Source: Rickettsiales bacterium (lineage in GTDB: Bacteria; Pseudomonadota; Alphaproteobacteria; Rs-D84). Taken from it: a DNA stretch of 64,000 nucleotides. Made by a program: the position numbers and the translations under genes. The notes under the pieces were generated by a model, which did not search any database, was not told where the DNA came from, and saw only the letters and a list, made by a program, of their open reading frames with translations. How positions within the stretch are numbered: the stretch's first letter is position 1; each line of letters starts with the position of its first letter. Location: positions 16,839 to 80,838 of the forward strand of contig JAISCX010000035.1 of assembly GCA_031265235.1 (NCBI GenBank). The letters run 5' to 3'. Of this stretch, positions 1 through 64,000 are shown one piece after another.

Positions 1-2293
1 GATTTATGAAGTGGTGAATAATTCCATCGACGAGGCAATGGCCGGCTTTGCCGATACCGTTTATGTGTCGCTGAATCCCGACGGATCCGCAACGATCCGC
101 GACAACGGGCGCGGAATGCCGTTCGATATGAATCACAAGGAAGGCCGCAGCGCCCTGGAACTGATTATGTGCGAGCTGCATGCCGGCGGCAAATTCGATA
201 ACGAGACATCCGGCGCATACAAGGTGTCGGGCGGTCTGCACGGCGTCGGCGTTTCCGTTGTCAACGCGCTGTCCACTTGGCTGGAAGTGCGCGTGTGGCG
301 GTCGGGAGAAGAGGCGACGATGTCGTTCGCCGACGGCGCGCCGACGGGTTCCATAAAAATATCGCCGTATCCTGATGCGGCGAGACACGGGACCGAGGTT
401 ACGTTTCTGCCGTCGCCATCCACGTTCACATTCACCGATTTTGAATATGACACTTTGGAAACATGGCTGCGAGAGCAATCTTATCTGAATGCGAATGTAA
501 AAATTATTTTTGAAGATTTGCGCGGGGCGGAAAAAAAGAATCGCGACTTTCATTCCGTTGACGGACTGAAAGGGTTTGCCGCATATCTTGACAAGGCAAA
601 AGAAAAGCTGACGCCCACGCCTATTCATATAGTCCGCCAGATTGACGATTCTTATGTAGAGGTCGTGCTGGAATGGACGACGGCGTATAACGAAACGTCG
701 CTGGCGTTCACGAACAATATTCCGAATCGCGACGGCGGCACGCATTTGGCGGGATTCCGCGCCGGGCTTACGCGCGCGCTGAACAAATACATCGCGGAAA
801 AGAATTCAAAGAAAGACATCGCGCTGTCGGGCGAAGATTTTCGCGAAGGCCTTACCAACATCATATCCGTAAAAATCCCGGACCCAAAGTTTTCAAGCCA
901 GACCAAGGATAAACTGGTATCCAGCGAAGTCCGCCCGATCGTGGAATCCGCGGTAAGCGATTTGCTGTATGAATATCTGGATGAAAACCCGTCGGTCGGC
1001 AAGGCCATAATTGACAAGATTATGGAAGCCGCGACCGCCCGCGAGGCCGCCCGCAAAGCGCGCGAGCTGTCGCGCAAGAAAAACGGTCCGGATTTGAACG
1101 TGATATCCGGAAAACTGGCGCAATGCTCTGAGAAAGATCCGGAAAAGTCGGAATTGTTCATAGTAGAGGGCGATTCCGCCGGCGGCACCGCAAAACAGGG
1201 CCGCGACCGCAAGTTCCAGGCCATACTGCCGCTGCGCGGAAAGATTTTGAATGTAGAGCGCGTGCGGTTTGACCGCATGCTGTCGTCGGAAACTATCGGG
1301 ACCCTGATATCGGCCTTGGGCGCCGGCATCGGCAGCGATGATTTTGATATTGAAAAAATGCGCTATCACAAAGTCATCATCATGACCGACGCGGACGTTG
1401 ACGGCGCGCATATCCAGACGCTGCTGTTGACGTTCTTTTACCGCCATATGCGAGAAGCCATCGACAGAGGATTCGTATATGTTGCAAAGCCGCCGCTTTA
1501 CAGGGTTTCCCGCGGCAAACAGCAGGCGTATTTGCAGAATGAAAAAGAATACGACGATTATCTGCTGGATGTTTTGGCAACGGATGGGATGCTGGAATTA
1601 TCCGACGGCGCGCAGATCGCGGGCGCGGATTTGAAACGCGTGCTGGGGCTTTGCGCGAACGCAAAAACGATTTTATCGCCTTTGTCCAGCGCAATGCCGT
1701 TAAGATTTGTAGAGGCGCTGGCGCTGGCGGACGCGCTGCGTCCGCAAAAGGAACAGGGAACGGATGGCAGAAAACGGCTGGATTTTGTAGAAAAGTTTTT
1801 GGATTCGCAAGAACTGGACTTTGAAAAAGGATGGAAGGTGTCCGCGGATGAATCTGGAATTACAATCACGCGCACGCTGCGTTCCGTCACGGAAACGCAC
1901 GCGTTGCCAACGGGCGTTCTGGATTCCGCGGAAATCCGCGCATGGGAACGCATGGCGGGCCGCGAAGAATTGGTCCAGATGTTTTCCGGCGCCATAGTTC
2001 TGCGCGTAAAAAACAAGACGCAGAAATGCGGGTCGGCATTGGAATTGCTGGATACGGCGTTCAATTATGCAAAGCAGGGGCTGTCCATCCAGCGCTATAA
2101 AGGCCTTGGCGAAATGAATGCGGAACAATTATGGGAAACGACGATGGACCCAAATCATCGCGCGCTGTTCCAGGTCAAGGTCACCGACGCGACCAAGGCG
2201 GACGAAGTATTTTCCATGCTGATGGGCGACGTGGTGGAACCGCGCCGCGACTTTATCGTGGACAACGCGCTGAACGCCAACATAGATATATAA
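1..2293 (+). CDS. gyrB: DNA gyrase subunit B, 5'-truncated at window edge (C-terminal ~760 aa present)
   Basis: The ORF translation contains GKFDNETSGAYKVSGGLHGVGVSVVNALS, TOPRIM motifs (EGDSAGG) and the long proteobacterial insertion. The frame is open to position 1. Confidence 0.95.
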   Translation, partial: IYEVVNNSIDEAMAGFADTVYVSLNPDGSATIRDNGRGMPFDMNHKEGRSALELIMCELHAGGKFDNETSGAYKVSGGLHGVGVSVVNALSTWLEVRVWRSGEEATMSFADGAPTGSIKISPYPDAARHGTEVTFLPSPSTFTFTDFEYDTLETWLREQSYLNANVKIIFEDLRGAEKKNRDFHSVDGLKGFAAYLDKAKEKLTPTPIHIVRQIDDSYVEVVLEWTTAYNETSLAFTNNIPNRDGGTHLAGFRAGLTRALNKYIAEKNSKKDIALSGEDFREGLTNIISVKIPDPKFSSQTKDKLVSSEVRPIVESAVSDLLYEYLDENPSVGKAIIDKIMEAATAREAARKARELSRKKNGPDLNVISGKLAQCSEKDPEKSELFIVEGDSAGGTAKQGRDRKFQAILPLRGKILNVERVRFDRMLSSETIGTLISALGAGIGSDDFDIEKMRYHKVIIMTDADVDGAHIQTLLLTFFYRHMREAIDRGFVYVAKPPLYRVSRGKQQAYLQNEKEYDDYLLDVLATDGMLELSDGAQIAGADLKRVLGLCANAKTILSPLSSAMPLRFVEALALADALRPQKEQGTDGRKRLDFVEKFLDSQELDFEKGWKVSADESGITITRTLRSVTETHALPTGVLDSAEIRAWERMAGREELVQMFSGAIVLRVKNKTQKCGSALELLDTAFNYAKQGLSIQRYKGLGEMNAEQLWETTMDPNHRALFQVKVTDATKADEVFSMLMGDVVEPRRDFIVDNALNANIDI

Positions 2294-2403
2294 AATCAAT
2301 TTCTATGGTCGTCTGCGTGCATTCACAGCCCCCGGTGTATGTTTAATACACGTCGGGTCTGATGAATCCACGCATTCGATTCATATAAATTAAGGAACTT
2401 GTT

Positions 2404-3144
2404 ATGAAAAAACTGATTTGTATTTTGGCGATTTTTCCGATTTTCTGCGCGTTTGGCGCCAGGCAGAAAACACCGGAAGAACAGCTGGAACAAGCGGTTG
2501 CAGAAAATGATATAGGCAGAATTATATACGCTATTTCATCCGGCGCGACAAACAAAGAAAAAGTAACCAAGGACTATCTTGCCCGCAATAATCCGCAATT
2601 TATAACAGCATTGGCTTTGGTGGATAGTGCAAGTAATTTGAAAAACTATTCGATATCAAGTGCAAGCATGTATAACTTTTGTTTCGCAAAGAAGAAGATT
2701 TGGAAATTGACGATCGCGGATATAAAGCGGGACAGCAATTATAGGGAAGGAATATTTGTTTATATCGGTATTGATAATAATGGTAATCTGAAAACAGAAA
2801 AAGTGTGGGCGAAATCTGAATTGACGGAAGCAGAAAAATTCATATGGGCAAAGGGCGTGTGTTATATTGACGACACGCTGAAAGACGCCGATATGATAAA
2901 TTGTTACTTTGATCTGAATGAAAAATATTGCAGCATAGAAAGAAACAAGGAAATTCTGACAGGCATATTGAATCCGGATTCTGGAAAGAAAGATGAAGCA
3001 TCATCATGGGGAAATCTGTCGGCAATGTTGAAACCCCCAGAAAACCAAGGGTCAGAGCAATCAGTATTGAAACAAATCGCATCAGAGCGTCTTGAAAGAT
3101 TAAATAAATTGGAAGAATCCATAAAACAAAAGGCGGCACAATGA
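2404..3144 (+). CDS. hypothetical secreted protein (N-terminal signal peptide MKKLICILAIFPIFCAFGA)
   Basis: 246-aa ORF in an AT-rich segment with a hydrophobic N-terminus. Its TGA stop overlaps the ATG of the next ORF (ATGA). Confidence 0.6.
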   Translation: MKKLICILAIFPIFCAFGARQKTPEEQLEQAVAENDIGRIIYAISSGATNKEKVTKDYLARNNPQFITALALVDSASNLKNYSISSASMYNFCFAKKKIWKLTIADIKRDSNYREGIFVYIGIDNNGNLKTEKVWAKSELTEAEKFIWAKGVCYIDDTLKDADMINCYFDLNEKYCSIERNKEILTGILNPDSGKKDEASSWGNLSAMLKPPENQGSEQSVLKQIASERLERLNKLEESIKQKAAQ

Positions 3145-3731
3145 AATTCAAACTACTCTATTTCGGCGAGCTGCGCGTCAATCCGAAAAAACGCGCGCAG
3201 CATATCACGGACATTCGGATGAAATTTCATCCGCAATTGAAAAAATTGGTGGAACATTCCCCGTGGAACAATCTTCAAAAATACATGATGCCCGCCCCGT
3301 CGAAATCGCCGGTCAACACGCGGCATGTCGGCGGAATCGATTTTAATCCGATCATCACGCCCGCGTTGAAGCTGCTTTGCGAATTGGACGTGCAGCTGTT
3401 GCATCCGGAGGTTGTCGGAATCGCCCGCGCGGATATCGATAACCGCATGAAGACGCTGCTGGATGCGCTGCGCTGTCCGCAGAACGAGCATGAGATAGGC
3501 GAAAACCAGCCAAAGGGAATTGGGCCGGTTTATACCCTTCTGGACGACGACCATTTGGTGACCAGATTGTCGGTGAATACTTCGCATTTTCTTGCGCCCA
3601 ATATGTTTGATGTTGACGCGACGGAAAATGCCCCGGTGTCGATAGAACAGGAAGAACGCATTTTCGCAATGATAGATGTGAATGTGCGCGTGGAAGAGGG
3701 GACGCTTGAAAATTTACCATTCATGGTGTGA
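3141..3731 (+). CDS. hypothetical protein (translationally coupled to the upstream secreted protein)
   Basis: 196-aa ORF with a 4-nt ATGA overlap with the preceding ORF. No recognisable domain; it contains an R-x5-H stretch (RCPQNEH) but this is weak. Confidence 0.5.
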   Translation: MKFKLLYFGELRVNPKKRAQHITDIRMKFHPQLKKLVEHSPWNNLQKYMMPAPSKSPVNTRHVGGIDFNPIITPALKLLCELDVQLLHPEVVGIARADIDNRMKTLLDALRCPQNEHEIGENQPKGIGPVYTLLDDDHLVTRLSVNTSHFLAPNMFDVDATENAPVSIEQEERIFAMIDVNVRVEEGTLENLPFMV

Positions 3732-3826
3732 TAAAATTGTCAAAACGCACCGTCTGCCTTGCGTTCGCAATACGCAGCATCCGGCACATTTTGACAATTT
3801 TATCCGCAGGGCGAGGAATATAGAAG

Positions 3827-4165
3827 ATGAATCCATCAACAAAACAAGTTATAACAGACGTTATAAAATACAAAGGCAAGAATTTTGCCGTACTTTATGC
3901 GATAGAAGAATTTGCGGAACTGACCAAAGAATTATTAAAAGATATAAACCGTCACAAAGATAACATTGATGATATTTTTGAAGAAGTGGCGGACGTCAGT
4001 GTCATTATGGAATACCTTAAATTGATTTATAATATATCAGATGATAAAATCTGGGATTATCTGAATAAAAAAATGCCGGAAAAGTGGGCGCCGCGCATTG
4101 AAAAATGGAAAGCCCGCGTTGCTGATACCGGAAATCCGGATGCAAATAAGAGAATCTTGGATTGA
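3827..4165 (+). CDS. MazG-like nucleotide pyrophosphohydrolase (small single-domain type)
   Basis: 112 aa with EEFAELTKEL and EEVADVSVIMEYLKL, matching the MazG EExxE/EExxD helix pair. A GAGG-type RBS lies upstream. Confidence 0.65.
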   Translation: MNPSTKQVITDVIKYKGKNFAVLYAIEEFAELTKELLKDINRHKDNIDDIFEEVADVSVIMEYLKLIYNISDDKIWDYLNKKMPEKWAPRIEKWKARVADTGNPDANKRILD

Positions 4166-4833
4166 TAAACTTGGATGCGGAATTCTTTTTTGATTTGGAA
4201 CGGCGGTTGAAAGCCGCAGGTTTGGATTCCGATTCAGAAAGTTTTGACGTTATAAAAGAACGCCTGTCGCACAAAGAGCATTTGTCCGCGAATGAATTCG
4301 CGCGCCAGGCAATATATGTAATTCTCGCCGGCGGGTTTTCCCAAAAAACCGCAAAGGTGATTCATGGCAAGGTTATGGATTATATTGAAAAAAATCCGTC
4401 GGCCAGCCATGACCAGATGTTTGGCGATCTGATAAAAACTTTCAATAACAAAAACAAAATCAACGCGGTTATAAAGATTTGGCAGAACAGGCAACAATAT
4501 AGGGATGATTATTATGCGATAAACGGTTCGTTGGAACAAAAATTGGCATACATTGTAAAGTTGCCGCATATTGGAAAAATCACCGCGAACCATCTGGCGC
4601 GGAATCTGGGCGAGGACGTTGTAAAATACGATATATGGATCCAGCGTCTTGGCGTTGTCTTTTCCGGACGTGATTTATGGGACAAGATAGATAATGGCGA
4701 TCTTGATCCACAAGTAAAAGCCGCATGCGACGAAATGTTCGCGCATCTGGCGCGCGAAACAGGTCTGCCCCGCGGATATATCGATGTCGTGTTGTGGAAA
4801 GCATGTCAGAACCATATGATAGAAGGGTTATGA
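4162..4833 (+). CDS. HhH-type DNA glycosylase-like protein (AlkA/Tag-like helix-hairpin-helix)
   Basis: Putative TTG start overlaps the MazG stop. LPHIGKITANHLARNLG is an HhH motif followed by an Asp (KYDIW). The C-terminus has YIDVVLWKACQNH, similar to the AlkA C-terminus. Confidence 0.5.
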   Translation: MINLDAEFFFDLERRLKAAGLDSDSESFDVIKERLSHKEHLSANEFARQAIYVILAGGFSQKTAKVIHGKVMDYIEKNPSASHDQMFGDLIKTFNNKNKINAVIKIWQNRQQYRDDYYAINGSLEQKLAYIVKLPHIGKITANHLARNLGEDVVKYDIWIQRLGVVFSGRDLWDKIDNGDLDPQVKAACDEMFAHLARETGLPRGYIDVVLWKACQNHMIEGL

Positions 4834-4834
4834 T

Positions 4835-5707
4835 ATGTCGAAATATTTACGAAAAGTTTACGATGGCGCAAGCGGTGGATGGGTTATCGAGAAAGGCATG
4901 CAAGAATGCAATACGGCCCAGTTCGGAAAAGGTTGGTTGGCTGATCAGATAAAAGAAAGAAGGATAACAAACAAATTGCTTGCGATCGGCAGGGAAGAAT
5001 ATATCGTCCCGAAAATGTTAGAGATAGACAAAGAAAAAGTCCGGGTGCGGCAAAAATTCATATCGGGCGGCATGGTTACGGAACAATATTTTAAAGGCCT
5101 TTCAAAACAGCATAAAAATAGCGTAATCGCCGCCAATGCGCTTTTTACAGCCGATATGGCGTCGTTAAAGCCAGTGGCATTCCGCAACAGGTTCCGGTTC
5201 TGGGACGGACTGATGAACGATATTTCGACCGGGATGCCCGCCGACGTGTTAAGCTGCCATGACCTTGCATATTTATGCGAATCCGCGCAGGCGGCCAAGG
5301 ATTTTATTGATACCAAACCGTTTTCGCAGGCCTATGTATTTCAACACGGGGACAACAGCTATAATAATGTTTTGTATGATAAGAAAAAACGGCGCATGGG
5401 CGTGATAGATTTTGAAGCGGCGGGAATCGGCGATCTGCACGGCGCGTTCGCCATGCTGCTGCCCGATATGGATCCGGCCTTGGAAAGCATGCAGGGCACC
5501 GTATTCGCGAATGAATATCCGAAAGTTTTCCAAAGCATATCGGCGGCTAATTTTAAGATATATGACTTTGTCCAGGATTTTTATATATACGGATCAATGT
5601 TTCTTCGCGTGCGCAAGCGCGATTATCATAAAAATGGATTCAGAAATATCTTTGCCGAGATGGTCAAATCCGCCAAGATTATAGAAAAAAGCAGGAGCAT
5701 GAAATGA
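4835..5707 (+). CDS. phosphotransferase enzyme family protein (APH/choline-kinase-like fold)
   Basis: FQHGDNSYNNVLYD is a Brenner/HGD catalytic-loop motif and GVIDFEAAGIGD is a DFG-like IDFE motif. The start is 1 nt after the upstream stop. Confidence 0.65.
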   Translation: MSKYLRKVYDGASGGWVIEKGMQECNTAQFGKGWLADQIKERRITNKLLAIGREEYIVPKMLEIDKEKVRVRQKFISGGMVTEQYFKGLSKQHKNSVIAANALFTADMASLKPVAFRNRFRFWDGLMNDISTGMPADVLSCHDLAYLCESAQAAKDFIDTKPFSQAYVFQHGDNSYNNVLYDKKKRRMGVIDFEAAGIGDLHGAFAMLLPDMDPALESMQGTVFANEYPKVFQSISAANFKIYDFVQDFYIYGSMFLRVRKRDYHKNGFRNIFAEMVKSAKIIEKSRSMK

Positions 5708-6378
5708 ACGTAAAAATTGAAGAAACATGGAAAACGGCATTAGAGAATGAATTCGACAAGCCTTATTTTATCGCGCTGACCGATTTCGTGCGCGAACAAT
5801 ACAACAAGTGGGCGAACGGCGCGGCCGCAATTTATCCAAAGCCCGCAGAGATATTCAATGCTTTCAATATGTGCCCGTATGACCGGGCCAGGGTTGTCAT
5901 AATCGGCCAGGACCCGTATCATGAGCCGGGCCAGGCGCACGGGCTGTGCTTTTCCGTGCGCGACGGAATCGCTTTGCCGCCAAGTCTGCAAAATATTTAC
6001 AAAGAAATTCAGAACGATTTGGGACGCGAATCCGTCACGCGCGGTGATTTGACCAAGTGGGCGGAACAGGGCGTTTTATTGCTGAACTCTACGCTGACGG
6101 TCCAGGCGCATTTGGCTGCAAGCCACGCAGGCAAAGGGTGGGAACAATTTACGGATGCCGTGATAAAAGCATTGTCGCGCCAAACCGGAATTGTGTATTT
6201 ACTATGGGGCAGCTATGCCCAGCGAAAAGCCGAATTCGTAAACCCTATGGAAAACCTGGTGCTGAAATCCGTGCATCCGTCGCCGTTGTCGGCGTCGCGG
6301 GGATTTTTCGGCAACCATCACTTTTCCCGCGCGAACGAATATCTGGCCGCCCATGGCAAAGAGCCGATAGAGTGGTAA
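5704..6378 (+). CDS. ung: uracil-DNA glycosylase
   Basis: Contains VVIIGQDPYHEPGQAHGLCFSV, LLLNSTLTV and HPSPLSASRGFFG, which are the canonical family-1 UDG motifs. ATGA overlap with the upstream gene. Confidence 0.92.
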   Translation: MNVKIEETWKTALENEFDKPYFIALTDFVREQYNKWANGAAAIYPKPAEIFNAFNMCPYDRARVVIIGQDPYHEPGQAHGLCFSVRDGIALPPSLQNIYKEIQNDLGRESVTRGDLTKWAEQGVLLLNSTLTVQAHLAASHAGKGWEQFTDAVIKALSRQTGIVYLLWGSYAQRKAEFVNPMENLVLKSVHPSPLSASRGFFGNHHFSRANEYLAAHGKEPIEW

Positions 6379-6570
6379 GTTCGTGTCCGCGCCATTTTTT
6401 ATAGAGATTGAATCTCTTGCTTTTTTAAATTCTATGTATTAAACTTTCCAACGAGTCTGCAGGGATGCAGGATCGGGACCTTCAAAAGTCCATATAGAAG
6501 ACATTGTCCGCAAGGGCATTGCATCCGCTTGAACAATGGCGGCACGTAAGTGCCTTTTGTTGTTTATAGG

Positions 6571-6689
6571 CCCCGCCGAAAGGTCGGGGAGCTGTCGGTT
6601 ATAAAACAGGTTTTCCCGAAGGCCGATGGGATCATTTCTTCTGTATGATTTTTGAACTCCCCGACCGCCAATTCCCTTGGCGGTTTTTC
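6571..6689 (+). promoter_or_regulatory. attenuator-like leader: GNRA hairpin / antiterminator / intrinsic terminator immediately upstream of RBS+ATG of the 6713 gene
   Basis: Hairpin ccccgcc-gaaa-ggtcgggg. The segment ggtcggggag (6582-6591) is complementary to ctccccgacc (6657-6666), which overlaps the terminator accgccaa-ttccc-ttggcggt-ttttt (6663-6689). An AGGAG RBS and the ATG follow. Confidence 0.4.
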
Positions 6690-6712
6690 GTTGCTGAAAA
6701 ATAGGAGCAATC

Positions 6713-7840
6713 ATGAAGAAGGGCTTATACAGCAAATCGGTCATTTTCGGTCTGTCGGCATGCGCGCTGCTTTCGTCCCAAGAAGCGAAATCTGAAAATG
6801 CAGAAAAAGATTCCGTGCGATTGGTCGAATCTGTCGATAGCCTGACGTCGGCGGGGATCATAAGCTGTGCGGCGTCCGTTTTTTCCGTAAGTGAATCGCT
6901 GGCTGGCGACTTTCACGACATTGAAAAGTTTCTGGCGCGGATAAAATCCGACGGCCCGAAAATCAACCGCGATTCGCTGGCAAATCTTGAATTTTCGGAA
7001 ATTGCGAAATTTGTCGAAAGCGCGAAAAGGCGGCCGGCGCGCGTGGAAATCGAAACCGTTCCGATAAAAAGCGCCGATGATATGAAACGCCTGTTCGAAA
7101 CAGGATCCTTTGTCCAGGCCGGATACAATCAGGATATCAATATAATCGAGATAAACGTGCTGGCCGCGGATTTCAAGCCCGCGGAAAATCCCGGATTGTT
7201 CGCGCTGATCCAATCAATGAACGCGGAATTGCCGTTTCTGTTCGTTCACGAGAAAAAGCACGAATTCGACGCCGCGCGCAAGCGCCCGGAATTTTTGAAT
7301 TTCGATCGGCAAATGCCGGAATATGAGTTTTATTTTGAATGCGCCGGCTATGTTTCCGGGCTGCTTGCAAAGCGGCTGGCGCTTTTGCGCACGCGGGAAT
7401 TGCAAACGGCGGGGCCCATAGACAGCATTTCGTCCGGCGAAATCAGCCGCGACGAGGCGGACGCATTGGTCATGTCGATGATCAAATGGTTAAAGGAAAA
7501 CGGCGCGGACTATGCGCGCCGTCAGATTCCGGGAATGGTCGCGAAAGACGTCCGCGACGCGTTTGCGAATTTGAGAAAAAGCAAAGAGGCCCCGATTCTG
7601 TTTCAAGAACAGGTGCGCCGCCTGTTCCAATTTGAAACAGGAAATCTGCTGGATATTTGCGGACCGGAATTAAGAAAAACGCTGGCCCGCGAAATCGAAA
7701 GTCTGGCGAACGGCAAACGGCTGAAAAAAGATCTGGCGAAATTGTCCGCCCGCATTCCCGCCATGATTCAATTCATAGACCGCGCCCAACGCGCGCGTTT
7801 CGCATTTTATTATCAAAATCAAAAAGGAGATGAAAAATGA
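6713..7840 (+). CDS. hypothetical secreted protein (signal peptide MKKGLYSKSVIFGLSACALLSSQEA)
   Basis: 375-aa ORF with a good RBS (AGGAGCAATCATG). Its stop overlaps the next ATG. Confidence 0.65.
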   Translation: MKKGLYSKSVIFGLSACALLSSQEAKSENAEKDSVRLVESVDSLTSAGIISCAASVFSVSESLAGDFHDIEKFLARIKSDGPKINRDSLANLEFSEIAKFVESAKRRPARVEIETVPIKSADDMKRLFETGSFVQAGYNQDINIIEINVLAADFKPAENPGLFALIQSMNAELPFLFVHEKKHEFDAARKRPEFLNFDRQMPEYEFYFECAGYVSGLLAKRLALLRTRELQTAGPIDSISSGEISRDEADALVMSMIKWLKENGADYARRQIPGMVAKDVRDAFANLRKSKEAPILFQEQVRRLFQFETGNLLDICGPELRKTLAREIESLANGKRLKKDLAKLSARIPAMIQFIDRAQRARFAFYYQNQKGDEK

Positions 7841-8451
7841 AGACTGCTTTTGCGGCCGGTGCTTTGTGTGCGCTGGTATTATTGACGGAAACGGGGAATG
7901 CGTTTTATTGCGCCAACAGTATGACCACTGCTTTCGCGACGTATTGTTCCGGGCTGGGGGGGACGATATCCACGTTGGATAACGCAGAGTTTTCCAACGG
8001 GGGCCATTGCAGCTATGTATGCTTTTCCAACGCGGCCGAGAAGACCTCTGTCGAGTCCAAGAAGAACAACGCCACCGCGGCCACAGGAAGTTGCGGCAGC
8101 AATGCGAGTCCGGTTTACAGTAGTGGGGCGGTGATGACCACAAGCCCGGCGACATGCAATATCAGCGAAAACGTATGCGGCGGGCCCAACAGTCCGACGT
8201 ATTACAGTATAAACAGCGCGGTCAAACCGATATCTTCGTGCAAATGCAATGCCGGATACTGGGGGGCGACGTCCGTCCCGACAACCTGCACCAGGTGTCC
8301 GAAAATTTGCGACAACCCGTCCGGATCGGAAGTGTTCGGGACATCAACGGCCGGATCCACGGCACAAACTCAATGCCAGGCGCCCGCAGGAACACAATGC
8401 AAGGACGGCGCCGGCGATTATACATTTCAAGCCGCTTGCAGTTATCAATAG
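7837..8451 (+). CDS. cysteine-rich secreted protein (signal peptide; C-terminal CxxC-rich modules)
   Basis: 204 aa with the N-terminal signal MKTAFAAGALCALVLLTETGNA and many Cys in CxC/CxxC spacing. Translationally coupled to the 6713 gene. Confidence 0.6.
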   Translation: MKTAFAAGALCALVLLTETGNAFYCANSMTTAFATYCSGLGGTISTLDNAEFSNGGHCSYVCFSNAAEKTSVESKKNNATAATGSCGSNASPVYSSGAVMTTSPATCNISENVCGGPNSPTYYSINSAVKPISSCKCNAGYWGATSVPTTCTRCPKICDNPSGSEVFGTSTAGSTAQTQCQAPAGTQCKDGAGDYTFQAACSYQ

Positions 8452-8546
8452 CGCGAAAACCAATAAGGAATATTAAAATAAACGGTGCGGGTCGCCGTGA
8501 CATGACCGGACCGGTTTAGTTCGGCAGACCCAACTTTTCACAAAGA

Positions 8547-9095
8547 CTATCTGTATGAAACCTTGTGATTAACTAATTCACATGACCCAAGCTTTTTGTC
8601 GTTATGGACATCCAGGTTATTTATATCCTCTTTGCCCAGCGCGACGCCCAGTAAAAAATAGTGGTGTCGAAAAGGCGCGCCAAAAATATCGAAAAGATTT
8701 TCATAAGTATCAAATAAAGCGTTTGCCCAGTCCTCGTGGTCTTGCTGCTCTAAGCTTGCCAATTCTATAAAAAAAGTTTTTATCTTTGCGCATCGGTTTT
8801 CGTTTTTATGCGCGGCGCAGTATATGTTATCAAAGTCCAAGGGCATTTTTTCAATCTTTCTTATATCAAAGTATCCGGTTTCTTCAATCAATTCACGAAT
8901 GGCGGAAACCATCGGATTTTCATTATCTTCAATTCCACCTTGAACCAAAACATTCCAACCAAATTTCTTATTGCTTAGATACAAATATTTATCTTCTGAC
9001 GGGTGCTTGACCACAACCATGATGGAATCACGTTCCACTGTTTTCATTGATGGATTCAATTTATTTTCATCGATGCTTTCAATTATTGGAATCAT
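8547..9095 (-). CDS. NUDIX hydrolase
   Basis: Nudix box GGIEDNENPMVSAIRELIEETG (GX5EX7REUXEEXGU). The start is taken at MIPIIES with an AAGAGG RBS; the longer ORF to 9167 lacks an RBS. Confidence 0.75.
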   Translation of the reverse strand: MIPIIESIDENKLNPSMKTVERDSIMVVVKHPSEDKYLYLSNKKFGWNVLVQGGIEDNENPMVSAIRELIEETGYFDIRKIEKMPLDFDNIYCAAHKNENRCAKIKTFFIELASLEQQDHEDWANALFDTYENLFDIFGAPFRHHYFLLGVALGKEDINNLDVHNDKKLGSCELVNHKVSYR

Positions 9096-9229
9096 TATAA
9101 AACCTCTTATATTGAACCATTGGAATTTATCGAACGCGCGCATGCTTTGCAAAACCAATGCTATCAAAGGAAATCCAACTTTTCAAGAAAATCTGTGATA
9201 TAATACAACCTGAGCGAGGAGCAGTTGAA

Positions 9230-9802
9230 ATGAAGCTGTATCACGGAACAGATAAAGAGATTCAAGCAGGCGAATATTTAAATCCCCAAAAAAATTGGAT
9301 CGATGGGAAAGAAGAAAAAGAAAAGACGCATGCCGTTTTTGCAACCCCGCTGTTAAACTGGGCTCAGTGCTTTGCTTTTTGCAGGGCTGTGGAGAAAGGC
9401 CTATGCAAAATAAGCCCTATGGATACAGGATTTTTAATCGTATCAAACAACTGCTTGCCGTTTGACGATGCAAAAGATACAAAAATATTTGTATATGAAT
9501 TGCCGACCAAAGGATTTGCACGTTCTAATCCGGAAAAGAAAGGCGGCGTTGAAGAATATATTTCGCACGGTCCTGTAAAAGTTATGCAAACGGTTGCCGA
9601 AACAACGGTTGGGGAATTATTAAAGTCAGGTTATATAAAATTATATACTGTTCCGGACGAAATAATGAAGCAGACGTGGGGTAATAAAAACATAAAAGCA
9701 GCAGATATAATAAATAATCCGGAATACAATGCGCAAATTTATTATGACTTTAACAAGGCATTATTTATGCAGCAAGCAGTTATGATTAAAGACCGAATAT
9801 AA
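9230..9802 (+). CDS. hypothetical protein (divergent from the NUDIX gene)
   Basis: The start MKLYHGTDKE is preceded by a GAGGAG RBS. No confident domain assignment. Confidence 0.5.
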   Translation: MKLYHGTDKEIQAGEYLNPQKNWIDGKEEKEKTHAVFATPLLNWAQCFAFCRAVEKGLCKISPMDTGFLIVSNNCLPFDDAKDTKIFVYELPTKGFARSNPEKKGGVEEYISHGPVKVMQTVAETTVGELLKSGYIKLYTVPDEIMKQTWGNKNIKAADIINNPEYNAQIYYDFNKALFMQQAVMIKDRI

Positions 9803-9834
9803 TCGGTTTATCAAAAAGTCCGATAATTTGTGAA

Positions 9835-9862
9835 AAAGCCCCGTCACGCGGGGCTTTTTTTT
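9835..9862. terminator. bidirectional rho-independent terminator
   Basis: aaaagccccgtcacgcggggctttttttt lies between convergent genes. Confidence 0.6.
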
Positions 9863-9880
9863 AACCAGCAGGGATCGTCC

Positions 9881-10558
9881 CTAGAATGCATAGCGCACGC
9901 CGATGTTGACTTCATGCGAAGACAAATCCATTAACAGTTTTTGAAAGTTGTCGAACCCCTGGATCGTTGCCAAACCATTCACAGTGCCGAAATTTGTATA
10001 GCGATACCCCAGGTCGACCGCTATGTTTGCGCAGATGTCATAAGACACGCCCGCGCCCACGTTCCAGACGATGGTGTTCGTCGAATCTTTGCCGTACAAC
10101 TTTTGCCATGTGCCAAAGCTCTCGGAAACATAGCTGATATGGGCCAGACCGAATCCCGCGCCAACATAAGGCTTGAATGCGGTGCCGGTATCGAAATCGT
10201 AATAGCCATTTACCGCAAAGGTATTCGTTTTGATGTCATTGGCGGCAAAGTTGTCCAATGCGTCAATAAAATAATTGTTCGTGCTGATTTTCGCGTTCCA
10301 TCCCCATTCCAGTTCCGCGCGCAGCGCGCCGGAAATTACGGAAATCGGGGCCGTCGTCAGGCCGACCGCCAGGCGATTGCCGAACACGTTGTCCTTTTCA
10401 TTGGCTTCTTTATTGTGATAAGCCAGCACGATGACATCGGCATTGGAAACGCTGGCGAAACTATAAGAAACTTTTTCCGACACGTATGGGTTTACCTGGG
10501 CGGCGTTTGCGCTGACGGCGGCCAGAATGGCCGCAGATGCCAAGACAAGTTTTTTCAT
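9881..10558 (-). CDS. outer-membrane beta-barrel protein (Omp25/Omp31/OmpA-like porin family)
   Basis: Signal peptide MKKLVLASAAILAAVSANA, alternating beta-strand pattern and a C-terminal ...GVRYAF aromatic terminus. An AAAGGAAAA RBS precedes the ATG. Confidence 0.75.
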   Translation of the reverse strand: MKKLVLASAAILAAVSANAAQVNPYVSEKVSYSFASVSNADVIVLAYHNKEANEKDNVFGNRLAVGLTTAPISVISGALRAELEWGWNAKISTNNYFIDALDNFAANDIKTNTFAVNGYYDFDTGTAFKPYVGAGFGLAHISYVSESFGTWQKLYGKDSTNTIVWNVGAGVSYDICANIAVDLGYRYTNFGTVNGLATIQGFDNFQKLLMDLSSHEVNIGVRYAF

Positions 10559-10779
10559 ATATTTTCCTTTTGGGTTATACACGCGATTTAAGCGTGTTAT
10601 TATTTTAATGCAAATTTAGGAAAAAAATCAAGTGATAGACAGAACCAATCCAAATAATTCCTATTGTCGTTGCAAGGTAACTATTTCATTAATATTTTAC
10701 TGCTGTTCTGCTTTTTTATAATATCGAACGATGTCTTCTGCATGGGCGGTATTGTATCGCACAACGCCGTCAAAATAAC

Positions 10780-11226
10780 TTAGATTTTCCCACGCTGTCT
10801 TTCAGCATAATGGTATTTTCTAGAAAGTTTTTCCCGCTCGTACAACAGGCCGATTGGAACGCCGTTCACTTTCTCTATCGACAGATAATGGACGCGCATG
10901 TTCCTGGCCCTGAACGGAATATCGCGGTGTCTGGCAAAACGAATATCATAAATCGTCACCGAGTCATCGACATTGATGACATCTATGTATCGCATATGCA
11001 TGCCCAAATTCGTCTTGTACATCCAGTCGTTCTTGTAAAAATCTATCACGTAATCCGGAATCGTGTCGCCGGGAACGGTGCTGACATAAACCTTGCCTTC
11101 ATTTTTCAAAAGCACCTTGCCATTATAAAAGCCGGTATGCTTGTCGTCCGTGCCGCCTTTGCAGGAAAGAAACATCAATGGCGCCGCGACCAAAGACAGC
11201 AGTAAAGATTTGTAAATCGTTTTCAT
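10780..11226 (-). CDS. hypothetical lipoprotein
   Basis: Signal MKTIYKSLLLSLVAAPLMFLSC with a lipobox LSC. Confidence 0.55.
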   Translation of the reverse strand: MKTIYKSLLLSLVAAPLMFLSCKGGTDDKHTGFYNGKVLLKNEGKVYVSTVPGDTIPDYVIDFYKNDWMYKTNLGMHMRYIDVINVDDSVTIYDIRFARHRDIPFRARNMRVHYLSIEKVNGVPIGLLYEREKLSRKYHYAERQRGKI

Positions 11227-11324
11227 ATATTATCGCCTGCTTTTGTATTCTCTCTGCCGGGATTATAGTGCGCCACCGCATAAAATCAACAGAAAACAAC
11301 CGCCGGTATCGGGCCGTGAAAGTA

Positions 11325-11354
11325 TTGATTTCAACATCAGAAATATGTTATAAT
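11325..11354 (+). promoter_or_regulatory. sigma70-like promoter (TTGATT-18-TATAAT) upstream of SSR-containing locus
   Basis: ttgatt at 11325-11330 and tataat at 11349-11354. Confidence 0.4.
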
Positions 11355-11425
11355 TTATCCAAAGCAGCAGAGCGGAGCGGGGCAGAAAATGATATATTCT
11401 AACAAAATGCAATCGGAACGCGAAT

Positions 11426-11965
<540 letters not shown>

Positions 11966-12015
11966 TTGGGATTCCAGCCCAGGCCCGGAATGACACGGTA
12001 AGAAAGAAGGATATG

Positions 12016-13164
12016 TTTATGAAAAAACTATTGGCCGTCAGCTGTTTTCTATGGGCTTTGCCCGCATTGGCGGCGGACCCGGCTTTTACCAATCTATCGG
12101 TCAAAAATCGTATTCTGAATATCATTGGTTCTGATTTTCCTTATTCGCCGATTTCATCGTATGTTACAAGCGACCGCCTTTTGCATTTGGACGCTATTGA
12201 CAACACAGGCGCCGGCGATATGAATCATTCATATGCCACGACCACTTGGACCGATTTGTCCGGCAACGCCAACAATATTTCAGGTATGGTCGGAATCCTG
12301 AATTGGTCTGTGCAAAGTCTGAAAATCGGCGGCAGCGACGGGATTATTTACGCGCCGACAATCAAACTGCAACCGCAATACGACGATGGCAAAACTCTCA
12401 CAAAAATGACTTACGAGTATATTTTCAGTGGAAATTCGTATATCGCAAATGCAGGAATAAACAGTATTGACACCGACCCCTTTGACAAAAGCATCAACAA
12501 TTGTTTCTGGAAACAAACGTCCAATTCCGGCGGCAATATTACTTGGCAATGGACGGACAAGGGAAATATCCGCCGGGCAACCGTATCTATTCCGGATGAT
12601 GGAAAAATTCACGCGGTATCGGTAAGTCTTGATATGACGGTGCAGACCAACGGATTATTAAAGTTTTATGTAGACGGGGTCTATCAAACCAGCGCTTCCA
12701 CCAATAGCAACACCGGATATTCCAGCGGATTTACTTTGGGCAGAAGTTTCCAAGACGATTTTCCCGCCCCGAACGTAAAGCTGCACAGTGTCAGAATTTA
12801 TAATACAAATCTGACCGACGCCCAATTGATGAATAATTTTACAGTGGATTCTATACGGTTTCTGGCCCCGCCGGTAATAAAAATCGGAAATGCCGTTTGC
12901 GGCGAAGTTTCTGTTTTATCATCCGGCGCGATAAGTTGCATGGTGCCGGCATCCGTTGTGGCCGGCGAGTACGAGGTTACTTATACCGAAAACGGAACAG
13001 TGTTTACGGTCGGAAAATGCACTTATGACGGGCAGAATTGCATAGATGTGAATTTTAATTATAGCAACATTGCAAAGTCCGGAAAGCTGATGAAAGCAAT
13101 TTATCGTGGCGGCAGCAAAGTCAAGGCGGTGTTCAAAAACGGGGTCCAAATATTTTCTGAATAA
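12016..13164 (+). CDS. secreted LamG/concanavalin-A-like lectin domain protein
   Basis: Signal MFMKKLLAVSCFLWALPALA with an AAGAAGGA RBS. The block FTLGRSF...KLHSVRIYNTNLTDAQL is typical of LamG jelly-roll domains. Confidence 0.6.
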   Translation, partial: FMKKLLAVSCFLWALPALAADPAFTNLSVKNRILNIIGSDFPYSPISSYVTSDRLLHLDAIDNTGAGDMNHSYATTTWTDLSGNANNISGMVGILNWSVQSLKIGGSDGIIYAPTIKLQPQYDDGKTLTKMTYEYIFSGNSYIANAGINSIDTDPFDKSINNCFWKQTSNSGGNITWQWTDKGNIRRATVSIPDDGKIHAVSVSLDMTVQTNGLLKFYVDGVYQTSASTNSNTGYSSGFTLGRSFQDDFPAPNVKLHSVRIYNTNLTDAQLMNNFTVDSIRFLAPPVIKIGNAVCGEVSVLSSGAISCMVPASVVAGEYEVTYTENGTVFTVGKCTYDGQNCIDVNFNYSNIAKSGKLMKAIYRGGSKVKAVFKNGVQIFSE

Positions 13165-13230
13165 AGGAAAAATTTATAGGGGCTGTCTATGCGCAATGGA
13201 AAGTGGCCGCATCCGGGTCTGGAAAAAAGA

Positions 13231-13258
13231 TTGATTTTTGCGCGCGGGTCTGTATAAT
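13231..13258 (+). promoter_or_regulatory. sigma70-like promoter for tRNA-Thr (TTGATT-16-TATAAT)
   Basis: ttgatt at 13231-13236 and tataat at 13253-13258, about 12 nt before the tRNA 5' end. Confidence 0.5.
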
Positions 13259-13269
13259 GGCCCCCAACA

Positions 13270-13343
13270 GCCCGCATAGTATAATGGTAGAACAGGTCCT
13301 TGGTAAGGACCAGGCGCAAGTCCGATTCTTGCTGCGGGCACCA
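13270..13343 (+). tRNA. tRNA-Thr (anticodon GGT)
   Basis: Acceptor stem GCCCGCA/TGCGGGC, anticodon stem GGTCC/GGACC with loop TTGGTAA and T-arm GCAAG-TCCGATT-CTTGC. Discriminator A and an encoded CCA. One A-A mismatch in the D stem. Confidence 0.85.
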
Positions 13344-13396
13344 TGATTTCTGCCGAATATACATTCCAAATTTACAAAAAATTTATGAAAATCAAC

Positions 13397-13424
13397 TTGA
13401 TTTTTGATTTCCGTCGTATATAAT
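13397..13424 (+). promoter_or_regulatory. sigma70-like promoter for aspS leader (TTGATT-16-TATAAT)
   Basis: ttgatt at 13397-13402 and tataat at 13419-13424. Confidence 0.45.
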
Positions 13425-13436
13425 TGGCATTACAAA

Positions 13437-13655
13437 GCCGGCGAGGTGCAAACAACACTTAGGCGAAAGAAGAACGGCGCATTGCGCGCTTATTAGAACT
13501 TTCCGGGGATGCCCGTTACAGCAGAGAATTTCTTTAATGGTGGTCAATCCAGCGAGAGATAAAGGCGGCAATGGCGACATTATCGCAAAGCAAGGTGGCA
13601 CCGCGTCGCTATCAGACGCCCTTGCATAATGATTTTTCAGACAAAGGATGCCAAA
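13437..13655 (+). promoter_or_regulatory. candidate T-box leader of aspS (~220-nt 5' UTR)
   Basis: AAGCAAGGTGGCACCGCG (13588-13605) matches the T-box consensus AANNNGGGUGGNACCGCG with a UGGC bulge. CCGTTA, an F-box-like element, lies at 13513-18. A possible antiterminator is GCAAGG[UGGCACC]GCGUC-loop-GACGCCCUUGC. Confidence 0.4.
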
Positions 13656-15407
13656 ATGAAGCCAAATATTTACAGATCCCACACCTGCGGCGAATTGTCC
13701 GCAAATGACGTCGGCACATCCGTGAAGCTTTCCGGATGGGTGCACCGCAAGCGCGACCATGGCGGGCTGGTGTTCGTGGATCTGCGCGACAATTACGGGA
13801 TCACCCAGATTGTTTTCGACAACGACGAGGAAATTGAAAAGGTTCGCCCGGAATCCGTAATAATGGTTTCCGGCAAAGTGATCGCGCGCGGGGCAAAGGA
13901 AACAAACCCGAAAATTTCAACCGGCGAAATCGAAGTGGCGGCGAAAGAATGGAATGTTCTGACCAGCGCGGATGTTCTGCCGATCCAGGTATTTGAAAGC
14001 GACGAACTGGCGGCGGAAGAATTGCGGCTTAGATACCGCTATATCGACTTGCGCCGCAAATCGCTGCACGACAATATATTATTTCGCAACAAAGTCATAA
14101 AATTTATGCGCGACAAGATGTGGGATTTGGGATTCTCGGAATTCCAGACACCCGTTCTGACGGTATCGTCGCCGGAAGGGGCCCGCGATTTTCTGGTGCC
14201 CAGCCGCTTTCATCACGGATGTTTTTATGCGCTGCCGCAATCGCCGCAGCAATTCAAGCAGCTTTTGCAGATATCGGGATTCGACCGGTATTTCCAGGTC
14301 GCCCCGTGTTTTCGCGATGAAGATTTGCGCAGCGACAGGCTGTTGGAGCATTATCAGCTTGATTTCGAAATGTCTTTCGTCGAATCCAAAGATATTCAGG
14401 CGGTCGGCAATGCGGTAATTTCCGCCGTGATAAAAGAATTTGTTCCGAATGCGAAGTTTTGTGATGAAATCCCGAATATCACGTATGCCGAAGCGCAATT
14501 AAAATACGGAACGGACAAGCCGGATCTGCGCAACCCGATAATCATTTCGGACGTGTCCGACATATTCCGGGACAGCGAATTCGGGATTTTTGCGGACGCT
14601 GTGAAAAACGGGTCCGCCGTCAGGGCGATACCTGCGCCCAAAACGGCGGACAAGCCGCGGTCCTGGTTTGATAAAACCGAATCTTTTGCCAAGGACGAAT
14701 TAAAGCTGGCCGGTCTGGGATATATTGTCTTTGCCGAAGAAGCCAAAGGGCCCGTCGCAAAAAAGCTGGACGTCGCGCGAATTGAAAAAATACGGGAAAT
14801 CTGCGGTCTGGCGACGGGCGATTCCGTGTTCTTTGTTTGCGACAATGAATCCGCCGCCGCCAAAGCGGCCGGCAGACTGCGCACGCGATTCGGCAACGAT
14901 CTGGGTCTGGTTGATCCCGATGAATTCAAAATGTGCTGGATAGATGATTTCCCGATGTATGAGCAGAACGAGGAAACCGGAACCATAGATTTCGGACACA
15001 ATCCGTTCACAATGCCAAAGTCGTCGCTTGACGGGGACCCGCTGAAAATCGTCGCGCATCAGTTTGACTGTGTCATGAACGGGATGGAACTGTGTTCCGG
15101 CGGTCTGCGCAATTACAATCCTGAAACGATGATAAAGGCGTTCGCAATAGCCGGATACGACGAGGACGAGGTCAAGAAAAAATTCGGCGGAATGTGGAGC
15201 GCGTTTCAATACGGCGCCCCGCCGCACGGCGGCTGTGGCTTTGGGATAGACCGGATCGTTATGATCGCCTTGAAAGAGCCAAGCATGCGCGAAGTCGTCG
15301 CATTTCCGACAAACCAGCGGGGCCAGGATCTGATGATGGGCAGCCCGGCGCCCGTGTCGGAACAGCAGCTGCGCGAAGTGCATATACAGGTTCGAAAGAA
15401 AAGCTAA
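13656..15407 (+). CDS. aspS: aspartyl-tRNA synthetase
   Basis: Start MKPNIYRSHTCGEL. Class II motifs include FRDEDLRSDRLLEHYQLDFEMSF and GGCGFGIDRIVM. Confidence 0.95.
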   Translation: MKPNIYRSHTCGELSANDVGTSVKLSGWVHRKRDHGGLVFVDLRDNYGITQIVFDNDEEIEKVRPESVIMVSGKVIARGAKETNPKISTGEIEVAAKEWNVLTSADVLPIQVFESDELAAEELRLRYRYIDLRRKSLHDNILFRNKVIKFMRDKMWDLGFSEFQTPVLTVSSPEGARDFLVPSRFHHGCFYALPQSPQQFKQLLQISGFDRYFQVAPCFRDEDLRSDRLLEHYQLDFEMSFVESKDIQAVGNAVISAVIKEFVPNAKFCDEIPNITYAEAQLKYGTDKPDLRNPIIISDVSDIFRDSEFGIFADAVKNGSAVRAIPAPKTADKPRSWFDKTESFAKDELKLAGLGYIVFAEEAKGPVAKKLDVARIEKIREICGLATGDSVFFVCDNESAAAKAAGRLRTRFGNDLGLVDPDEFKMCWIDDFPMYEQNEETGTIDFGHNPFTMPKSSLDGDPLKIVAHQFDCVMNGMELCSGGLRNYNPETMIKAFAIAGYDEDEVKKKFGGMWSAFQYGAPPHGGCGFGIDRIVMIALKEPSMREVVAFPTNQRGQDLMMGSPAPVSEQQLREVHIQVRKKS

Positions 15408-15631
15408 TTGCGTTTGCGTGATAATGCGTCAAATCGACGCAAAGACGGCCCCTCGTGTATTTCAATACACGTCGGGCCCGTTTTCATGCCACCTTGCCGC
15501 ATTCTGACGCAAACGCGTCATTTGTATGGTGTATTTTTTCATACTTGTATTTTTAACATATTCGGCATATAATCCAATCGGAATTTAACATTCCGGCAAC
15601 GGGGCCTGATAACCCTTAATACAATGAAATA

Positions 15632-15738
15632 CCCTGCCTAGGGCGGGAGAATGGCGAAATATCCAATACGCCATGCCATTTCCATTGTGTTAGTGGTATC
15701 AGTCTCCCGCCATCTTTTTCAAAGATGGTTTTTTTAAC
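15632..15738 (+). ncRNA. sRNA candidate 1 (stem-enclosed, ends in intrinsic terminator)
   Basis: GGGCGGGAGA...TCTCCCGCC is a long-range stem. The terminator is ccatcttt-ttc-aaagatgg followed by T7. Confidence 0.35.
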
Positions 15739-15745
15739 AAAAAAC

Positions 15746-15845
15746 TTGGGCAGGAGGCCGATGAAATATGTTGAATACATCGGGCTACGATCTTGGTAGA
15801 TTGAACCTCCTGCCACTTTTGATTTTCAAAGGTGGTTTTTTATAT
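15746..15845 (+). ncRNA. sRNA candidate 2 (paralogue of candidate 1, ends in intrinsic terminator)
   Basis: GGGCAGGAGG...CCTCCTGCC is the enclosing stem. It shares the GAAATAT...AATAC core with candidate 1. The terminator is ccacttttg-atttt-caaaggtgg followed by T6. Confidence 0.35.
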
Positions 15846-15863
15846 AACCCAAGGAAGGATTAA

Positions 15864-16034
15864 ATGTTTACAAAATTTGCAACATATAAAGAAGTCAGGG
15901 AAATGGTTGAAAACAATCTGCAAAATGATATTGCAATAGACTTTATCATGAAATATATTTTTGAGACCAGAAAAAGAATTAAAAATCTTTTAAAAGAATT
16001 GGAATCTTTGAAAGACCCAGAAAAAATCGATTAG
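15864..16034 (+). CDS. small hypothetical protein (56 aa; below ORF-track cutoff)
   Basis: ATG at 15864 preceded by an AAGGAAGG RBS at a spacing of 5 nt. Translation MFTKFATYKEVREMVENNLQ...KDPEKID. Confidence 0.4.
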   Translation: MFTKFATYKEVREMVENNLQNDIAIDFIMKYIFETRKRIKNLLKELESLKDPEKID

Positions 16035-16134
16035 AACGATGCGAATGCGGTTTTAATTTTTTCCTAGGGAGTCATTCTCATTCATATTGCGGCCATGGTT
16101 TTGTATCATTTCCAATAAGAGAAGAGGGAGAATG

Positions 16135-16503
16135 CATATGAACAAAGCCCGGCTGGAAAAGATTTCAGAACATTTGCGGCTGTCGCCTTATCAGACGTAT
16201 ATTCTGTCCATGAACATGCAGAAATACAAGATGGACAGGCTGGTCAAGCGCGGCGATGTTTTATATGCGCCTTATCGATGCTCGCTGCCGCGCGGAATGC
16301 GCGATTATTTTTCCAAACTGTTCCTGGGCCCGCGGGCGGACCTGATTGGTGCCGATAGAATGCTGGTAATCGGCCGCCGCGGAATAAGACTGTATCCGAC
16401 CGGGTTTTACAAAGCGTGCGACAATACCGGCCGTTCTTACTATGCCGATTCAATGGGACAAAAAATAGAGAGAAGTTTGTTCGAAGATATTCTTGGATTA
16501 TAG
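16135..16503 (+). CDS. hypothetical protein
   Basis: ORF taken from MHMNKARLEK; a longer version starts at 16087. No domain recognised. Confidence 0.45.
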   Translation, partial: HMNKARLEKISEHLRLSPYQTYILSMNMQKYKMDRLVKRGDVLYAPYRCSLPRGMRDYFSKLFLGPRADLIGADRMLVIGRRGIRLYPTGFYKACDNTGRSYYADSMGQKIERSLFEDILGL

Positions 16504-16518
16504 CTGGCGGCGGAATTG

Positions 16519-19149
16519 TTAAAACTTGTCATGCGTCTTAACAAATTCCCGCATGTAATCCGGATCCAGGGTCAGCATTATTTCAGACAGCGAATAATCG
16601 CGTTCGCCGTCCCGGGATATGTCAAGCGAGATCGGCAGCGGCTTTGGCGACGTCGCGCGAAGCAAGACTTGCAATTGCGCCGCCATCTTTCCGTTCCGTA
16701 CCTGCAATTTTCCGGTTATTTCCGAATGCCGCGCGGACGCGGACAAAGGCACGGTTGTCTGGAATCCGCCGTTTTCATACCGTCCGGCAAGATGAAGTGA
16801 TTTTAGCTTTGTCGTCCCGCCGGACAGCGCGTCGGAAATCGCATATTCCGCATTCATCTTGGTTATGTTTTTCGCGTTCGCGTAAAATCTGTCTATGTCG
16901 AATCCGACCAGTGTTCCGCCGTCAAAGGCCAGGTCCAGGCTGCCCGACATATTCGCCCAGAAATCATATGCCGTGATCCCGTGTGTTGCAAGCTCTGCCT
17001 GGGCGGTCAGCACCGTGTCCGCGACATTCAGCGGCGATCTTGACGGCAGCACCAGTCCCATAATCTCGAAACGGTTCGATTGGACCAGCAAATTGTATTT
17101 TGTCGATTTCTTGTCGATAGACAATAACACCGAACCGCGCGCGGCGTCCGTCACGGACATCTTTTGACTTTCAGGTTTCAGGGAATAGTTGAAATTATCA
17201 TAAACCTCGTTCCCGAATTTTATCCGGTCCGCGGACATGGTCAGATTCATGCCAAGCAGGAACGGAAATGTCAAAGGCTCGGCCGATACGTATCTGGCGG
17301 ATTCGTATTGTTCGATATAATTCCGATCTATCAATTCGTCCATATCCAAAATGTCCGCATGCAGGTCGAATTTTCTGCCATCGAATTTTCCTGAAAATTC
17401 CGCGGCATGATCCCCCGTAATCGTTATGTTTATATCCGGAATATATCCTGATTTATAATGCCCGGTAACAGACATGGGCAGTTCCGCGCGTAAAAACTTT
17501 GCATCCAGATTTGGATAATACAAAGACAGCAGATAACGCGCGTCGATGTAAAACCGCACAAGTTCCTGGTCGTCAATGCCGACCGACCATTGATTTTTTC
17601 TGCCGTTATGCAGAAAGTCCAATGACAGCAGCTTTCCATTTAAAATTCGCGCGTTTTCAACAACGCCGCGCGTTTTCATCAGATCTTTGGGCAAAAGTTT
17701 TAAAAAGTCATGCATTGCCGGCAGCGCGTTCAGCGTTGTGTCCGCATGGTTTGAATATTCTATATCCGTGTTTTTTCCGTCCAGTCTGACCGTTCCAATC
17801 ATGCCATTGGCAAGCCGGAATCCAATCGTTCCCTTGGGACAATCAAACAGGGTTGAAAACCTTTGGTTGAGGGTAGAGATATCGATAGATTCCGGATGCA
17901 AATTATCGGACGCGAATTGCATTTGGAATTCGTCCGGATTGACCGTCAGTGTTCCGCCGGCGGCGAAATCGGCGTTCGCATAATCCCAGCGGGCGCACGA
18001 CCAATCGCCGCGGCGGCCCGACAGAATGCAATGGATTGATTCGTTCGTCTCTCTGCGCCAAAATGATATGTCCAGATTTTCCGGCGATTCCTTTGCAATT
18101 CTTCCGAATGCGGACAATGAAAAATCCGGACCTTCCAAAACCATTTCCTTGACGGTTATCGTGTCGGAATCGGATGCGGTTTGAATTTTGATTCTGTTGA
18201 ATACTGGTTCGCGGCCCTTGTCGTTTCCGGTCGGGATCATGCCGGACATTGTAAGGCGTCCGTTCCCTGCAAAGTTTATTTCGGAATTATTTAGGAATTC
18301 CGGATGCTGATGCAGAAACGAAAAGTCATAATCCAGGTTGTCCGCAACGATGCTTATTTTTTTGCGTCCGCGTCCGAATTCTATGCCGCCCGCGAAATCG
18401 CCGTCGTCAAGCTCGCCTTTTATATTGGAAAATAAGAATATTCCGTCGCCCCACAGAAAGTCCGATTTGAATTTCACGCGCCCCTTGATTTTTGGAACGT
18501 CAAATTCAAACCATTTGTTTATATCGTCAGATTCAAGCGCCATTTCGCCGTATGCGGATATGTTGCCGTCGTCGTCCGACGCCAGTTGTCCCACGATATC
18601 CAGCTTTATGTTCGGGTTTGTTATGCGGAAATTGTCGCCGTCGGATTCCAAGGTATATTTATGTTCTTGCGTGCGCACGACCCCGTTGAATATTCCGTTC
18701 TTGAATACCCCGTCGATATGGTCATAAGTCTTGCCCGCGAACACAACGGATCCATTGCGGAATATAATGCGCGACTGAACACCGGCCGGCGCGGACAGGC
18801 TTGACAGGTTAAGCCGCGCGCCGTCAATGATAATCGTGCTGTTTATCGAAGCGGTGTTGATGTCATCCAGAGAGCGGAATGGAATATAAAAGGAAACGGA
18901 ATCGGCAAAGCCGTCGTATTCGGCGATCGCGACCTGGGTCGCGGTCAGTGTCGCGCGCCCCAGCAGGGACAGGCGGACATGCCCGCGTATATCGATATTG
19001 ATTCCGGTCTGGTTCCGGACGGCGGATTCTATCTGGGGTTTCAGTCTGTCAAAGTTGATAAGGGGCGGCACGCAGATCACGGCCAGCATGGCGGCCAGCA
19101 CCGCGCCGATTCCAAAATAGAAAAGCTTTCGCTTTGTTCTGGCCTTCAT
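16519..19149 (-). CDS. asmA: AsmA family outer-membrane assembly protein
   Basis: 876 aa with an N-terminal TM helix [33 protein letters not shown] followed by an AsmA-like N domain ([26 protein letters not shown]). Confidence 0.75.
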
Positions 19150-19200
19150 CTCTCACTTTCCCTTGAATGTATGATAAAATTTATTATATTAATATGCAAT

Positions 19201-21345
19201 ATGAAAAGCAAAGTATTTCAGCTTGAATCAAATTACAAGCCGGCGGGCGATCAGCCGGGTGCCATACGCGAATTGTCCGACGGTCTGAAAGACGGCGTTC
19301 GCGACCAGGTTCTGCTTGGCGTCACGGGTTCCGGCAAGACATTCACAATGGCAAGCGTTATCGCGGAAATGGACCGGCCTGCGTTAATTATGGCGCCGAA
19401 CAAGATTCTGGCCGCGCAATTATATACTGAAATGAAGGGATTTTTTCCAAACAATCATGTCGAATATTTTGTGTCATATTACGACTATTACCAGCCAGAG
19501 GCTTACGTTCCCACAACCGACACCTATATAGACAAGGACGCCAGCATAAACGACCAGCTGGACAGAATGCGTCATTCTGCCACGCGCGCCATGCTGGAAG
19601 AGCGCGATGTTGTCGTTGTATCATCAGTGTCCAGCATCTACGGGCTTGGGTCGCCGGAAACATATTCGGAAATGAAGGCCGTGTTCGCGGCCGGCGACAA
19701 GATTGGCATCCGCGATGTTGTCGACGCATTGGTGCGATTGCAATACAAACGCAACGACATCGGATTCAACCGCGGCGAATTCCGCGTCCGCGGCGATTCA
19801 TTGGATGTATTTCCGTCGCACAGTCAGGACCGCGGCTGGCGATTTTCATTCTTTGGCGATGAAATAGAAGACATTTATGAATTTGATGTTTTAACGGGGC
19901 AGAAAACGCGAATGATGGACAGGGCCGCGGTATATCCGAATACCCACTATGCTACGCCGCAGCTGTCAGTGGTTCAGGCCATACACGAAATCCGCCGTGA
20001 ATTGTCGGACCGGTTGGATTATTTCAAATCGAATATGAAATATTTGGAAGAACAGCGCCTGCGCGAACGGACAAACTTTGATATGGAAATGATGGAGGCG
20101 ACGGGCGCATGCCGCGGAATTGAAAACTATTCCAGGTATTTGTCGGGGAGAGGCCCCGGCGAACCGCCGCCAACGCTGTTCGAATATCTGCCAAAGGACG
20201 CCATTTTATTCGTGGATGAAAGCCACGTTTCCGTCCCGCAAATCGGCGGCATGGCGCGGGGCGACCGCGCACGGAAAGAAACGCTGTCACAGTATGGATT
20301 CAGGTTGCCCAGCGCGTTGGACAATCGCCCGCTGACATTCGAAGAATGGGACGGGTTCCGCCCGCAGACCATATTTGTGTCCGCGACGCCTAACGATTGG
20401 GAAATAGAACAGGCGCATGGCGTCGTCGTAGAACAAGTGATACGTCCGACGGGTCTGCTGGATCCCGAATGTTTCGTTCGTCCGACAAAAAATCAGGTTG
20501 ACGATTTATTGCACGAGATCAAAAAAATAGTATGTCATCCCGGCGCGCGCGCTGGCGCGAACCCGGGATCCGGTCATGACATGTGTGTAGAAAATGTTTC
20601 AAACAAGAAAAATCAAGCTAGTTCCCGACCCCACCAGGTCCCGGATAATTTGCCTGCGGCAAATTTCCGGGATGACACCTGTGATACGGGGCGTGTTCTC
20701 ATCACCACGCTTACCAAAAAGATGGCGGAACAGCTGACGGATTATCTTGTCGAAAATGGCGTCCGCGCGCGATATCTGCATTCCGATATAGAAACTTTGG
20801 AACGTATCGAATTGCTGCGGTCCTTGCGACTTGGCGAATTTGACGTTCTGGTCGGAATCAACCTGCTGCGCGAAGGATTGGATATTCCGGAATGCGAACT
20901 GGTCGCGATCATGGATGCGGACAAGGAAGGTTTTCTGCGTTCGGCGCGGTCACTGATCCAGACGATCGGCCGCGCGGCGCGCAACGTGAACGGCCGCGTG
21001 ATTCTGTATGCCGATAGAATAACAAACAGTATGAAGATTGCGCTGGACGAGACCGCGCGTCGCCGGGAAAAACAAAGCGCGTATAACAAAAAGCATAAGA
21101 TAACGCCCGTGACCACGACCAAGGCCGTATTTGCCGAAGTGTCCGAGTTTAAGAAAAAAACAGATGCAAGGAAACAATTTGTGTATAACGACGACGGGCT
21201 TATGACTGCGGACGATATCCGTAAAGAAATTGCAAAGCAGACGCGCCAGATGAAAAAGCATGCGGAAAATCTGGAATTCGAACAAGCCGGGGCCGCGCGC
21301 GACGCAATCCGGCGATTAGAGGACGATCTGTTGTTGTTGGGATAA
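19201..21345 (+). CDS. uvrB: excinuclease ABC subunit B (carries an in-frame palindromic-element insertion)
   Basis: [22 protein letters not shown]...GVTGSGKTF. Helicase motifs and the UvrB YY motif [15 protein letters not shown] are present. A 48-aa insert ([15 protein letters not shown]...) precedes [13 protein letters not shown]. Confidence 0.95.
20533..20677. mobile_element. RPE-like palindromic element, copy A (in-frame within uvrB)
   Basis: Terminal inverted repeats tgtcatcccgg...ccgggatgaca with two internal hairpin modules (GC-stem; tcccggataattt-hp-aaatttccggga). 145 bp, roughly a multiple of 3. Confidence 0.7.
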
Positions 21346-21349
21346 CTTA

Positions 21350-21385
21350 TAGATAATAGATAATAGATAGTAGATACTAGATATC
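21350..21385. repeat. TAGATA-hexamer repeat block (half element)
   Basis: tagataatagataatagatagtagatactagatatc directly after the uvrB stop. Confidence 0.6.
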
Positions 21386-21412
21386 GCTCTGTCCGATAAT
21401 AGGGGTGCTGCA

Positions 21413-21652
21413 AATGTGATTTGTGATCTGTGATTTGAAAATCCGCCGCGGTCTAAATTCCCCTCCTTGGGAGGGGTGTCGGCAAAGCCGACGGGGTGGG
21501 TGCGCAAAATCTGGGCATGCTTGTTTTCGTCTCTCACAAAGTCCGAATACCCACCCCGGACTGCTAGGGCAGCATAGCTGCCAAGCAGGCCGCCCCTCCT
21601 CCGGAGGGGAATGTCGACCGCGGCGGATTTTCAAATCACAGATCACAAATCA
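21413..21652. repeat. 240-bp structured palindromic element with 38-nt terminal inverted repeats (aatgtgatttgtgatctgtgatttgaaaatccgccgcggtc)
   Basis: Left arm at 21413-21452 and right arm at 21615-21652 as an exact reverse complement. The interior carries five or more hairpins. ORFs on both strands start MICDLKIRRG, a mirror artefact. Confidence 0.7.
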
Positions 21653-21674
21653 CGCTTCACCAATCACACTTCAC

Positions 21675-21702
21675 AAAAAATCCGGCATTCGCCGGATTTT
21701 TT
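21675..21702. terminator. bidirectional rho-independent terminator
   Basis: aaaaaatccggcattcgccggatttttt between convergent genes. Confidence 0.6.
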
Positions 21703-23194
21703 ATTCCCCAAAATTATACCTGTTTTCTATATACAGTTCCGTTTTTGCGCCATTCGTATGTGAAAGCAGCCCGATGCCGTGCGGTATGCATTTATTGCTT
21801 TCGAATCTACACACGTTTGCCAATAAGTCGCCATTGTGCCGTATTACATACCAATCTGTTCCTGATGCCGCCGATGCCAGCACATTAAACTTATAACTGC
21901 TTGCTTTATTTTTCTCGATCTCTGCTTCTGAATATGTCGAGAATTTTTGCTGAACCCCGCCATTTGGTATTGTATAGTTGCCGGAATGAGACGAGTCTGC
22001 TGTCGCCGGTTCTATCTTATCCATGCAATCGCCAGCATTTGTTGCGGACGCGCAATAGTTTTTCCATTGGCTATAGGATGACAGAGTCACTTTGCCTTTG
22101 GAAATTATATCTTGTTCTGTTCTGTACGCATGGCCGTTGTCGTCCCAATACAAATATTCTTCGCATGCGGTCAGCTTTTTGCGTTCTTTGCCGATAGTGC
22201 TTTTATTGCTGGCAACGATTACGATTGATACCACGCTGGCGCCCGCGCCGACGCCCGCAGCAATTGTCGCACCCTTGTTCAGTCCGTTATTCAGACCGTC
22301 TTTTTCCTTGACTGCGTTTATGTTCCCGGCGCCGGACGCAATCGCGGACCCGGCGTTGGCCACGGCGCCGACAATCTGGAAAGTCTTTGCGGTTTTCAAA
22401 TTCTTTGCAGGTTTAGACACGTCGATGTTATTCGCGCATTTTGCTATTTCCATCATGGGATTGTTATCGCGTCCCTCTGTATGCGCCTGCATTGCTATTT
22501 CTTTGAATTCCTTGACTGCGCTGTTCCACTCGTTTGTTTTTGCATCGGCGAGATCATTTGCAACGCTGCCGATCACACTGACCGAAATCACGTTGGTGAT
22601 CAATCCGCCGGCCGCCGCGCCCATTCGCACCCAGTTCATGGTTTGGTTGAACCCGGCGTTGGAATCGTTCTTGTTGACCAGGTACGCGATCATCGCGTCG
22701 TTGGACACTTCCTTGCCTTCGCTGGTCTTGAATATGTCGTTTTTCAGATCGTCGCACGTTTTGGCCTTGATCGTTTTGCCGTCGGCGTCTTTGGAATCCT
22801 TATACGCGTCCGGGTTTTTGGATTTGTCAGCCGCGCAGTCTGCAGAGAAAGCCGATTCGAATTCTTTTTTCAGATCAGCGTCCGCCATCTTGGCCAGATC
22901 ATCCCCGTATTTCGCATCCGCGCGCGCGGACCTGGAATCCTTTATAATTCCGGTCGCGACAGCCGCGCCGTCAAGAATGACGCCGATAACGGACGCAAGC
23001 ATCGCGTTTGACAATTTTTTTTCTGCGCCGTATATGGAATCGAACAGCGCGTCGTGCTTGTCGCGCATGTTTTTGATCGCGCCCAGTTCGAAATCTGTCA
23101 TGTCGCCGTATGATTGCGCGTCGATCGGACGTGCCGCGAAAGCAGGTGTAATTAAAATTGCGGATAATAATCCGGAGATAATTTTTGTTTTCAT
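21701..23194 (-). CDS. hypothetical secreted Ala/Gly/Lys-rich protein (signal peptide MKTKIISGLLSAILITPAFAA)
   Basis: 497-aa ORF of low complexity with Cys pairs near the C-terminus. Confidence 0.6.
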   Translation of the reverse strand: MKTKIISGLLSAILITPAFAARPIDAQSYGDMTDFELGAIKNMRDKHDALFDSIYGAEKKLSNAMLASVIGVILDGAAVATGIIKDSRSARADAKYGDDLAKMADADLKKEFESAFSADCAADKSKNPDAYKDSKDADGKTIKAKTCDDLKNDIFKTSEGKEVSNDAMIAYLVNKNDSNAGFNQTMNWVRMGAAAGGLITNVISVSVIGSVANDLADAKTNEWNSAVKEFKEIAMQAHTEGRDNNPMMEIAKCANNIDVSKPAKNLKTAKTFQIVGAVANAGSAIASGAGNINAVKEKDGLNNGLNKGATIAAGVGAGASVVSIVIVASNKSTIGKERKKLTACEEYLYWDDNGHAYRTEQDIISKGKVTLSSYSQWKNYCASATNAGDCMDKIEPATADSSHSGNYTIPNGGVQQKFSTYSEAEIEKNKASSYKFNVLASAASGTDWYVIRHNGDLLANVCRFESNKCIPHGIGLLSHTNGAKTELYIENRYNFGE

Positions 23195-23271
23195 GTTATC
23201 CTTCCTTTACAGATATTATATCATGCTATCAATTTGAGTTCAACATATATTTGCTATCAAAATGCTGGCAA

Positions 23272-23520
23272 ATGAAAACGACCACCAAATCCATTTTCAA
23301 TCCGAAATACAAACGCCTGATTGACGATATGGTGGACGCGCGCAAGAAAAAGGGGTGGAGCCAGCGCGAGCTGGCCAAGCAGGCAGGCGTGTCGCATTGC
23401 TTTATCGGGCGCATGGAGACACGCGAACGTCGGCTGGATGTGATCGAGGCCGTCGAGATTATGAAGCTTTTGGGGTTGAGCAGGTCGATGATTCTTAAAA
23501 AAGTATCTGAATTGCTGTAA
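23272..23520 (+). CDS. XRE-family helix-turn-helix transcriptional regulator
   Basis: GWSQRELAKQAGVSHCFIGRMETRER is a typical HTH_XRE segment. Start at MKTTTKS. Confidence 0.7.
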   Translation: MKTTTKSIFNPKYKRLIDDMVDARKKKGWSQRELAKQAGVSHCFIGRMETRERRLDVIEAVEIMKLLGLSRSMILKKVSELL

Positions 23521-23596
23521 GCATGGCCGGCGCCCGCATTTTCTTGAAATCGTATAATAATTTGATAAACTATTTCCAAAGCCAAGGGATTATAAA

Positions 23597-24016
23597 ATGC
23601 ATATTGCCACCGTATCTGATATGCGCGCATGGGCGTGCGGGTTCGCAATGGGTCTGCGCGCGCCGCGCGCGGTCGCGCTGCACGGCGATCTGGGAATGGG
23701 AAAAACCGAAATCGCGCGCGCGATTATTCAAACGCTTTGCGGGTCGGATACCGTGGTGCCAAGCCCGACATTTACGCTGGTTCAGAGTTATGATGCGAAA
23801 TCCGGGGGAGACGCGACTCCCCGGATTTCGCATTTTGACCTGTATCGTATAACAGACGCGTCAGAGCTGGAAGAAATAGGATTATCGCACGCATGCGCGA
23901 ATGATATAACGCTTATAGAATGGCCCGAGATTGCGGAAAGCATGCTGCCCCGCGACACCGTTCATATTTATATCACGGCGGAAGGAGAAGGGAGGAAGAT
24001 AGAAATTAAAGAATGA
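23597..24016 (+). CDS. tsaE: tRNA threonylcarbamoyladenosine biosynthesis ATPase TsaE
   Basis: Contains GDLGMGKTEIARAI, PSPTFTLVQSY and HFDLYRI. A short palindromic insert (GGDATPRI) sits inside. Confidence 0.8.
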   Translation: MHIATVSDMRAWACGFAMGLRAPRAVALHGDLGMGKTEIARAIIQTLCGSDTVVPSPTFTLVQSYDAKSGGDATPRISHFDLYRITDASELEEIGLSHACANDITLIEWPEIAESMLPRDTVHIYITAEGEGRKIEIKE

Positions 24017-24092
24017 ATCCGCCAAATCGCTTTGCGGCGACGCATTGACTGCTTTGCTTTTTTACTTATAAAATCCGGCTTTGCCCGGATTT

Positions 24093-24722
24093 TTATTGCG
24101 GCAGCAACGATTGAACGGCAATCGCAAAGTCCGGCGCATTGGCCAGATAATTGCCGCTTACCAGAAAATCCGCGCCGGCGCGCCAGCATGCGGCCGCGGT
24201 ATCCGGGTTTATTCCGCCGTCCACGCTTATTTTGAATCCAAGGCCATACCTTTTGCGCGTGTTGTTCAATGCGAATATGCGGCCCAAAGCGGCGGCCAGG
24301 AATTCCTGGCCGCCCGCGCCGGGCACGACCGACATTACGAGTATCTCGTCAATCTCGCGCAGTATCGGCTTTAATATTTCGATCGGTGTTTCCGGATGCA
24401 GCGCGATTCCGGCGCGTTTGCCCCGCCGCTTGATTTCCGCGATCGCTTTCCGGACGCCCGCTGTTCCCGTTGAAAGTATTATCGTGTCCGCGCCTGCGTC
24501 CGCCGCCTGTCCCGCCCAGGATTCCGGGCTTTCAGTCATCAGATGCACATGCAGGTGCGCTTTCGTATGTTCGCGGATAAATTTCAATTCATCAATTCCG
24601 CCGGACACCGTGTCCACATAGAATCCGTCCATTATATCAACGTGAATCATAGAAACGCCGCCTGATTGAAAACGTGCGTATGTCGCGGGATCGCGCATGT
24701 TGAACGCAAGCGTGCTGGGCAT
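24093..24722 (-). CDS. rpe: ribulose-phosphate 3-epimerase (in the same reading frame as, and continuous with, upstream ftsA)
   Basis: Contains MIHVDIMDG, VMSVVPGAGGQEF and ISVDGGIN. Its ATG at 24722 overlaps an out-of-frame TAA (TAATG). Confidence 0.8.
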   Translation of the reverse strand: MPSTLAFNMRDPATYARFQSGGVSMIHVDIMDGFYVDTVSGGIDELKFIREHTKAHLHVHLMTESPESWAGQAADAGADTIILSTGTAGVRKAIAEIKRRGKRAGIALHPETPIEILKPILREIDEILVMSVVPGAGGQEFLAAALGRIFALNNTRKRYGLGFKISVDGGINPDTAAACWRAGADFLVSGNYLANAPDFAIAVQSLLPQ

Positions 24723-25880
24723 TATCGGGATAAATCTTTGTTTTTTCTTTTTCGGGAAAAGCTTTGAGAATGCGGATATGATTTTTGACAAGGCTTTTTC
24801 GCGGCGGTCGGATCGCGCCGCATATGTTCTGGCGAGCGGTTCCATCTGTTTCCAAATATATGATGCGTTCGCTTGGACCGCGGCTGCGGGACCGATGTTT
24901 TTGACGGGAATTCCGAACATGTTTGATACAAAATCGTCTATGCCCGTGATGTTCGCGCCGCCGCCGGACAGATATATTCGGACGGGCGCGTATTTTTGAA
25001 TCGCATTTTTTGTGGCATCGAACGCCGCCTGCAAGATTTCGGAAAGCACCGGAATCGCGATATCGTTCACGTCGCCTTTGGAAAAATCATGTTTGGAACT
25101 GGCCGGCGTAAACCTGTCCATATCGCCGCCGGATAGGGATATGTTCTCGCGTTTTATCTTTTCCGCAGCGTTGAAGGACAAATCAAGCCCGCTGGCGACG
25201 GAGTCGGTTATCGATGACTGCGCGTTCGGTATTTTTTTATAAAAAACCGGCCCCCTGCTTGTCCAAACCGACACGGACGTATGGCTTGCCCCAAGGTCCA
25301 GTAATACAGCCGGCTCTTTTTTTGGGCGCATTGTGCATGCGATTAAAAACGCCGGATCAAAAAAATCGCGCCCCATGATGTGCGCGGCGCGCGCGGCGCC
25401 GCGCACATCATTTATCCCGTCGGCATCATAGGCGATCGCGCCAAATGCCGCGGAAACATGCGTATCCGAAAGACCAACCGGCGTCGTGATATTTTGCAGT
25501 TCAAGCAGATCATAGCGCAGCGGAATTATATGCATCGGCGCGAAATAGGGCGATATTTCGGGAATTTCCGAAATCAAAGCATCAATATCGGCGTCCGATA
25601 TTTTATGTTCTTTGATCCAGTCTTTCTTTCTGACAAGCAAGATATATTCCAATGCGCCGAAATTTCCGGTGACATATGCGGAATCAAAGCGCGCGCCGAT
25701 GTCTGATTCTATCGCGTCGACGACAGTCCGGACCCCGGCGCCCGTATCGAACGATTCGCATGCGCGGATGGCGGATTTTGCAATGCGTCCGGACACTATG
25801 CGGAACCCTATCCCGCGAACCGCGGTTGTGCCGATGTCAAGACATAGAAAAGAGTTGTCGAATAAATTCATAATCAGCAA
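24723..25880 (-). CDS. ftsA: cell division protein FtsA (no in-frame stop; reads through into rpe as a 595-aa fusion ORF)
   Basis: Actin-fold motifs LCLDIGTTAVRG, LLDLGASHTSVSVW and IYLSGGGANITG. The C-terminal amphipathic segment is ALSKIISAFSKLFPKKKK. The gene lies downstream of ftsQ as in the dcw cluster. Confidence 0.75.
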
Positions 25881-25938
25881 TCGGCGACCGGTGGACGGTA
25901 ATCAGAGATCGAATTGCAGCAATGCCGATGATTGCCAG

Positions 25939-26637
25939 CTATCGATTGCCGATCACCACCAATGTTCTGTCCGAATCGCGCATATCTATGACAGATATTT
26001 TGCGGTTCAGTATAGAGTTCTGTTTTTGCAACGCGGACAATTTTGATATTGCCGCCTTGACCCCGGATCCGGGTAGGCGCACCGTAATTCCGGTTCTGGT
26101 CGCAAGATCCCATCTGCGGCCTTCGATCCAGGATAGCGTCTCTATTTCCGAAAATACGTTCGGTGTGTTTTTTATAATTTCTGCAATGTCCGCGATATTG
26201 TCCGGCAATACGCCCGAAAAAACAAGCATGCCCGCGTCCGCCGTATCCGCCGCCCTGTTCATTATTTTACCGTCCGCCGCCAGCGGATAGAATTTGCCGC
26301 CGTCCGTCCAGTTGGCGACAATTTTTCGCATGGTCAATTTGACTTCCATTCTTCCGTTCGGGTATTTGCGGATTGCCGCTTGGCCGACATCAGGCAATCC
26401 GGTTATTCTTGACAGGCAATCGTCCAGATCAACCGAATACGCGGATTTGCCGGGCTGCATCCGCAAGGCGTTCGCAATGTCGCCGGCGGAAGCGGTTCCT
26501 TTGGCCCGAACGGAAACAGGTCCGACGGGCGCAATATTCCCGATCCCCAATGCCGCCATTGAAATGCGCACGGACAGATACAGCGCGATCAGAATTGCGG
26601 ACGCAAACACCAGCCAAAACAGGATTGATTTTTTCAT
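25939..26637 (-). CDS. ftsQ: cell division protein FtsQ
   Basis: TM helix followed by a POTRA-like domain (start MKKSILFWLVFASAILIALYL). Position is upstream of ftsA. Confidence 0.8.
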   Translation of the reverse strand: MKKSILFWLVFASAILIALYLSVRISMAALGIGNIAPVGPVSVRAKGTASAGDIANALRMQPGKSAYSVDLDDCLSRITGLPDVGQAAIRKYPNGRMEVKLTMRKIVANWTDGGKFYPLAADGKIMNRAADTADAGMLVFSGVLPDNIADIAEIIKNTPNVFSEIETLSWIEGRRWDLATRTGITVRLPGSGVKAAISKLSALQKQNSILNRKISVIDMRDSDRTLVVIGNR

Positions 26638-26688
26638 AAACGGATTATAGCATAAAAAAAGCGCGAGTGTAAGCGCAAGTGACAAGTA

Positions 26689-27585
26689 TCAGAATGTCAT
26701 TTGTTTCACGGTGTGTTCTATCGAAAACTTTTTCGCGGCGTCCAAATTTTTCTTTTCGATAGCCGCGCGTTCGGAACCTGACATCGCCAAAACGCGAACC
26801 AGCGCGTGCCGAATGTCATCCGCGGTCGGGTTAACGGGCGGCCGTATGTTCGCACGAATCCCAAATTCATTGTCCGGCCATATTGTCGGCCGCCCTTGCG
26901 CCACCGCCGCCATCAGCAAGTCACGGTCGGCAGGCCCGATCGACATAACCGCATAGGTTGAACGCATAACGGTCGGCAAGTCCGCATCGTTTTTTATATA
27001 TATTGTTCTGAATTCCTGTCCGGACGCCTTTGTTTGCGACATTATTTTTCGTGCGTGCCGAACGCCCGAAAATCCATAGATGGCGATTACCAGATCTGGG
27101 TCGTCTATCCGTTTCATCGCGTCCAGCAAGGCGTTCAAACTTGCGCCCATCTGACTTATGACGACGATCATCTTTTGGTGCGGCGCGATATTGTATTCGG
27201 ACAAAAACCGCGTGATGCGCAGCACCGCTATGGAATTCGGCGAGAATAGGGCCAGGTCCAGCCCGAAATCAATCGGTTTTGACGACGCTTTCAGCTTCAT
27301 TCTGGCGGCCAGCTTGGCGGCCGGCATATCTATGGCATGTATGGCGTGCGGCCCGGATTTTAAAAATTCGCGGAATTTTCGCGACGGTATCAGGAATTCG
27401 CGCCCGAATATCTTGATTTTATAAATTTCGACATGCGGCACCCGCAGACGCCGCACAATGCCGTTTGACACAGGCGACGCGATTGCCGCGGAAAATCCGG
27501 ATTTTTGCAAACTGGTCGCCAATGTGGCCAATCCGCGCGAAACGTTGGACGTTACAAACAGAAAAGATTTGGGATTTGCTGTCAT
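26689..27585 (-). CDS. GT-B fold glycosyltransferase-like protein (possibly LpxB-like; uncertain)
   Basis: C-terminal half resembles GT1/LpxB C-domains (VVISQMGASLNALLDAMKRI ... AAVAQGRPTIWP). Start is uncertain. Confidence 0.4.
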   Translation of the reverse strand: MTANPKSFLFVTSNVSRGLATLATSLQKSGFSAAIASPVSNGIVRRLRVPHVEIYKIKIFGREFLIPSRKFREFLKSGPHAIHAIDMPAAKLAARMKLKASSKPIDFGLDLALFSPNSIAVLRITRFLSEYNIAPHQKMIVVISQMGASLNALLDAMKRIDDPDLVIAIYGFSGVRHARKIMSQTKASGQEFRTIYIKNDADLPTVMRSTYAVMSIGPADRDLLMAAVAQGRPTIWPDNEFGIRANIRPPVNPTADDIRHALVRVLAMSGSERAAIEKKNLDAAKKFSIEHTVKQMTF

Positions 27586-27659
27586 TTTAACTTTATAGAG
27601 CAATCGGGAGTATATTTTATTCTTATACTCTGCGCGCAAAGCGCGGCGTTAATCTTTTT

Positions 27660-28049
27660 TTACGCGGCCCGCAGCAGATATCCCTTGCGAAACATGCATT
27701 TTCGGTATGCGCCGACGGATTTGGACGCCGTATTCGGTGGGACCGACATCAGAACCCGCTGTCCGGTATCCATGAATTCATTGGATTGGAACGTTACCCA
27801 TAAGCCATCCCAGTCCGGCATCTGCGTCGCGGAATTCGGCATCAGCAGCTTTGAAAGGCGGGAACGCGGCATGTGCGACGGCTTTGTTATGCCCAGACAG
27901 TTCTTGTGGTCTTTTACGAATTGATCCGTTGTCACCATTTCGTTTTCCCAGTTCAGAACGGTGGCGTTGTCAATGCTGCCTAAATTCGGGCTGGCGCATC
28001 CGAAAAGGGCAAAGATCAGAGGGCAAAAAGCAAAAATACTGAATTTCAT
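27660..28049 (-). CDS. hypothetical lipoprotein
   Basis: Signal MKFSIFAFCPLIFALFGC with a lipobox. The longer 275-aa ORF is probably an artefactual extension. Confidence 0.5.
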   Translation of the reverse strand: MKFSIFAFCPLIFALFGCASPNLGSIDNATVLNWENEMVTTDQFVKDHKNCLGITKPSHMPRSRLSKLLMPNSATQMPDWDGLWVTFQSNEFMDTGQRVLMSVPPNTASKSVGAYRKCMFRKGYLLRAA

Positions 28050-28124
28050 AATCCGATTATAATTTAATTGCGTTACCGGGGCAATAGTTTTTATAATCAG
28101 GGAAAAGGGCAGAGGTGGAAGAGA

Positions 28125-28433
28125 ATGACGGACACGGAAAAATTTAATAACCTGGCTAATTTCTATGAGTATATGAAAACGGTTATGTCCGCCATATGCG
28201 TCAGCAAAGGCGGGATTCCGTTGGAAAATTATGCGGGGCGTTTTTTCGCGGCGGATGTCTTGGAAATGCTGAACGCGTACGGGGGCAAAATCGGGCGGGC
28301 GGACACGGCCATGGCGGCCAAGCTGGATAAATACAAGCAGGAATTTGCAAAAATGCGGGATATGGCGACGCCATCGCAAAAGCCGATACATGAAATGACG
28401 CTGGAAGAATTCGAAAAGGTTATGAATATTTAA
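28125..28433 (+). CDS. hypothetical protein
   Basis: AGGTGG RBS 8 nt before ATG (MTDTEKFNNLANFYEY...). Confidence 0.45.
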   Translation: MTDTEKFNNLANFYEYMKTVMSAICVSKGGIPLENYAGRFFAADVLEMLNAYGGKIGRADTAMAAKLDKYKQEFAKMRDMATPSQKPIHEMTLEEFEKVMNI

Positions 28434-28456
28434 CGCGCAAAGCGAGGTTAAATGTT

Positions 28457-28579
28457 CAAAGAGCAAAGAGCAAAGAACAAAGAGCAATAATGCCCTTGTC
28501 TTTATCCTTGCTTTACAACATAGGTTATAAAGATGAGAAAATATTATTTGTTCTTTGCTCTTTGCTCTTTACTCTTTGC
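28457..28579. repeat. heptamer-repeat palindrome: (CAAAGAG)4 ... (CTCTTTG)4 arms separated by ~50 nt
   Basis: Left arm at 28457-28491 and right arm at 28543-28579. The right arm overlaps the start and signal peptide of the 28533 gene. Confidence 0.7.
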
Positions 28580-29855
28580 TGCTGGCTGCGTACAACAGAT
28601 GCAAAACCGGGGACAGCCGATGTATGATGATGTTACGGTTGTCGAAAATCTGGTTATTGACGAACGGTCCGTGCCAATATTCCCGCGCAAAGCCGCGCTT
28701 ACGACCGATACCGCGCGTCGTTTTGCGCTGGATCTGCCGAAACGCTGCACGGTTGATTGGGACAATCAGCGCGTTTTATCCGTTCTGCCGGAAGAACGCG
28801 TGGAAATGACGCAATTGGACAAAGGCGACCCGCTGCCCGAATTTGCCGTTGAAAACTATTCCTTTGAAAAACTGACCGTCCGGGACGCGCTGGAAAAACT
28901 GCTTGCCGGAACGAATATCCGCGTGATAGAGGACGAGAATATCCCCGATAAAATCACCGGCACGATCAAATCCGGGGAACTGGCTGATGCCGTGGACCTG
29001 CTGGTCAGAATGGGCAAGGCATATTATTCTTATGACGACGCGACGCGCGATCTGCATATAGGGCGCCGGGCGCAATTTCTGATGAAAATGCCGAAAGATC
29101 AAATGATAATAATGGCGCTGATCGATGCGATGCGCGGAATGGGGATTGGAAACCTGATGGTCAACTGGGAAGACAAGACGCTTGCATTCGAAGGAAATTA
29201 CCAGACCGAACGCGAAGCGCGTCAGATAATCACCGATCTTGGCGCCCAAAAATATCTGATCGCATGGGATATTGACATATACCGCGTATATCCGCGGACG
29301 GATAATCCGATTATCTGGATGAACATGCTGCCTGCGCTGGGCGAAAAGAATATAAAAATGTCCATTCCGGGCGTCGTCGGGCGCGCGCTGGTCGTGGGAC
29401 CCGAAATAAATACCAAAACATTGCAGGAGTTTCTGGGCCAGCAGGCAAACGTGGTTCTTATTTCCCAGGGGACTTTCTCGATCCCGAACGGGTGGCAGTC
29501 GCGGTTTGACATCGGCCAATGTTCGCGCGAAGAACGTTTGGAAACAGACCTGATTGTCGGCGCGATCGGCAAATACGGCGACTATGCGGGGATGAAGAAA
29601 TTGGATACAAAGCTGGCGCTGCGAACGCATGCCGGGGAAATCGCGACATACCAGGTGCCCAGCACCATCGGCGACAATTATGTAATTATCGGGATTCCAA
29701 CGCATTCGTTTGTGCAAGGCACGGAAACATTGATATCGCCCTTTGCCGAGTTGGTCGTGTTCATGTCCCCCCGCATTATTTCAATAACAAATGGCGCCGC
29801 GGTGCCGGCGGCGGCGCTGTCGGGTCAGAACCTCCGGGACTATTTGGATGAATAA
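28533..29855 (+). CDS. outer-membrane lipoprotein with secretin-like C-terminus (putative)
   Basis: Lipobox LLFAAGC. The C-terminal VPSTIGDNYVIIGIPTHSF...AELVVFMSPRII resembles the secretin signature (VP.LGDIP..G.LF...ELLIFITPRI). Confidence 0.45.
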   Translation: MRKYYLFFALCSLLFAAGCVQQMQNRGQPMYDDVTVVENLVIDERSVPIFPRKAALTTDTARRFALDLPKRCTVDWDNQRVLSVLPEERVEMTQLDKGDPLPEFAVENYSFEKLTVRDALEKLLAGTNIRVIEDENIPDKITGTIKSGELADAVDLLVRMGKAYYSYDDATRDLHIGRRAQFLMKMPKDQMIIMALIDAMRGMGIGNLMVNWEDKTLAFEGNYQTEREARQIITDLGAQKYLIAWDIDIYRVYPRTDNPIIWMNMLPALGEKNIKMSIPGVVGRALVVGPEINTKTLQEFLGQQANVVLISQGTFSIPNGWQSRFDIGQCSREERLETDLIVGAIGKYGDYAGMKKLDTKLALRTHAGEIATYQVPSTIGDNYVIIGIPTHSFVQGTETLISPFAELVVFMSPRIISITNGAAVPAAALSGQNLRDYLDE

Positions 29856-29917
29856 GGTTGACAGTATGGAAAATGTTCCATATTTCGCGTCTTCATAATA
29901 AAGTTTAAGGTTTTTCC

Positions 29918-31171
29918 ATGTTTGCAAAGCTTGAAAAAAAAGTGGCTTTTCTATATCTGCGGGCCCGCGGCCGCGGATTCGGCAGCGTCATATCATGGGT
30001 GTCGCTGCTTGGCATCATGCTGGGGGTCGCGACGCTGGTCGTCGTTATGTCCGTTATGTCCGGATTTCATGACGCGCTGTTGTCACGCATTATCGGCATG
30101 AACGGACATGTCGTTGTATATCACCAGGACGGCGCGATAAAAGATTATGATTTTCTTATCGATAAAATAAAACAAAACAAAGTGGTCCGCGCGAATATGA
30201 TCGGCACAGTCCCCGTGTTAGAGGGCCAGGTCATGGTATCCGCGAACGGCACCAATTCCGGCGCCATGGTCCGCGGAATCCGCATGTCCGACCTGTCGCG
30301 TGTTTCCGGCGTCGGCACGAAAATATACGGAACTGAACTGAAAGACATAAAGGATGGCGAGCTGGTGATGGGAATGGCGCTGGCCCGCAATCTTAAACTT
30401 ACCATGAACGACACTGTGTCATTGATATCCGCGAACGGCGGGACGCCGACCGCGTTCGGCACCATGCCGCGGATGATGTCTTATCCCGTCCGTTCCACGT
30501 TCATGATGGGTATGTACGAATATGATTCCGGATATGTGTTTATGAATTTGGAAACGGCCCAGAAATACCTGAACGTGCCGGGCGGAGTGTCGCATATAGA
30601 CCTGTTCCTGAAAGACGCCGAACGGACGGCCGCGGTGCGCGACGCATTGCGCGATCTGTTGCCGGGCGGATTTATAGTGCGCGACTGGCGGGATCTGAAC
30701 CGCGGATTTGTCGGCGCGCTGCAAGTTGAATCAAACGTGATGTTCCTGATCCTTTTGCTGATCGTGATCGTCGCGGCGTTCAATATTGTATCAAGCCTTG
30801 TCATGCTGGTCAAAGACAAGTCGCGCGACATCGCGGTATTGCGCACGTTCGGGGTCCGGCGCAGCTCTATGATGAAGATATTCATTCTTGCCGGAACGTC
30901 AATCGGCGTTATCGGCGCGGTGTTCGGGACAATCTTGGGGCTGGTTATCGCCAAATATATTGAGCCGATCCGGAAATTTTTCCAGTGGGCGACGGGCCGC
31001 GATTTATTCCCGGCTGAATTATATTACCTGTCGGAACTGCCGTCCAAGATTGATCCAATATCGGTTGTCGGAATCGCGGTTGTCGCGGTCGCGCTGGCAT
31101 TCTTGGCGACGCTGTATCCCGCGTGGCGCGCGGCAAGGCTGGACCCGGTAGAGGTGTTAAGGAATGAATAA
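29918..31171 (+). CDS. lolE: lipoprotein-releasing system transmembrane subunit LolC/LolE (FtsX-like permease)
   Basis: 417 aa with an N-terminal TM, a large periplasmic loop and a C-terminal FtsX 3-TM bundle. Adjacent to lolD. Confidence 0.85.
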   Translation: MFAKLEKKVAFLYLRARGRGFGSVISWVSLLGIMLGVATLVVVMSVMSGFHDALLSRIIGMNGHVVVYHQDGAIKDYDFLIDKIKQNKVVRANMIGTVPVLEGQVMVSANGTNSGAMVRGIRMSDLSRVSGVGTKIYGTELKDIKDGELVMGMALARNLKLTMNDTVSLISANGGTPTAFGTMPRMMSYPVRSTFMMGMYEYDSGYVFMNLETAQKYLNVPGGVSHIDLFLKDAERTAAVRDALRDLLPGGFIVRDWRDLNRGFVGALQVESNVMFLILLLIVIVAAFNIVSSLVMLVKDKSRDIAVLRTFGVRRSSMMKIFILAGTSIGVIGAVFGTILGLVIAKYIEPIRKFFQWATGRDLFPAELYYLSELPSKIDPISVVGIAVVAVALAFLATLYPAWRAARLDPVEVLRNE

Positions 31172-31175
31172 AATT

Positions 31176-31294
31176 TAGATACTAGATACTGGATACTAGA
31201 TATTAGATATTAGTTTTGAACGCACTGAGAATTTATTGCGCCATCCGAACCAATATCTAGAATCTAATATCTAGAATCTAGTATCTAGTATCTA
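31176..31294. repeat. TAGATA-hexamer palindromic element (full, two inverted arms around 40-nt core)
   Basis: tagatactagatactggatactagatattagatattag ... ctaatatctagaatctaatatctagaatctagtatctagtatcta. Confidence 0.7.
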
Positions 31295-31306
31295 AAAAGG
31301 TAAATA

Positions 31307-32017
31307 GTGACTAGCATACTGAAATCCCTTTCAAAACCGAAAAACCGCGACGTGGTTTTAAGCGTGCGCGAAATCGGCAAGACATTCATGGAAGGGGGGC
31401 AGCCGCTGGCGATACTCCGCGGCGGCGGATTTGATCTGGGCCGCGGGGAAATAGTGGCGCTTGTCGGCCCCAGCGGATGCGGCAAATCAACGCTGTTGCA
31501 ATGCGTCGGGCTGCTGGAACGACCGACGCATGGGAATATCATGGTAACGGGACAGGCTGTGCACAAGATGAATGATGAAGACCGCACGCGCATCCGCCGC
31601 GACAAGATCGGCTTTGTATACCAGCGGCATAATTTATTGGAAGATTTCACGGCGTTGGAAAACGTTGTTCTGCCCATGCTTGCCGCCGGCATAGACGAAG
31701 AAGCCGCGGATGTTCGGGCAAAGAAATTGTTAAAGATGGTAAACGTCTTGCATCGCGCGACGCATAGGCCCAGCCAAATGTCCGGCGGGGAACAACAGCG
31801 CACGGCGGTCGCGCGGGCTCTTTCAAATAATCCCGACATAATTCTGGCGGACGAACCGACGGGGAGTCTGGACCCAAAGCACGCCGGCGCGGTGTTCGAT
31901 CTGTTGCTGGGCCTTGCGCGCGAACAAAGGATGGCGATGCTGTTTGTTACGCATGATATGAATCTTGCCGCGCGCGCGGACAGAACGATTACGATTGCAA
32001 ACGGAATTGTCGGATAA
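31307..32017 (+). CDS. lolD: lipoprotein-releasing system ATP-binding protein LolD
   Basis: GTG start. Walker A GPSGCGKST, signature LSGGEQQR and Walker B ILADEPTGSLD. Confidence 0.9.
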   Translation: MTSILKSLSKPKNRDVVLSVREIGKTFMEGGQPLAILRGGGFDLGRGEIVALVGPSGCGKSTLLQCVGLLERPTHGNIMVTGQAVHKMNDEDRTRIRRDKIGFVYQRHNLLEDFTALENVVLPMLAAGIDEEAADVRAKKLLKMVNVLHRATHRPSQMSGGEQQRTAVARALSNNPDIILADEPTGSLDPKHAGAVFDLLLGLAREQRMAMLFVTHDMNLAARADRTITIANGIVG

Positions 32018-32037
32018 ATAAAATACAGGAGAGAGTA

Positions 32038-32541
32038 ATGACAACCCCAAAAACATCGGCGACAAGTCAGACGCGGCACGCGTGGGCCTTGCCGCTTTTT
32101 GCCGCCGCGACAAGCTGTTTGTTTTCCATGGGGGCGAATGCAGAGGATTCAAGCATTCTTGCAAATAATATTGCAAGCCAGATATCGAAAGGACAGGATG
32201 CCGCGGCAAATCCGGACGCTTGCGGAACGCTGAAAAGCATTCTTTTGAAAAAACTGGACGATTATCCCGAACTGTCGGACAAGGCGATGGACCATGTCCA
32301 GCGGGCGGAGATTTATTCGCGTCTGGGCAAGAATAACTGCGCGGATGACAGCGGCGCGAATTATGCGGAATTGGAAAAGAAAGAATTGTCTGTCGCGGCG
32401 GCGCTTGACGACATGAACGAAGAAACGTATAAAAAGTATTACGACGCGGCCAAGGCCAAGATCAAAAAGCACGGCATTCCGGTTGTCATGGACATACTGG
32501 ACTTTACGGATTCCGTGACGGACGCCGTGGACAAGAGATAA
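32038..32541 (+). CDS. hypothetical secreted protein
   Basis: Signal peptide with AAATSCLFSMGANA. Confidence 0.55.
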   Translation: MTTPKTSATSQTRHAWALPLFAAATSCLFSMGANAEDSSILANNIASQISKGQDAAANPDACGTLKSILLKKLDDYPELSDKAMDHVQRAEIYSRLGKNNCADDSGANYAELEKKELSVAAALDDMNEETYKKYYDAAKAKIKKHGIPVVMDILDFTDSVTDAVDKR

Positions 32542-32555
32542 CGCCCAAGAATAAT

Positions 32556-32583
32556 TTGCATTTTTGGAAAAAATAGTTATAAT
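32556..32583 (+). promoter_or_regulatory. sigma70-like promoter for tRNA-Gly/tRNA-Tyr (TTGCAT-16-TATAAT)
   Basis: ttgcat at 32556-32561 and tataat at 32578-32583. Confidence 0.4.
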
Positions 32584-32604
32584 AACCAAGCTTTTTGTTG
32601 TCGC

Positions 32605-32678
32605 GGGCGTAGTCCAATGGTAGAATGCAAGCCTTCCAAGCTCGAGACGCGGGTTCGATTCCCGCCGCCCGCACCACC
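32605..32678 (+). tRNA. tRNA-Gly (anticodon TCC)
   Basis: Acceptor GCGGGCG/CGCCCGC, anticodon loop CTTCCAA and T-arm GCGGG-TTCGATT-CCCGC with an encoded CCA. Very similar to E. coli tRNA-Gly(UCC). Confidence 0.9.
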
Positions 32679-32775
32679 AATTTTCGTTAATGGCGAAGCC
32701 TTTAAGAAAATTGAGTGCCGCGCCATAGCGCAAGCGAAGGCAGGCAGGTTGATCAAACAAAGCAAATTTTTCCAA

Positions 32776-32861
32776 GGGCGTGCGCCGGAGTCGGAGAGCC
32801 GGGGCAGACTGTAAATCTGTTGTCTTAGACTGAGATGGTTCGAATCTATCCACGCCCACCA
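32776..32861 (+). tRNA. tRNA-Tyr (anticodon GTA), type II with long variable arm
   Basis: Acceptor GGGCGTG/CACGCCC, D-stem CCGG/CCGG, anticodon stem GCAGA/TCTGT with loop CTGTAAA, a 13-nt variable arm and T-arm GATGG-TTCGAAT-CTATC. CCA is encoded. Confidence 0.88.
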
Positions 32862-32870
32862 AGATAAAAT

Positions 32871-32903
32871 ACCCGTCGCGACTGCGACGGGTATTATTGT
32901 TTT
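32871..32903 (+). terminator. rho-independent terminator after tRNA-Tyr
   Basis: acccgtcgcgactgcgacgggt followed by attattgtttt. Confidence 0.5.
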
Positions 32904-33097
32904 AATGGTTGTGGGCAGATTTGAACCATCGGCAAACGGCAAAGCCGCAACCCCGGCATCCCAGGCCCCGCCGCGAACAAAGTTCGCGGCGGGTGGGGAT
33001 GGCCGGGGGCAGCGGCGGATGGTTCGCGTATGAGTTGGGTTCTGCAATTGCGAAGCGATGGCGGAACCCTTACGAATGCTAACGCGCGAAGCGCGGA

Positions 33098-33235
33098 AGC
33101 CATCTATCCACGCCCACCACGTATTACAGACCTGTGAAAAACAGGTCTTTTTGTTTAGATTCATATACTCTTGAATGAGTTCTAATCTAGATTTTTCAAA
33201 GAAATGTTGATTTTTAGCCAGTTTTGAACTATTAT
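33098..33235. repeat. cassette-boundary repeat unit, copy 1 (starts with tRNA-Tyr 3'-end-like ccatctatccacgcccaccac)
   Basis: Shares ccaccacNtattacag-hairpin-tttttgtttagattNNtatactNttg...gagttc...ccagtttNgaactatt with copies at 34027 and 35120. Confidence 0.5.
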
Positions 33236-33258
33236 CGCAAAAAGCCAAAGGTTTTCCA

Positions 33259-33627
33259 ATGATACAGTATGAAATTTTAATAGATTTTATAGCATCGTTT
33301 GAAAAAATAAAATCAGGCAAGAAAACAGTAGAGATGCGTCTGGATAATGGGGATATTCCATTCCTGTCGTCAATTAAGATTAATGATACAATTTCTTTTA
33401 CAAACACGGAAAATAGCGAACGCATACAGACCAAAGTCATAGGTCTTTGTCGATTTAAGAGCTTTAACGCATTGGTTGAATTTCTAGGTGTTCAGCGCTG
33501 TCTTACAAATAGTGATAATCCACCAAAAGATATTGATGCTTATATGGAGTTATATTATCCACGCGAACAAATAGAAAGATGCGAAAAATTAGGTATTGTG
33601 ATAGATGTAAAAATGAGAGGCATGTAA
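33259..33627 (+). CDS. ASCH domain protein (YqfB-like)
   Basis: KSGKKTVEMR is a GxKxxExR ASCH motif. 122 aa, the size of the E. coli YqfB family. Confidence 0.7.
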   Translation: MIQYEILIDFIASFEKIKSGKKTVEMRLDNGDIPFLSSIKINDTISFTNTENSERIQTKVIGLCRFKSFNALVEFLGVQRCLTNSDNPPKDIDAYMELYYPREQIERCEKLGIVIDVKMRGM

Positions 33628-33995
33628 TGACACAACATGAAGTTTTAATAGATTTTCCTTGGGCATTTGAAAAAATCAAATCGGGTCAAAAGACCATAGA
33701 ACGCAGAATGTATGATGACAAGTTTCGCGCAATAAAAATTGGTGACACTATCTTGTTTGTAAATCTTGCGAATGGCGAAACCGTAACTTGTGATGTGAAA
33801 GGATTGTGCATTTTTCCAAATTACACAGAATTAATGAGAGTTGTTGATGCAAAAGCCTGTGGCTGGAACAAAGAAGATGAAGCGATACAAGACCCGGATG
33901 GGTTCATAGAAAGAAACTATGGGCAATTTGGCTATACAAAAGAAAATATCAAAAAATATGGCGCAGTGGGCATAGTTATTAAGCTTTGTTCATAA
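33627..33995 (+). CDS. ASCH domain protein (paralogue of upstream gene)
   Basis: Start MTQHEVLIDF overlaps the upstream stop (TAATG). KSGQKTIERR motif. About 35% identity to the neighbouring ASCH protein. Confidence 0.7.
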   Translation: MTQHEVLIDFPWAFEKIKSGQKTIERRMYDDKFRAIKIGDTILFVNLANGETVTCDVKGLCIFPNYTELMRVVDAKACGWNKEDEAIQDPDGFIERNYGQFGYTKENIKKYGAVGIVIKLCS

Positions 33996-34026
33996 AAGTT
34001 TGAATATTTTGTCCCAGTGTTATGAA

Positions 34027-34185
34027 TTCTTGCGGTGAATCAGTTCGAAACTTGTCGAAAGTCTTCCACCACTTATTACAGGTCGCAGAGAATGCGACCT
34101 TTTTGTTTAGATTTGTATACTTTTGGCTGAGTTCGAAGCTTATGTTTTGAAAAATGGCTAAAAATAAGCCAGTTTCGAACTATTT
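34027..34185. repeat. cassette-boundary repeat unit, copy 2
   Basis: gttcgaaacttgtcgaaagtcttccaccacttattacag-gtcgcagagaatgcgacc-tttttgtttagatttgtatacttttggctgagttcgaagc... Homologous to 33098-33235. Confidence 0.5.
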
Positions 34186-34995
34186 CAATTTTTGACACTG
34201 AATTATTCGTTGCGGATTTGTGAACCAAAAGTTCGTGCCGTCTGTATCAAAATGTGGTCGTTTTTCTTTTGGAACGGCCGCAATCATATCGCAAATGGCC
34301 TGTTGTTGCCCTGTATCAAAATGATACCTATTACGCATAGATTCGGCTGTAAAATCAAGACTACGAGAGTTCGGATTTGGTAAAAACTTTGCATTTTTAA
34401 AAACTTTCTTATGCATACCATAAAAATCTGCAATCGTATTCCAACGAACTGATTTCGGAAGAATTTTGTAGAACCTATTTTCCAAATCCGCTTCTGATGC
34501 AAGACGAAATGCGACTGAATAATTTATAAGATATCCACCAGGTTTTAATGCGCAAAAAGCTTGTTTTATTACTTGCTCTTGAGCCTGCTTTGTATCTTCA
34601 TAATGAAATGCCCCACGCATAAAAACAACATCAAAAAAATTATCAGCAAAAGGAATACTTTTATTATCCGCACAGAACCAGGTTATATCTGGCGCATCCT
34701 TTTTATTTTGTTGTATTAAATCGTCCTGACAATCAATCCCATAATACAGAACCGGCTGAAAGCCATTGCGTTCAGGCAGATTCAATTTTTGTTTTAGATT
34801 TTTAACAATTATCCCGGTCCCAGTCCCCATATCAAGAACGTGAATTATGGTATTTGGTTGATTATCCATTGATTCTATTGTGCGCTCTGAAATAGGATTT
34901 ACTATATCGGCGATAACTTTCGGTTCAGAAAAGAAACCGAAATTAGGATTTAGAAAGTTTTTACCTTCTGCGGTCGGATCTGTCTTTTTATCCAT
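34180..34995 (-). CDS. class I SAM-dependent methyltransferase
   Basis: Motif I VLDMGTGTGIIVKNL and post-motif LKPGGYLINYS. AAAGGGA RBS before MDKKTDP. Confidence 0.7.
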   Translation of the reverse strand: MDKKTDPTAEGKNFLNPNFGFFSEPKVIADIVNPISERTIESMDNQPNTIIHVLDMGTGTGIIVKNLKQKLNLPERNGFQPVLYYGIDCQDDLIQQNKKDAPDITWFCADNKSIPFADNFFDVVFMRGAFHYEDTKQAQEQVIKQAFCALKPGGYLINYSVAFRLASEADLENRFYKILPKSVRWNTIADFYGMHKKVFKNAKFLPNPNSRSLDFTAESMRNRYHFDTGQQQAICDMIAAVPKEKRPHFDTDGTNFWFTNPQRIIQCQKLK

Positions 34996-35119
34996 TTTAT
35001 TCCCTTTCATTCCCAGACTTGGATTAAACATTACGAAACCTATTTTGTCCAAATTATATAACTATAATTGATCTTGTCAATCTAACGCCTGGAAATTTTA
35101 TGACGTTTGTTTTTGAAAT

Positions 35120-35245
35120 TTAGGATACTCTGTGCCAAACTCTGAAAGTTTTAAGGGTTCTGAGTTCAAGACTTGTCAAATCTCTTCCATCATAATAAAC
35201 AAACGCACCTTTTGGGTGCGTTTTATTCCAACTGTTTCCCATCGC
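35120..35245. repeat. cassette-boundary repeat unit, copy 3 (modules in swapped order)
   Basis: tttgtttttgaaatttaggatactctgtgcc...gttcaagacttgtcaaatctcttccatcat...acaaacgcaccttttgggtgcgtttt. Confidence 0.45.
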
Positions 35246-35276
35246 TTTGGCGGCGGCGTGCAAGCCGCGGCTTTTT

Positions 35277-36929
35277 TTATCTGGTCGTGACGGTCACGCT
35301 GTCCATGTATGTCTTTTCGATCGTGTCCATCTGGTATGGCTGAAAGTTCGGATCGGACATAATCGAAATATCCGAATCATCTTCGGGCAGTATATAAATA
35401 GGCGACATTTGCGGCGATACGGGCGCCGCGGCCGATGCGCCGGACAATCTGTATGTCTTTGCGGAATACTGGCCCGCCAATGATTTTGGCAGCGATATGT
35501 AATCCATCGGGTTTATGCCGTTCGTTATTTCAATTTCCGACGGACGCCGGCTGTCCGCGGCTGTCGTGTTGTATAACGGGTTTATAAAGTTCCGGGCGGC
35601 CGGTGCTTTGACCTTGGGTGCGCCGCTGCCGTCAAGGCGCATGATTTGCAGCGCGCGTTCGTCCGCGCCGTTCGGACGCAGCCGCACAAGCCCGTCCAGC
35701 CCCTTGAATCCGGACGGATCCAGCAGATACGCCGCCAGGCTTTTGCTTGAAGACAAAGCGCCGATGGAAAGCATCGCCGCATCATATCCCATGGAATTCA
35801 TGCGGTTCGGCGCGACCCCCATCAAGTCCGTGTATGTCCGCGCGAAATCCAAAGAAATGGACGGCAGCGCCGCGTATTCCGCGCCATTCAGCGTCATGTC
35901 GGAAAACATGCTGTCCGCGTCCCACATCGCCGTTCCGTAAAATCTGATCGTGTTTGTTGGCACGTCGTAATAACGCAAAAATGACGCCAGTGCCTTGGAA
36001 TCAGCGGCATTGCCCAGGAACAGGACGGCGTCATACGGCAGTTTTCCGACGGTGTCCGATTTGTTCAGCGCTTCCAATTGTTTGTTGATGTATGCTTTTT
36101 CGACCGACGGCAGCTGCTTTTTCAAAAGAATGTCGGACAATATCTCTTTGGCGCCGTTGTTCGCCTTTTCCCGCGGACCAAACATTGACGCGCGTTCGGC
36201 CACTGATTTTTGGCTGCCCATGTCGCCTTCGTCATAGTAATACATGCCGGTCACGCGCATATTGTTAATATATGCCGATTCAAGCGCGGCATTGGCAAGC
36301 ATGTATCCCGTCTTTGTATCGGGGCTTAATATCAATATGTTTGATGCGCCCGCGGCCGCCATGTGGCTGGTCACCGCCTCGGCCCCTTGGTTCGGCAACA
36401 GCGCGAGCGTAAAGACGCCGCCGCTTAGCGCCGTTTGGTCGGACGTGAACGTTATCGCAGGAATCGCGTCAGGCTTTAACCCGCGCAATATTTCGACGTC
36501 TTCGGCGAATATGGGTCCAAGAATCATATCCGGGTTGCGGGATATCACATGTTCCGCGACCGCGATTTTTTTCGCCCGATCGCCCGACATATCGTTAAAC
36601 GCGACCATTACGCCATTCGGCTGTTTTTGAAAGAACGCGATTTCTATCGCATGCTGGATGCCCTGGCCGATTGCGGCGTTGGGACCCGACAGCGGCAAAA
36701 GCACCGCCACGGTTTTTATGTTTTCCGAAAATGCGTCCGGTTCTTCGAATGACACCAGGGCCGCGGATTCATGGCCTTCGTCGTAAAAATCCTGGTCGAT
36801 TGCGGCAGGCGCGCCGGCTGGCGGCAGTTCGCCGTATTCATATCCCCAATCGCGGTTATGATTGGCACAGCCAATCAGAAAGAACAAAGAACAAATAGCG
36901 CACAGCAAAGATATTTTTTTAATAAACAT
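35277..36929 (-). CDS. lpoA: LppC/LpoA-family lipoprotein (penicillin-binding protein activator-like, periplasmic-binding-protein fold)
   Basis: Lipobox LFFLIGC. VAVLLPLSGPNAAIGQGIQHAIEIAF is PBP-type-I-like. Divergent from rsmI as in the E. coli rsmI-lpoA arrangement. Confidence 0.65.
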   Translation of the reverse strand: MFIKKISLLCAICSLFFLIGCANHNRDWGYEYGELPPAGAPAAIDQDFYDEGHESAALVSFEEPDAFSENIKTVAVLLPLSGPNAAIGQGIQHAIEIAFFQKQPNGVMVAFNDMSGDRAKKIAVAEHVISRNPDMILGPIFAEDVEILRGLKPDAIPAITFTSDQTALSGGVFTLALLPNQGAEAVTSHMAAAGASNILILSPDTKTGYMLANAALESAYINNMRVTGMYYYDEGDMGSQKSVAERASMFGPREKANNGAKEILSDILLKKQLPSVEKAYINKQLEALNKSDTVGKLPYDAVLFLGNAADSKALASFLRYYDVPTNTIRFYGTAMWDADSMFSDMTLNGAEYAALPSISLDFARTYTDLMGVAPNRMNSMGYDAAMLSIGALSSSKSLAAYLLDPSGFKGLDGLVRLRPNGADERALQIMRLDGSGAPKVKAPAARNFINPLYNTTAADSRRPSEIEITNGINPMDYISLPKSLAGQYSAKTYRLSGASAAAPVSPQMSPIYILPEDDSDISIMSDPNFQPYQMDTIEKTYMDSVTVTTR

Positions 36930-36975
36930 TTGAAAATTCCCTTATAAGGAGTATTATATTATAAAAGGTTTTGTA

Positions 36976-37836
36976 ATGCAATCAGGACTTTATATTGTAG
37001 GAACGCCGATCGGAAATCTATCCGATATGTCGCCGCGCGCGATCGACGTCTTGAAAACGGCGGATTTGATTGCCGCCGAAGATACGCGCGTCGCCGGCAA
37101 ACTATTGTGTCATTTCGGCATAAAGACAAAGATGATCGCATTGCACGAGCATAATGAGCGCGAGACAAGCGCAAAAATCGCCGACATGATCGCAGGGCGC
37201 GTTTCTGTCGGCGGTGCGGCGCAACTGGAAGGGCTGAACCCGGGCGCGGCAGTGGCGCTGGTCAGTGATTCCGGAATGCCGGCAATATCGGATCCGGGGT
37301 TTCGCGTCATCCGCACGTGCCGGGCGGATGGTTTGCCGGTATTTGTTGTTCCGGGGCCGACGGCCCTTGTAAGTGCGCTGGTTTTGTCGGGATTTCCGAC
37401 GGACAGGTTTACTTTTTGCGGCTTTCTGCCATCGGGGGACGTCGCGCGCGAAACGGTTTTGCGAAACGACAATAAAATTCGCCATACCATAATTTATTAT
37501 GAATCGCCGAACCGGATTATGGATACCGTTTCCGCGTGCGCCCGGATTATGCCGGAACGGCGCATGGCAATAGTTCGCGAAATTACAAAAATTCACGAAG
37601 AAACGATAATCGGGTATCCTGCGGAAATATCCGTGCGCGCGGAACATTCTTTCAAGGGCGAAATCGTGATCGTCATAGAGCCTGCGCCGGATGTCAGGAT
37701 GTCGGACGATCAGATAAACGAAATAGTGCGCGAAGTCGTCGCCGGCGGCATAAGCACGAAATCCGCCGCCAATGAGATTGCAGAACGCACGGGGATCAGC
37801 AAATCGGAAGCATATGAAAGGGTCATAAAAAAATGA
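36976..37836 (+). CDS. rsmI: 16S rRNA (cytidine1402-2'-O)-methyltransferase
   Basis: LYIVGTPIGNLSDMSPRAIDVLKTADLIAAEDTR is a tetrapyrrole-methylase-fold RsmI signature. Confidence 0.9.
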   Translation: MQSGLYIVGTPIGNLSDMSPRAIDVLKTADLIAAEDTRVAGKLLCHFGIKTKMIALHEHNERETSAKIADMIAGRVSVGGAAQLEGLNPGAAVALVSDSGMPAISDPGFRVIRTCRADGLPVFVVPGPTALVSALVLSGFPTDRFTFCGFLPSGDVARETVLRNDNKIRHTIIYYESPNRIMDTVSACARIMPERRMAIVREITKIHEETIIGYPAEISVRAEHSFKGEIVIVIEPAPDVRMSDDQINEIVREVVAGGISTKSAANEIAERTGISKSEAYERVIKK

Positions 37837-38426
37837 TTAAATTCATAGGTTCTTTTGAAACAGCGGAATCTCTGCCAAAAAAGCAAATGCCCGAATATGC
37901 TTTCGTGGGCCGGTCCAATGTCGGGAAATCGTCTTTATTGAACGCTTTGGTCGGTCAAAAAATCGCGCGTACCAGCAATACCCCCGGCCGCACGCAATCC
38001 ATTAACTTGTTTGAGTGGTCCGTCCCGGCCGGGCCGGGCCGAGATTCTCATGTAATGTTAGCGGACCTTCCGGGTTATGGATATGCGAAAGCGTCAAAGA
38101 CGGAAATATCTAAATGGGCGCTGCGCTTGGAAAAATATCTGCTTTCGCGCGCGCAGATGAAGCGCGTGTTTATTCTGGTCGATTCGCGGCACGGCTTGAA
38201 GCCGTCGGATTTAGAGCTGATGCAGTTCTGCGATGAAAACGCGGTTCGATATCAGATAATTCTGACCAAAACGGACAAGATAAAAAAAGTTGCAAGCGAA
38301 AAGCTGAGAATTGAAACGGAAGAGCTGGTAAAAAAACGTGGCGCGGCGTGTTCAACGGTGCACGCAACATCCGCCGATAAAAAATGCGGGATAGAGGAAT
38401 TGAAAGGCGAAATAGCGAAAGAGTGA
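37833..38426 (+). CDS. engB: ribosome biogenesis GTP-binding protein YihA/EngB
   Basis: G1 GRSNVGKSSLLNAL, G3 DLPGYGYA and G4 TKTDK. Confidence 0.9.
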   Translation: MIKFIGSFETAESLPKKQMPEYAFVGRSNVGKSSLLNALVGQKIARTSNTPGRTQSINLFEWSVPAGPGRDSHVMLADLPGYGYAKASKTEISKWALRLEKYLLSRAQMKRVFILVDSRHGLKPSDLELMQFCDENAVRYQIILTKTDKIKKVASEKLRIETEELVKKRGAACSTVHATSADKKCGIEELKGEIAKE

Positions 38427-38429
38427 AAA

Positions 38430-41222
38430 GTGTCGGCGAATAACATTTTTTGCGCAAGCAACCCGGCAAAGATTGTCGACGCGCTGTGGCAGGTTCTGAC
38501 AAATAAAATCTCGGCGCGTGAAAGCGCGACGGATGATTTTTCCAACGATATAATTTTTTTGCCCAGCCGCCGCGCCGTCGGAACCGTTGAAAGGATGATT
38601 GCCGAAAAGACGGGCGCGGCCGTATTGCTGCCGCGGCTTGTCGCGCTTGGGGAAGAAGCCGAAGATGACGGGCCGCAAGAAGATAAATCTGAAAAAGGCG
38701 GCCCGGGCGCGCCGGTATCGAATCTTGAACGCGCGGCTGTCCTGGCAAAAATGCTGACCGCGCACATGGACGGCGGAATAGCCGGGACACTGCCGGTTGC
38801 GAAAGATCTGGTTCGGACGATGGATTATCTGGAAAACGAAAGGAACGCGGACCGGAAAACAGAAATAAACTGGTCTGAATTGGTTTGCGAGAAATACGCC
38901 GTGCATTTCCGGGACAAGGCGCGGTTCTTGGATTTGGCATGCAGGGCTTTGCCCCTTGTATTTCCAGGAAGAGAGACTGTCGCGCAAAAACGCAACAAGG
39001 ACGTTCGCGGCTGGATCGAATATCTGAATAAGCACAAATCACGAATAATTGTATGCGGATCAACCGGCTCGGTGCCCGCGACTGCGGACCTGATGGAATA
39101 TATCGCGGGGCGCGCTAATGGATATATTATTCTTCCTGGAAAGATAAACGAGATCCGAGATACGTTGTGCGAGATCCGAGATACAAATCCGTATTATTCT
39201 GAAATGAAGTTTCTTGAACGGATTTGTGTCATGCCAACTGATGTTCAAACGATTGATGTTGGCGAATCCGCCATAGGTTTTTTCAATTCAGCTTTTGATA
39301 ATAATACAAATCACAGATCACAAATAACAAATCACGACGCGCGTTTCACGCGCGTCGACTGTGCCCGCGAAGCGGAAGAAATGGAGACTGTCGCCGAAAT
39401 CGCAAAGGACGCCGCATCAAGCGGCAAGACCGTTCTGATCGTATCCCCGGACAAGGCCGCGGCGCAGCGGCTGCGGGAATCATTGATTATGCGATCCGTG
39501 GAATTTGACTTTTCCATCGGGATGTCCGGCGGATCGACAAAGCTGGGAAGACTTGTTTTGAACATGCTGGATGAGGGAAAAGGGAAAAGGGATGGGGGAA
39601 AAGGATATGTGCGGGACATTTGCGCTGAATACAAAAAAACGGGCGATTTGTTTGGGGCCGTCCAGAATATGGTTGAAGATTATGTGTCATCCCGGGCGCC
39701 GCTTTGCGGCGACCCGGTATCTTGTCAGGACCAGGGACTAGAAGATGTTCAAAATAACGAAGATTCCGATTATCTCCAGAATGACAAGATCCCGGGTTCC
39801 GCTTCGCGGCCCCGGGATGACACAAATCGCCACTCACAAATCACCCATCACGATATAACATCCGAAGAATCTCTGGCGGTTTGGGACGCCGTTCGCGAAG
39901 TTTCGGATATCATAAAAAATAACAGGCTTGAACTGTCAAAGCCCGATTTGCGCGGACTGGTCGCGGAAGCGTTAGATACGGTGAATATCAGGCCGCCGGG
40001 AAAGGAAGGCTGTCCCGTCTGCATTCTTGGCACAATCGAATCGCGAATGCAGACGGCGGACGTCGTGATTTTAACCGGGCTTAATGAAAACATGTTTCCG
40101 GCGACGGGTTATGAAAATCCCTGGCTGCCGCGGCGCGTATGCGACGCGCTGGGCATGCCGCCGCCCGAACGAAAAGTGTCTTTGATGGCGATGGATTTTA
40201 TTACGCTTTCCTGCGGGGGGGATGTTTATTGGACGCGGTCAAAGACATCGGGCGGATATGACACGACGGAATCGCGATTTCTGTCGCGGGTAAGTGTGAA
40301 AGAAAACAAGGGCAAGGAAATTCTTATTGATGACGGTTCCGAATGGCTTGCGCGGGTTCGCGCCCGCGACAGTGTGCCGCTGCGTCCTTTGGATTATTTA
40401 GCGCCAAAACCAAACGCCGATTGGTCGGATGTTTTTGTGACGGAATTGGAACTGCTGGTTCATAATCCGTATGCTTTTTATGCCAGACATATATTGCGCC
40501 TGAGACCATCGCCGGATCCGTGGGATGACGCATCCGCGATTGATTTCGGAAATATCGTGCACGAGGCGATAAAGGAATTGACGATATCCGAAAAGGACAC
40601 GCAATGTCGCGACATTATCGAAATACTTAAACAGAAAGCGAAAGAAAAGCTGGAACCCGGCAGCATTCTGTTTCATTTCTGGGATGCGCGCTTTAAAGAA
40701 ATGGCGCCGTTGGTAAAAGAATTTATAGACGAGGCTAAAAGCGACGACGTTGTGTGGTCTGCCGCGGAAGACGCGGCCACGGGCGTTGTTGAAATCGCGG
40801 GCCGAAATGTTCGCGCCAAGGCGGATTGCGTTTATGTAAAGAGGGAAGAGGGAAGAGGGAAGAGGGAAGAAATCGGTTGTGCCATAGATATAAAAACCGG
40901 AAGGGTGCCTTCGAATTCTCAATTAGATAACGGCATGATGCCGCAGCTGCCGTTAGAGGCATATATGCTGAAAAATAAAAAGTTTACCGGGCAAAACGTT
41001 TTGCCCGCGCGCGTCGTTATGAAGTTCCTGCAACTTTCCCGCGGAAAATGCGGCGTGATTGAATATGCGGGCGAAGACTTGGATAATAAAATCGGCGCGG
41101 CGATCGCCAAGACGACCGAATTGTTCAATATGTATTCCGCGGGCGGCAAGGCGTATGAGTATCGCGAAACAGGGGACGATAAATACAAGGCATACGACGA
41201 TCTGGCGCGGGCGTGGGATTAG
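38430..41222 (+). CDS. addB: double-strand break repair nuclease AddB-like (alphaproteobacterial type) riddled with in-frame repeat insertions
   Basis: IIFLPSRRAV...LLPRLVALG resembles the AddB N-terminus and TVLIVSPDKAAAQRLRESL is AddB-like. The C-terminal block AKADCVYV...AIDIKTGR is PD-(D/E)XK-like. Inserts include EGKGKRDGGKG, KREEGRGKREE and an RPE-like copy. Confidence 0.5.
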   Translation: MSANNIFCASNPAKIVDALWQVLTNKISARESATDDFSNDIIFLPSRRAVGTVERMIAEKTGAAVLLPRLVALGEEAEDDGPQEDKSEKGGPGAPVSNLERAAVLAKMLTAHMDGGIAGTLPVAKDLVRTMDYLENERNADRKTEINWSELVCEKYAVHFRDKARFLDLACRALPLVFPGRETVAQKRNKDVRGWIEYLNKHKSRIIVCGSTGSVPATADLMEYIAGRANGYIILPGKINEIRDTLCEIRDTNPYYSEMKFLERICVMPTDVQTIDVGESAIGFFNSAFDNNTNHRSQITNHDARFTRVDCAREAEEMETVAEIAKDAASSGKTVLIVSPDKAAAQRLRESLIMRSVEFDFSIGMSGGSTKLGRLVLNMLDEGKGKRDGGKGYVRDICAEYKKTGDLFGAVQNMVEDYVSSRAPLCGDPVSCQDQGLEDVQNNEDSDYLQNDKIPGSASRPRDDTNRHSQITHHDITSEESLAVWDAVREVSDIIKNNRLELSKPDLRGLVAEALDTVNIRPPGKEGCPVCILGTIESRMQTADVVILTGLNENMFPATGYENPWLPRRVCDALGMPPPERKVSLMAMDFITLSCGGDVYWTRSKTSGGYDTTESRFLSRVSVKENKGKEILIDDGSEWLARVRARDSVPLRPLDYLAPKPNADWSDVFVTELELLVHNPYAFYARHILRLRPSPDPWDDASAIDFGNIVHEAIKELTISEKDTQCRDIIEILKQKAKEKLEPGSILFHFWDARFKEMAPLVKEFIDEAKSDDVVWSAAEDAATGVVEIAGRNVRAKADCVYVKREEGRGKREEIGCAIDIKTGRVPSNSQLDNGMMPQLPLEAYMLKNKKFTGQNVLPARVVMKFLQLSRGKCGVIEYAGEDLDNKIGAAIAKTTELFNMYSAGGKAYEYRETGDDKYKAYDDLARAWD
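39686..39821. mobile_element. RPE-like palindromic element, copy B (in-frame within addB)
   Basis: tgtcatcccgggcgccgctttgcggcgacccgg...cccgggttccgcttcgcggccccgggatgaca, the same architecture as copies A and C. Confidence 0.7.
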
Positions 41223-41525
41223 AGTAAGAGGGTGAAAGAGCTTATTTAATTTCATAATTCACTACTTTCTTACTCTTCTACTCTCCTACTCTTAATAAAA
41301 AATACTTCGTGCTAAAAAACACAACTCGCAGACACAAAGGCTTTGCGGGTTATTTCTTGGAATCGCCAAAATCCTATGTAGCATGCCCAGACAGCCCCAA
41401 ACACCCATAAAAACCGCTTTTGGTAGATTTATTTACTATGGATTATTTTTATATATTTTGCTAAAATTATCGTTGTCCTTTATAAAGGACAAGTAATATA
41501 TAACCAAATATTTTAGGAAAAAATT

Positions 41526-42368
41526 ATGATCGACCCAAGAATTGAACAAATGTTTACGCCTGGACTTTTGGAAGAATACGATATTCTTAAAATCGCACTA
41601 ACATATTATGACGAGTTAGAGGCATCTTGCCAAAAGCCCATATCGGAATATGTCGCCAAAAATCCAAACCAATCGGACTATAAAGTTATAGAGGCGGGCT
41701 TTGGGACATTTATCACGACCAATAATATCTTGGCGGCTGGCGATAAAATATCTGTATATGCTTTTGACCCAGATATAGGCATGTTCAAGAACGCTATTAG
41801 AACTTTTCTTGAATGGAAAAATAAGTCGGGAGGTTTTACAAAAGTTGGAACGAATGAACGGGATTTAATAGACCTTGCCGATAGCGATATTGATTTTGCT
41901 AAAACTAAGTGTGTAGCGTATTTTGACCGCAATTCGTTTATGAAAGTGATAGTATTTTGTGATAAGATTCAAGACGGATTAAAATTATATTCTGATGGTT
42001 ATTTTGACGGTTTTGCGTCGGGCTTTATGTTGCATAATCTAACCCCTGAACAAAGAACAGATATATTTCCATATATATCCAAAGTCATAAAGTCGGGTGG
42101 ATTTTATGTAAATGTGGACAAGTATGCGGTGGATGATGACGCGAAACATAAAGAAGAATATAATGCTGAAATCGTGTTGCTGGACAAATTGGAGCAAAAT
42201 GGATATCCGCAAGTAAAACAGGAATGGATTGACCATTACGAAAAAGACGACACTATCAAATTCACTCACGCAGAACAGCAAAAATTGCTGTCCGATAACG
42301 GATTTTCAGAACCAATAAATCTATTTAAAGAATTGTTATCTGAAACATTTTCGGCGACTAAAAAATAA
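41526..42368 (+). CDS. SAM-dependent methyltransferase-like protein (AT-rich, likely acquired)
   Basis: VIEAGFGTFITTNNILAAG is a motif I-like segment and MLHNLTPEQRTDIFPYISKVIKSGGFYVN follows. Flanked by similar hairpins (ttgtcctttataaaggacaa; gtttgtccattataatggacaaac). Confidence 0.5.
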   Translation: MIDPRIEQMFTPGLLEEYDILKIALTYYDELEASCQKPISEYVAKNPNQSDYKVIEAGFGTFITTNNILAAGDKISVYAFDPDIGMFKNAIRTFLEWKNKSGGFTKVGTNERDLIDLADSDIDFAKTKCVAYFDRNSFMKVIVFCDKIQDGLKLYSDGYFDGFASGFMLHNLTPEQRTDIFPYISKVIKSGGFYVNVDKYAVDDDAKHKEEYNAEIVLLDKLEQNGYPQVKQEWIDHYEKDDTIKFTHAEQQKLLSDNGFSEPINLFKELLSETFSATKK

Positions 42369-42571
42369 AATTGCTATTCGTTTGTCCATTATAATGGACA
42401 AACACTACATTGACTTGTTCGGTGTATGTATTGGATATGTAGCAATCTCTATGTAGCGTAGCGAATAGTTGGGATGTCTGCAAACTGCCTCAATCTGCAC
42501 CCGTTTGACCCGAAATAACCTCAAATGACCCGCCAAATGGGAACTATAAAAAACGGCGCAAAGCGCCGTTT

Positions 42572-44152
42572 TTATTCTTTCCTTATCGGATATTCGCCTT
42601 GTTCCAGTTTTTCGCGGACAACATGGTGCTTTATTTTTTGCGTTGATGTCAGCGGCAGATCATCCGTCGTCATTGCGAAATGTGTCACCCATTTATAGCT
42701 GGCCACCCTTTTGTTCTTTTCCGCGACGGCCGCGGCAAGCTTTGCCAATGTCATGCCTTCGTCCACTGAAAACACGCCGTATGCCACGGTCTTGTTCTTG
42801 ACGGCATGTTCAAATACCGCGATGTTTTTAACGCCGGGAATTTCCAGAAACAATGCCTCTAATTCGTCCGGATAGACGTTTTTTCCGGAATCCAGCACGA
42901 TCACCTGCTTTTTGCGTCCGTGGAAATGCAATTCCCCGTTCGTGTCCATGCTGACCAGATCGCCGGTGTTAAAGAATCCGCGTTCGTCAAAAATTTCGGA
43001 ATTCACAATCGGATTGTTCAGGTATCCGCCAAACACCTGATGCCCGCGCAGCCACAGCACGCCGATGCCTTCGCTGTTTTTATCGCGCAGCTCGCAATCG
43101 TTGTTCGTGATGGGGCCCCCGAATGCAAACGGGAAACGGTGCTTGCCCGGCTTTGATATGCAGATAGGCCCGACTGTTTCCGTCAATCCGTATCCTTGGA
43201 TAAAGGGCAGACCCAGACGTTCATAAAAGGTCTCTACTTCCGGTTTGGTTGCTGCGCCGCCGGCAATAAGCAGACTGACGCGGCCGCCGAATACGGCAAG
43301 CACGGGATCCTGGATTTTTTTGACCAGAAATCCAAATCCGATTTTCTTTAAAACAGGTCCGAATTTCAAGACAAAGCTTGCCAGCCACCACAGCTTTTTC
43401 TTTTTAAAGTTTTCAATGATCTTGTTGCGGAATACTTCCCAAAGTCGCGGCACGGCCGGAATGACATGCGGCCGGTATTGCTTAAAGTCGTCGAGAATCC
43501 CCGCGGGATTGACGGCCGCCTGCAACAGGACGCTGGAACGGTAATGGATGGACGCCAAAATCTCTACGGCAAAACCGTAAACATGATACATCGGCAGAAA
43601 ACCATAGATTATATATCCCCTGTCGAACCAGGCACTCATGTCTTCCAGCGAATTTGCGCATTCTATCAGGTTGAAATGGGTCAGCGGCACGATTTTCGGA
43701 ACACCCGTGGAACCCGATGTGAAAGACAAGGTCGCTATATCCGGTGATTCAACCGCAGCCGGCTGCAAATCCTGGTTGATGCCGGCGTCTTCGGATTCTA
43801 TGTCATAGAACGCAAAGTTTTTCGTCTTGAAAAAGAAAGACTTTTCCGCACAGACGAGGCGGCAATTCGCAAGGCTTGCCATATTGTCGTATTCAAACGG
43901 CGTCAGGTTCGTGTCCAGCAATAACGCCTGGGCCCCCAGATACCATATTGCGAAAGCGGTCAGCGGAAATTCCGGGATATTGTGGGACAGGATTCCGATC
44001 ACGTCGTCCTTTTTGACGCCCATATTGGCCAGCGTTGCCGCCCGCTTTTTGACGTTTTCATTAAATTTGGAATATGTTATCCCTTCGCGGGTAAGGAAAA
44101 GCATATCCGGCGCGTCTGCGACGGCGCTTTCCAGAAATTGATACATGTTCAT
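42572..44152 (-). CDS. AMP-dependent synthetase/ligase (acyl-CoA synthetase family)
   Basis: LSFTSGSTGVPKIV is the AMP-binding motif, with YGLTETVG and GDLVSMDTNGELHFHGRKK. AAAGGAA RBS before MNMYQF. Confidence 0.8.
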   Translation of the reverse strand: MNMYQFLESAVADAPDMLFLTREGITYSKFNENVKKRAATLANMGVKKDDVIGILSHNIPEFPLTAFAIWYLGAQALLLDTNLTPFEYDNMASLANCRLVCAEKSFFFKTKNFAFYDIESEDAGINQDLQPAAVESPDIATLSFTSGSTGVPKIVPLTHFNLIECANSLEDMSAWFDRGYIIYGFLPMYHVYGFAVEILASIHYRSSVLLQAAVNPAGILDDFKQYRPHVIPAVPRLWEVFRNKIIENFKKKKLWWLASFVLKFGPVLKKIGFGFLVKKIQDPVLAVFGGRVSLLIAGGAATKPEVETFYERLGLPFIQGYGLTETVGPICISKPGKHRFPFAFGGPITNNDCELRDKNSEGIGVLWLRGHQVFGGYLNNPIVNSEIFDERGFFNTGDLVSMDTNGELHFHGRKKQVIVLDSGKNVYPDELEALFLEIPGVKNIAVFEHAVKNKTVAYGVFSVDEGMTLAKLAAAVAEKNKRVASYKWVTHFAMTTDDLPLTSTQKIKHHVVREKLEQGEYPIRKE

Positions 44153-44199
44153 AATAAAAATTCCTTTGAGTTTATATTGGACAAAGGGTATTATAGATG

Positions 44200-44236
44200 A
44201 GGAATTAGCAATTAGCAATTAACAATTAACAATTTA
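44200..44236. repeat. heptamer tandem repeat (TTAGCAA)2(TTAACAA)2 in xthA promoter region
   Basis: attagcaattagcaattaacaattaacaattt read from sequence. Confidence 0.6.
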
Positions 44237-44247
44237 GGAATGTTTAA

Positions 44248-45018
44248 ATGAAAATATTGTCAATAAACATCAATTCAATCCGCGCGCATGCGGAAAGCTT
44301 TATAAAGGTTTTGACCGCGCGCGCGCCGGACGTGGTTCTGGTTCAGGAAACAAAAGTCGAAGATCACGCGTTTCCGCATGTCTTGTTTGAACATTTGGGA
44401 TACAATGTTAAGACTTTCGGCCAAAAATCATGGAACGGCGTCGCGGTTTTTTCAAAGGCATCGATAGAAGATGTCGTCAAAGGCCTGTCCGGTCATTCTG
44501 ATCCGGCCGCACGGATGCTGGAATGCGTTATCGATGGGCGCATTCGTATAATAAACGTATATATGCCGAACGGAGAGGCAACCGATTCCCCGAAATTTCC
44601 GCCGAAAATAGAATGGATGAATCATTTCACCCGGCATATCGAACCGCTGTTGCATTCGGAAGAGCCGGTAATAATAGGCGGCGATTTTAATGTCGCAATA
44701 GAAGACCGGGACGTCTGGAATCCGACTGCATACATTGGATCCAGCATTTCTGCGCCCGCCGCGCGCGACATTATGCGGAAATGGCTGGATGCCGGATGGA
44801 TTGACTGTTATCGCAAATATCATCCGACGCAGGAAAAACCATGGACATGGATCGGATATCGCGGCGGATCGCTGGGCAAAGACAACGGTCTGCGGCTGGA
44901 TTATTTCCTGGCCAACAATGCGGCGGAAAAATTGATAAAGGGCTGTGATATAGACATGATGCCCCGGACAGAGGATAAGCCGACGGATCATTGCGGATTG
45001 GTTCTTGAAATCGCATAG
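44248..45018 (+). CDS. xthA: exodeoxyribonuclease III
   Basis: MKILSININSIRA...VVLVQETKV, colinear with E. coli XthA. The C-terminal PTDHCGLVLEI matches. Confidence 0.9.
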   Translation: MKILSININSIRAHAESFIKVLTARAPDVVLVQETKVEDHAFPHVLFEHLGYNVKTFGQKSWNGVAVFSKASIEDVVKGLSGHSDPAARMLECVIDGRIRIINVYMPNGEATDSPKFPPKIEWMNHFTRHIEPLLHSEEPVIIGGDFNVAIEDRDVWNPTAYIGSSISAPAARDIMRKWLDAGWIDCYRKYHPTQEKPWTWIGYRGGSLGKDNGLRLDYFLANNAAEKLIKGCDIDMMPRTEDKPTDHCGLVLEIA

Positions 45019-45059
45019 CGGTTTCAAGAAAATGACAAATAATTTAAAAAGGCAGTGAA

Positions 45060-45782
45060 ATGAAAATAGTTGCGATTGGCGGCGGTCAAAACGGCAGAAA
45101 GAAAACCATGCCGGACGGAACGGTAAAGCAATACCCTTTTGACAATGTGCCTATAAATAAAAAGATTATTGAATTATCAGGTAAGAAAAATCCTAATTTG
45201 CTGTTGCTTGGGACTGCTGGTCGTGATGTGGTGTCATTCACGGATTACTTGGCAGACCATTTCAAGTCTCTTGGTGCAAATGTTTCGGAATTGAAACTGG
45301 CGGAAAACAACCCGACAGAGGCGGAAATGAGAAAAATTTTAGATAAAACAGATATCGTTTATGCAGGCGGCGGAGACACTTTGATTCTGATGAATCGTTG
45401 GCGTGAAACAGGTTTTGACAGACTGTTGAAAGAATACGGCGACCAGGGGGTTGTTCTTTCGGGATTGTCCGCCGGTGGGATATGTTGGTTTGACTATTAT
45501 GACAACGATGAATATATTGACGGAGATATGTCAAAACTGGATTTTCTGCCGGGACTTGGGTTTATCAAAGGATTTGCAGTTCCGCATTATGACGATAAAA
45601 CGCCGGAAGAAAAGAAATTGTTTGATAACTTGCTTGTTAAGAAAGGTGTCGTTGGATATGGAATTGATAATAATGCCGCGATAATTTTTGATAATGGAAA
45701 AATGTCCATCATGTCCAGCCAGCCAAATGTCGGAATACATTATTTGAATACGCCTAAACAAAACATGAAAGAACGTGGGTAA
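45060..45782 (+). CDS. peptidase S51 family (dipeptidase E-like)
   Basis: YAGGGDTLILMNRWRETG...LSGLSAGGICWFD aligns with PepE GGGNTF...GWSAGAN. Confidence 0.7.
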   Translation: MKIVAIGGGQNGRKKTMPDGTVKQYPFDNVPINKKIIELSGKKNPNLLLLGTAGRDVVSFTDYLADHFKSLGANVSELKLAENNPTEAEMRKILDKTDIVYAGGGDTLILMNRWRETGFDRLLKEYGDQGVVLSGLSAGGICWFDYYDNDEYIDGDMSKLDFLPGLGFIKGFAVPHYDDKTPEEKKLFDNLLVKKGVVGYGIDNNAAIIFDNGKMSIMSSQPNVGIHYLNTPKQNMKERG

Positions 45783-45889
45783 AATTTGAGATTTCAGACA
45801 TATTCTGGACATAGAAATTGCACAATAAAAAAACAATCACCCGCAGACCTATAAAATCTGCGGGTTTGATTTTTTGCACAAAGCTGTTT

Positions 45890-46315
45890 TTATTTGGCGT
45901 TTTTTTCTTCATACAGTTTTTGAAAATCAACCGGTTGCATCGCGAATGGCGGGAATCCGCTTTCCGCCGTCAGACGCACGACCAGTGCGCGCACGCTTGG
46001 GAATATCAATGTCGGCACTTCGATCAGCAGCGTCCGTTTCAATTCCTCTTCGTTTTCGGTCTTTTCCATCTGGACCAGTCCGGAATAAGTGCATTCGATC
46101 ATGAATATGGATTTGTCGCCCTGTTCCAGCTTGCTGTGCAGTTTCGTGATCAAATCAACCATATACAGATTGTTTTCGGTGCCCTTAATCTGGATATCGA
46201 TATTGATTTCCATCTTGGCTTGGCCGTTTTCCTGTTTAAAGAACAATTCCGGAACGTTCGGGCTTTCAAAAGAAATGTCCTTTAAAAACTGGGATATTAT
46301 ATTGAATTGCGGCAT
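45890..46315 (-). CDS. secB: protein-export chaperone SecB
   Basis: 141 aa colinear with SecB, beginning MPQFNIISQFLKDISFESPNVPELF. Confidence 0.85.
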   Translation of the reverse strand: MPQFNIISQFLKDISFESPNVPELFFKQENGQAKMEINIDIQIKGTENNLYMVDLITKLHSKLEQGDKSIFMIECTYSGLVQMEKTENEEELKRTLLIEVPTLIFPSVRALVVRLTAESGFPPFAMQPVDFQKLYEEKNAK

Positions 46316-46412
46316 TGATTGCTCCTTTGTTTGCGTGCCATTTTATGATAATATAGCATAAACGAATAATTTTTCAAGCCCGGGGCCTGAAAAATAATTA
46401 ATGGAATCTGAA

Positions 46413-47495
46413 ATGAAAAAATCTTTGATATTTGCTATTTGCTCTCTTCTCTTTGTTTATGGTTGCCGCGACTTGACGCAGCAAAGCCCGTCCGTCACGA
46501 CGGACGACGGAATAAAGCCGCGGAATTTGACGCGCGCGTCGTTTTCCGATTTGCCGGGGTGGCGCGCGGATGACGTGCGTTATGCGCTGAAAGCTTTCCG
46601 CAATACGTGCAAAGCAAAAATAAGCTATTCCGGCAAGGTTGTCCCGGACCGGTATCTGCTGGAAGAAAAGTGCCGGGTTTTGCCGAATGAATCCGCGGAC
46701 AATGCCACCGTCCGCGCATGGTTTGAATCGCATTTCCAGCCTTATAAAATAGCGGACGAATCCGGCAAGACCAAGGGAACGTTTACGGGGTATTATTCCC
46801 CTGTCGTACAGGCATGCCGCGCGCAGACTGCGAAGTGCAGCGTGCCGATTATGGATACGCCCGTCGACGGCCGCCAGTATAAAGGCGTCGATAGCAAAAC
46901 ATTGGTCAAGGGCAGAATCGGCCGCGTGATTTTCTGGATAGATCCGATTGACTTGCAGGATATGGGATCGGCAACGCTGATACTTGATGACGGGACCAAG
47001 GCAAAGGTAAACGTCGCGTCCACGAACGATCTGCCGTTCAACGGGATCGGGGGCCAGCTGAAAAATCGCGGAATCCGTCCCGCGGACGGATACGGCATGA
47101 AGTCGGTCCGCGCACACCTGAAACAAAATCGGACGCTTGCCAATGAACTGATAGACAATAATCCGCGGTACGTATATTACCGCCAGTCGGATAATTTCGA
47201 TGTGATCGGAAACATGGGCGTGGGCTTGTCAAAAATACGCTCCATCGCCATGGATACCAGCATTTATTCATTGGGGCTGCCGGTTTTTGTGGATACAAAC
47301 CTGTCAGATTCCAGCAAGTTTCAGCGTCTTATGATCGCCCAGGATACCGGTGGCGCAATCAAGGGCTGGGTGCGCGCAGACATTTATTTCGGCGTGGGGG
47401 ACGACGCGTTTCAATACGCCCAGGGACAGTATTCAAGCGGCGAAGCATACATACTTATGCCGAAACAGTATGAATACGTAAAGCCAAGCTTTTAA
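46413..47495 (+). CDS. mltA: membrane-bound lytic murein transglycosylase A
   Basis: Lipobox LLFVYGC. TFTGYYSP is the MltA motif, and the C-terminal 3D domain is AQDTGGAIKGWVRADIYFGVGDDA. Confidence 0.8.
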   Translation: MKKSLIFAICSLLFVYGCRDLTQQSPSVTTDDGIKPRNLTRASFSDLPGWRADDVRYALKAFRNTCKAKISYSGKVVPDRYLLEEKCRVLPNESADNATVRAWFESHFQPYKIADESGKTKGTFTGYYSPVVQACRAQTAKCSVPIMDTPVDGRQYKGVDSKTLVKGRIGRVIFWIDPIDLQDMGSATLILDDGTKAKVNVASTNDLPFNGIGGQLKNRGIRPADGYGMKSVRAHLKQNRTLANELIDNNPRYVYYRQSDNFDVIGNMGVGLSKIRSIAMDTSIYSLGLPVFVDTNLSDSSKFQRLMIAQDTGGAIKGWVRADIYFGVGDDAFQYAQGQYSSGEAYILMPKQYEYVKPSF

Positions 47496-47606
47496 AGCAA
47501 ATTATCATTGCGTGCGGACAGAATTCGCGAAGCAATTTTTTAAATTCGGGAATTAAGGGACTCTCTTGAATCCGCGAAATTGCTTTGTCGCCTGCGGCCC
47601 ATCGCA

Positions 47607-48104
47607 ATGACAGCCATAATTATGAACAAAGCACAGGATTTTAACAAACGCAAAGGCCGTCCGCAGACGCTGGGCGGGGCCTTTGGCGATCTTTTGCGAA
47701 AGTTTGGACGACATTCGTCCGATGCGGATTTGGTGGCCAGATGGGTTGATATCATGGGGCCGGAAATTGCAGGAATCGCGGATTTGGTTTCGATATCAAA
47801 AATTAAAAGCAATGTGTCATCCCGGGCGCGGCAGAGCCGCGACCCGGGACCTGGTCATAGCCAGGGAATAGAAAATGTTTCCGATAGAAGAAACATTAAT
47901 AATCCCAATTCCCACCAGATCCCGGATAATTTTTCGCATTCTGCGAAAAATTTCCGGGATGACACCCTTGGCCGCGTAATGACCGTGCGGGCAAAGAATC
48001 CGGCTGCGGCGCTGGCCCTTTCCTATAAGGTTGCCGATATCCGCGCGGCCGCAAACAAGTATTTCGGATACGACGCCGTCGTGCGCGTGATCGTGAAAAA
48101 ATGA
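47607..48104 (+). CDS. DUF721 (DciA-like) family protein with in-frame palindromic-element insertion (start uncertain)
   Basis: C-terminal YFGYDAVVRVIVKK and N-terminal ...LVARWVDIMGPEIAGIADLVSI fit DUF721. The middle ~50 aa are encoded by RPE-like copy C. Confidence 0.5.
   Translation: MTAIIMNKAQDFNKRKGRPQTLGGAFGDLLRKFGRHSSDADLVARWVDIMGPEIAGIADLVSISKIKSNVSSRARQSRDPGPGHSQGIENVSDRRNINNPNSHQIPDNFSHSAKNFRDDTLGRVMTVRAKNPAAALALSYKVADIRAAANKYFGYDAVVRVIVKK
47816..47964. mobile_element. RPE-like palindromic element, copy C (in-frame within DUF721 gene)
   Basis: tgtcatcccgggcgcggcagagccgcgacccggga...cccggataatttttcgcattctgcgaaaaatttccgggatgaca. Confidence 0.7.
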
Positions 48105-48251
48105 ATCCGCCGCTGATTTTTAGATTAACGTTTAATATATCTTTATTTTTCTGACATTTCTGTTATAATTAACTTGTCGCAGGGTGTTCCCGCGGCGGGG
48201 GATGATTGCCCCTTTATTGGCGTCTATGAAGACGAAAAACTCCAGCCCGAC

Positions 48252-48345
48252 GGTTGGAGGGTTCGCGTTATACATTGAAAGCGCGACACAATTTCCAATA
48301 AATTGCAATCAACCTCCAACCGCCAATGTTTTGGTGGTTTTTTGT
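48252..48345 (+). promoter_or_regulatory. attenuator-like leader (paralogue of 6571-6689) upstream of large Cys-rich secreted protein gene
   Basis: ggttggagg (48252-60) is complementary to cctccaacc (48313-21), which overlaps the terminator aaccgccaa-tgtt-ttggtggtt-tttttt (48318-48345). The terminator core accgccaat is shared with the 6663 terminator. Confidence 0.4.
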
Positions 48346-48360
48346 ATAAAAGAATATATC

Positions 48361-50886
48361 ATGAAAAAAATTTTGATATTTTCAACGTTGTGCATGACGC
48401 TTGCTTTCGGCGCGCGCGCCGACGACTGCATCATGGACCAGTTTCTGGGTACAAAGATTTCCTGCAACGACAGCTGTGCCGGCGATTGGGAAATGAAATG
48501 GGGCGCGGTGTCATTCGGTCAATGCCCGTACGGCCAGATGCGGGAATGCTATGAGCAGCGCCTGCTTATCGGCGTCAACGACAAATGGACGGCGTGCAAG
48601 AACCGTGGCAGCTCTGGCCGCAGTTTTGTATGTCCCAATGCGCCGGACGAATTGCCCCTATATGCAACGACCAAAGGCGTTGCTAACATGCTTGACAAGG
48701 CTCACCCGACGACTTGGTGGGACGGTACTGTATCTTATAACAGGACGTATCTCGCGCTGACCAAAGCGAACAATAATAACTGGTGCTGGACATTTGAATG
48801 CCCGTCGGACAAGCCGTGGCATCTTTGGCTTGACGGCAGAAATGAGTGCGTCGCCGCATGCGGAGACGCGGGCGCCTATGCCCCTTATGGCGAACACACT
48901 TGCGGCCATTGCAGACAGAATTCTGACTATAGACTTGCAGACGGCAAATGCATAAGAAGACAAAACTACGACTATAAAGGATGCTATCAAAGAGTTAATG
49001 CTGTGCTGAAATCCGTCAGTCTTGGCGAAGACGTCAACGGTTTCTGCATACCGTCGGAAATTGATCCTAAAATGTCCCGTTATGCCATAATGGTGGGGGG
49101 CCAGCTTTGGCAAATACCGCTTTCGATAGAAAAAGAAAATGATATGTTGATGGCGTTAGGATGGACAGATTATAAAAAAGATGCCCCATGGTGCTGGGCT
49201 GAAGAAAAGATGAAGGAACCGAAAAAAAACGGTTTCAAAAAAATCCCAAGATGCAAAAAAAGTACAAGTTCCGCCGCATCGGCCGCGATGGTCGCAGGCA
49301 ACTGCATAACCGATCCGTTCTCCCAGAAAAACATCTGTTGTAATAATGACACCCTTTACAGCACGTCTTTTTACGGCTGCGAATATCCAAATCTGACATG
49401 GTGCGGACAAGACGGCAAATGGTCGGATTGCGGCATTGCGACCGTCGGTATAATTGGGACGGACGGAAAAGACATTGCCGGGATATGCACGATTGATAAC
49501 CTGAATACAGATTTGTATGAGTATGAAAAGCACCAGAATGGCAAGGCGAGTTTTTCATTCAAGAACAACAAACTTATGCATAATGTCTGCTGGGATTCGG
49601 TGCAGCCCAAGGCCGAAAGCAATATGTACCGGAGGTCTGGAACTCTATCGGATGGAACCGATTGTGAAGCAAAATGGGCGAACAAAGACAAAACCAAGTG
49701 CGTTGATCGTTGCGAAGATTCTATTATTTACGCATCAGATATTGATTCCGAACAAAAATTTGTCTGGGTGGCAAAAGATGACTGCGCTGGATTTTACTGC
49801 GCCGACGAAGCTGGAAATCCGGATCCGAATCTTGTTTGGGATTATTTTGTTGAAAAGCATAACAATAAAATAAAGTGCACGTCAAAAGATAGAACAGATA
49901 ACTCGCAACAGTCGGGAGAATCCACCAAGAAAGAACAGGAACAGAGGGAAACCGAAGAAACGCGGCTAGCAAATGAACGTGAATCGGCGCGTCTGGATCG
50001 AGAACGCGAGCAAAAACTCGCCGCCATAGAAACCATGATAACATCGCACACTAAAACAATGTCAGATATCAAATCCGCGCATGCGGGCGACAAGGTCAGC
50101 GCCTGGAAGACTGCGGACGGGAATTTCAACGGCGCGCGCTTGGCGTCCGATTCCATCGCGGGCGCCGCAATCGGCACGCTGGGCGGCGTCATCACGTTCA
50201 ACATCATAAAGAAAAACCAAATAAACAATGGATTCGACGACCTGGATTGCGTTGTCGGGGGTGCGGGAACGGCCAATGTAGGGGCGCCCCTACAAATAAC
50301 TATCAGCTGGGGGGACGTGTTCATGATATCCGGACCCACAACCAAGAAAGACTGCGAAGCGGCGTCAAACGGCCGGAACAATATCTTTGTCTGGGCGGCA
50401 AAGACCGGCACGGGCGCGGATTATGCGACTTTACGCGAAGACATGAAAGACACGGCGAATAATGCGTGCTGGGTCCGTGTTGATATCATATCGAAAGATC
50501 CAAACATCAATACGGATCTGATGAAGCCACGATGGTTTATGACGGGCGCCCGGGAAACATGCGGCGGTTGGCTGGACGAGAATTTTGTGCGGCAAAAGAT
50601 ATTGGACGCGAAAAAGACAAAGCGGACATGGGGGACTGTGGCTGGCGCGGTTGGGGGCGCGGCGGTTGGCGTCGGCACCATGGAATTGTTTGGGAACAAG
50701 CTGATCGGCGGCAAGGTGATGGGCCAGAAAGCATTAAAGGAAGAAGAGCTGTTGCGGAGCCAGATATTGGCAGGTCCCGGCGGTGCGGCGGAATGGACAC
50801 GGTATGAATCCGCAAAAGCAGGACTGGCCGCCGCATGCAATGAATTGCGCGCAGCGGGCGGGAAATTGCCGAAAGAGTGCGAATGA
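48361..50886 (+). CDS. large secreted cysteine-rich protein with Glu/Arg-rich coiled segment and Gly-rich C-terminus (hypothetical surface/effector-like)
   Basis: Signal MKKILIFSTLCMTLAFGARA, then more than 40 Cys in the N-terminal 550 aa. TKKEQEQRETEETRLANERESARLDREREQKLAA is a charged helix, and the C-terminus is a GxxxG-rich hydrophobic segment. Confidence 0.6.
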   Translation: MKKILIFSTLCMTLAFGARADDCIMDQFLGTKISCNDSCAGDWEMKWGAVSFGQCPYGQMRECYEQRLLIGVNDKWTACKNRGSSGRSFVCPNAPDELPLYATTKGVANMLDKAHPTTWWDGTVSYNRTYLALTKANNNNWCWTFECPSDKPWHLWLDGRNECVAACGDAGAYAPYGEHTCGHCRQNSDYRLADGKCIRRQNYDYKGCYQRVNAVLKSVSLGEDVNGFCIPSEIDPKMSRYAIMVGGQLWQIPLSIEKENDMLMALGWTDYKKDAPWCWAEEKMKEPKKNGFKKIPRCKKSTSSAASAAMVAGNCITDPFSQKNICCNNDTLYSTSFYGCEYPNLTWCGQDGKWSDCGIATVGIIGTDGKDIAGICTIDNLNTDLYEYEKHQNGKASFSFKNNKLMHNVCWDSVQPKAESNMYRRSGTLSDGTDCEAKWANKDKTKCVDRCEDSIIYASDIDSEQKFVWVAKDDCAGFYCADEAGNPDPNLVWDYFVEKHNNKIKCTSKDRTDNSQQSGESTKKEQEQRETEETRLANERESARLDREREQKLAAIETMITSHTKTMSDIKSAHAGDKVSAWKTADGNFNGARLASDSIAGAAIGTLGGVITFNIIKKNQINNGFDDLDCVVGGAGTANVGAPLQITISWGDVFMISGPTTKKDCEAASNGRNNIFVWAAKTGTGADYATLREDMKDTANNACWVRVDIISKDPNINTDLMKPRWFMTGARETCGGWLDENFVRQKILDAKKTKRTWGTVAGAVGGAAVGVGTMELFGNKLIGGKVMGQKALKEEELLRSQILAGPGGAAEWTRYESAKAGLAAACNELRAAGGKLPKECE

Positions 50887-51016
50887 CGGCGGAGTATGAC
50901 GTGTTCATTGTAGGGGCGCAATTATGCGCCCCTACAATGAACAACCATGAAAAAATCCGTGCGGTGCGCATATTTTTATCCTTTATTCTTTCTCTCCTAT
51001 TATCTATACTGTTTTT

Positions 51017-51499
51017 ATGACAACGCGAATTCTTGGGATTGATCCCGGACTTGTGCATACCGGATGGGCCGTTATTGAATCTGCCGGATCGGACAGGCGC
51101 TATATAGCATCCGGCGTGATTTTGCCGCCTGCGCGCGCGGCGCTGGCCGTGCGGTTGACGCATATCTTTGACAGCGTTAAAAAGATTTGCAAAGACATGG
51201 GTCCTGACGAATGCGCGATAGAAATAACGTTTGTGAACAAGAATCCGACATCCACGCTTTTGCTGGGGCATGCGCGCGCGGCGGCGATTGTCGCGGTCGG
51301 AACGTTTGATATGCCTATTTACGAATATGAGCCGAACAAGATCAAAAAGGCAATAACCGGCGCGGGGCACGCAGATAAAAACCAGATCGATACCATGGTC
51401 CGGATACTGTTGCCGGGCGCGCGTGCAAAGACCACGGATGAATCCGATGCCATCGCCATCGCCATCGCCCATTCGAACATGAGCAAAATCCTGGTCTGA
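51017..51499 (+). CDS. ruvC: crossover junction endodeoxyribonuclease RuvC
   Basis: ILGIDPGLVHTGWAV with the catalytic D in GIDPG, and ...DESDAIAIAIAH as the C-terminal acidic motif. Confidence 0.9.
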   Translation: MTTRILGIDPGLVHTGWAVIESAGSDRRYIASGVILPPARAALAVRLTHIFDSVKKICKDMGPDECAIEITFVNKNPTSTLLLGHARAAAIVAVGTFDMPIYEYEPNKIKKAITGAGHADKNQIDTMVRILLPGARAKTTDESDAIAIAIAHSNMSKILV

Positions 51500-51606
51500 A
51501 TTTCCACGAATCCGTTCCTATCGGTAAGAACTTAAATTTTTGATAAAATTGATTAAACAGGGCGCATGGTTCGCCCTGTATCCACAATCAACAAAAGGAA
51601 GCAAAA

Positions 51607-51918
51607 ATGAAAGACTTGAAAATGCCTAAGGAATGGATGGAGCACAAGCTTCACAAACTATACCACAAGCGGAACTTTCTGTTAAAGGCGTTTGTCATCA
51701 ACTATGCGCTGATCGCGGCCGTATGGCTGATTTCCATGGCGCCGTGGTATGACGGCCTGATGATGGGCTTTATGCACTGCGACGCGCAGCAGGCGGAAAT
51801 ATACACGATGGACATGCTGGGGCTGTGGAAAATCGCGGGCGTGGTGTTGTTTTTGGTGCCGGCGATCGCCGCATGGTGGGAAATGCATTCTGTTAAAAAA
51901 TATCTGCTGAACAAATGA
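51607..51918 (+). CDS. hypothetical small membrane protein
   Basis: 103 aa with two predicted TM helices (FVINYALIAAVWLISMAPW; IAGVVLFLVPAIAAWW). Confidence 0.4.
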   Translation: MKDLKMPKEWMEHKLHKLYHKRNFLLKAFVINYALIAAVWLISMAPWYDGLMMGFMHCDAQQAEIYTMDMLGLWKIAGVVLFLVPAIAAWWEMHSVKKYLLNK

Positions 51919-52031
51919 TGACCGGCGGATGCGGATTGGCTCTTGGTCCCGGCAATGGGTCTGAGAACCATCCGCGCCGGGATGAAAAATTACCGGTCGT
52001 TCGCGTCTTTTTTTAACAAAGTTTTTTCCCG

Positions 52032-53102
52032 TTATTTTTCTTCCGGATCGTCCGATGGGCCGACGGTCATCTCTTCGGCGATGCCGGCCGATTTCTCTAC
52101 GATTTTTTTCAACAGCTCTTCCGCGACATTCGGATTGTTTTTCAGCCATTCGCGTGCGTTCGCCTCGCCCTGGCCGATGCGTTCGGAATTATAAGAATAG
52201 AACGAACCGGCTTTTTCGATCAGGTTCATCTTGACCCCCATGTCAAGGATTTCGCTGACGCGGCTGATGCCTTCGCCATACATGATCTTAAAGTCCACGG
52301 TGCGGAATGGCGGCGCGACCTTGTTCTTTACAACCTTTACCCGCGTTTCGTTGCCGACCACGTTTTCCTTGTCTTTTATCGCGCCGATGCGACGTATGTC
52401 GATGCGCACGGACGCATAGAATTTCAGCGCGTTCCCGCCGCTTGTCGTTTCAGGATTGCCGAACATCACGCCGATTTTCATGCGGATCTGATTGATGAAG
52501 ATCAAAAGCGCGTTGCTTCTGGACACGCTGCCCGCCAGTTTTTTCAATGCCTGGGACATCAGGCGCGCGGTTGTTCCCATGAATGTGTCGCCGATGTTGC
52601 CTTCTATTTCGGCGCGCGGCACCAGGGCTGCGACGCTGTCCACGACCACCACGTCCACCGCGCCCGATTTGATCAGCGTGTCCGCGATTTCCAAAGCCTG
52701 TTCGCCGGAATCAGGTTGGGATACGATCAGATTTTTCACATCCACGCCAAGCTTGTGCGCATAGTTCGGATCCAAAGCGTTTTCCGCGTCGATATATGCG
52801 GCCGTGCCGCCAAGCTTTTGCGCCTCGGCGACCGCATGCAGCGCGAGCGTTGTTTTCCCGGACGATTCCGGCCCGTATATTTCGACAATGCGTCCGCGCG
52901 GATAACCGCCGATGCCAAGCGCAATGTCAAGGCCCAGCGATCCGCTCGACACTGCGTCGATATTCTGCGTGGCGCCGTCGCCCATTGTCATAATGGCGTC
53001 TTTTCCGAATTCTTTCTTTATCTGGGCAAGCGCGGATTCCAGCGCCGGATTTGTGTTCGCCGCGCTTGATGCCGCCGCTTTTTCTTCGATTTTCTTTGCC
53101 AT
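52032..53102 (-). CDS. recA: recombinase RecA
   Basis: Walker [13 protein letters not shown], the L2 loop and the C-terminal acidic tail DDPEEK. Confidence 0.97.
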
Positions 53103-53161
53103 AAAAAACTCCTTTTCCTTGTGGAAAAAGCATAGGAAAAAAACGTGGGGAAAGCAAGGGA

Positions 53162-53283
53162 ATAGATAATAGATAGTAGATACTAGATATTAGATATCGA
53201 TTTTTGGCAGACATGGCAAGCATCAAAATCTGGAAAGTCCACATCAGTTCAACTGTGAACGAATATCTAATATCTACTATCTC
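53162..53283. repeat. TAGATA-hexamer palindromic element (full)
   Basis: atagataatagatagtagatactagatattagatatcga ... cgaatatctaatatctactatct flanking a ~75-nt core. Confidence 0.7.
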
Positions 53284-54464
53284 TTCTTTGGCAATAACAC
53301 GAATATTCCGGTCAATATGCCGATGACCCCGGTCAGCAGCCAGACAGAGCCGGTCGTGCCGAACAGCATGATGACAAAGGCGCCCATCATCGGAACGATA
53401 AACCGCGGCAAACGGTTTACGGTTTTGAATATTCCGAAAAACTTCTCGCGGTCGCGTCCGCGCGCCGCGTCGAAAAAGAACATGTCTGTCAGCGGTTCTA
53501 TCAATGCGCCCGAGATCTGCCAAAGTATGAATATCCAAAGCAATGTCCGCCCTGTCGCAAACGATGCCCAGAATGAAAACGCCGCGAATGACAGAAAGCC
53601 CAGCGCCACCCATATGTTTATGCCTGTTTTTTTTGCGATTCTTCCCAACGGCTCTGCCAGGATTATGTATGGAACGATTCCAGCGGTCAGCACCAGCCCA
53701 AGCGTATCTTTGCTGAATCCTGCCTCTATAACCATTATCGGAACATACAAAAGCCGGATTGCGGAAAGCGCGTATTGCCCGAAATTTATCATATACGCGC
53801 GGACCAGTTCGCGCCGGCGGAAATATCCGATCGTTGTTTTCCATACGGATTTCATCGTCCTGCGCGTGCTTATTTTCGGAATCCGCTTGTCCGGCTGGAT
53901 AATGCCGAACCATTTGAAATAAAGCAGCCCCAAGATATTGAACAAGGCGACTGCAAAAAACGGCGTTCTGATTCCAAAATTTTTTGCCATATACATTGCA
54001 AGAATAGGCGCGAGAAGCGCGCCCATGTTTATCCAGAACACATAGCGGCCGTTAAGCTTTTCCATGCCGACGCCCTTGGAAAAATCCACCATAAACAGAG
54101 CAAGCAGCGACGTCACCAGCATCTGCGGCACGGCGGAAGCAAAGTCCAGCGCGACAAATGTCGCCGGCTTTACGGAAAACGCCATCATGAAATACATTGC
54201 GGCGACGGACAGCAGGCTGAATGTCAACAGCTTTGCCTTGCTGGATAATTTTAACAATTCGCCGGAAAATAAAGTTATCAGCATGAAAAACACGTAATAC
54301 ACGGAAGAATAAATGCCGATGGTCGCAGAGTTATGGAATATGTCCAACAGCACCAACGCCCATACGGCGTTTATTATGCCATCGCTAAATCCTTTGAATA
54401 GTCCGAGATTTGCGAACGAGAATCCGTTGACGCGTTCTCTGACGGACAGATATTTATCGGCCAT
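53277..54464 (-). CDS. MFS transporter
   Basis: 395 aa with about 12 predicted TM helices and an MFS-typical G-x3-D/R loop (GELLKLSSKAK). Substrate unknown. Confidence 0.7.
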   Translation of the reverse strand: MADKYLSVRERVNGFSFANLGLFKGFSDGIINAVWALVLLDIFHNSATIGIYSSVYYVFFMLITLFSGELLKLSSKAKLLTFSLLSVAAMYFMMAFSVKPATFVALDFASAVPQMLVTSLLALFMVDFSKGVGMEKLNGRYVFWINMGALLAPILAMYMAKNFGIRTPFFAVALFNILGLLYFKWFGIIQPDKRIPKISTRRTMKSVWKTTIGYFRRRELVRAYMINFGQYALSAIRLLYVPIMVIEAGFSKDTLGLVLTAGIVPYIILAEPLGRIAKKTGINIWVALGFLSFAAFSFWASFATGRTLLWIFILWQISGALIEPLTDMFFFDAARGRDREKFFGIFKTVNRLPRFIVPMMGAFVIMLFGTTGSVWLLTGVIGILTGIFVLLPKKR

Positions 54465-54589
54465 TTTTTCTAGTCTTCCTCGTTGATTGAGATAATATCA
54501 GAAACTGTGGAATTTGGAAAGTGGAATTGTAGTGGCGCGCATGCGCGCAATTTTTCTTGACTTATAAAGGATTCGTGTTAGATTGCGCT

Positions 54590-54785
54590 AGCCGTGAAAA
54601 TGGTCAGGGGCCTAACAAATCCTTGAACACGCGATATGTCTTATTCTTGCTTGCAATAAGGCGTATGGGGCTGTGCTTTCCGACTAACTCCTATATGGTC
54701 GGGGTGACCGGGCTATACAACAATGCGTTGCATAAAAGCCCGGTGGTCAAGCGTGTTTGACTTTGTTAGCCCCCGGCCGCCAATC
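54590..54785 (+). ncRNA. structured ncRNA candidate (strand and identity uncertain)
   Basis: Long closing helix ggggcctaacaaa.../...tttgttagccccc, with internal hairpins cttatt/aataag, ccgac/gtcgg and accgggct/agcccggt (perfect 8 bp). No ORF. Confidence 0.3.
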
Positions 54786-54929
54786 TGAGTATTATGCTTT
54801 TGCAAGCCGCAATATGGATTGGCTGTTTCAATTGTAGCAAATTTTTAGAAATATTTCCCTAAGAACAAAATCCGCTTGATTTATAACCTGCGATCAGAGA
54901 TGATCGGTTTGATAAAAAAAGGATTATCC

Positions 54930-55643
54930 ATGCCCGAAGAAAAGCTTCCGTATATTAAAATAACCGAAGACGGGCCGTATCTTTTGTTCGGCGCGAAACA
55001 AATTTCCGAGAAAATAATCCTGACGGACGAGAACGGCATATCCGTGAAATACGGCGACGGCAAGGTATTTGAAATCAAGTCCGACCCCGTGGCGCTTTGC
55101 CGCTGCGGACACAGCAAGATCGCGCCGTTCTGCGACGGATCGCATATAGATGCCGAATGGTCCGGGCGTGAAACCGCGCCTTTCACGCCGATTATGAAAC
55201 AGCCGTCCGCCGAAGCCATAAAAGGCCCGACCCAGACATTGCTGGACAACCAGAATTACTGCGCTTTCGCGCGGTTCTGCGATCGCGGCGGCCGCATATG
55301 GAATCTGGTGATAAAGGGCGGCGCGGCGGCGGACAAGTTATCGGCGGAAGAAGCGAACCTGTGTCCCGCGGGGCGTTTGATGATGTTTACAAATTCCGGT
55401 GAATTGTTGGAAGAAAAAACAGAACCCCGGGTTCACACTATCGAAGACGGCGGTCTGAAAATCAGCGGGCCGTTATGGATACGCGGCGGAATCAGGGTTG
55501 AATCGGCGGACGGGCGCAGCTATGAAGTTCGGCAGAAACAAACATTGTGCAGATGCGGGGCAAGCGGGAATAAACCGTTCTGCAATGGCGCGCATGCGTC
55601 CATGCGCTGGAAAGCAAAGACGGGAAATGACGCGCATTCGTGA
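54930..55643 (+). CDS. CDGSH iron-sulfur (mitoNEET-like) domain protein, two CDGSH modules
   Basis: CRCGHSKIAPFCDGSH and CRCGASGNKPFCNGAH match C-x-C-x2-S-x3-P-x-C-[DN]-G-[SA]-H. AAGGA RBS before MPEEK. Confidence 0.7.
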   Translation: MPEEKLPYIKITEDGPYLLFGAKQISEKIILTDENGISVKYGDGKVFEIKSDPVALCRCGHSKIAPFCDGSHIDAEWSGRETAPFTPIMKQPSAEAIKGPTQTLLDNQNYCAFARFCDRGGRIWNLVIKGGAAADKLSAEEANLCPAGRLMMFTNSGELLEEKTEPRVHTIEDGGLKISGPLWIRGGIRVESADGRSYEVRQKQTLCRCGASGNKPFCNGAHASMRWKAKTGNDAHS

Positions 55644-55709
55644 TATGGGACAAACCGGCGCATGGGCGCACACTCGTATATTTATATTGTATGAAAAGTA
55701 TGCTGTTTT

Positions 55710-57068
55710 TTATTTTCCCAAGCATAATTGTCCAAATATTTTGTCCGCGATTTCGTCGGCCCCAATGATTCCAAGGATCCGGCCGATCGCATCACTTGCC
55801 GCGCGCGCATGTTCGGCGAAAATATCATGACTGGAATTATTGCTTATCGCCTGATTTAATTCGGCGGCGGATTCTTCAAGCAAGGTTTTCGTCCGCGCAT
55901 TGACGACGACGTCCGATTCCGCGCCATCAAGCATTTCATGGACTTTCCGCTTTATAATTTCCAACAATTCCGGAATGCCTTTACCTGTCAAAGCAGAAAC
56001 AAGAATGTGGTTCGCAGATTGCAGGGCGCTGTTTTCTGTGTGCAGATCACTTTTGTTCACAACAACAATTTCATTATCTTTTATATCGTCTGACTGCGCT
56101 ATGTGCTTTGCACTCTGCAATCTTATCACCATATCCGCATTGTCGCATGCATCCATTGTTCGGGAAATTCCCATATTTTCAATCGGGTCATCCGTATCGC
56201 GCAGTCCCGCGGTATCCAGCAATCTGACAAGGTATCCGTCGACATCGATTTCCGCAGTTATCACATCGCGCGTGGTGCCCGGAATATCCGACACTATCGC
56301 GCGGGATTCCCCGACAAGACGGTTGAACAGGCTGGATTTTCCGGCATTAACCGGTCCCGCCAATGCAATGTTAAATCCTGATTGCACGGCGCGCGTCGCA
56401 TTTGCGCGGGCAAGCGCCGCAGTTATTTCATCATGCAATTCTTTCGTCCGTGAAAGCAGCGTTTTGCCGATATTCTGTGGCAATTCGTCCGACGGATAAT
56501 CCAGCATTGCCGCAGAATAGGCCGCGATCTCGATCATCCGGTTCCGCCAATTTTCATACGCGGCCGAATCCGCGCCCGCCATAGACTTTAACGCGCGCGC
56601 GCGCTGTTTGTCCGTCCGCGAATCGATCAGCGCGCATAGACCGTCAACCTCGGCCAGGTCCATTTTGCTATTATGGAACGCGCGGCGGGTGAATTCGCCG
56701 GGTTCCGCCATCCGCGCGCCGTGCGATTTCAATGTGTCGAATAATTTCTGGATTACCGCTTGTGATCCATGTGTATGAAATTCTATAACATCTTCGCCGG
56801 TAAAGGAATTCGGCGCCGAAAAATAAATCGCGATCGCGCGGTCGATAACATCGCCGGCGTCATCCGCCAGATCTGCAAGATACGCATGCCGCGGGGTTAT
56901 TTCAAATTCGGAGAATCGCGTCTCACCCCCGTAGGGGGGGGAGACGCGACTCCCCACTGGGCTGACAATAGATGCAAACAATCCGCGGAGGTTCGCGCCG
57001 GATATGCGGATCACAGCGATGCCGGCGCGGCCGTGTCCACTTGAAAGCGCAAAGATTGTATCGGTCAT
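55710..57068 (-). CDS. mnmE: tRNA modification GTPase MnmE (with short in-frame palindromic insertion near N-terminus)
   Basis: MTDTIFALSSGHGRAGIAVIRISG, G-domain GPVNAGKSSLFN and the C-terminal CLGK motif. The insert ...VSPVGSRVSPPYGGETRFSEFE is encoded by a palindrome. Confidence 0.9.
   Translation of the reverse strand: MTDTIFALSSGHGRAGIAVIRISGANLRGLFASIVSPVGSRVSPPYGGETRFSEFEITPRHAYLADLADDAGDVIDRAIAIYFSAPNSFTGEDVIEFHTHGSQAVIQKLFDTLKSHGARMAEPGEFTRRAFHNSKMDLAEVDGLCALIDSRTDKQRARALKSMAGADSAAYENWRNRMIEIAAYSAAMLDYPSDELPQNIGKTLLSRTKELHDEITAALARANATRAVQSGFNIALAGPVNAGKSSLFNRLVGESRAIVSDIPGTTRDVITAEIDVDGYLVRLLDTAGLRDTDDPIENMGISRTMDACDNADMVIRLQSAKHIAQSDDIKDNEIVVVNKSDLHTENSALQSANHILVSALTGKGIPELLEIIKRKVHEMLDGAESDVVVNARTKTLLEESAAELNQAISNNSSHDIFAEHARAASDAIGRILGIIGADEIADKIFGQLCLGK
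56908..56957. repeat. small palindromic element inside mnmE sharing core GGGGAGACGCGACTCCCC with a tsaE-internal palindrome (23797-23833)
   Basis: ggagaatcgcgtctcaccccc-gta-gggggggagacgcgactcc. The same 18-nt core appears at 23806-23823. Confidence 0.55.
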
Positions 57069-57565
57069 AATGATTTCACGGATTCCAAATACATGCACAT
57101 TTTCCAACGCATGTCGTGTCTTTTTTGAACATGTCCGGGAAGATCGCTGGTCCAGATGTTCCATTCCCTGTTTTCCGGTCTGGGCAGATTATACCATAGC
57201 ATTTTTGCGATATGCTTGGCATATTCCTGCATTTTGCGAGCAATCGCGTATGCGGGCGCCAGATGGGGAAAGGACTTTGCCCTATGAAAATCTTTTAGCG
57301 AGATGTTCTTGTCTATTCCCCAATTCGTTGCGCTTTGCTTTATAAAATTATATGCATCGGCAAAATTTCCGTGCATGTCTATGATTTTTTTGTCTTTTGC
57401 AAATTCGAAACTTGCATCGCCAAGGGCTTTTCTTATAAAGCCGACATCCGCGCTGTATTCGGTTTTTTTCACTTCGTCCAGTATGCCAATGATCGTTTCC
57501 GTATCCAGGATATGTTTTTTCATTTTATCCATCCTATTGTTCCCAATCTGCTTTAACATGTTCAT
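57065..57565 (-). CDS. hypothetical protein (between ruvA and mnmE; occupies the position usually held by ruvB)
   Basis: AAAGGAG RBS before MNMLKQIGNN. The start abuts the ruvA stop and the end overlaps the mnmE start (ATGA). Confidence 0.5.
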   Translation of the reverse strand: MNMLKQIGNNRMDKMKKHILDTETIIGILDEVKKTEYSADVGFIRKALGDASFEFAKDKKIIDMHGNFADAYNFIKQSATNWGIDKNISLKDFHRAKSFPHLAPAYAIARKMQEYAKHIAKMLWYNLPRPENREWNIWTSDLPGHVQKRHDMRWKMCMYLESVKSL

Positions 57566-58140
57566 TTCGTTATCTCCTTTAATGCTGCGCGGACCAGTGA
57601 TCCCATGTCCGTTTCCGGATTCTCGCGGACAAGTTTCTGGGCGCATTCCGCAACATCGGCCCGTCTGTATCCCAGCGATTCCAATGCGGACAGCAAGTCG
57701 GATAGATTATTGCCGGCGCCGCCATCGCCACCGCCAAGGTCAAATCCCTTGGTCTTGCCCTTTAATTCCACGATGATTTTTTCCGCGACCTTTTTGCCGA
57801 CCCCGGGCGCGCTGGAAATGGTCTTGGCATCGCCGGTTGCGATTGCGGAAAGCAAAACGTTTGCTTTCAATGAACCGATTATGGACATTCCGACCTTTGG
57901 CCCCACGCCGGATACGGATGTCAGCTTGCCGAATAAATCCTGTTGGGCCATGCTTTCAAACCCGAACAGTTTGAACGAATCTTCGCGGACAATCGTTTCG
58001 ATCCAGAGCGTCATCTGCGAACCATAAGTCGCGCACTGTAAATTTGCCGGCACGAAAACGTGGTATCCGACGCCGCCGACCATAAGAATAATATATCCGT
58101 CGCCGATATAATCAATAATTCCTTGCAATTTTCCAATCAT
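57562..58140 (-). CDS. ruvA: Holliday junction DNA helicase RuvA
   Basis: MIGKLQGIIDYIGDGYIILMVGGVGYHVFVP, followed by HhH domains and the C-terminal domain III. Confidence 0.9.
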   Translation of the reverse strand: MIGKLQGIIDYIGDGYIILMVGGVGYHVFVPANLQCATYGSQMTLWIETIVREDSFKLFGFESMAQQDLFGKLTSVSGVGPKVGMSIIGSLKANVLLSAIATGDAKTISSAPGVGKKVAEKIIVELKGKTKGFDLGGGDGGAGNNLSDLLSALESLGYRRADVAECAQKLVRENPETDMGSLVRAALKEITK

Positions 58141-58191
58141 TTTGTATCCTTTGAAAGCAATTATACTAAACTTAAATCAAAAGGCAAATTT

Positions 58192-58908
58192 ATGTCCGGA
58201 CACAGCAAATGGCACAATATCATGCATAAAAAGGGCGCGGCCGACGCGGCGCGTTCCGGTCTCTTTACCAAACTGGCCCGCGAAATTACCATGGCAGCGA
58301 AGCTGGGCGATTCAAATCCCGACAATAACCCGCGCCTGCGATTGGCAATTCTGAATGCGCGCAAAAATTCGATGCCGAATGACAATATAAAACGCGCGAT
58401 AGAGAAATCCCAAGGCGCGGGCGCCGAAAATTATGATTCTGTGCGCTATGAAGGATATGGCCCCGGCGCGGTGCCGATGATTGTAGAGGCCATGACGGAC
58501 AATCCCCGCAGAACAGTGCCCGAAGTGCGCAGCATATTCGCCAAGAACGGCGGCAATATGGGCGAAGAGGGCAGCGTCGCGTTCATGTTCACCCGTGCGG
58601 GCGTGATATATTACCCGCTGTCAGCCGCAAAATCCGAAGACGAGATGGCAGAAGAGATAATGAATGCGGGCGCGGACGATTTGGAAACGTCGGATGAAGG
58701 GTATATTGTAAAAACCAAGCCGGATGATTTTATGGCCGTGCAAAAGATCTTGTCCGACAAACTGGGCGAACCGGAACGGGCGGAATTAACCTGGATACCG
58801 AACATGCCGATGGATCTGGATGACGACGCGTATGCCAAATTGGAAAAATTGGCGGATGCGCTGGATGCGAACGACGACGTGCAGCGCGTAATCACCGCCG
58901 CGCAGTGA
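58192..58908 (+). CDS. yebC: YebC/PmpR family DNA-binding transcriptional regulator
   Basis: MSGHSKWHNIMHKKGAADAARSG... is the hallmark N-terminus. Confidence 0.9.
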   Translation: MSGHSKWHNIMHKKGAADAARSGLFTKLAREITMAAKLGDSNPDNNPRLRLAILNARKNSMPNDNIKRAIEKSQGAGAENYDSVRYEGYGPGAVPMIVEAMTDNPRRTVPEVRSIFAKNGGNMGEEGSVAFMFTRAGVIYYPLSAAKSEDEMAEEIMNAGADDLETSDEGYIVKTKPDDFMAVQKILSDKLGEPERAELTWIPNMPMDLDDDAYAKLEKLADALDANDDVQRVITAAQ

Positions 58909-58913
58909 TTAAA

Positions 58914-60725
58914 TTATGCTTTCTTTGCTTTCTTGCGCATGGTGGAATCAAGTTCTCTTTTTCGCAGCCTGATTGTTTGCGGCGTGACTTCCACCAGTTC
59001 GTCGTCCTGTATATATGACAGCGCTTCTTCCAATGTAATGCGCCGCGGCGGCGCCAGAAACAGCTTTTCATCCGCGGTCACGGACCGCATGTTGGTCAGT
59101 TCCTTGCCTTTTATCGGATTTATTTCCAGATCGTTTTCCTTGGAATGCTCGCCTATTATCATGCCGCTGTAAACCTGTGTCTGCGGTTCTATAAACAGTG
59201 TTCCGCGCGGCTGCAGGTTGAACAAGGCATAAGTCGCGGCAGCCCCGTTTTCCATGCTTACAAGCACGCCCGGACGATACGCTTCGATGTCGCCCCTGTA
59301 TGGCGCGTATTCTGCGAATATGCGGTTCATGATTCCGGTGCCGCGCGTGTCAGTGCGGAATTCGGAAAGATATCCGATCAGCCCGCGCGACGGCGCCGAA
59401 AATACAATGCGCGTTTTTCCGGCGCCCGACGGTTTCATTTCTGTGATCGTCGCCTTGCGCTTTGTCATTTTTTCAATCACGACGCCGCTGAATTCATCGT
59501 CAACGTCAATCACCACGTCTTCGATAGGTTCGTTCCCGTCAACCATCACGACGCGCGGGCGCGAAACCGACAGCTCAAAGCCTTCTCTGCGCATGGTTTC
59601 AATAAGTATCCCCAGCTGCAATTCGCCGCGTCCGGATACTTCGAATGATTCGTTGTTCGCGGACTGTGCGACGCGCAGCGCGATATTTGTTTCCGCTTCT
59701 TTGAACAGGCGTTCGCCGATCATGCGGCTTGTCAATTTCTTGCCGCCGGAACGGCCGGCAAGCGGCGAAGTATTTACAAAAAACGTCATGGTAAGCGTCG
59801 GCGGGTCGATCGGCAGCGCCGGGATCGGTTCCGTCACCTCTGGCGCGCACAATGTGTCCGCCACGGTGGCCTTGGAAAAACCGGCGATGACGACAATGTC
59901 GCCGGCGCTTGCGGATTCCAGCGAAATCTTTTCAACGCCGCGGTGTTCTATGATTTTTGTAATTTTGGCGTTTTCTATGAATTCGCCTTGCATGTTTATA
60001 GCCTTGACGCTTTGCCCCACGCGAACGGTTCCTGATTCGATTTTTCCGGTCAGTATCCGACCCACGTACGGATCCGCTTCCAAGGTGGTCGCAAGCATTT
60101 TGAAAGGCGCGTCCAATTCGCAGCGCGTACCGTTGCAGTCCGGTGCGGGAACATGGTCGATAATCAGCTGGAACAGCGTCGTCAGATCCTTGCGTTCGTC
60201 CGTTAAATTCCGAACCGCCCAGCCGTCGCGTCCGACGGCGTATACATACGGGAAATCCAGCTGGGAATCCGTGGCGCCAAGCTTGTCAAACAAATCGAAT
60301 GTTTCTGACAGCACTTCGTCCGGGCGCGCGTCGGAACGGTCAATTTTATTAATGCATACAATGGGCTTTAACCCAAGTTTCAGCGCCTTGCTCAGCACGA
60401 ATTTGGTCTGGGGCAGGGGGCCTTCGCTTGAATCCACCAGCAGAATAACGCCGTCAACCATGGACAGTATTCGTTCAACCTCGCCCCCGAAATCCGCGTG
60501 TCCCGGTGTGTCCACGATATTGATTTTATAATCGTTCCACATGACGGACGTCGGCTTTGCTGAAATGGTGATGCCGCGTTCGCGTTCCAGATCGCCGCTG
60601 TCCATGACGCGGTCGGCGACGCGTTCGTTCTCGCGGAATGTTCCGGCCTGTTTCAGCATGTTGTCCACAAGCGTCGTCTTGCCATGGTCAACGTGCGCGA
60701 TGATCGCGATATTTCTAATCTTCAT
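58914..60725 (-). CDS. typA: translational GTPase TypA/BipA
   Basis: MKIRNIAIIAHVDHGKTTLVD...DSGDLERERGITI, EF-G-like domains at 603 aa. Confidence 0.95.
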   Translation of the reverse strand: MKIRNIAIIAHVDHGKTTLVDNMLKQAGTFRENERVADRVMDSGDLERERGITISAKPTSVMWNDYKINIVDTPGHADFGGEVERILSMVDGVILLVDSSEGPLPQTKFVLSKALKLGLKPIVCINKIDRSDARPDEVLSETFDLFDKLGATDSQLDFPYVYAVGRDGWAVRNLTDERKDLTTLFQLIIDHVPAPDCNGTRCELDAPFKMLATTLEADPYVGRILTGKIESGTVRVGQSVKAINMQGEFIENAKITKIIEHRGVEKISLESASAGDIVVIAGFSKATVADTLCAPEVTEPIPALPIDPPTLTMTFFVNTSPLAGRSGGKKLTSRMIGERLFKEAETNIALRVAQSANNESFEVSGRGELQLGILIETMRREGFELSVSRPRVVMVDGNEPIEDVVIDVDDEFSGVVIEKMTKRKATITEMKPSGAGKTRIVFSAPSRGLIGYLSEFRTDTRGTGIMNRIFAEYAPYRGDIEAYRPGVLVSMENGAAATYALFNLQPRGTLFIEPQTQVYSGMIIGEHSKENDLEINPIKGKELTNMRSVTADEKLFLAPPRRITLEEALSYIQDDELVEVTPQTIRLRKRELDSTMRKKAKKA

Positions 60726-60809
60726 TCATAATCCTTAGTCTAGCGCGGGATTATACAGCGCATGAATTTATTTGCAAGAAAAAAACCGCACCAAGATGCG
60801 GTTTTTCTT

Positions 60810-62096
60810 TCAGTTTTTCGCCCCAATGCGTGTTCGTCCGCCCATCAGTGGTTGCAGTGCCTTTGGGATGCTCACACTGCCGTCCGCGTTCTGATGGTTT
60901 TCAATAATAAACGCCAATGCGCGCGGCAGTGCAATCGCGGTATTGTTCAGGGTCGCGCAAAATTTAACCTCGTTCGTGCCATTTTCGCGATAGCGGGTCA
61001 TCGTGCGCCGCGCTTGAAATTCGCCGATTGCGCTGCAGCTGCCGGCTTCGCCCCATCTGTCTTGTCCCGGCATCAAGACCTCTACATCGTGCATTTTTAT
61101 CTTGTTGAATCCCATGTCGCCCGTGCTGGTCGCTATGACGCGGTTCGGCAATTCCATATCCGATAGAATCTCGCACAGGTTTCCCAGCATGTAATCGAAC
61201 ATCTCGTCGCTCTGTTCCGGTTTGCAATAAACGTATTGTTCAACTTTGTGGAATTCATGTATCCGGTAAAGTCCGCGGGTATCGCGGCCCGCCGCGCCCG
61301 CTTCTTTCCGAAAGCAATGCGAATATCCCGCGTATTTGATTGGCAGCGCATCTTCGGCCATGATTTCATTCGCGTGCAGCTTGTTCAGGGTAATCTCTGC
61401 GGTTCCGGCAAGGCTGCGGTCGGTATCTTCCAGCATGAATACGTCATTGTTCATTACTGATAAATCGCTGCCCAGAAAATGTCCCGCATCAAAAACGCTT
61501 TGCGGTTTTGTGATTGCAGGGACATGGATATAGGAAAATCCCTTTGCGATCATTTTTTGCGTAACAAACGCCCGTATCGCATCATCAAGCTCTGCCGCTT
61601 CTCCTATCAGACAGTAAGTGCGGCTGCCGCATATGTCCGCAATCTTTTCCGGCATCCACCATCCGTTCATGTCCAGAATATCCCAATGCGGCCGCGGCGT
61701 GAAATCAAAATCGCGGATGTTTCCCATTCGGCGAAGCTCTATATTCGCGTCGGAATCGGCGCCTATCGGTTCCGTTGTGGCCGGGATTTGCGGGACACGA
61801 TGAAGCAGGTCGTTCAGGATTGCTTCTTTATCTGTCAATTCCGCCATCTCGGAAGCCAATTCAGCATTCACGCGTTTTGATTCGTTTATATATCCCATGC
61901 GGGCGGACGGATTCGCACCCGGAATCTTTGCAGTGATTTTATTTTTATACGCGGTTTTCGTTTGCGTCGTTGTTTTCAGCTCGCGCACGCGAATGTCCAG
62001 CGCAATTATTTCGTCTGTCCGGTCTGCAAAGCCCTTGACCTCGCACGCCCATTTTACTTTTTCGGGATTTTCCCGAATGAATTTTATATCCAGCAT
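60810..62096 (-). CDS. serS: seryl-tRNA synthetase
   Basis: MLDIKFIRENPE with an N-terminal coiled coil and class II motifs (FRKEAGAAGRDTRGLYRIHEFHKVEQ). Confidence 0.95.
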   Translation of the reverse strand: MLDIKFIRENPEKVKWACEVKGFADRTDEIIALDIRVRELKTTTQTKTAYKNKITAKIPGANPSARMGYINESKRVNAELASEMAELTDKEAILNDLLHRVPQIPATTEPIGADSDANIELRRMGNIRDFDFTPRPHWDILDMNGWWMPEKIADICGSRTYCLIGEAAELDDAIRAFVTQKMIAKGFSYIHVPAITKPQSVFDAGHFLGSDLSVMNNDVFMLEDTDRSLAGTAEITLNKLHANEIMAEDALPIKYAGYSHCFRKEAGAAGRDTRGLYRIHEFHKVEQYVYCKPEQSDEMFDYMLGNLCEILSDMELPNRVIATSTGDMGFNKIKMHDVEVLMPGQDRWGEAGSCSAIGEFQARRTMTRYRENGTNEVKFCATLNNTAIALPRALAFIIENHQNADGSVSIPKALQPLMGGRTRIGAKN

Positions 62097-62298
62097 TGTT
62101 TTGCCTTTGTATTATTTCGAAACAAATATTGATTTTAATTATTATAATGTCTGCGAAAGAATTCGCAAATAAAAATTATTCCCCCAAAGGGGACGAAGAA
62201 GAGCAGGATGACAAATGGTTCATAACGAATGGTCTAAACATGTTTTACATTTTATAAAATATGACCGGAAAGTCAAATAAATTTTAGGTTGTCGATTT

Positions 62299-62850
62299 TT
62301 ACGCGACGGCGGCAAGCGGCAGTTGTGTCGTCGCCATCTCGTCGTTGAATAATGCGGGTTGTGCCGCGACGCCCCGTTCGAACGATTTTACGAACAAGTA
62401 ATCGCTAAGTCTGTTGAAATACTGGACCATCGGCGCGATGTCGGACAGGGGCATATAACGTTCTTCATCTATCAGCGCGCGTTCGCTTTCCGCAAATTCC
62501 ACGATGCGGCGTTCTGCGCGGCGGCATATCGCGCGCGCCAAAGACGCCGCGCCGCGCGGATTTACAAACCACGGCGGGATTGAATTGTTGTGTTCGGATA
62601 TGTATTCTTCCAGTGTTTCTATCTGGGCGTGCACGCGGGAAACGTCAACGGTTTTATAGTATAAATACCCCATAATCTCGGATAAAAACGTCTGGATGGC
62701 GTCAAACCGTCCGCCGTCCATGCCCAGCGCGCAGGACAGTTCGTCAACCTCGCCCATGATCCATATCACCGGATGCGTTTTTGACGCGATCCGGTCCGGA
62801 TTCAACTGGGTCATCCCCTGGTCGCCATTCTTTGTTGTTATCTGTGCCAT
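62299..62850 (-). CDS. ATP:cob(I)alamin adenosyltransferase, PduO-type
   Basis: ITTKNGDQGMTQL...IWIMGEVDELSCALG matches Cob_adeno_trans (TGDKGxTSL...GxVDELNxxIG). Confidence 0.8.
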   Translation of the reverse strand: MAQITTKNGDQGMTQLNPDRIASKTHPVIWIMGEVDELSCALGMDGGRFDAIQTFLSEIMGYLYYKTVDVSRVHAQIETLEEYISEHNNSIPPWFVNPRGAASLARAICRRAERRIVEFAESERALIDEERYMPLSDIAPMVQYFNRLSDYLFVKSFERGVAAQPALFNDEMATTQLPLAAVA

Positions 62851-62874
62851 TGCAAAAATCTTTCTTGTTTTTTA

Positions 62875-62968
62875 GTGTAAGTGACAGTGTAAGTGCAAGT
62901 GGTTTAGATTATAATATAAAGCTTGTCCATAATCCGAACCGCTTGCACTTACACTGTCCTTACACTTA
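62875..62968. repeat. palindromic element (gtgtaagtgacagtgtaagtgcaagtgg ... cgcttgcacttacactgtccttacactta)
   Basis: 28-nt inverted arms around an AT-rich core. Related motifs are gtgtaagcgcaagtgacaag at 26652 and agagtaagagg.../...cctactctt at 41221-41293. Confidence 0.6.
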
Positions 62969-63424
62969 TTATTTCATCCCGCTTGACCCAAAGCCTTTTC
63001 CACCGCGGTCCGTTTCCATCAGTTCGCTGACAAATTCTATTTGCGGCTTTTCTATTTTCTGCACGACTATCTGCGCGATTCTGTCGCCGAATTCTATATG
63101 GACCGGCGCGCCCGACAAGTTGGTCAGGCACACCCCGCCGATCCCGGTATAGGAATGGTCGATCGTTCCATAATGGCACAATATCCCCTTGGACGACATG
63201 CCGCTCCTTGGACGTATCAGCCATTCGACCATATCGTCGTCGCCCGTAATTTGCAGACGCACGCCAGAGCTGATTATTTTCGTTTCGCCCGGGTTTATGA
63301 CGACGCCGTCTTCCGCGCATCGCATGTCAATCCCGGAATTGCCGGCGCCCCACGCGAACTTTTTTTCGCCGTTCAGATATGCGTCACGGATTCGGTCGCT
63401 TTCAAATACTATGTTTAGTTTCAT
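62969..63424 (-). CDS. dut: dUTP diphosphatase
   Basis: AGNSGIDMR, GETKIISSGV, RPRSGMSSKG, GTIDHSYTGIGGV and FGDRIAQIVV are dUTPase motifs 1-5. Confidence 0.9.
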   Translation of the reverse strand: MKLNIVFESDRIRDAYLNGEKKFAWGAGNSGIDMRCAEDGVVINPGETKIISSGVRLQITGDDDMVEWLIRPRSGMSSKGILCHYGTIDHSYTGIGGVCLTNLSGAPVHIEFGDRIAQIVVQKIEKPQIEFVSELMETDRGGKGFGSSGMK

Positions 63425-63426
63425 TG

Positions 63427-64000
63427 CTATATCACCTCGCATCCGCCGCCTGCGCATGCCGGCGCGGCAGCAAAGTTAACGAAATTCTTTTCTTCCACGA
63501 TCTTGTCGAATTCAAACTTGTAATGACAGTCGGCAAAGGCCTTGTAGACTTCTTCGTTGGTGTCTTCAAACGGCGCCTGTTCATAGCTGGAATCGGAATA
63601 AGGCAGCAGCGATATCCCGGTGTAATTGCCGCGGTTCGCCCACATCCATTCGCGCACTTCGTCCCATTCGTGATTCTTGACGTTGCATGTGCAGGACACG
63701 TTGTTATAGTTGTCGCCCTTGATATGTCCCGGCATGATCCAATGTTCGAACAGATATTTCACCCGCTCTAAAAATTGGATCGCGGTTTCATTCCTTCGCG
63801 TTACCGCGCCTTCGGGCGCGCGTATCACAAGGGATATGACGCCGTCCGTGGATTTTCGCTTGTCGTCTTCTATCAGATCCGGGAAATTTTTCAATATATA
63901 GCCATACATCGGTTCCACCTTGTTCACGCGGATGCGGCGGATGTAATGCTTTGCATGCCACGGATGTATGCCGGAAGACGTGCCGAGCACCGGCGCCCCC
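63427..64000 (-). CDS. nrdJ: ribonucleotide reductase, C-terminal part (probably class II adenosylcobalamin-dependent NrdJ); 5' end beyond window
   Basis: The frame is open to the window edge and the C-terminal tail ends ...AAAPACAGGGCEVI, a redox Cys pair. The RNR C-terminal region precedes it. Neighbouring dut and the PduO adenosyltransferase support a B12-dependent class. Confidence 0.5.
   Translation of the reverse strand, partial: GAPVLGTSSGIHPWHAKHYIRRIRVNKVEPMYGYILKNFPDLIEDDKRKSTDGVISLVIRAPEGAVTRRNETAIQFLERVKYLFEHWIMPGHIKGDNYNNVSCTCNVKNHEWDEVREWMWANRGNYTGISLLPYSDSSYEQAPFEDTNEEVYKAFADCHYKFEFDKIVEEKNFVNFAAAPACAGGGCEVI

Follow-up and report, generated by a model that had tools for sequence, protein, structure and literature searches.

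A conserved terminator-bearing RNA family with C4-like leader anatomy in gut Alphaproteobacteria

Antisense RNAs of the C4 type are phage immunity regulators in Gammaproteobacteria and act by occlusion of the ribosome-binding site (RBS). The difference between the C4 address sequences of phages P1 and P7 sets the immunity specificity of the two phages. By the annotated a1, b1, c4, a2 and b2 sites of phage P1, a′ falls in the J3/1 strand of a three-way junction and b′ in its P3 loop. In the plasmids pT181 and pIP501, the leader can form either a pre-emptor helix or an intrinsic terminator while it is being transcribed, and kissing with a copy-specific RNA biases the outcome. IsrK of the Salmonella Gifsy-1 prophage reportedly exists as a short terminated RNA and also forms the 5′ part of a longer mRNA.

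The Rfam family of C4 is RF01695, and C4 of phages P1 and P7 is known with an upstream ‘c4-a1b1’ motif (Weinberg et al. 2010, PMC2864571). Another Rfam family of interest here is sRNA-Xcc1 (RF02221), a discrete 88-nt RNA on northern blots (PMC2996969) that is found as tandem arrays, is carried by mobile elements and phages, and can precede small accessory genes (PMC12189769; bioRxiv 10.1101/2025.06.18.660453; 10.1101/2020.03.17.996009). These sources treat it as a virulence-linked sRNA and give no C4-type description.

The locus described here comes from a Rickettsiales bacterium (assembly GCA_031265235.1, contig JAISCX010000035.1, positions 16,839-80,838 of the forward strand); this whole stretch of 64,000 nt is called the window, and all coordinates refer to it. 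Two units downstream of aspS, units 1 and 2, are real, conserved structured RNAs whose family is absent from Rfam. Our best explanation, which as a whole we hold at a probability of about 60%, is that the members of the family are C4-like leader modules that would control the next gene by read-through and a fold switch with a self-addressed antisense loop, and that the two units are part of a small expression cassette, specific to this lineage, that has been inserted between aspS and orf121. The cassette has the order promoter, structured leader, unit 1 with terminator, unit 2 with terminator, and 56-aa gene:

15545-15573, + strand: probable sigma-70 promoter, TTGTAT, 17 nt, TATAAT (−10 element at 15568-15573)
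15580-15631, + strand: 5′ leader of unit 1, with hairpins H1 (15580-15594) and H2 (15601-15615)
15632-15638, + strand: anti-P1 segment ‘A’ (CCCUGCC), complementary to the 5′ strand of unit 1 P1 (GGCGGG)
15641-15736, + strand: unit 1, covariance-model match, three-way junction P1/P2/P3 plus terminator
15641-15711, + strand: three-way junction of unit 1, scoring 99.6 bits with model R2 and 79.6 bits with model R3
15642-15650/15703-15711, + strand: unit 1 P1, 9 bp, GGCGGGAGA/UCUCCCGCC
15651-15656/15669-15674, + strand: unit 1 P2, apical AAAUAUCCAAUA
15676-15679/15693-15696, + strand: unit 1 P3, loop 15680-15692
15697-15702, + strand: unit 1 J3/1, UAUCAG
15709-15735, + strand: intrinsic terminator 1, stem 15709-15729, then T7 (terminator scan)
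15748-15843, + strand: unit 2, covariance-model match, three-way junction P1/P2/P3 plus terminator
15748-15814, + strand: three-way junction of unit 2, scoring 87 bits with R2 and 80.1 bits with R3
15749-15757/15806-15814, + strand: unit 2 P1, 9 bp, GGCAGGAGG/CCUCCUGCC
15758-15763/15778-15783, + strand: unit 2 P2
15785-15788/15796-15799, + strand: unit 2 P3, loop GAUCUUG (15789-15795)
15800-15805, + strand: unit 2 J3/1, AUUGAA
15812-15842, + strand: intrinsic terminator 2, stem 15812-15836, then T6 (terminator scan)
15851-16034, + strand: RBS AAGGAAGGA (15851-15859) and 56-aa ORF, orf56 (15864-16034, stop included)

In the window sequence the cassette lies between aspS and the conserved gene orf121. 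In relatives, orf121 follows aspS after a spacer of 110-380 nt that carries neither the units nor the 56-aa ORF. The G+C content is 33-42% in the cassette vs ∼50% in its surroundings, and a BLAST search with the cassette against phage and plasmid collections gave no matches. The Logan assembly of SRR14710921 contains an identical locus, which confirmed the assembly and added no variation. The promoter is our own reading of the sequence; the promoter scan did not list it because its −35 element matches the consensus at only three of six positions. Family members in relatives have TTGAAA-17-TATAAT at the equivalent relative position. Unit 2, which begins 12 nt past terminator 1, lacks its own promoter, leader and anti-P1 segment.

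A preliminary description of the locus had proposed two paralogous units of ∼100 nt, each enclosed by a long-range stem and capped by an intrinsic terminator; the covariance-model matches, the 9-bp P1 stems and the terminator scan listed above agree with it. The GAAATAT..AATAC core that it had found in both units has two matches in the window, in units 1 and 2 only, vs 0.25 expected. A covariance model built from the single sequence of unit 1 (R1) matched unit 2 with 55 bits and a third site, 48251-48345, with 32 bits (E 2e-6). Folding energies compared with those of shuffled sequences gave z values of −3.5 to −5.0 on the + strand, with unit 1 weaker on the − strand. The stem sequences of P2 and P3 differ between the two units with pairing kept, and when the third copy is included both partners differ in 14 of 28 pairs and pairing holds in 97.6% of cells, vs 35-50% in slid controls.

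The successor models R2 and R3, applied to the window and to 50 aspS loci of relatives, together identified 16 members (four in the window and 12 in relatives), and a scan of viral contigs added four matches with three distinct sequences, two of the matches being identical, for a total of 20 copies. The family thus occurs in gut Alphaproteobacteria (the Candidatus Enterousia clade) and their phages. In an alignment of 15 sequences 92.1% of cells are paired, vs 35-59% with the partner strand slid; 21 of the 28 pairs are altered on both sides, and P1 is 100% paired. The earlier reading of the two units as paralogous structured RNAs is supported. The two other copies in the window are the following:

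6581-6691, + strand: fourth copy, of a longer-P2 subfamily, 21 nt before the ATG (6713) of a gene for a 375-aa secreted protein
48161-48345, + strand: third copy, with junction and terminator at 48251-48345

The third copy starts with an extended −10 promoter, TGTTATAAT (48161-48169), followed by a leader with hairpins H1/H2/H3. Its anti-P1 segment is CUCCAGCC (48239-48246), its cognate sites are UGAUUGC and UUUAUUGG, and 15 nt after its end comes the ATG (48361) of a gene for an 841-aa secreted protein. A strict motif, GGGCRGGAGR-N5-GAAATAT..AATAC, had no matches in the viral contigs; its two matches in metagenomes were both due to chance, lying inside the coding sequence of 5-aminolevulinate synthase. 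The best Rfam match for the units, a PyrR site (21.9 bits, E 1.4), is noise, and a resemblance of the inner hairpin of the longer-P2 subfamily (GGGGCAACCC..GAAAG) to c-di-GMP-I found no support in Rfam.

Intergenic position, multiple copies, 9-10 bp terminal inverted repeats and a place within an insertion relative to the relatives are also what one would see for a miniature mobile repeat of MITE, Correia or RPE type, with P1 as its terminal inverted repeats. We regard this as extremely improbable: the inverted repeats covary together with the internal helices, so that pairing and not sequence is conserved; G-U pairs and U-tracts fit one strand only, and copies always face the same way as the gene that follows; and no target-site duplication was seen around the cassette.

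The gene context is regular. In 16 of the 20 copies the element ends 10-22 nt before the RBS and start of a co-oriented ORF and abuts the gene directly, leaving no space for a second promoter; a 5′ leader therefore fits the family better than a free-standing sRNA. The downstream genes encode secreted proteins of unknown function, XRE-type regulators, a GT8 glycosyltransferase and an orphan helix protein. At one locus in a relative (L022) identical leader-plus-junction copies precede unrelated genes. A copy in a viral contig precedes a secreted-protein gene, with lysozyme-like, PLD-like and methylase-like ORFs, assigned by reading their translations, nearby. One viral copy (L061) has kept the 3′ hairpin and has no U-tract, which also favors a leader over a free sRNA.

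The preliminary description had read the units as two sRNA candidates and had pointed to ar14/ar15/AbcR-type families. Since the units are structured + strand RNAs with intrinsic terminators, transcripts of ∼100-190 nt are expected, and this part of the reading stands; the independence of the two genes does not, promoter and leader being present at unit 1 only. Tandem sibling sRNAs are common in Alphaproteobacteria, and ar14 (‘cuckoo’), ar15 and AbcR do resemble the units in size (∼100 nt), in being tandem terminator-capped paralogues and in a C/U-rich CCUCC element. The anti-Shine-Dalgarno (SD) motifs of these sRNAs lie in loops, whereas the CCUCC of the units, proposed earlier as an anti-SD seed, lies inside the 9-bp P1 stem; it covaries away elsewhere, other members of the family having UACCCGACC or CUUCCUGACC instead, and sRNA-Xcc1 has CCCCCGGCC at the equivalent position. 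A search of Rfam 15 with 701 nt gave no match to those families even at E ≤ 10, and the suggested kinship is not supported. For the view that the units are free trans-acting siblings like AbcR1/2 or ar14, repressing many mRNAs through CCUCC with the ORF unrelated, it counts that each unit ends in a good intrinsic terminator with a U-tail and that the CCUCC strand would be single-stranded in the anti-P1 fold. We consider this view quite unlikely, given that unit 2 has no promoter, that most copies abut a gene start, that no Rfam sRNA family matches the units and that the unpaired stretches which are conserved belong to the junction and loops and pair with their own leader. The discrete 88-nt RNA seen for sRNA-Xcc1 on northern blots (PMC2996969) speaks in its favor.

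In the cassette the following gene is orf56, present with a strong RBS as had been noted; its start lies 20 nt past unit 2, within the 10-22 nt pattern of the family. It had been taken as unannotated; the protein database already names it (‘MAG: hypothetical protein LBK26_04125 [Rickettsiales bacterium]’). No homologues were found among 5.8 billion proteins, making it an orphan, and comparison with Pfam and PHROG gave only weak, chance-level matches. AlphaFold2 run on the single sequence predicts one long helix, residues 2-49, with pLDDT 89. A type III toxin-antitoxin system (ToxIN-like) was rejected, as orf56 belongs to no known toxin family in Pfam/PHROG and is a single predicted helix. Under our model only transcripts that pass both terminators would extend into orf56, and it might not be expressed. 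In the order promoter, structured RNA, terminator, read-through and small ORF the cassette resembles IsrK, with which the family has no sequence or model match.

The pairing between leader and junction recalls C4. In unit 1, J3/1 is complementary to the loop of hairpin H2 (CUGAUA, 15606-15611), and the P3 loop to the linker UUAAUACAAUGAAAU (15616-15630); the two leader sites are the equivalent of a1/b1 in phage P1 C4. The full-length minimum free energy (MFE) fold of the unit 1 transcript pairs these leader segments with J3/1 and the P3 loop. The pattern CTGATA..ACAATG has two matches in the window, the site and its own antisense, vs 0.12 expected. The predicted cognate duplex has −20.8 kcal/mol, vs a non-cognate mean of −10.1, with Watson-Crick runs of 6 and 6. 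The same holds across the family: in every copy with a leader, the P3 loop and J3/1 are complementary to two sites of its own leader, in copy-specific sequences, and the two sites keep constant order and spacing, 10-15 nt apart. Cognate duplexes average −17.3 kcal/mol vs −10.1 (SD 3.0) for non-cognate ones, and in the matrix of duplex energies the own leader ranks first in 14 of 17 columns. Each site is cognate-specific when taken alone, with Watson-Crick runs of 6.8 vs 4.25 for J3/1 and 7.4 vs 4.86 for the P3 loop. P1 is nearly invariant, and divergence has been much more rapid in the address sites.

The possibility raised earlier that units 1 and 2 pair with each other is not supported by these duplex predictions, as the unit 1 leader binds unit 1 with −20.8 kcal/mol and unit 2 with −6.1. 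The CCUGCC stretch (15633-15638) that had been matched to unit 2 is better read as part of a family-wide segment that pairs with unit 1's own P1 5′ strand.

Like C4, the family has a three-way junction closed by the 5′ and 3′ ends (the fold of P1 C4 is the same). In both, two sites ∼14 nt from each other lie upstream on the same RNA, the partner of J3/1 coming before that of the P3 loop, and the closing stem has, upstream of it, a segment complementary to its 5′ strand (in our own reading of C4). Both also sit in the leader of the following genes, and in both the address sequences vary between relatives. The upstream a1/b1-type pairing was found in unit 1 and 14 of 17 members tested and is missing from unit 2, which has no leader. 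C4 has a2 and b2, with b2 overlapping the RBS of the regulated gene, whereas no such sites are present in the family: with the 60-110 nt that follow downstream, cognate duplexes have −7.7 vs −7.6 kcal/mol for non-cognate ones, and Watson-Crick runs are 4.8 vs 4.5 and 5.4 vs 4.9. Neither the P1 3′ strand nor the junction elements gave a cognate signal as anti-SD on the downstream RBS, and a leader peptide (GGAGG..AUG AAA UAU) was rejected because frame and length are not conserved, copy C of locus L043, for example, having a 1-nt deletion. Unlike C4, the family has an intrinsic terminator right after the junction; the genes after C4 are icd/ant, which is not so here, and the hosts are Alphaproteobacteria. 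RNase P makes the 5′ end of C4, and C4 controls an antirepressor operon; in the cassette the next gene is the orphan orf56.

The leader-junction contacts could be ordinary intramolecular pseudoknots without trans action. One may go further and see a structured leader without any switch, which insulates and stabilizes acquired genes and spreads by duplication, the pairings being tertiary contacts; complementarities that all lie within one transcript, the absence of an a2/b2 target, the identical L022 copies before unrelated genes and the viral copy near varied ORFs would suit it. We think this unlikely. A strong terminator between a strong promoter and a gene makes little sense without bypass, the rapid divergence of the address sites relative to P1 suggests specificity, the conserved near-isoenergetic alternative helix points to a switch, and the same anatomy in phage P1 is, by annotation, a proven trans-acting antisense regulator.

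The evidence for that alternative helix is as follows. The anti-P1 segment stands directly upstream of P1 in 13 of 16 members, and the first 62 nt fold as an anti-P1 hairpin in all members tested except 6581-6691. For unit 1 the two constrained fold states are 1.5 kcal/mol apart; across the members the median difference is 1.1 kcal/mol (range −2.9 to +5.5), and for unit 2 P1 is favored by 8.4 kcal/mol. The first 2-3 bases of terminator 1 (GCC) are also the 3′ end of unit 1 P1, and terminator 2 and the 3′ end of unit 2 P1 have GCC in common. P1 need not prevent termination, because its overlap with the terminator is only 2-3 nt and the MFE fold of unit 1 shortens P1 and retains the terminator.

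A three-way junction with conserved junction and loop nucleotides, sharing bases between P1 and terminator, in competition with an anti-P1 helix of similar energy and placed in tandem in a 5′ leader, might also be the aptamer of a tandem metabolite or ion riboswitch, whose ligand would stabilize P1 and set the fate of the terminator. This appears very improbable to us: known riboswitch models give no match, the downstream genes have no common pathway, and four copies are present in 64 kb, with others in phages. Moreover, a G+C-rich P1 of 9-10 bp should form without a ligand, and the would-be pocket, J3/1 and the P3 loop, differs from copy to copy and is matched by the leader.

In the C4-like leader model most transcripts would end at the terminator, yielding a short stable RNA, and the downstream gene would be made only from read-through transcripts, the outcome being set by the fold that the nascent leader adopts. 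The predicted fold A combines the anti-P1 hairpin with the full terminator; the predicted fold B, with P1 and the leader-junction contacts, would cost the terminator 2-3 G-C pairs at its base. The terminated short RNA may then act in trans: by pairing with the a1/b1-like sites on nascent transcripts from its own copy, it would favor their termination. Such a self-addressed loop is favored because the address elements differ per copy while P1 is nearly invariant. By analogy, its closest parallels would be C4 acting on its own operon and antisense-induced attenuation in pT181. In pT181 and pIP501 the antisense RNA comes from the opposite strand of a plasmid and a replication gene is involved, whereas here both partners lie in a single transcript from one strand and no replication gene takes part. 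IsrK is like the proposed loop in that a short RNA is proposed to act on the long transcript of the same locus.

In the cassette the two terminators would act in series, with unit 1 as the addressed switch. Unit 2, with its predicted P1 fold, may be a second terminator-bearing module or an orphan antisense RNA. Cognate-duplex and bipartite searches of the window found no leader partner for unit 2, the bipartite pattern staying at chance level; in the window-wide duplex scan the background of −18 to −25 kcal/mol exceeds true cognate values, and positive controls were not among the top matches. As a more tentative extension, which we regard as possible though doubtful, the elements of the Enterousia clade would form a new class of self-addressed antisense attenuators in which each accessory gene has its own C4-like RNA and a private two-part address, with trans feedback on its own copy only, and orphans like unit 2 would be trans ‘immunity’ RNAs against matching leaders, such as those of incoming phages.

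Neither RF01695 nor RF01394 (IsrK) gave a gathering-level match in the window or a match at E ≤ 5-10 on short stretches, and R3 scores P1 C4 at 8.5 bits, with no detectable sequence similarity. RF02221 matches the window at 6582-6674 with 35.6 bits (E 5e-5; gathering score 53). The copy at 6581-6691 is the only family member to match RF02221, being the one of six longer-P2 members listed at E ≤ 10 in 68.7 kb; units 1 and 2 gave no match to it at E ≤ 10. In the opposite direction, R3 scores four Xcc1 loci at 16-19 bits (E 0.01-0.06), among its top matches; the similarity is weak, and it holds in both directions. Xcc1 and the family have the same topology and appear similar in several conserved unpaired stretches, namely a P2 internal loop AUA(C/A)AA.A followed by a small hairpin and GAA, J3/1 (UUUGAG vs UUUGAA) and GCC after P1; units 1 and 2 differ in that the inner P2 hairpin is missing.

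In the four Xcc1 loci, found by RF02221 in viral contigs (59-84 bits), J3/1 and the P3 loop each have partners on either side, upstream as well as downstream. Unlike the family, they have a2/b2 partners by the SD or start codon of the next gene and no U-tract terminator directly after the junction. At three of the four loci the following gene reads, from its sequence, as KilA-N or Bro-N antirepressor-like. The link of the family to C4 and Xcc1 could be architectural convergence rather than kinship, since Rfam matches are mostly absent and the score of R3 on P1 C4 is so low.

What emerges is a relative of C4, or a convergent look-alike, that is supported by covariation, absent from Rfam, multi-copy in an uncultured clade of gut Alphaproteobacteria and present in predicted viral contigs. 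At least the four Xcc1 loci carry the full C4 a1b1/a2b2 logic, three of them before antirepressor-like genes. As units 1 and 2 show, a terminator-capped ‘sRNA’ beside a small ORF can be a leader module. Relative to C4 the wiring has changed, with the upstream address sites kept, the downstream ones lost and an intrinsic terminator gained. If the proposed trans feedback is true, these elements would be natural orthogonal RNA attenuators with programmable addresses, of interest to RNA and synthetic biologists. If the more tentative new-class reading is also true, the clade would use termination in place of RBS occlusion for orthogonal, dose-sensing control over many genes acquired by horizontal transfer.

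The interval between aspS and orf121, the next conserved gene, has the following layout (coordinates without a contig name are those of the window).

13629-15407, aspS
~15445-15485, terminator-like hairpin of aspS, located by eye
15545-15573, probable promoter TTGTAT-17 nt-TATAAT, located by eye
15641-15736, unit 1, a structured RNA
15748-15843, unit 2, a second structured RNA
15864-16034, orf56, an ORF of 56 codons, preceded by the RBS AAGGAAGGA

The stretch after aspS is low in G+C (33-42% versus ~50% in the surroundings). A consensus scan did not find the promoter, whose -35 element agrees at only three of six positions; a leader of ~60 nt separates it from unit 1. Each unit folds as a three-way junction, with a 9-bp closing stem, P1, around two hairpins, P2 (6 bp, AAA bulge, UAU/AUA) and the short P3, and with a 6-nt joiner, J3/1, connecting P3 back to P1. 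An intrinsic terminator directly follows each junction, its first 2-3 bases (GCC) being common to the 3' end of P1. Folding z-scores of the units on the + strand range from -3.5 to -5.0. Junctions, terminators and z-scores thus bear out, in all material points, the preliminary description of two units with stems and terminators followed by an RBS and an ORF.

No homologue of orf56 was found among 5.8 billion proteins. The gene order aspS, orf121, asmA (- strand), uvrB is conserved in relatives, and their aspS-orf121 spacers (110-380 nt) contain neither the units nor orf56; the cassette, from promoter to orf56, is therefore a lineage-specific insertion. The gene orf121 itself (16138-16503; 121 aa) occupies this position in almost every relative, at 33-89% identity and with asmA on its other side; it matches no Pfam or PHROG family and has a promoter-like sequence of its own, TTGTATCAT. 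In the closest relative as regards orf121, L023, short AAAGTTGAAAGTT-type repeats and inverted repeats occur on both sides of the gene (2500-2560 and 3240-3400); these may be a small repeat element.

Searching the window with Rfam 15 at gathering level gave two tRNAs and nothing else, and a search of the 701-nt region at E<=10 gave no meaningful match, so that the ar14, ar15 or AbcR-type families suggested earlier are not supported. With unit 1 as its only input sequence, a covariance model retrieved unit 2 (55 bits) and, unexpectedly, a third copy (48251-48345; 32 bits, E 2e-6). The model was then iterated over the window and 50 aspS loci fetched from relatives (gut MAGs named Candidatus Enterousia, Rickettsiales or Alphaproteobacteria; aspS identity <=74%), which gave 16 members, four of them in the window (6581-6691, 15641-15736, 15748-15843 and 48251-48345). 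Four more matches, of 53-64 bits, came from a pattern scan of viral contigs (L057, L062, L058 and L061; L057 and L062 are the same in sequence). P2 is longer in a subfamily of five to six members, where it includes an extra small hairpin. In a 15-sequence alignment, which was fitted to the model so that pairing is somewhat inflated, standard pairs fill 92% of pair cells versus 35-59% with the partner slid; both-sided changes occur in 21 of 28 pairs, and P1 is paired in 100% of cells. Pairing in the slid controls is so much lower, and the pair types are so many, that the family structure is secure despite this fitting. Two metagenome matches to the strict unit motif (L001 764-797, L002 2431-2464) were rejected, since they fall by chance in a conserved part of the coding sequence of 5-aminolevulinate synthase (GAGAGGTRNISGN).

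In 16 of 20 copies only 10-22 nt lie between the end of the copy and the RBS and start codon of a co-oriented ORF, leaving no space for a further promoter. Of the other four, three (unit 1, L043 A, L010 a) have a further copy next, and L043 C is the last of an array. The viral copy in L061 has the 3' hairpin and no U-tract. The copies in L043 and L010 each come with a separate TTGAAA-17-TATAAT-type promoter. The genes that follow are mixed: secreted or membrane proteins without a Pfam family, XRE-type helix-turn-helix proteins, a GT8 glycosyltransferase. The L057 copy precedes a secreted-protein gene and lies near lysozyme-like, phospholipase-D-like and methyltransferase-like ORFs (by eye from translations). 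This placement, together with L061, the promoters and the downstream genes, fits a 5' leader with an attenuating terminator rather than a free-standing sRNA gene. The earlier sRNA interpretation holds in part, since short terminated RNAs are still expected.

Two further window copies, at 48161-48345 and 6581-6691, stand with promoter and leader directly before secreted-protein genes without a Pfam family (841 aa and 375 aa, respectively). On the - strand of L022, the copies at 797-901 and 3683-3787 have identical leader, junction and addresses (P3 loop and J3/1) and precede unrelated genes of 83 aa and 152 aa; this regulatory cassette appears to have been duplicated recently. Tandem arrays occur upstream of aspS in L010 (two copies, 5021-5108 and 5221-5318) and L043 (three, 5037-5735). 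The two L010 copies have one address in common (CGUAAGA) and similar second addresses, and could thus cross-talk. Four relatives show weak matches to T-box leaders immediately before aspS (L015 5644-5907, L025 5713-5913, L022 5712-5907, L010 5683-5921), the best at 39.5 bits (E 3e-5; gathering score 93); upstream of aspS in the window there is none at gathering level. T-box leaders would be unusual in Alphaproteobacteria.

Comparing the leaders by eye revealed two complementarities within each copy: the loop of a leader hairpin, H2, is complementary to J3/1, and the linker just 3' of H2 to the P3 loop. The address pairs differ in every copy.

Table. Leader-to-junction pairs in four copies (H2 loop:J3/1; linker:P3 loop)
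Unit 1; CUGAUA:UAUCAG; ACAAUG..AAAU:AUUUCCAUUGU
48251 copy; UGAUUG:CAAUCA; UUAUUGG:CCAAUAA
L025; UUCAACA:UGUUGAA; GUAUGCGC:GCGCAUAC
L022; UUCAAAA:UUUUGAA; AUAAUUGCA:UGCAAUUAU

Mean duplex energy is -17.3 kcal/mol for cognate and -10.1 (sd 3.0) for non-cognate combinations, and the cognate leader ranks best of 17 in 14 of 17 columns, the others being unit 2 (no leader), L043 C (leader without hairpins) and L020 (rank 2). Each site is specific by itself, with Watson-Crick runs of 6.8 cognate versus 4.25 at J3/1 and 7.4 versus 4.86 at the P3 loop. The leader sites are always spaced by 10-15 nt, the J3/1 partner first, and the bipartite pattern of unit 1 is unique in the window.

The same arrangement is found in C4 of phage P1 and in sRNA-Xcc1, for which the reference loci are as follows.

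Phage P1 (annotated record), 48255-61, a1
Phage P1, 48269-76, b1
Phage P1, 48343-48419, c4 RNA
Phage P1, 48423-29, a2
Phage P1, 48452-59, b2; all five before icd and ant
L063 3534-3621, L064 10873-10957, L065 1291-1374 and L066 1659-1746, bona fide sRNA-Xcc1 on IMG/VR contigs

Phage P1 C4 folds as a three-way junction in which the a' element is J3/1 (CUGUCAA) and the b' element the P3 loop (UCACUAAC). Weinberg et al. 2010 listed both a 'c4 antisense RNA' and a 'c4-a1b1' motif. The 6581-6691 copy matches sRNA-Xcc1 (RF02221) at 35.6 bits (gathering score 53; E 5e-5 on 181 nt), with identical topology and similar unpaired stretches. The four sRNA-Xcc1 loci score 59-84 bits with RF02221 and 16-19 bits, among the top matches, with our family model. 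In all four, J3/1 and the P3 loop each have two partners, one upstream (~-75, ~-62) and one downstream (+7 to +46). Of the downstream sites, the second adjoins the SD or the start codon of the gene that follows, so that sRNA-Xcc1 looks like a C4-type antisense regulator with the complete phage-P1 C4 logic. The next gene is KilA-N or Bro-N antirepressor-like in three of the four (by eye from sequences). sRNA-Xcc1 has been reported as a discrete 88-nt RNA (PMC2996969) that forms tandem arrays in Xylella (PMC12189769), precedes symE in integron cassettes (10.1101/2025.06.18.660453) and, in APSE phage, is found before an ORF6N gene (10.1101/2020.03.17.996009); none of these four papers describes it as C4-type. 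The Enterousia-clade family shows the same habits.

Because its two antisense elements are positioned alike, and their upstream partners agree in order and spacing, the family seems to have the anatomy of C4 and sRNA-Xcc1. Units 1 and 2 do not belong at sequence level to RF01695, RF01394 or RF02221. The defining difference is that no cognate complementarity to the 60-110 nt downstream of the copies was found and that an intrinsic terminator occupies the place of a2/b2 in C4 and sRNA-Xcc1. The anti-SD mechanism proposed earlier is not supported.

Immediately before P1, a C-rich segment complementary to the 5' strand of this stem is present in 13 of 16 members (CCUGCC in unit 1, CUCCAGCC at 48239, UUCCUGAC in L010). 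This anti-P1 segment varies in step with P1 and forms more G-U pairs than P1 does. For the first 62 nt, folding predicts the anti-P1 hairpin in every member tested but 6581-6691. Constrained folding of the two states, anti-P1 hairpin plus full terminator versus P1 junction, gave a median gap of 1.1 kcal/mol (range -2.9 to +5.5); in unit 2, without the segment, P1 is preferred by 8.4 kcal/mol. The phage P1 C4 precursor (L067 48330-48352) has, by eye, the same kind of hairpin, in which ACGCCC, 8 nt before C4, is the complement of GGGCGU on the 5' side of the closing stem.

The analysis shows a promoter-proximal structured leader, a covarying junction, two address contacts, an alternative helix, a terminator and an adjacent gene. 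Transcripts from 15545-15573 would mostly stop at terminator 1 or terminator 2, yielding RNAs of ~155 or ~260 nt or, given a cut at the P1 base such as RNase P makes in C4, of ~95 nt. Only read-through transcripts would give orf56 translation, at a frequency set by the fold of the nascent leader. The address contacts could possibly be purely intramolecular in role. We favour feedback in trans, in which the short RNA would act on nascent transcripts of its own copy, because P1 is nearly invariant among copies and the addresses are all different; such feedback would resemble C4 acting on its own operon and the antisense-induced attenuation of pT181-type plasmids. The weakest step is the link from fold to termination, since P1 and terminator overlap by only 2-3 nt and thermodynamic predictions do not show the terminator abolished by P1. 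For unit 2, which has neither promoter, leader nor anti-P1 segment, a pairing partner was sought in the window and none was found; it may serve as a second, constitutive module for termination, or else be an orphan antisense RNA whose target lies elsewhere.

The family thus adds a terminator-capped form to the antisense RNAs of the C4/sRNA-Xcc1 kind, one that apparently acts as the leader of accessory genes in phages and genomes of an uncultured gut clade.

Follow-up and report, generated by a model that had tools for sequence, protein, structure and literature searches.

The question raised by this locus is what kind of palindromic DNA has come to lie inside three protein-coding genes of a 64-kb stretch of alphaproteobacterial DNA (the window, meaning the whole stretch that was analyzed), how it arrived there and what becomes of it once it lies in frame. 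The three copies are found on the + strand where they had been placed from the letters alone, with three of the six ends shifted by one base: 20533..20677 (145 bp, TGTC...GACA) in frame in uvrB, 39685..39822 (138 bp) in frame in an addB-type gene, and 47815..47964 (150 bp) in frame in dciA. The terminal inverted repeats and the two-hairpin interior are likewise present as first described, and the repeats TGTCATCCCGG/CCGGGATGACA are perfect. The 11-mer TGTCATCCCGG and its complement occur six times exactly in the window, and nine times when up to one mismatch is allowed, against 1.14 expected and a count that none of 100 shuffles reached. A profile made from the three copies and searched against the window matched these three alone, with self-inclusive E values of 1e-40 to 1e-48. 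A candidate solo REP remnant (TGTCATTCCGG...) at 11974..11996 on the - strand is weakly indicated by a one-mismatch match and an nhmmer E value of 6.1; it would be apparently intergenic if the downstream gene begins near 12014-12020 and not at the ORF start at 11962, bringing the count in 64 kb to three copies and one doubtful remnant. A perfect 16-bp hairpin in the ftsA-rpe ORF was considered as an insertion and set aside as native sequence common to a relative.

Each element can be divided into two units. In the uvrB copy the left unit (about 20533-20571) and the right unit (20637-20677) flank a spacer at 20572-20636; in the addB copy the units lie at 39685-39723 and 39786-39822, both with GC-rich inner hairpins, and in the dciA copy at 47815-47853, with a GC-rich inner hairpin, and at 47915-47964, with an AT-rich one. 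All six units carry a TGTC tag on the outside. Their outer stem, ATCCCGG(G)/(C)CCGGGAT, is 7-8 pairs long and opens with A-T and then T-A (the dciA left unit has a terminal A-C mismatch, its end reading ..GGGAC), and the 17-30 nt between the stem halves fold as an inner hairpin of 6-11 bp. Tails are CCG, CTT and CTG in the left units and CTG, TTG and CTG in the right units, while the spacers of the three dimers are about 57-65 bp long and partly self-complementary, with the tags outermost. When folded as RNA, the copies beat shuffles strongly (z -4.3, -9.1 for addB and -8.9 for dciA), folding being a check that the sequence-only reading had suggested. The left inner hairpins of the addB and dciA copies differ by one compensatory C-G to G-C change, and in the consensus structure of seven family members double changes are seen in 7 of 33 consensus pairs. 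Rfam at gathering thresholds returned only tRNAs from the window, with no intron, riboswitch or known RNA family beneath the elements. Each element is probably a head-to-head dimer of two TGTC-tagged REP hairpins, a REPIN-like doublet, a likelihood that we give to the best explanation as a whole, of which this is one part.

The uvrB host (19201..21345, + strand) encodes a 714 aa protein identical to P0001 with the Pfam domains UvrB_inter, Helicase_C and UvrB, and the addB-type PD-(D/E)XK nuclease host (38430..41222, + strand) a 930 aa protein identical to P0121; the dciA host (DUF721, PF05258) spans 47622..48104 on the + strand, its start position being taken from the 160-aa representative P0241. 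Each copy lies on the + strand within a + strand ORF and contains no stop codon, the coding strand offering a single stop-free frame per copy, and the loop of 45-50 aa foreseen for each gene amounts to about 50 aa. The uvrB copy is entered in another frame than the other two and joins the frame that they share through one additional C following CCCGG. The addB copy encodes SSRAPLCGDPVSCQDQGLEDVQNNEDSDYLQNDKIPGSASRPRDD and the dciA copy SSRARQSRDPGPGHSQGIENVSDRRNINNPNSHQIPDNFSHSAKNFRDD; the inserts of the window share the peptide layout (V)SSR...FRDD(T), and the encoded peptides are not conserved, one version of that from the right hairpin being PDNFSHSAKNF. In UvrB the insert comprises residues 446-495 of the 714-aa protein and directly precedes the protein segment noticed at the outset, and mapping to the PDB shows it taking the place of a 5-residue helix-strand loop where the C-terminal helicase domain begins. 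An AlphaFold2 model, suggested earlier as a check of surface exposure, gave these residues a pLDDT of 23-27 and no secondary structure between a confident helix (432-443) and strand (498-503). The dciA insert splits the Pfam DciA domain at profile position 44/45, and its removal in silico leaves a contiguous 6-88/89 match. From this preservation of frame we infer that the inserts are translated as disordered loops.

Relatives without the insert are available for all three proteins. The closest insert-free UvrB relative (P0004, 90% identical) is shorter by 52 aa, the AddB segment is present in none of nine relatives (the closest about 60% identical), and DciA homologues of 109-119 aa match both flanks of the insert. 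Two giant cadherin-repeat proteins (P0243 and P0259), matched to the DciA query in 12-14 stretches, were rejected as repeat or low-complexity noise with no homology. All three insertion sites are variable linkers at which the lengths of relatives differ too. This variability would suit ordinary lineage-specific loops grown by indels or low-complexity expansions and not by mobile DNA, yet such an origin is barely credible and is refuted once the three copies are aligned as nucleotides, since three unrelated genes share 140-150 nt with identical 11-nt ends, architecture and an alignable spacer, the nearest insert-free UvrB lacks the segment, and the family is also seen in another organism in four apparently intergenic copies (L124-L126, 51-69 bits) and, in the same reading frame, in a 483-aa Lnt-like protein (P0268).

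The ends of the three copies match the CGTC/TGTC-tagged REP superfamily, and the phenomenon is real but was described before (Di Nocera, De Gregorio & Rocco 2013, BMC Genomics 14:522; PMC3733652). The superfamily, for which Alphaproteobacteria are the richest group, includes R. conorii RPE-6 (a CGTC-1 REP) and RPE-4 (a CGTC-4 REP) and Neisseria dRS3, which is equated with CGTC-1 (PMC3733652). Its units carry the tag CGTC, or the variants TGTC (frequent) and CCTC, at one end of the unit and unpaired inside it; a family member has an 8-9 bp stem starting A-T/T-A, a 4-5 nt loop and a CCA tail, and HH dimers with the tags outside predominate, with spacers of 20-100 bp (PMC3733652). With CGTC-1 HH dimers the window elements share the (C/T)GTC tag, the stem from AT, the outer tags and a 20-100 bp spacer with complementary ends, as well as the mainly alphaproteobacterial range and the habit of lying in frame within genes for replication and repair, uvrB and recB/addB-type genes among them. 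They differ in having a 17-30 nt interior with an inner hairpin in place of the 4-5 nt loop, in the left-unit tails CCG, CTT and CTG as opposed to the CCA consensus, and in encoding 46-50 aa, whereas 20-30 aa is typical of published intragenic CGTC dimers. REPs of this superfamily were found earlier within uvrABC, recB, dnaE and polA genes, units of this kind are present in uvrB, uvrC and dnaE of R. conorii, and a CGTC-1 REP is also recorded within an apolipoprotein N-acyltransferase (PMC3733652).

The likeness to Rickettsia palindromic elements (RPE) that the sequence-only reading had proposed holds for their behavior, as these are palindromic repeats lying in frame and read as extra loops, and their ends match the superfamily that holds RPE-6 and RPE-4 (PMC3733652). 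Both are palindromic repeats, about 100-150 bp long, that sit in frame within housekeeping genes, are always read in the stop-free frame and yield extra surface peptides. RPEs, reportedly described by Ogata et al. in 2000 and 2002, differ in host, since the window comes from an uncultured alphaproteobacterium of 48.8% GC and not from Rickettsia, and in their stems, ATTCC(T/C)GC as deduced from published peptides, in comparison to the GC-richer ATCCCGG of the window. NCBI gives the source MAG the name 'Rickettsiales bacterium'. The R. conorii CGTC-1 (RPE-6) peptides VIPAKAGI, SFLRKQES and DSRFRGND back-translate to GTCATTCC(T/C)GCGAAAGC(A/G)GGAATC, a layout equal to TGTCATCCCGG..CCGGGATC in a comparison that runs through published peptides and not Rickettsia DNA. 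The peptide SFLRKQES...DSRFRGND, given in the supplement as encoded by R. conorii CGTC-1 dimers (PMC3733652), follows the same reading-frame logic as the (V)SSR...FRDD(T) of the window.

The end pattern TGTCATCCCGG-N105-135-CCGGGATGACA is found at at least 120 loci in other genomes, where about one would be expected by chance according to our own calculation. These loci belong mostly to Caulobacterales and Hyphomicrobiales and the elements are mostly intergenic, a distribution missed by the earlier reading. The left unit was found in 125 of 130 elements from other genomes; in 21 of these related units the interior has 6-9 nt (a stem-closing pair and a GAAA-type loop, e.g., CGAAAG), and most have 14-35 nt, indicating that the extended inner-hairpin form is a common, undescribed REP variant. 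The tail (C/T)CCA is present in 89 of the 125. Frames open throughout were seen in 15 of the 130 elements, and the ten longest, which were inspected, are mostly Arg/Ala/Gly-rich antisense-type ORFs from genomes of 64-73% GC, and where a real gene could be recognized (L023, L064) the element lies upstream of it; in-frame insertion is therefore not what members of the superfamily generally do. A collection of 5.8 billion proteins, searched with the aligned peptides of the three inserts, yielded four word candidates and no match, an uninformative outcome, and searching the full-text literature for the terminal sequence gave only primers from unrelated papers.

The conserved ends also bear on whether the elements are classical MITEs, that is, deletion derivatives of a DDE-transposase IS moved by cut-and-paste via 11-14 bp TIRs. 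The perfect TIRs (TGTCATCCCGG/CCGGGATGACA), the length of 138-150 bp and the strength with which the whole element folds into a hairpin would all suit a MITE, and prokaryotic MITEs with in-frame insertions, such as Coxiella QMITE1 and intragenic ERIC (review PMC10969869), are likewise small non-autonomous palindromic repeats able to extend ORFs. Such MITEs have IS-like TIRs and often target-site duplications, whereas the window elements have self-contained hairpin ends and none of the three copies is flanked by a duplication, direct repeats of 2 nt or longer being absent from the junctions; the left and right flanks are GTA and CCT, GTG and CAA, and ATG and CCC. Each apparent TIR is the outer half of an autonomous hairpin unit, of which an element has two, and the unit also occurs singly, both at the dciA site of L127 and among the end-pattern loci, which include arrays and monomers. 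As the ends are kept across orders and even phyla and the interiors are unrelated, a recognition hairpin is preferred over a decayed IS, and no IS with these ends is found in the window. A MITE origin is thus very unlikely; the earlier reading had overlooked that two REP hairpins are paired in each element, which sets it apart from a classical MITE.

The REP-hairpin dimer shares with REPIN-RAYT systems, which Bertels and Rainey are said to have described in 2011 and 2022, the pairing of inverted REPs as one long hairpin, non-autonomy, and vertical, slow dynamics. Two inverted REPs able to form one hairpin are present (whole-element folds with z -4.3 to -9.1, and a consensus structure); the copies, at 65-72% identity, do not form a near-identical population round a master sequence. 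The window further differs in having no RAYT gene and three far more diverged copies, and REPINs are typically extragenic, whereas all three window copies are intragenic. The Neisseria REPIN unit (C)GTC-ATTCCCGCG..CGCGGGAAT is closely like the TGTC-ATCCCGG..CCGGGAT of the window, and the Neisseria master sequence ATTCCCGCGCAGGCGGGAATC fits what we take to be the dRS3 pattern, ATTCCC-N8-GGGAAT. A Group 2 RAYT is associated with this Neisseria REPIN (bioRxiv 10.1101/2021.07.10.451892). By analogy with Neisseria, a RAYT-type tyrosine transposase may have mobilized the window elements: the doublets would be non-autonomous, and an HUH tyrosine transposase (RAYT), present as a single-copy gene at another place in the genome, would copy them by way of single-stranded hairpins. 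Pfam scans of about 59 candidate ORFs found no RAYT or other transposase in the 64-kb window, and a motif regex for RAYT-like ORFs (HUH ... Y..NP) found none in the window and 140 loci, a weak negative. Insertions into essential genes would survive only where the orientation and frame are free of a stop codon, where the total length is a multiple of three (in uvrB with the help of additional flanking bases besides a 1-nt indel) and where the site is a tolerant surface loop; with survivors limited in these three ways, the element would pass into the mRNA and appear in the protein as a disordered loop of about 48-52 aa, standing in place of a 5-residue loop in UvrB and dividing the domain in DciA.

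The copies had been put at 75-85% identical and their spread was believed to be fairly recent; the figure needs correcting and the recent spread is not supported. Compared in pairs, the copies agree at 65-72% of aligned nucleotide positions and at 57-68% with gaps, falling to only 54-58% in the central spacer, and the dciA site of a distant relative (L127, with an MltA 61% identical) holds a REP monomer and a right-end remnant; both speak against recent spread. In relatives at about 60-88% protein identity, the uvrB and dciA sites carry different REP-type palindromic inserts that the earlier reading missed. Given the low identity of the copies and these other inserts at the same sites in distant relatives, the insertions look old and decaying and not like a recent burst.

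Occupancy of the same sites may also point to co-option, by which REPs would be targeted to or kept in repair and replication genes for expression tuning through mRNA hairpins or as activity-altering linkers; a link of intragenic REPs to a mutator phenotype was a speculation of Di Nocera et al. (PMC3733652). All three window copies lie in DNA-metabolism genes, which by our estimate make up about 17% of the window, and a bias to repair and replication genes has been published independently (PMC3733652). That relatives at about 60-88% protein identity have different REP-type palindromes in exactly these places of uvrB and dciA, and REP ends that are intact despite distant lineages, would be in keeping with this. 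However, the gene category was picked after the data had been seen, the encoded peptides are unconserved, the insert is predicted to be disordered and close relatives manage without it, while permissive-loop filtering with local re-insertion or gene conversion would account for same-site occupancy without function; co-option is thus unlikely. A related proposal, which we regard as unlikely, is that the short UvrB linker, which precedes the opening strand of the C-terminal helicase domain, and the short DciA linker are long-lived 'landing pads', repeatedly or continuously occupied by different REP-type palindromes across a deep uncultured alphaproteobacterial clade through targeting or selective retention beyond tolerance. 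Among these palindromes are a dimer and a monomer with TGTC tags, a composite insert with GTAG-REP-like and TGTC-tagged hairpins, and further palindromic inserts. If true, this would mean targeted REP insertion into repair and replication genes or selective retention (co-option) there.

No new element type or mechanism is revealed by these elements. We are aware of no earlier case in the replication-helicase loader DciA. With the three REP-hairpin dimers there is a clear case, easily checked and from outside Rickettsia, in which selfish palindromic DNA is apparently translated inside essential genes, and the extended-hairpin REP variant is seen to be common in Caulobacterales and Hyphomicrobiales genomes. 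Three data points and the occupancy of the same sites are added to the unexplained, published bias of intragenic REPs to repair and replication genes, and the 'RPE' phenomenon is linked to the far wider CGTC/TGTC REP superfamily.

Three palindromic elements, proposed earlier by a sequence-only reading of this DNA, are present in the genes for UvrB (20533-20677, 145 bp), a PD-(D/E)XK AddB-type nuclease (39685-39822, 138 bp) and DciA/DUF721 (47815-47964, 150 bp), each bounded by TGTCATCCCGG and CCGGGATGACA. The copies can be aligned with one another at the nucleotide level from end to end (alignment A1) and fold far above shuffled controls, with z of -4.3 for the uvrB copy, -9.1 for the addB copy and -8.9 for the dciA copy. 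The terminal 11-mer and its complement occur at 6 exact sites in the window and, with up to one mismatch, at 9 sites where 1.14 are expected, a number reached in 0 of 100 shuffles; a profile built from the three copies and run over the window gave no further convincing match, and an Rfam scan returned no family at the elements. Pairwise identity was estimated previously at 75-85%, but measures 65-72% and falls to 54-58% within the central spacer.

The elements are head-to-head dimers of TGTC-tagged REPs with extended hairpins. In a scan limited to a single genome of each species, TGTCATCCCGG-N105-135-CCGGGATGACA matched at least 120 loci, where by our own calculation about 1 is expected by chance. 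The matches listed lie mostly in Phenylobacterium, Caulobacter, Maricaulis, Hyphomicrobium, Xanthobacteraceae and Methylobacterium, with a few in MAGs labelled Coxiellaceae, Omnitrophota and others; their interiors bear no relation to the window copies, while the layout is constant: TGTC-ATCCCGG, a hairpin, CCGGGAY-CCA, a variable and often self-complementary centre, and then the first unit mirrored. CGTC-tagged REPs, known for the most part from Alphaproteobacteria, have a stem of 8-9 bp with A-T pairs first, a loop of 4-5 nt and a CCA tail, and occur mainly as head-to-head dimers with the tags outside and spacers of 20-100 bp; they include Neisseria dRS3 and Rickettsia conorii RPE-6 (both CGTC-1) and R. 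conorii RPE-4 (CGTC-4) (Di Nocera et al. 2013, PMC3733652). The R. conorii dimers encode SFLRKQES...DSRFRGND (supplement of PMC3733652), the AT-rich counterpart of the window peptide (V)SSR...FRDD(T), with an identical frame offset from the tag. In comparison to the published CGTC REPs, the window units have, in place of the 4-5 nt loop, 17-30 nt that form an inner hairpin. Among the matches listed, 125 same-end units could be compared, 21 with the canonical short loop and most with the extended form, and the (C/T)CCA tail is found in 89 of the 125. Inner hairpins are of two types, GC-rich and AT-rich; both the window and four copies from a different organism of 53% GC (loci L124-L126) show them combined into homo- or heterodimers. 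The TGTCATCCCGG...CCGGGATGACA dimer pattern was also seen in 13 predicted viral or proviral contig stretches from IMG/VR (L132-L144), and an uncultured alphaproteobacterial MAG carries a tandem array of four near-identical 143-bp dimers (L062, 4781-5648) with spacings of 251, 251 and 223 bp.

Comparison with orthologues supports insertion in all three genes. The window UvrB is identical to an NCBI MAG protein labelled 'Rickettsiales bacterium' (P0001), and in an alignment of 13 UvrBs its extra segment is missing from six relatives (P0004, which is 90% identical, P0005, P0006, P0007, P0018 and P0076); at the DNA level, the window is 156 nt longer than P0004 at the insertion point. Compared with solved UvrB structures, a 54-residue stretch takes the place of the 5-residue loop 442-446 of Bacillus caldotenax UvrB, and in an AlphaFold2 model (mean pLDDT 67.7) residues 446-495 have pLDDT of 23-27 and no secondary structure, the helix 432-443 and strand 498-503 on either side being confident. 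The 48-aa AddB segment is found in none of nine AddB relatives (50-63% identical). Library homologues of DciA are shorter (109-119 aa) and match in two stretches, one on each side of the insert; removing the insert in silico makes the Pfam match continuous (45.2 bits, profile positions 6-88 out of 89), whereas with it only positions 45-88 are matched (37.3 bits).

The host reading frames pass through all three elements without a stop, and no other frame of any copy on the coding strand is free of stops. In addB and dciA the element enters at codon offset 1 and reads SSR..., while in uvrB it enters at offset 0, reads CHPG... and is brought into the shared frame (...ENVS...PDN...FRDD) by a 1-base insertion after CCCGG. 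At every site the added length is divisible by three, despite the 145-bp uvrB core, a pattern that selection on the translated insert predicts. The maintained frame and added lengths in multiples of three argue against removal of the inserts at the RNA or protein level. The initial view of RPE-like, in-frame, peptide-creating elements was right at its core.

The same insertion points are occupied in relatives by other palindromes. In uvrB, one relative (P0002) carries GCGCAGAGCGCAGA...TCGCTCTGCGCTCTGCGC at this point, and another (P0003) carries TGTCCCCCCACCGC...GCGGTGGGGGGACA, with inner TGTC-type REP and G-rich hairpins, starting at the very codon at which the window element starts; the UvrB alignment places further inserts at this site in P0008, P0009, P0020 and P0052. 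In dciA, locus L127, from an organism with MltA just 61% identical, has one unit TGTCATCCCGGACGTCGCGAAGCGACGATCCGGGACCCGGTCAG followed by TCGGGACGCACC, similar to the right terminus of the window element, and L128 has at the same place a composite insert in which one hairpin is GTAG-REP-like and another TGTC-tagged. Such loops may be among few tolerant sites that are struck repeatedly, the inserts may descend from one ancient insertion since remodelled, or insertion may be targeted; that REP occupancy of repair-protein linkers as such is targeted or retained appears improbable. A recent burst of insertion, and with it the recent spread first suggested, is excluded because relatives hold other palindromes at the same points and the copies share 65-72% identity.

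Further repeats were observed in the window. Just past the stop codon of uvrB, a composite palindrome of ~238 bp occupies 21416-21653 and is a second palindromic element family, distinct from the REP dimers. Its arms, 61 nt long with 92% complementarity, start with TGTGATTTGTGATCTGTGATTTG (CAAATCACAGATCACAAATCAC in reverse complement) and have G-rich hairpins inside them. The motif of these arms, a CAAATCAC-type heptamer repeat, occurs in frame twice in addB with 76% identity across 37 nt, at 39301-39337 (encoding NHRSQITNHD) and at 39817-39853 (encoding NRHSQITHHD), the latter adjoining the REP dimer on its right. In mnmE (minus strand, 56910-56955), the palindrome GGGGAGTCGCGTCTCCCCCCC-CTAC-GGGGGTGAGACGCGATTCTCC encodes an in-frame insertion of 15 aa, SRVSPPYGGETRFSE, by comparison with the solved MnmE that scored highest (PDB 9hip); it is a further family of translated palindromic insert. 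An AddB relative (P0125) has SPQRPATGD(R/K)QERGT at two variable sites (alignment A4, columns ~240-256 and 451-470), which suggests one more repeat family translated in addB of the clade. TAGATAC/TAGATAT heptamer arrays are inverted in two intergenic regions (31174-31296 and 53168-53285; arms of 24-40 nt, 85-95% complementary) and form a direct run after the uvrB stop codon (21347-21385). Inverted CAAAGAG heptamer arrays (28457-28587), with 90-100% complementarity in arms of 31 nt at most, are situated between two divergent ORFs and run into the ends of each. At 50902-50943, after the 900-aa ORF 48184-50886, lies a perfect 19-bp hairpin, TGTTCATTGTAGGGGCGCA/TGCGCCCCTACAATGAACA, that resembles a GTAG-tagged REP or a terminator; the dciA insert of L128 has a hairpin like it, GTAGGGGCGCG. 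Even at E 0.01, Pfam gave no match for the 900-aa ORF or for ORFs 21701-23194 (497 aa), 28533-29855 (440 aa) and 6713-7840 (375 aa), and ORF 26689-27639, next to ftsQ where ddl is expected, has a faint glycosyltransferase match alone. FtsA and ribulose-phosphate 3-epimerase are fused in one 595-aa ORF (24093-25880, minus strand), kept in the relative L121 (4591-6369) at 80% identity without gaps; a perfect 16-bp hairpin within it (25375-25411) was rejected as an insertion, being native sequence.

Among the matches listed, superfamily copies outside the window are intergenic for the most part; in the window, all three are intragenic and in DNA-metabolism genes, which make up ~17% of it (gyrB, UDG, uvrB, addB, exonuclease, dciA, ruvC, recA and dut). 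This bias, for a category picked post hoc, resembles the published and unexplained one of intragenic CGTC-tagged REPs, notably in uvrABC/uvrD, recBCD, polA and dnaE genes (PMC3733652). The window REP family is also found in the same frame (YVSSQGAANAESPGSGRDKGIENIQ...PDNFARATQNFRDDT) in a 483-aa Lnt-like library protein (P0268). By analogy, a RAYT-type HUH tyrosine transposase, which would work on single-stranded hairpins, likely moves the elements. The 64-kb window holds no transposase gene, the three copies have no target-site duplication, and a RAYT-motif regex had no match in the window or in the 140 loci retrieved. The Neisseria REPIN master sequence, ATTCCCGCGCAGGCGGGAATC, presumably conforms to the dRS3/CGTC-1 pattern. 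This master sequence defines a population that tracks a Group 2 RAYT (bioRxiv 10.1101/2021.07.10.451892), and no dedicated transposase was found for CGTC REPs by Di Nocera et al. (PMC3733652). The extended-hairpin dimers of the window are a modest structural variation on an already known REP superfamily.

Follow-up and report, generated by a model that had tools for sequence, protein, structure and literature searches.

REP doublets and REPINs are short palindromic modules that occur as singletons and as inverted dimers folding into one large hairpin, and they include variable spacers and heterodimers with different stems (PMC3116915, PMC3733652). REPs are found mostly downstream of genes and also inside genes, notably those of replication and repair including uvrB, and in Anabaena variabilis REP dimers have been found inserted within long palindromes (…ATTTGATTnnTGAAA--TTTCAnnAATCAAAT…) (PMC3733652). 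Rickettsia palindromic elements (RPE) lie in-frame in housekeeping genes and add peptide segments to their products, and the terminator-like MITEs (SPRITE of Streptococcus pneumoniae) and Correia elements are short, non-autonomous, inverted-repeat sequences that are processed as RNA hairpins (PMC10969869). Heptanucleotide (heptad) repeats are known as the cyanobacterial STRR, the GGGAATC type of Xanthomonas and Nostoc, and TAACTGA of Beggiatoaceae (PMC4692102, PMC4679880).

The 240-bp palindrome considered here lies downstream of uvrB in a 64-kb window (the whole stretch of 64,000 nucleotides that was analysed) of a termite-gut-type alphaproteobacterial MAG. It is a composite of three nested layers of small repeats and probably not a single gene; reasonably likely, it is a palindromic repeat of REPIN- or RPE-like type that sits within a hairpin with heptad arms and may also serve as a transcript barrier. 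As in REPs and REPINs, short palindromic modules are found as singletons and as inverted dimers with variable spacers and different stems, and the nested dimers of A. variabilis have the same arrangement as the 240-bp element. In contrast to REPs, the module (Family A) is made up of two hairpins and a G-rich tail and has no GTAG or CGTC/TGTC tag, the outer palindrome is formed by heptad tandem arrays, and no gene for a RAYT (a Y1 transposase) was seen in the window. The Rickettsiales-type alphaproteobacterial host, the palindromic structure, the size (100-150 bp for RPEs against 156 nt for the core here) and the in-frame insertions, namely Family A half-modules in the relative L236 and copies of a palindromic insertion (Family B) in the window, all recall the RPEs; the Family A copy at this locus is however intergenic, and the likeness to RPE-1 to RPE-10 is one of host, architecture and placement. 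SPRITE and Correia elements look or act like rho-independent terminators, which the inner stem here resembles, but they have defined terminal repeats with target duplications, of which none were found at this element. The heptad arrays of the window agree with the known ones in having 7-nt units in 2-7 copies, far over-represented against other periods, in lying mostly between genes near their ends, sometimes as inverted pairs able to form stem-loops, and in the turnover of length and sequence between close relatives (PMC4692102, PMC4679880). They differ from them in that many units coexist, arrays lie in-frame in ORFs, identical multi-unit alleles occur at distant loci, and the host is neither a cyanobacterium nor a xanthomonad.

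Anatomy of the element and its setting

The features of the locus, from left to right, are as follows.

19201..21345, + strand: uvrB, the upstream gene, with UvrB domains recognised by Pfam; its 3' end precedes the element
20532-20678: Family B palindromic insertion within uvrB, 147 nt, in-frame
21347..21386: solo heptad array, (ATAGATA)5, immediately downstream of the uvrB stop, found by TRF and the period scan
21416..21436: left outer arm, heptad array (TGTGATT/TGTGATC)3
21437..21453: left half of a 17-bp GC stem, GAAAATCCGCCGCGGTC, part of the perfect arm and pairing with 21616-21632
21457..21612: core, 156 nt, two Family A modules arranged as an inverted dimer and bounded by ATTCCCCTCC and GGAGGGGAAT
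21458..21499, + strand: left Family A copy, TTCCCCTCC TTG GGAGGGG TG TCGGCAAAGCCGAC GGGGTGG
21502..21548: central spacer, 47 nt and non-palindromic, which separates GGGGTGGGT (21493-21501) from ACCCACCCC (21549-21557)
21551..21611, - strand: right Family A copy, inverted, with a longer and different second hairpin, CTGCT.GGCAGC-TAT-GCTGCC..AGCAG
21616..21632: right half of the 17-bp GC stem, GACCGCGGCGGATTTTC, part of the perfect arm
21633..21677: heptad array on the right, some 6.6 units of AATCACN
21675..21702: hairpin AAAAAATCCGGC-ATTC-GCCGGATTTTTT, resembling a bidirectional intrinsic terminator and sharing bases with the stop of the 497-aa ORF
21701..23194, - strand: convergent 497-aa ORF for a predicted secreted protein, part of a lineage-specific insertion between uvrB and tsaE

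This arrangement, with uvrB upstream and the convergent secreted-protein ORF and hairpin terminator downstream, is that of the original prediction, and the palindrome with perfect 38-nt arms (21416-21453 / 21616-21653) was borne out: the 38-mer GTGATTTGTGATCTGTGATTTGAAAATCCGCCGCGGTC is present exactly at 21416-21453 (+) and 21616-21653 (-). The arm had been quoted as 41 nt, of which 38 nt pair and the three outer bases AAT do not. No third site for the 38-mer was found in the 64-kb window with up to three mismatches allowed (0 expected). At 92% complementarity the inverted repeat reaches 61 nt (21416-21476 with 21593-21653). Every internal hairpin quoted earlier is present, and a further long-range stem, GGGGTGGGT/ACCCACCCC, was found beyond them. 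The RNA fold reaches -185.1 kcal/mol (z = -18.0) on the + strand and -185.3 kcal/mol (z = -15.5) on the - strand, with no strand preference in stability, and stop-free frames run through the palindrome on both strands, in agreement with the earlier view that its mirror ORFs are artefacts.

The interior is an imperfect palindrome. Pairing between its two modules, 21458-21499 (+) and 21551-21611 (-), involves GGGGTGGGT/ACCCACCCC as well as their outer ends, and the closing stem with three inner helices gives the core the fold of a four-way junction. The 47-nt central spacer had no similarity to any other sequence compared. Terminal inverted repeats are present both at the ends of the core and in the outer arms, where they are 38 nt long and perfect. 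The target-site duplications that had been proposed as a check were not found: neither the 240-bp palindrome nor the 156-nt core is bordered by a direct repeat of at least 4 nt.

Around the core, the 17-bp GC stem is locus-specific and terminator-like, with a resemblance to the stem of the actual terminator at 21675-21702. The 17 nt of the arm that lie outside the heptads have no repeat elsewhere in the window, and comparison of the 17-mer GAAAATCCGCCGCGGTC with genome contigs gave at least 120 single matches, by chance or in coding sequence, which are uninformative either way. The stem is followed by just AUUUUC, whose bases are paired in the full fold, and the terminator scan made no call there. 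The hairpin at 21675-21702 has a 12-bp perfect stem flanked by A6 and T6, with only sub-threshold matches to terminator-like Rfam families. A candidate repeated terminator family, AAATCCGSCG, was rejected, its other sites being ordinary coding sequence. Only the first three units of the right heptad array (to 21653) pair with the left arm; three further units run on into the terminator.

Synteny places the element at the edge of an insertion of about 2.25 kb that is lineage-specific and absent from close relatives, since uvrB there abuts tsaE. In L238, L241 and L242 tsaE begins 10-34 nt after uvrB, whereas in the window it lies at 23597-24016; a comparison of presence and absence in relatives had been suggested with the original prediction, and this is its outcome. 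The 497-aa ORF within the insertion begins with a Sec-type signal peptide (MKTKIISGLLSAILITPAFA|A) and had no Pfam match, and its sole other homologues are 35-38% identical and non-syntenic.

The two-hairpin module and its distribution

The Family A module has a consensus of about 40 nt, TTCCCCTCC-N3-GGAGGGG-NG-[covarying GC hairpin]-GGGGTGG. A covariance model (R1) recovered the left copy (21458-21499) with 55.9 bits (E = 1.3e-12) and the right copy (21551-21611), which had been left out of model building, with 36.4 bits (E = 1.8e-7). These two copies, at one locus only, were all that R1 found in the 64-kb window. Among related Alphaproteobacteria it found one copy in L239 and two in L236 at 51-56 bits, and BLAST of the interior matched the same relatives (E = 9e-8 for L236 and 5e-5 for L239). 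The model gave no match in 733 kb from 100 unrelated genomes, nor did BLAST of the interior against 231 random and metagenome loci. A pattern scan detected the module in 23 IMG/VR stretches, several of them as inverted dimers with spacers of 11-33 nt, and similar inverted dimers are present in L247, L281, L286 and L287. The contigs bearing Family A span 34-67% GC and extend well outside Rickettsiales. The module is a dispersed repeat in this lineage and far beyond it; in this organism it may be multi-copy, one locus being present in the 64 kb analysed.

Half-modules, dimers and both orientations were all seen, including in-frame in proteins, as with the half-modules inside addB (…AIPLLRRGAAIGGGEGLSV…) and an engB-like gene of L236. 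The four-way fold is common to the core in the window, L239 (494-656) and L247 (1823-1925). The second hairpin of the module has been kept through compensatory changes: pair 22/34 is CG in 10, GC in 7 and UA in 2 sequences, pair 24/32 is CG in 9, GC in 5, AU in 3 and UA in 2, and the covariation score of 0.183, against 0.048 in shuffles, was reached by none of 500 shuffles. A functional RNA, too, would be expected to show such covariation.

On the 5' side of ATTCCCCTCC each copy has bases of its own (TCTAA, CGAC, GGCT, ATGAT, AGGGT and others), and the 17-nt non-heptad arm sequence is absent from the flanks of all other Family A members. The earlier suggestion of a MITE-like dispersed family therefore holds in so far as copies were found by covariance model and pattern scan, but the family is defined by its interior and not by its arms. 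Module ends lack an unpaired GTAG or CGTC/TGTC tetranucleotide tag, and no transposase or RAYT domain was found among the approximately 50 ORFs of the window. Rfam 15 has no entry for the module, and a literature search on the CCCCTCC/GGAGGGG module likewise found no description.

Heptanucleotide arrays and in-frame insertions

The period scan found 15 period-7 arrays in the window against 0.6 in shuffles, with 0-3 arrays for periods 4-6 and 8-13, and the relatives carry 7-9 period-7 arrays per 8-12 kb. The units in the window include TGTGATT/AATCACA, ATAGATA, CAAAGAG, AATTAAC, AAGAGGG and CGAGATC, among others; they differ from GGGAATC and TAACTGA, and none is known as a unit of STRR1-3. Inverted heptad arrays form three more hairpins, at 28457-28580, 31174-31296 and 53168-53285, whose spacers are non-palindromic and in each case unique. 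The same multi-unit allele can be present at loci far apart; 30 bases of the solo array at 21347..21386, for example, are identical to 53161-53190 (BLAST 30/30). In the relative L238, a heptad array of another unit, (CTAAAAG)n, also follows directly after its own uvrB stop codon.

The exact 19-mer of the arm was present in 111 metagenome stretches, many of them unrelated, and had an inverted partner array within 400 nt in 51 of 108 distinct loci. Inverted pairs in unrelated contigs showed a strong orientation bias, 43 to 8. BLAST of the arms against plasmids returned heptad regions of Inc18 plasmids at E of about 0.006-0.2 only, and these weak matches were rejected as homology.

The module itself is statistically associated with period-7 flanks. 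Lag-7 flanks exceeded the 95th percentile of random sites in 11 of 36 modules, compared with 0-2 for lags 5, 6, 8 and 9, in perhaps five or six independent contexts because many IMG/VR copies come from few related contigs; the copy in L245 lies inside a heptad array. A comparable association may exist in Nostoc, for which Elhai et al. reportedly described, in 2008, small dispersed repeats (SDR), tiny hairpin-formers nested in tandem heptamer arrays, and this coupling of hairpin element and heptads is like that measured for Family A. The Nostoc SDRs are said to be 21-27 nt long, against about 38-60 nt for the present module, a comparison made by size.

Some arrays lie in-frame in ORFs, in signal-peptide cores and in the linkers of AddB. 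The two arrays concerned in addB are the following.

39306..39335, + strand: addB heptad array (…NTNHRSQITNHD…), sharing an exact 19-mer with the right arm and having one extra unit
39821..39851, + strand: second array of heptads in addB (…TNRHSQITHHD…), directly adjoining the Family B insertion (39684-39823) on its right side

The recurrence of the arm motif in addB that was noted originally is real: the motif is exact at 39307-39325 (19 nt) and degenerate at 39821-39851, and the arm 18-mer has five matches in the window against 0.11 expected. The matches are, however, heptad tandem arrays and not copies of the 240-bp element. Coincidental low complexity was ruled out as their explanation by the over-representation of the period-7 class. 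The first array falls in a variable linker of AddB. The hairpin CGACGCGCGT-TTC-ACGCGCGTCG beside it was considered as an insertion and rejected, being conserved AddB sequence (RFTRVD).

Family B, defined by the pattern GTCATCCCGG-N100-130-CCGGGATGAC, has in-frame copies in uvrB, addB and a DciA-like gene of the window. Such in-frame repeats lengthen core DNA-repair proteins, adding 49 aa to UvrB and about 100 aa to AddB, and the uvrB product (P0124) has 714 aa compared with 662-664 aa in most homologues.

Origin and significance

Rather than a new gene, the element most likely represents repeat DNA of a selfish or neutral kind. The core (21457-21612) is a REPIN-like inverted doublet of the approximately 40-nt module, held in the loop of the 17-bp terminator-like GC stem, which in turn is flanked by inverted heptad tandem arrays of a type common across the genome. 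The doublet may have entered a pre-existing heptad-armed hairpin by hairpin-dependent (single-strand) insertion or by a template switch; alternatively, a monomer with its flank may have been duplicated in inverted orientation. Simple inverted duplication as the sole origin was found insufficient, given that the arms are identical at 38 of 38 positions and the second hairpins are unrelated in sequence. Intrastrand template switching could keep the 38-nt arms identical. If the element is transcribed from uvrB or from the convergent ORF, its very stable hairpin may, as a by-product, block both read-through and degradation by 3' exonucleases. Against a REPIN- or RPE-like repeat stand the single family locus in the 64-kb window, the lack of a target-site duplication and of any mobilising enzyme in the window, the missing GTAG/CGTC tag by which the classified REP superfamilies are defined, the covariation of the second hairpin, and the perfect arms beside wholly different second hairpins.

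An unlikely competitor is an exapted cis-acting RNA that, lying between convergent genes, would end transcription in both directions, insulate the genes or stabilise 3' ends, as REP/BIME and ERIC sequences can do. The element sits between convergent genes 70 nt past the uvrB stop, its extreme stability is equal on both strands, its inner stem GAAAATCCGCCGCGGTC/GACCGCGGCGGATTTTC resembles terminators of this genome in the order A-tract, GC stem and T-tract, and published REPs also lie mostly downstream of coding regions (PMC3733652). Yet a clean bidirectional terminator is already present 22 nt downstream (21675-21702), the U-run of the inner stem is just 4 nt long and paired in the full fold with no call from the terminator scan, close relatives do without the element and run from uvrB straight into tsaE, and family members lie inside ORFs, where termination would be harmful. 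A stand-alone structured ncRNA gene, which had been offered originally, is very improbable and was left unsupported. The four-way architecture, which L239 and L247 also have although their sequences differ, together with the covarying second hairpin, would suit such an RNA, but both strands fold equally well, half-modules and dimers occur in both orientations and even in-frame in proteins, and there is no convincing adjacent promoter, with weak 9/12 matches only, in the heptad array. The Rfam search of the interior that had been proposed gave no match at gathering or permissive thresholds: Rfam 15 recognised two tRNAs only in the window, chance-level matches at 21200-21900 and none at five other module loci. 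The original reading of the whole palindrome as a MITE, bounded by the 38-nt arms and with its family marked at the ends by the heptad motif, is highly unlikely as well. Its perfect 38-nt terminal inverted repeats and the recurrence of the arm motif in addB speak for it; against it, the 17 non-heptad nucleotides of the arm are unique in the window, none of the other Family A copies has these flanks, no target-site duplication was found, the right array runs three units past the repeat, and the heptad motif is a generic array present in 111 unrelated metagenome stretches that do not have this interior.

Two further explanations concern the DNA itself. The heptads might be operator- or centromere-like arrays, or the palindrome a cruciform read by a structure-specific protein, and the AATCACA unit does fit WATCACW, the heptad to which the omega repressor of Inc18 plasmids binds. 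The BLAST matches of the arms to Inc18 heptad regions (E only about 0.006-0.2) and the 43 to 8 orientation bias of inverted AATCACA pairs in many unrelated contigs point the same way. A protein-binding site nevertheless seems most improbable: many unrelated units in the window and arrays inside ORFs make a single binding protein unlikely, none of the genes seen in the window is of the ribbon-helix-helix type, and the unit sequence is not conserved between L238 and the window at the orthologous site. That the palindrome is a fold-back chimera of metagenome assembly has a negligible probability; the source is a MAG, and amplification or assembly errors can make perfect inverted repeats, but the element lies within a 122-kb contig and has genuine genes, different ones, to its left and right, its interior is not a perfect palindrome, and both halves are independent members of a family found in many other assemblies.

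A more speculative and rather improbable proposal is that the module and the heptad arrays are two products of one unrecognised process of hairpin-directed insertion or template switching ('stuttering'), in which case the element would be a fresh footprint of it and not a chance nesting. If so, this process would act across distant bacteria and their phages, inserting the module, making or extending the adjoining 7-nt arrays and mirroring flanks into long perfect palindromes, and it would also yield in-frame peptide insertions, even signal-peptide cores.

As the repeat DNA that it most likely is, in the 3' region of a gene, the element itself would be of little importance at this locus. Palindromes of this kind give spurious mirror ORFs and can break assemblies, and their recognition would improve the annotation of MAGs. 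The two-hairpin module is widespread, including in viral contigs, yet has no Rfam entry, and its association with heptads offers a handle on the origin of heptamer arrays and on the movement of untagged REP-like elements. This little-known termite-gut-type lineage has three classes of small repeats, namely heptad arrays, the untagged two-hairpin module and TGTC-tagged REP dimers, which remodel intergenic regions and extend the 'selfish DNA in protein genes' known from Rickettsia.

Anatomy and locus of the palindrome

The original prediction placed a 240-bp palindrome with 38-nt perfect inverted arms between convergent uvrB and a secreted-protein gene, beside a bidirectional terminator. This setting was confirmed, as were all of the quoted inner hairpins, and a long-range stem (GGGGTGGGT/ACCCACCCC) is also present.

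Features of the uvrB-tsaE interval
21345: 3' end of uvrB
21416-21453 and 21616-21653: perfect arms, one copy of the 38-mer GTGATTTGTGATCTGTGATTTGAAAATCCGCCGCGGTC per strand
21458-21499, + strand: left module of the core
21551-21611, - strand: right module of the core
21675-21702: bidirectional terminator, a textbook 12-bp hairpin flanked by A6/T6
21701-23194, strand opposite uvrB: convergent 497-aa ORF with a clear Sec signal peptide
23272-23520: divergent XRE-type HTH gene, 82 aa
23597-24016: tsaE

Once mismatches are allowed, the inverted repeat reaches 61 nt at 92%. The element folds at about -185 kcal/mol on either strand (z = -18 and -15.5 versus shuffles), that is, equally on both strands. 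Its layers are nested, from arms built of heptad arrays (tandem repeats of a 7-nt unit) through a GC stem to an inverted dimer of two-hairpin modules, here termed Family A. The middle layer is formed by the innermost 17 nt of either arm (GAAAATCCGCCGCGGTC), which have no repeat elsewhere in the window and resemble terminator stems of the same genome in their succession of A-tract, GC stem and T-tract; such flanks are absent from every other member of the core family. The 38-mer has no further match in the window at up to three mismatches, where none was expected by chance.

The closest relatives (contigs L238, L241 and L242; UvrB 82-86% identical) have tsaE 10-34 nt after uvrB, and one relative has an additional 242-aa ORF between the two genes. 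Given the position of tsaE in the window, the roughly 2.25 kb at 21346-23596 are therefore an insertion specific to this lineage. Its uvrB-proximal edge is where the palindrome lies, and it further comprises an (ATAGATA)5 array, the terminator, the ORF for the secreted 497-aa protein and the HTH gene. The 497-aa protein has no Pfam match and only two distant homologues among 5.8 billion proteins. Beyond tsaE, 24093-25880 encodes a 592-595-aa fusion of an FtsA/PilM-like N-terminal part with a complete ribulose-phosphate 3-epimerase domain, adjoining ftsQ and kept in relatives (L238 4591-6369, L241 3362-5140).

Heptad arrays in the arms and beyond

In both arms the outermost 21 nt are (TGTGATT)3 or its complement, and the right-hand array continues past the end of the inverted repeat to about 6.6 units. 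A period scan found period-7 arrays to be the dominant tandem repeat of the window (15 versus 0.6 in shuffles), with 0-3 arrays at periods 4-6 and 8-13 and six at period 14 (7 x 2). Three other inverted heptad pairs were recognized, with unique, non-palindromic spacers of 43-70 nt.

Other inverted heptad pairs
28457-28580: arms enclose a ribosome-binding site and start codon
31174-31296: fills the 135-nt gap between lolE-like permease and lolD-like ATPase genes
53168-53285 (hairpin region 53157-53285): fills the intergenic region just upstream of recA

The arms of the latter two hairpins are 85-95% complementary. Array 'alleles' also reappear, 21355-21384 and 53161-53190 being identical at 30/30 positions. 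The arm motif predicted within addB was found as 19 exact nucleotides at 39307-39325 and in degenerate form at 39821-39851. These matches are real and non-random, and given the genome-wide heptad class they reflect arrays of that class at both sites, and the 240-bp element itself is not copied there; the addB array matches that of the right arm apart from one additional unit. In an alignment with 11 homologues, all five heptad arrays of addB are in-frame and at linker or insertion positions.

Syntenic contigs of related Alphaproteobacteria carry 7-9 period-7 arrays per 8-12 kb and almost none of other periods. The units CAAAGAG, AATTAAC and AAAGAAC are common to the window and these relatives, with differing arrays at orthologous sites. 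The arm 19-mer was found exactly in 111 metagenome stretches, each time within an (AATCACA-like)n array; apart from the array these sequences are unrelated, and most are GC-rich. An inverted partner array lies within 400 nt at 51 of 108 distinct loci (median spacer about 23 nt), in the order TGTGATT…AATCACA of the window palindrome at 43 of the 51. Heptamer over-representation with occasional inverted pairs is known from cyanobacteria, Xanthomonas and Beggiatoaceae; to this the heptad arms add a new case, differing in their units and in the unusual occurrence of arrays within ORFs. The arm unit AATCACA (21632-21677) fits WATCACW, the heptad to which the Inc18 plasmid omega repressor binds. Plasmid BLAST of the arm returned unannotated heptad regions of Enterococcus/Streptococcus plasmids at E values of only 0.006-0.2, and the resemblance is regarded as a coincidence of unit sequence.

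Several further repeats were observed. Arrays of the TTTGCTC/TTTGTTC type in N-terminal regions of ORFs (28547-28580, 36877-36895, 46421-46443) encode hydrophobic signal-peptide cores, among them MRKYYLFFALCSLLFAAGC at 28533 and those of an MltA-like protein and an LppC-like lipoprotein. Related to the array hairpins, though not built of heptads, is a hairpin (62874-62958; 30-nt arms of 6/12-nt units, AGTGTA AGTGAA, 90% complementary, 16-nt loop) located between cobalamin adenosyltransferase-like and dUTPase genes. Finally, a perfect (CA)18 (11441-11476) occupies the 5' part of the coding sequence of an ORF matching a lower-baseplate-protein N-terminal domain, and the next gene carries Laminin_G_3 and TIG domains, which is the classic layout of slipped-strand phase variation for a putative surface/tail-fibre-like protein.

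The two-hairpin module of the core

The MITE-like dispersed family originally proposed holds in part for the interior and does not hold for the arms: in BLAST of the intergenic region, only the interior matched relatives' contigs (L236, E = 9e-8 and 5e-5; L239, 5e-5). The Family A consensus is ATTCCCCTCC-N3-GGAGGGG-TG-[GC hairpin]-GGGG(T/A)GG.

Family A copies in relatives
L236: in-frame in addB
L236: inside an engB-like gene, reverse orientation
L239: directly 3' of a UDG gene

The L239 element is full-length (about 163 nt), with ends and a four-way-junction fold as in the window core. At L239 440-710 the 3' end of the UDG gene, stop codon included, is imperfectly duplicated in direct orientation over 51 nt on the two sides of the element. 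Target duplications of the transposase type are far shorter; the element seems either to have arrived along with a target duplication or to have provoked one.

Pattern scans of IMG/VR yielded 4 and then 23 stretches with the module, on contigs of 34-67% GC; a contig holds at most five copies, and several copies form inverted dimers (spacers 11-33 nt). Twenty-one distinct copies were aligned; their first hairpin and G-tail are invariant because the search pattern demanded both. The second hairpin was left unconstrained, and its pairing is kept through compensatory changes (96% of cells paired), as at pair 22/34 (CG 10, GC 7, UA 2) and pair 24/32 (CG 9, GC 5, AU 3, UA 2). Its covariation score, 0.183 versus 0.048, was reached by none of 500 shuffles, and slid controls gave 0.007-0.045. 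A covariance model built from this alignment scored the left window module at 55.9 bits and, outside the training set, the right module at 36.4 bits (E = 1.8e-7) and the engB-like copy at 51.4 bits. It found no third copy within the 64-kb window, and 733 kb drawn from 100 unrelated genomes gave no hit at E <= 0.1. These results show that the dimer belongs to a dispersed family whose second hairpin is conserved in structure.

Rfam gave no match for the window region or five other module-bearing loci, and the literature search found no description of the two-hairpin module. The nearest described arrangements are REP dimers, which fold into large hairpins, sometimes inserted within long palindromes, and occur inside genes for replication and repair, uvrB among them (PMC3733652), and REPINs (PMC3116915); the Rickettsia RPEs, which insert in-frame into genes (PMC10969869), are also close. 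Classified REP superfamilies are defined by a GTAG/CGTC tag and MITEs feature a target duplication. The module lacks both, and is therefore described as working like REPs or MITEs and not classed as a member. At the palindrome itself no target-site duplication was found, and approximately 50 window ORFs include no transposase.

The module is associated with heptads. Lag-7 self-identity exceeded the 95th percentile of random sites on the same contigs in the flanks of 11 of 36 modules, compared with 2, 0, 1 and 2 at lags 5, 6, 8 and 9, although independent cases number perhaps five or six because several contigs are related. On contig L245 one direct heptad array is interrupted by a module. The association matches a pattern reportedly described in Nostoc by Elhai and colleagues in 2008, in which heptamer arrays contain small dispersed repeats.

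In-frame insertions, origin and significance

A second palindromic family in the window, Family B (ends GTGTCATCCCGG…CCGGGATGACAC, 140-152 nt, mean identity 78%), has three copies, all read in one common frame to give similar peptides (…ENVS…PDN…NFRDDT).

Family B copies
20532-20678: in-frame in uvrB, adding 49 aa
39684-39823: in-frame in addB, a 46-aa insertion unique to the window AddB; hairpin -85.7 kcal/mol
47814-47965: in-frame in a DciA-like ORF

Its end pattern occurs in 33 IMG/VR stretches (GC 61-73%), and Family B agrees with the description of alphaproteobacterial REP dimers with a CGTC/TGTC tag (RPE-4/RPE-6 type, PMC3733652). Relatives carry more in-frame repeat insertions. In L238, TsaE is lengthened (206 versus 136 aa) by an in-frame GC-rich palindromic insert (3150-3290), and the AddB of L236 (P0008) carries a segment of about 17 aa, SPQRPATGD(R/K)QERGT, twice at distant positions.

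The 240-bp element is thus a nested palindromic repeat, largely ordinary, and not a new gene or system; we infer that its dimer is REPIN/RPE-like selfish or neutral DNA. The dimer may have inserted into the loop of a terminator-like hairpin with heptad arms that was already in place; heptad-armed hairpins of the kind needed occur independently in the window and in metagenomes. Alternatively, a monomer and its flank might have been mirrored to give the inverted dimer. The arms could thereafter have been held perfect through intrastrand template switching. A single simple duplication was rejected, as it leaves identical arms beside unrelated second hairpins unexplained. It is plausible that, as a by-product, the palindrome impedes read-through and 3' decay in the region between the convergent genes; such a role is not needed, since there is a canonical terminator at a distance of 22 nt and no such structure exists in relatives. 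The interest of the element lies in a two-hairpin module that is undescribed yet widespread and tied to 7-nt arrays, and in the extent of in-frame repeat insertions in the repair genes of this lineage.
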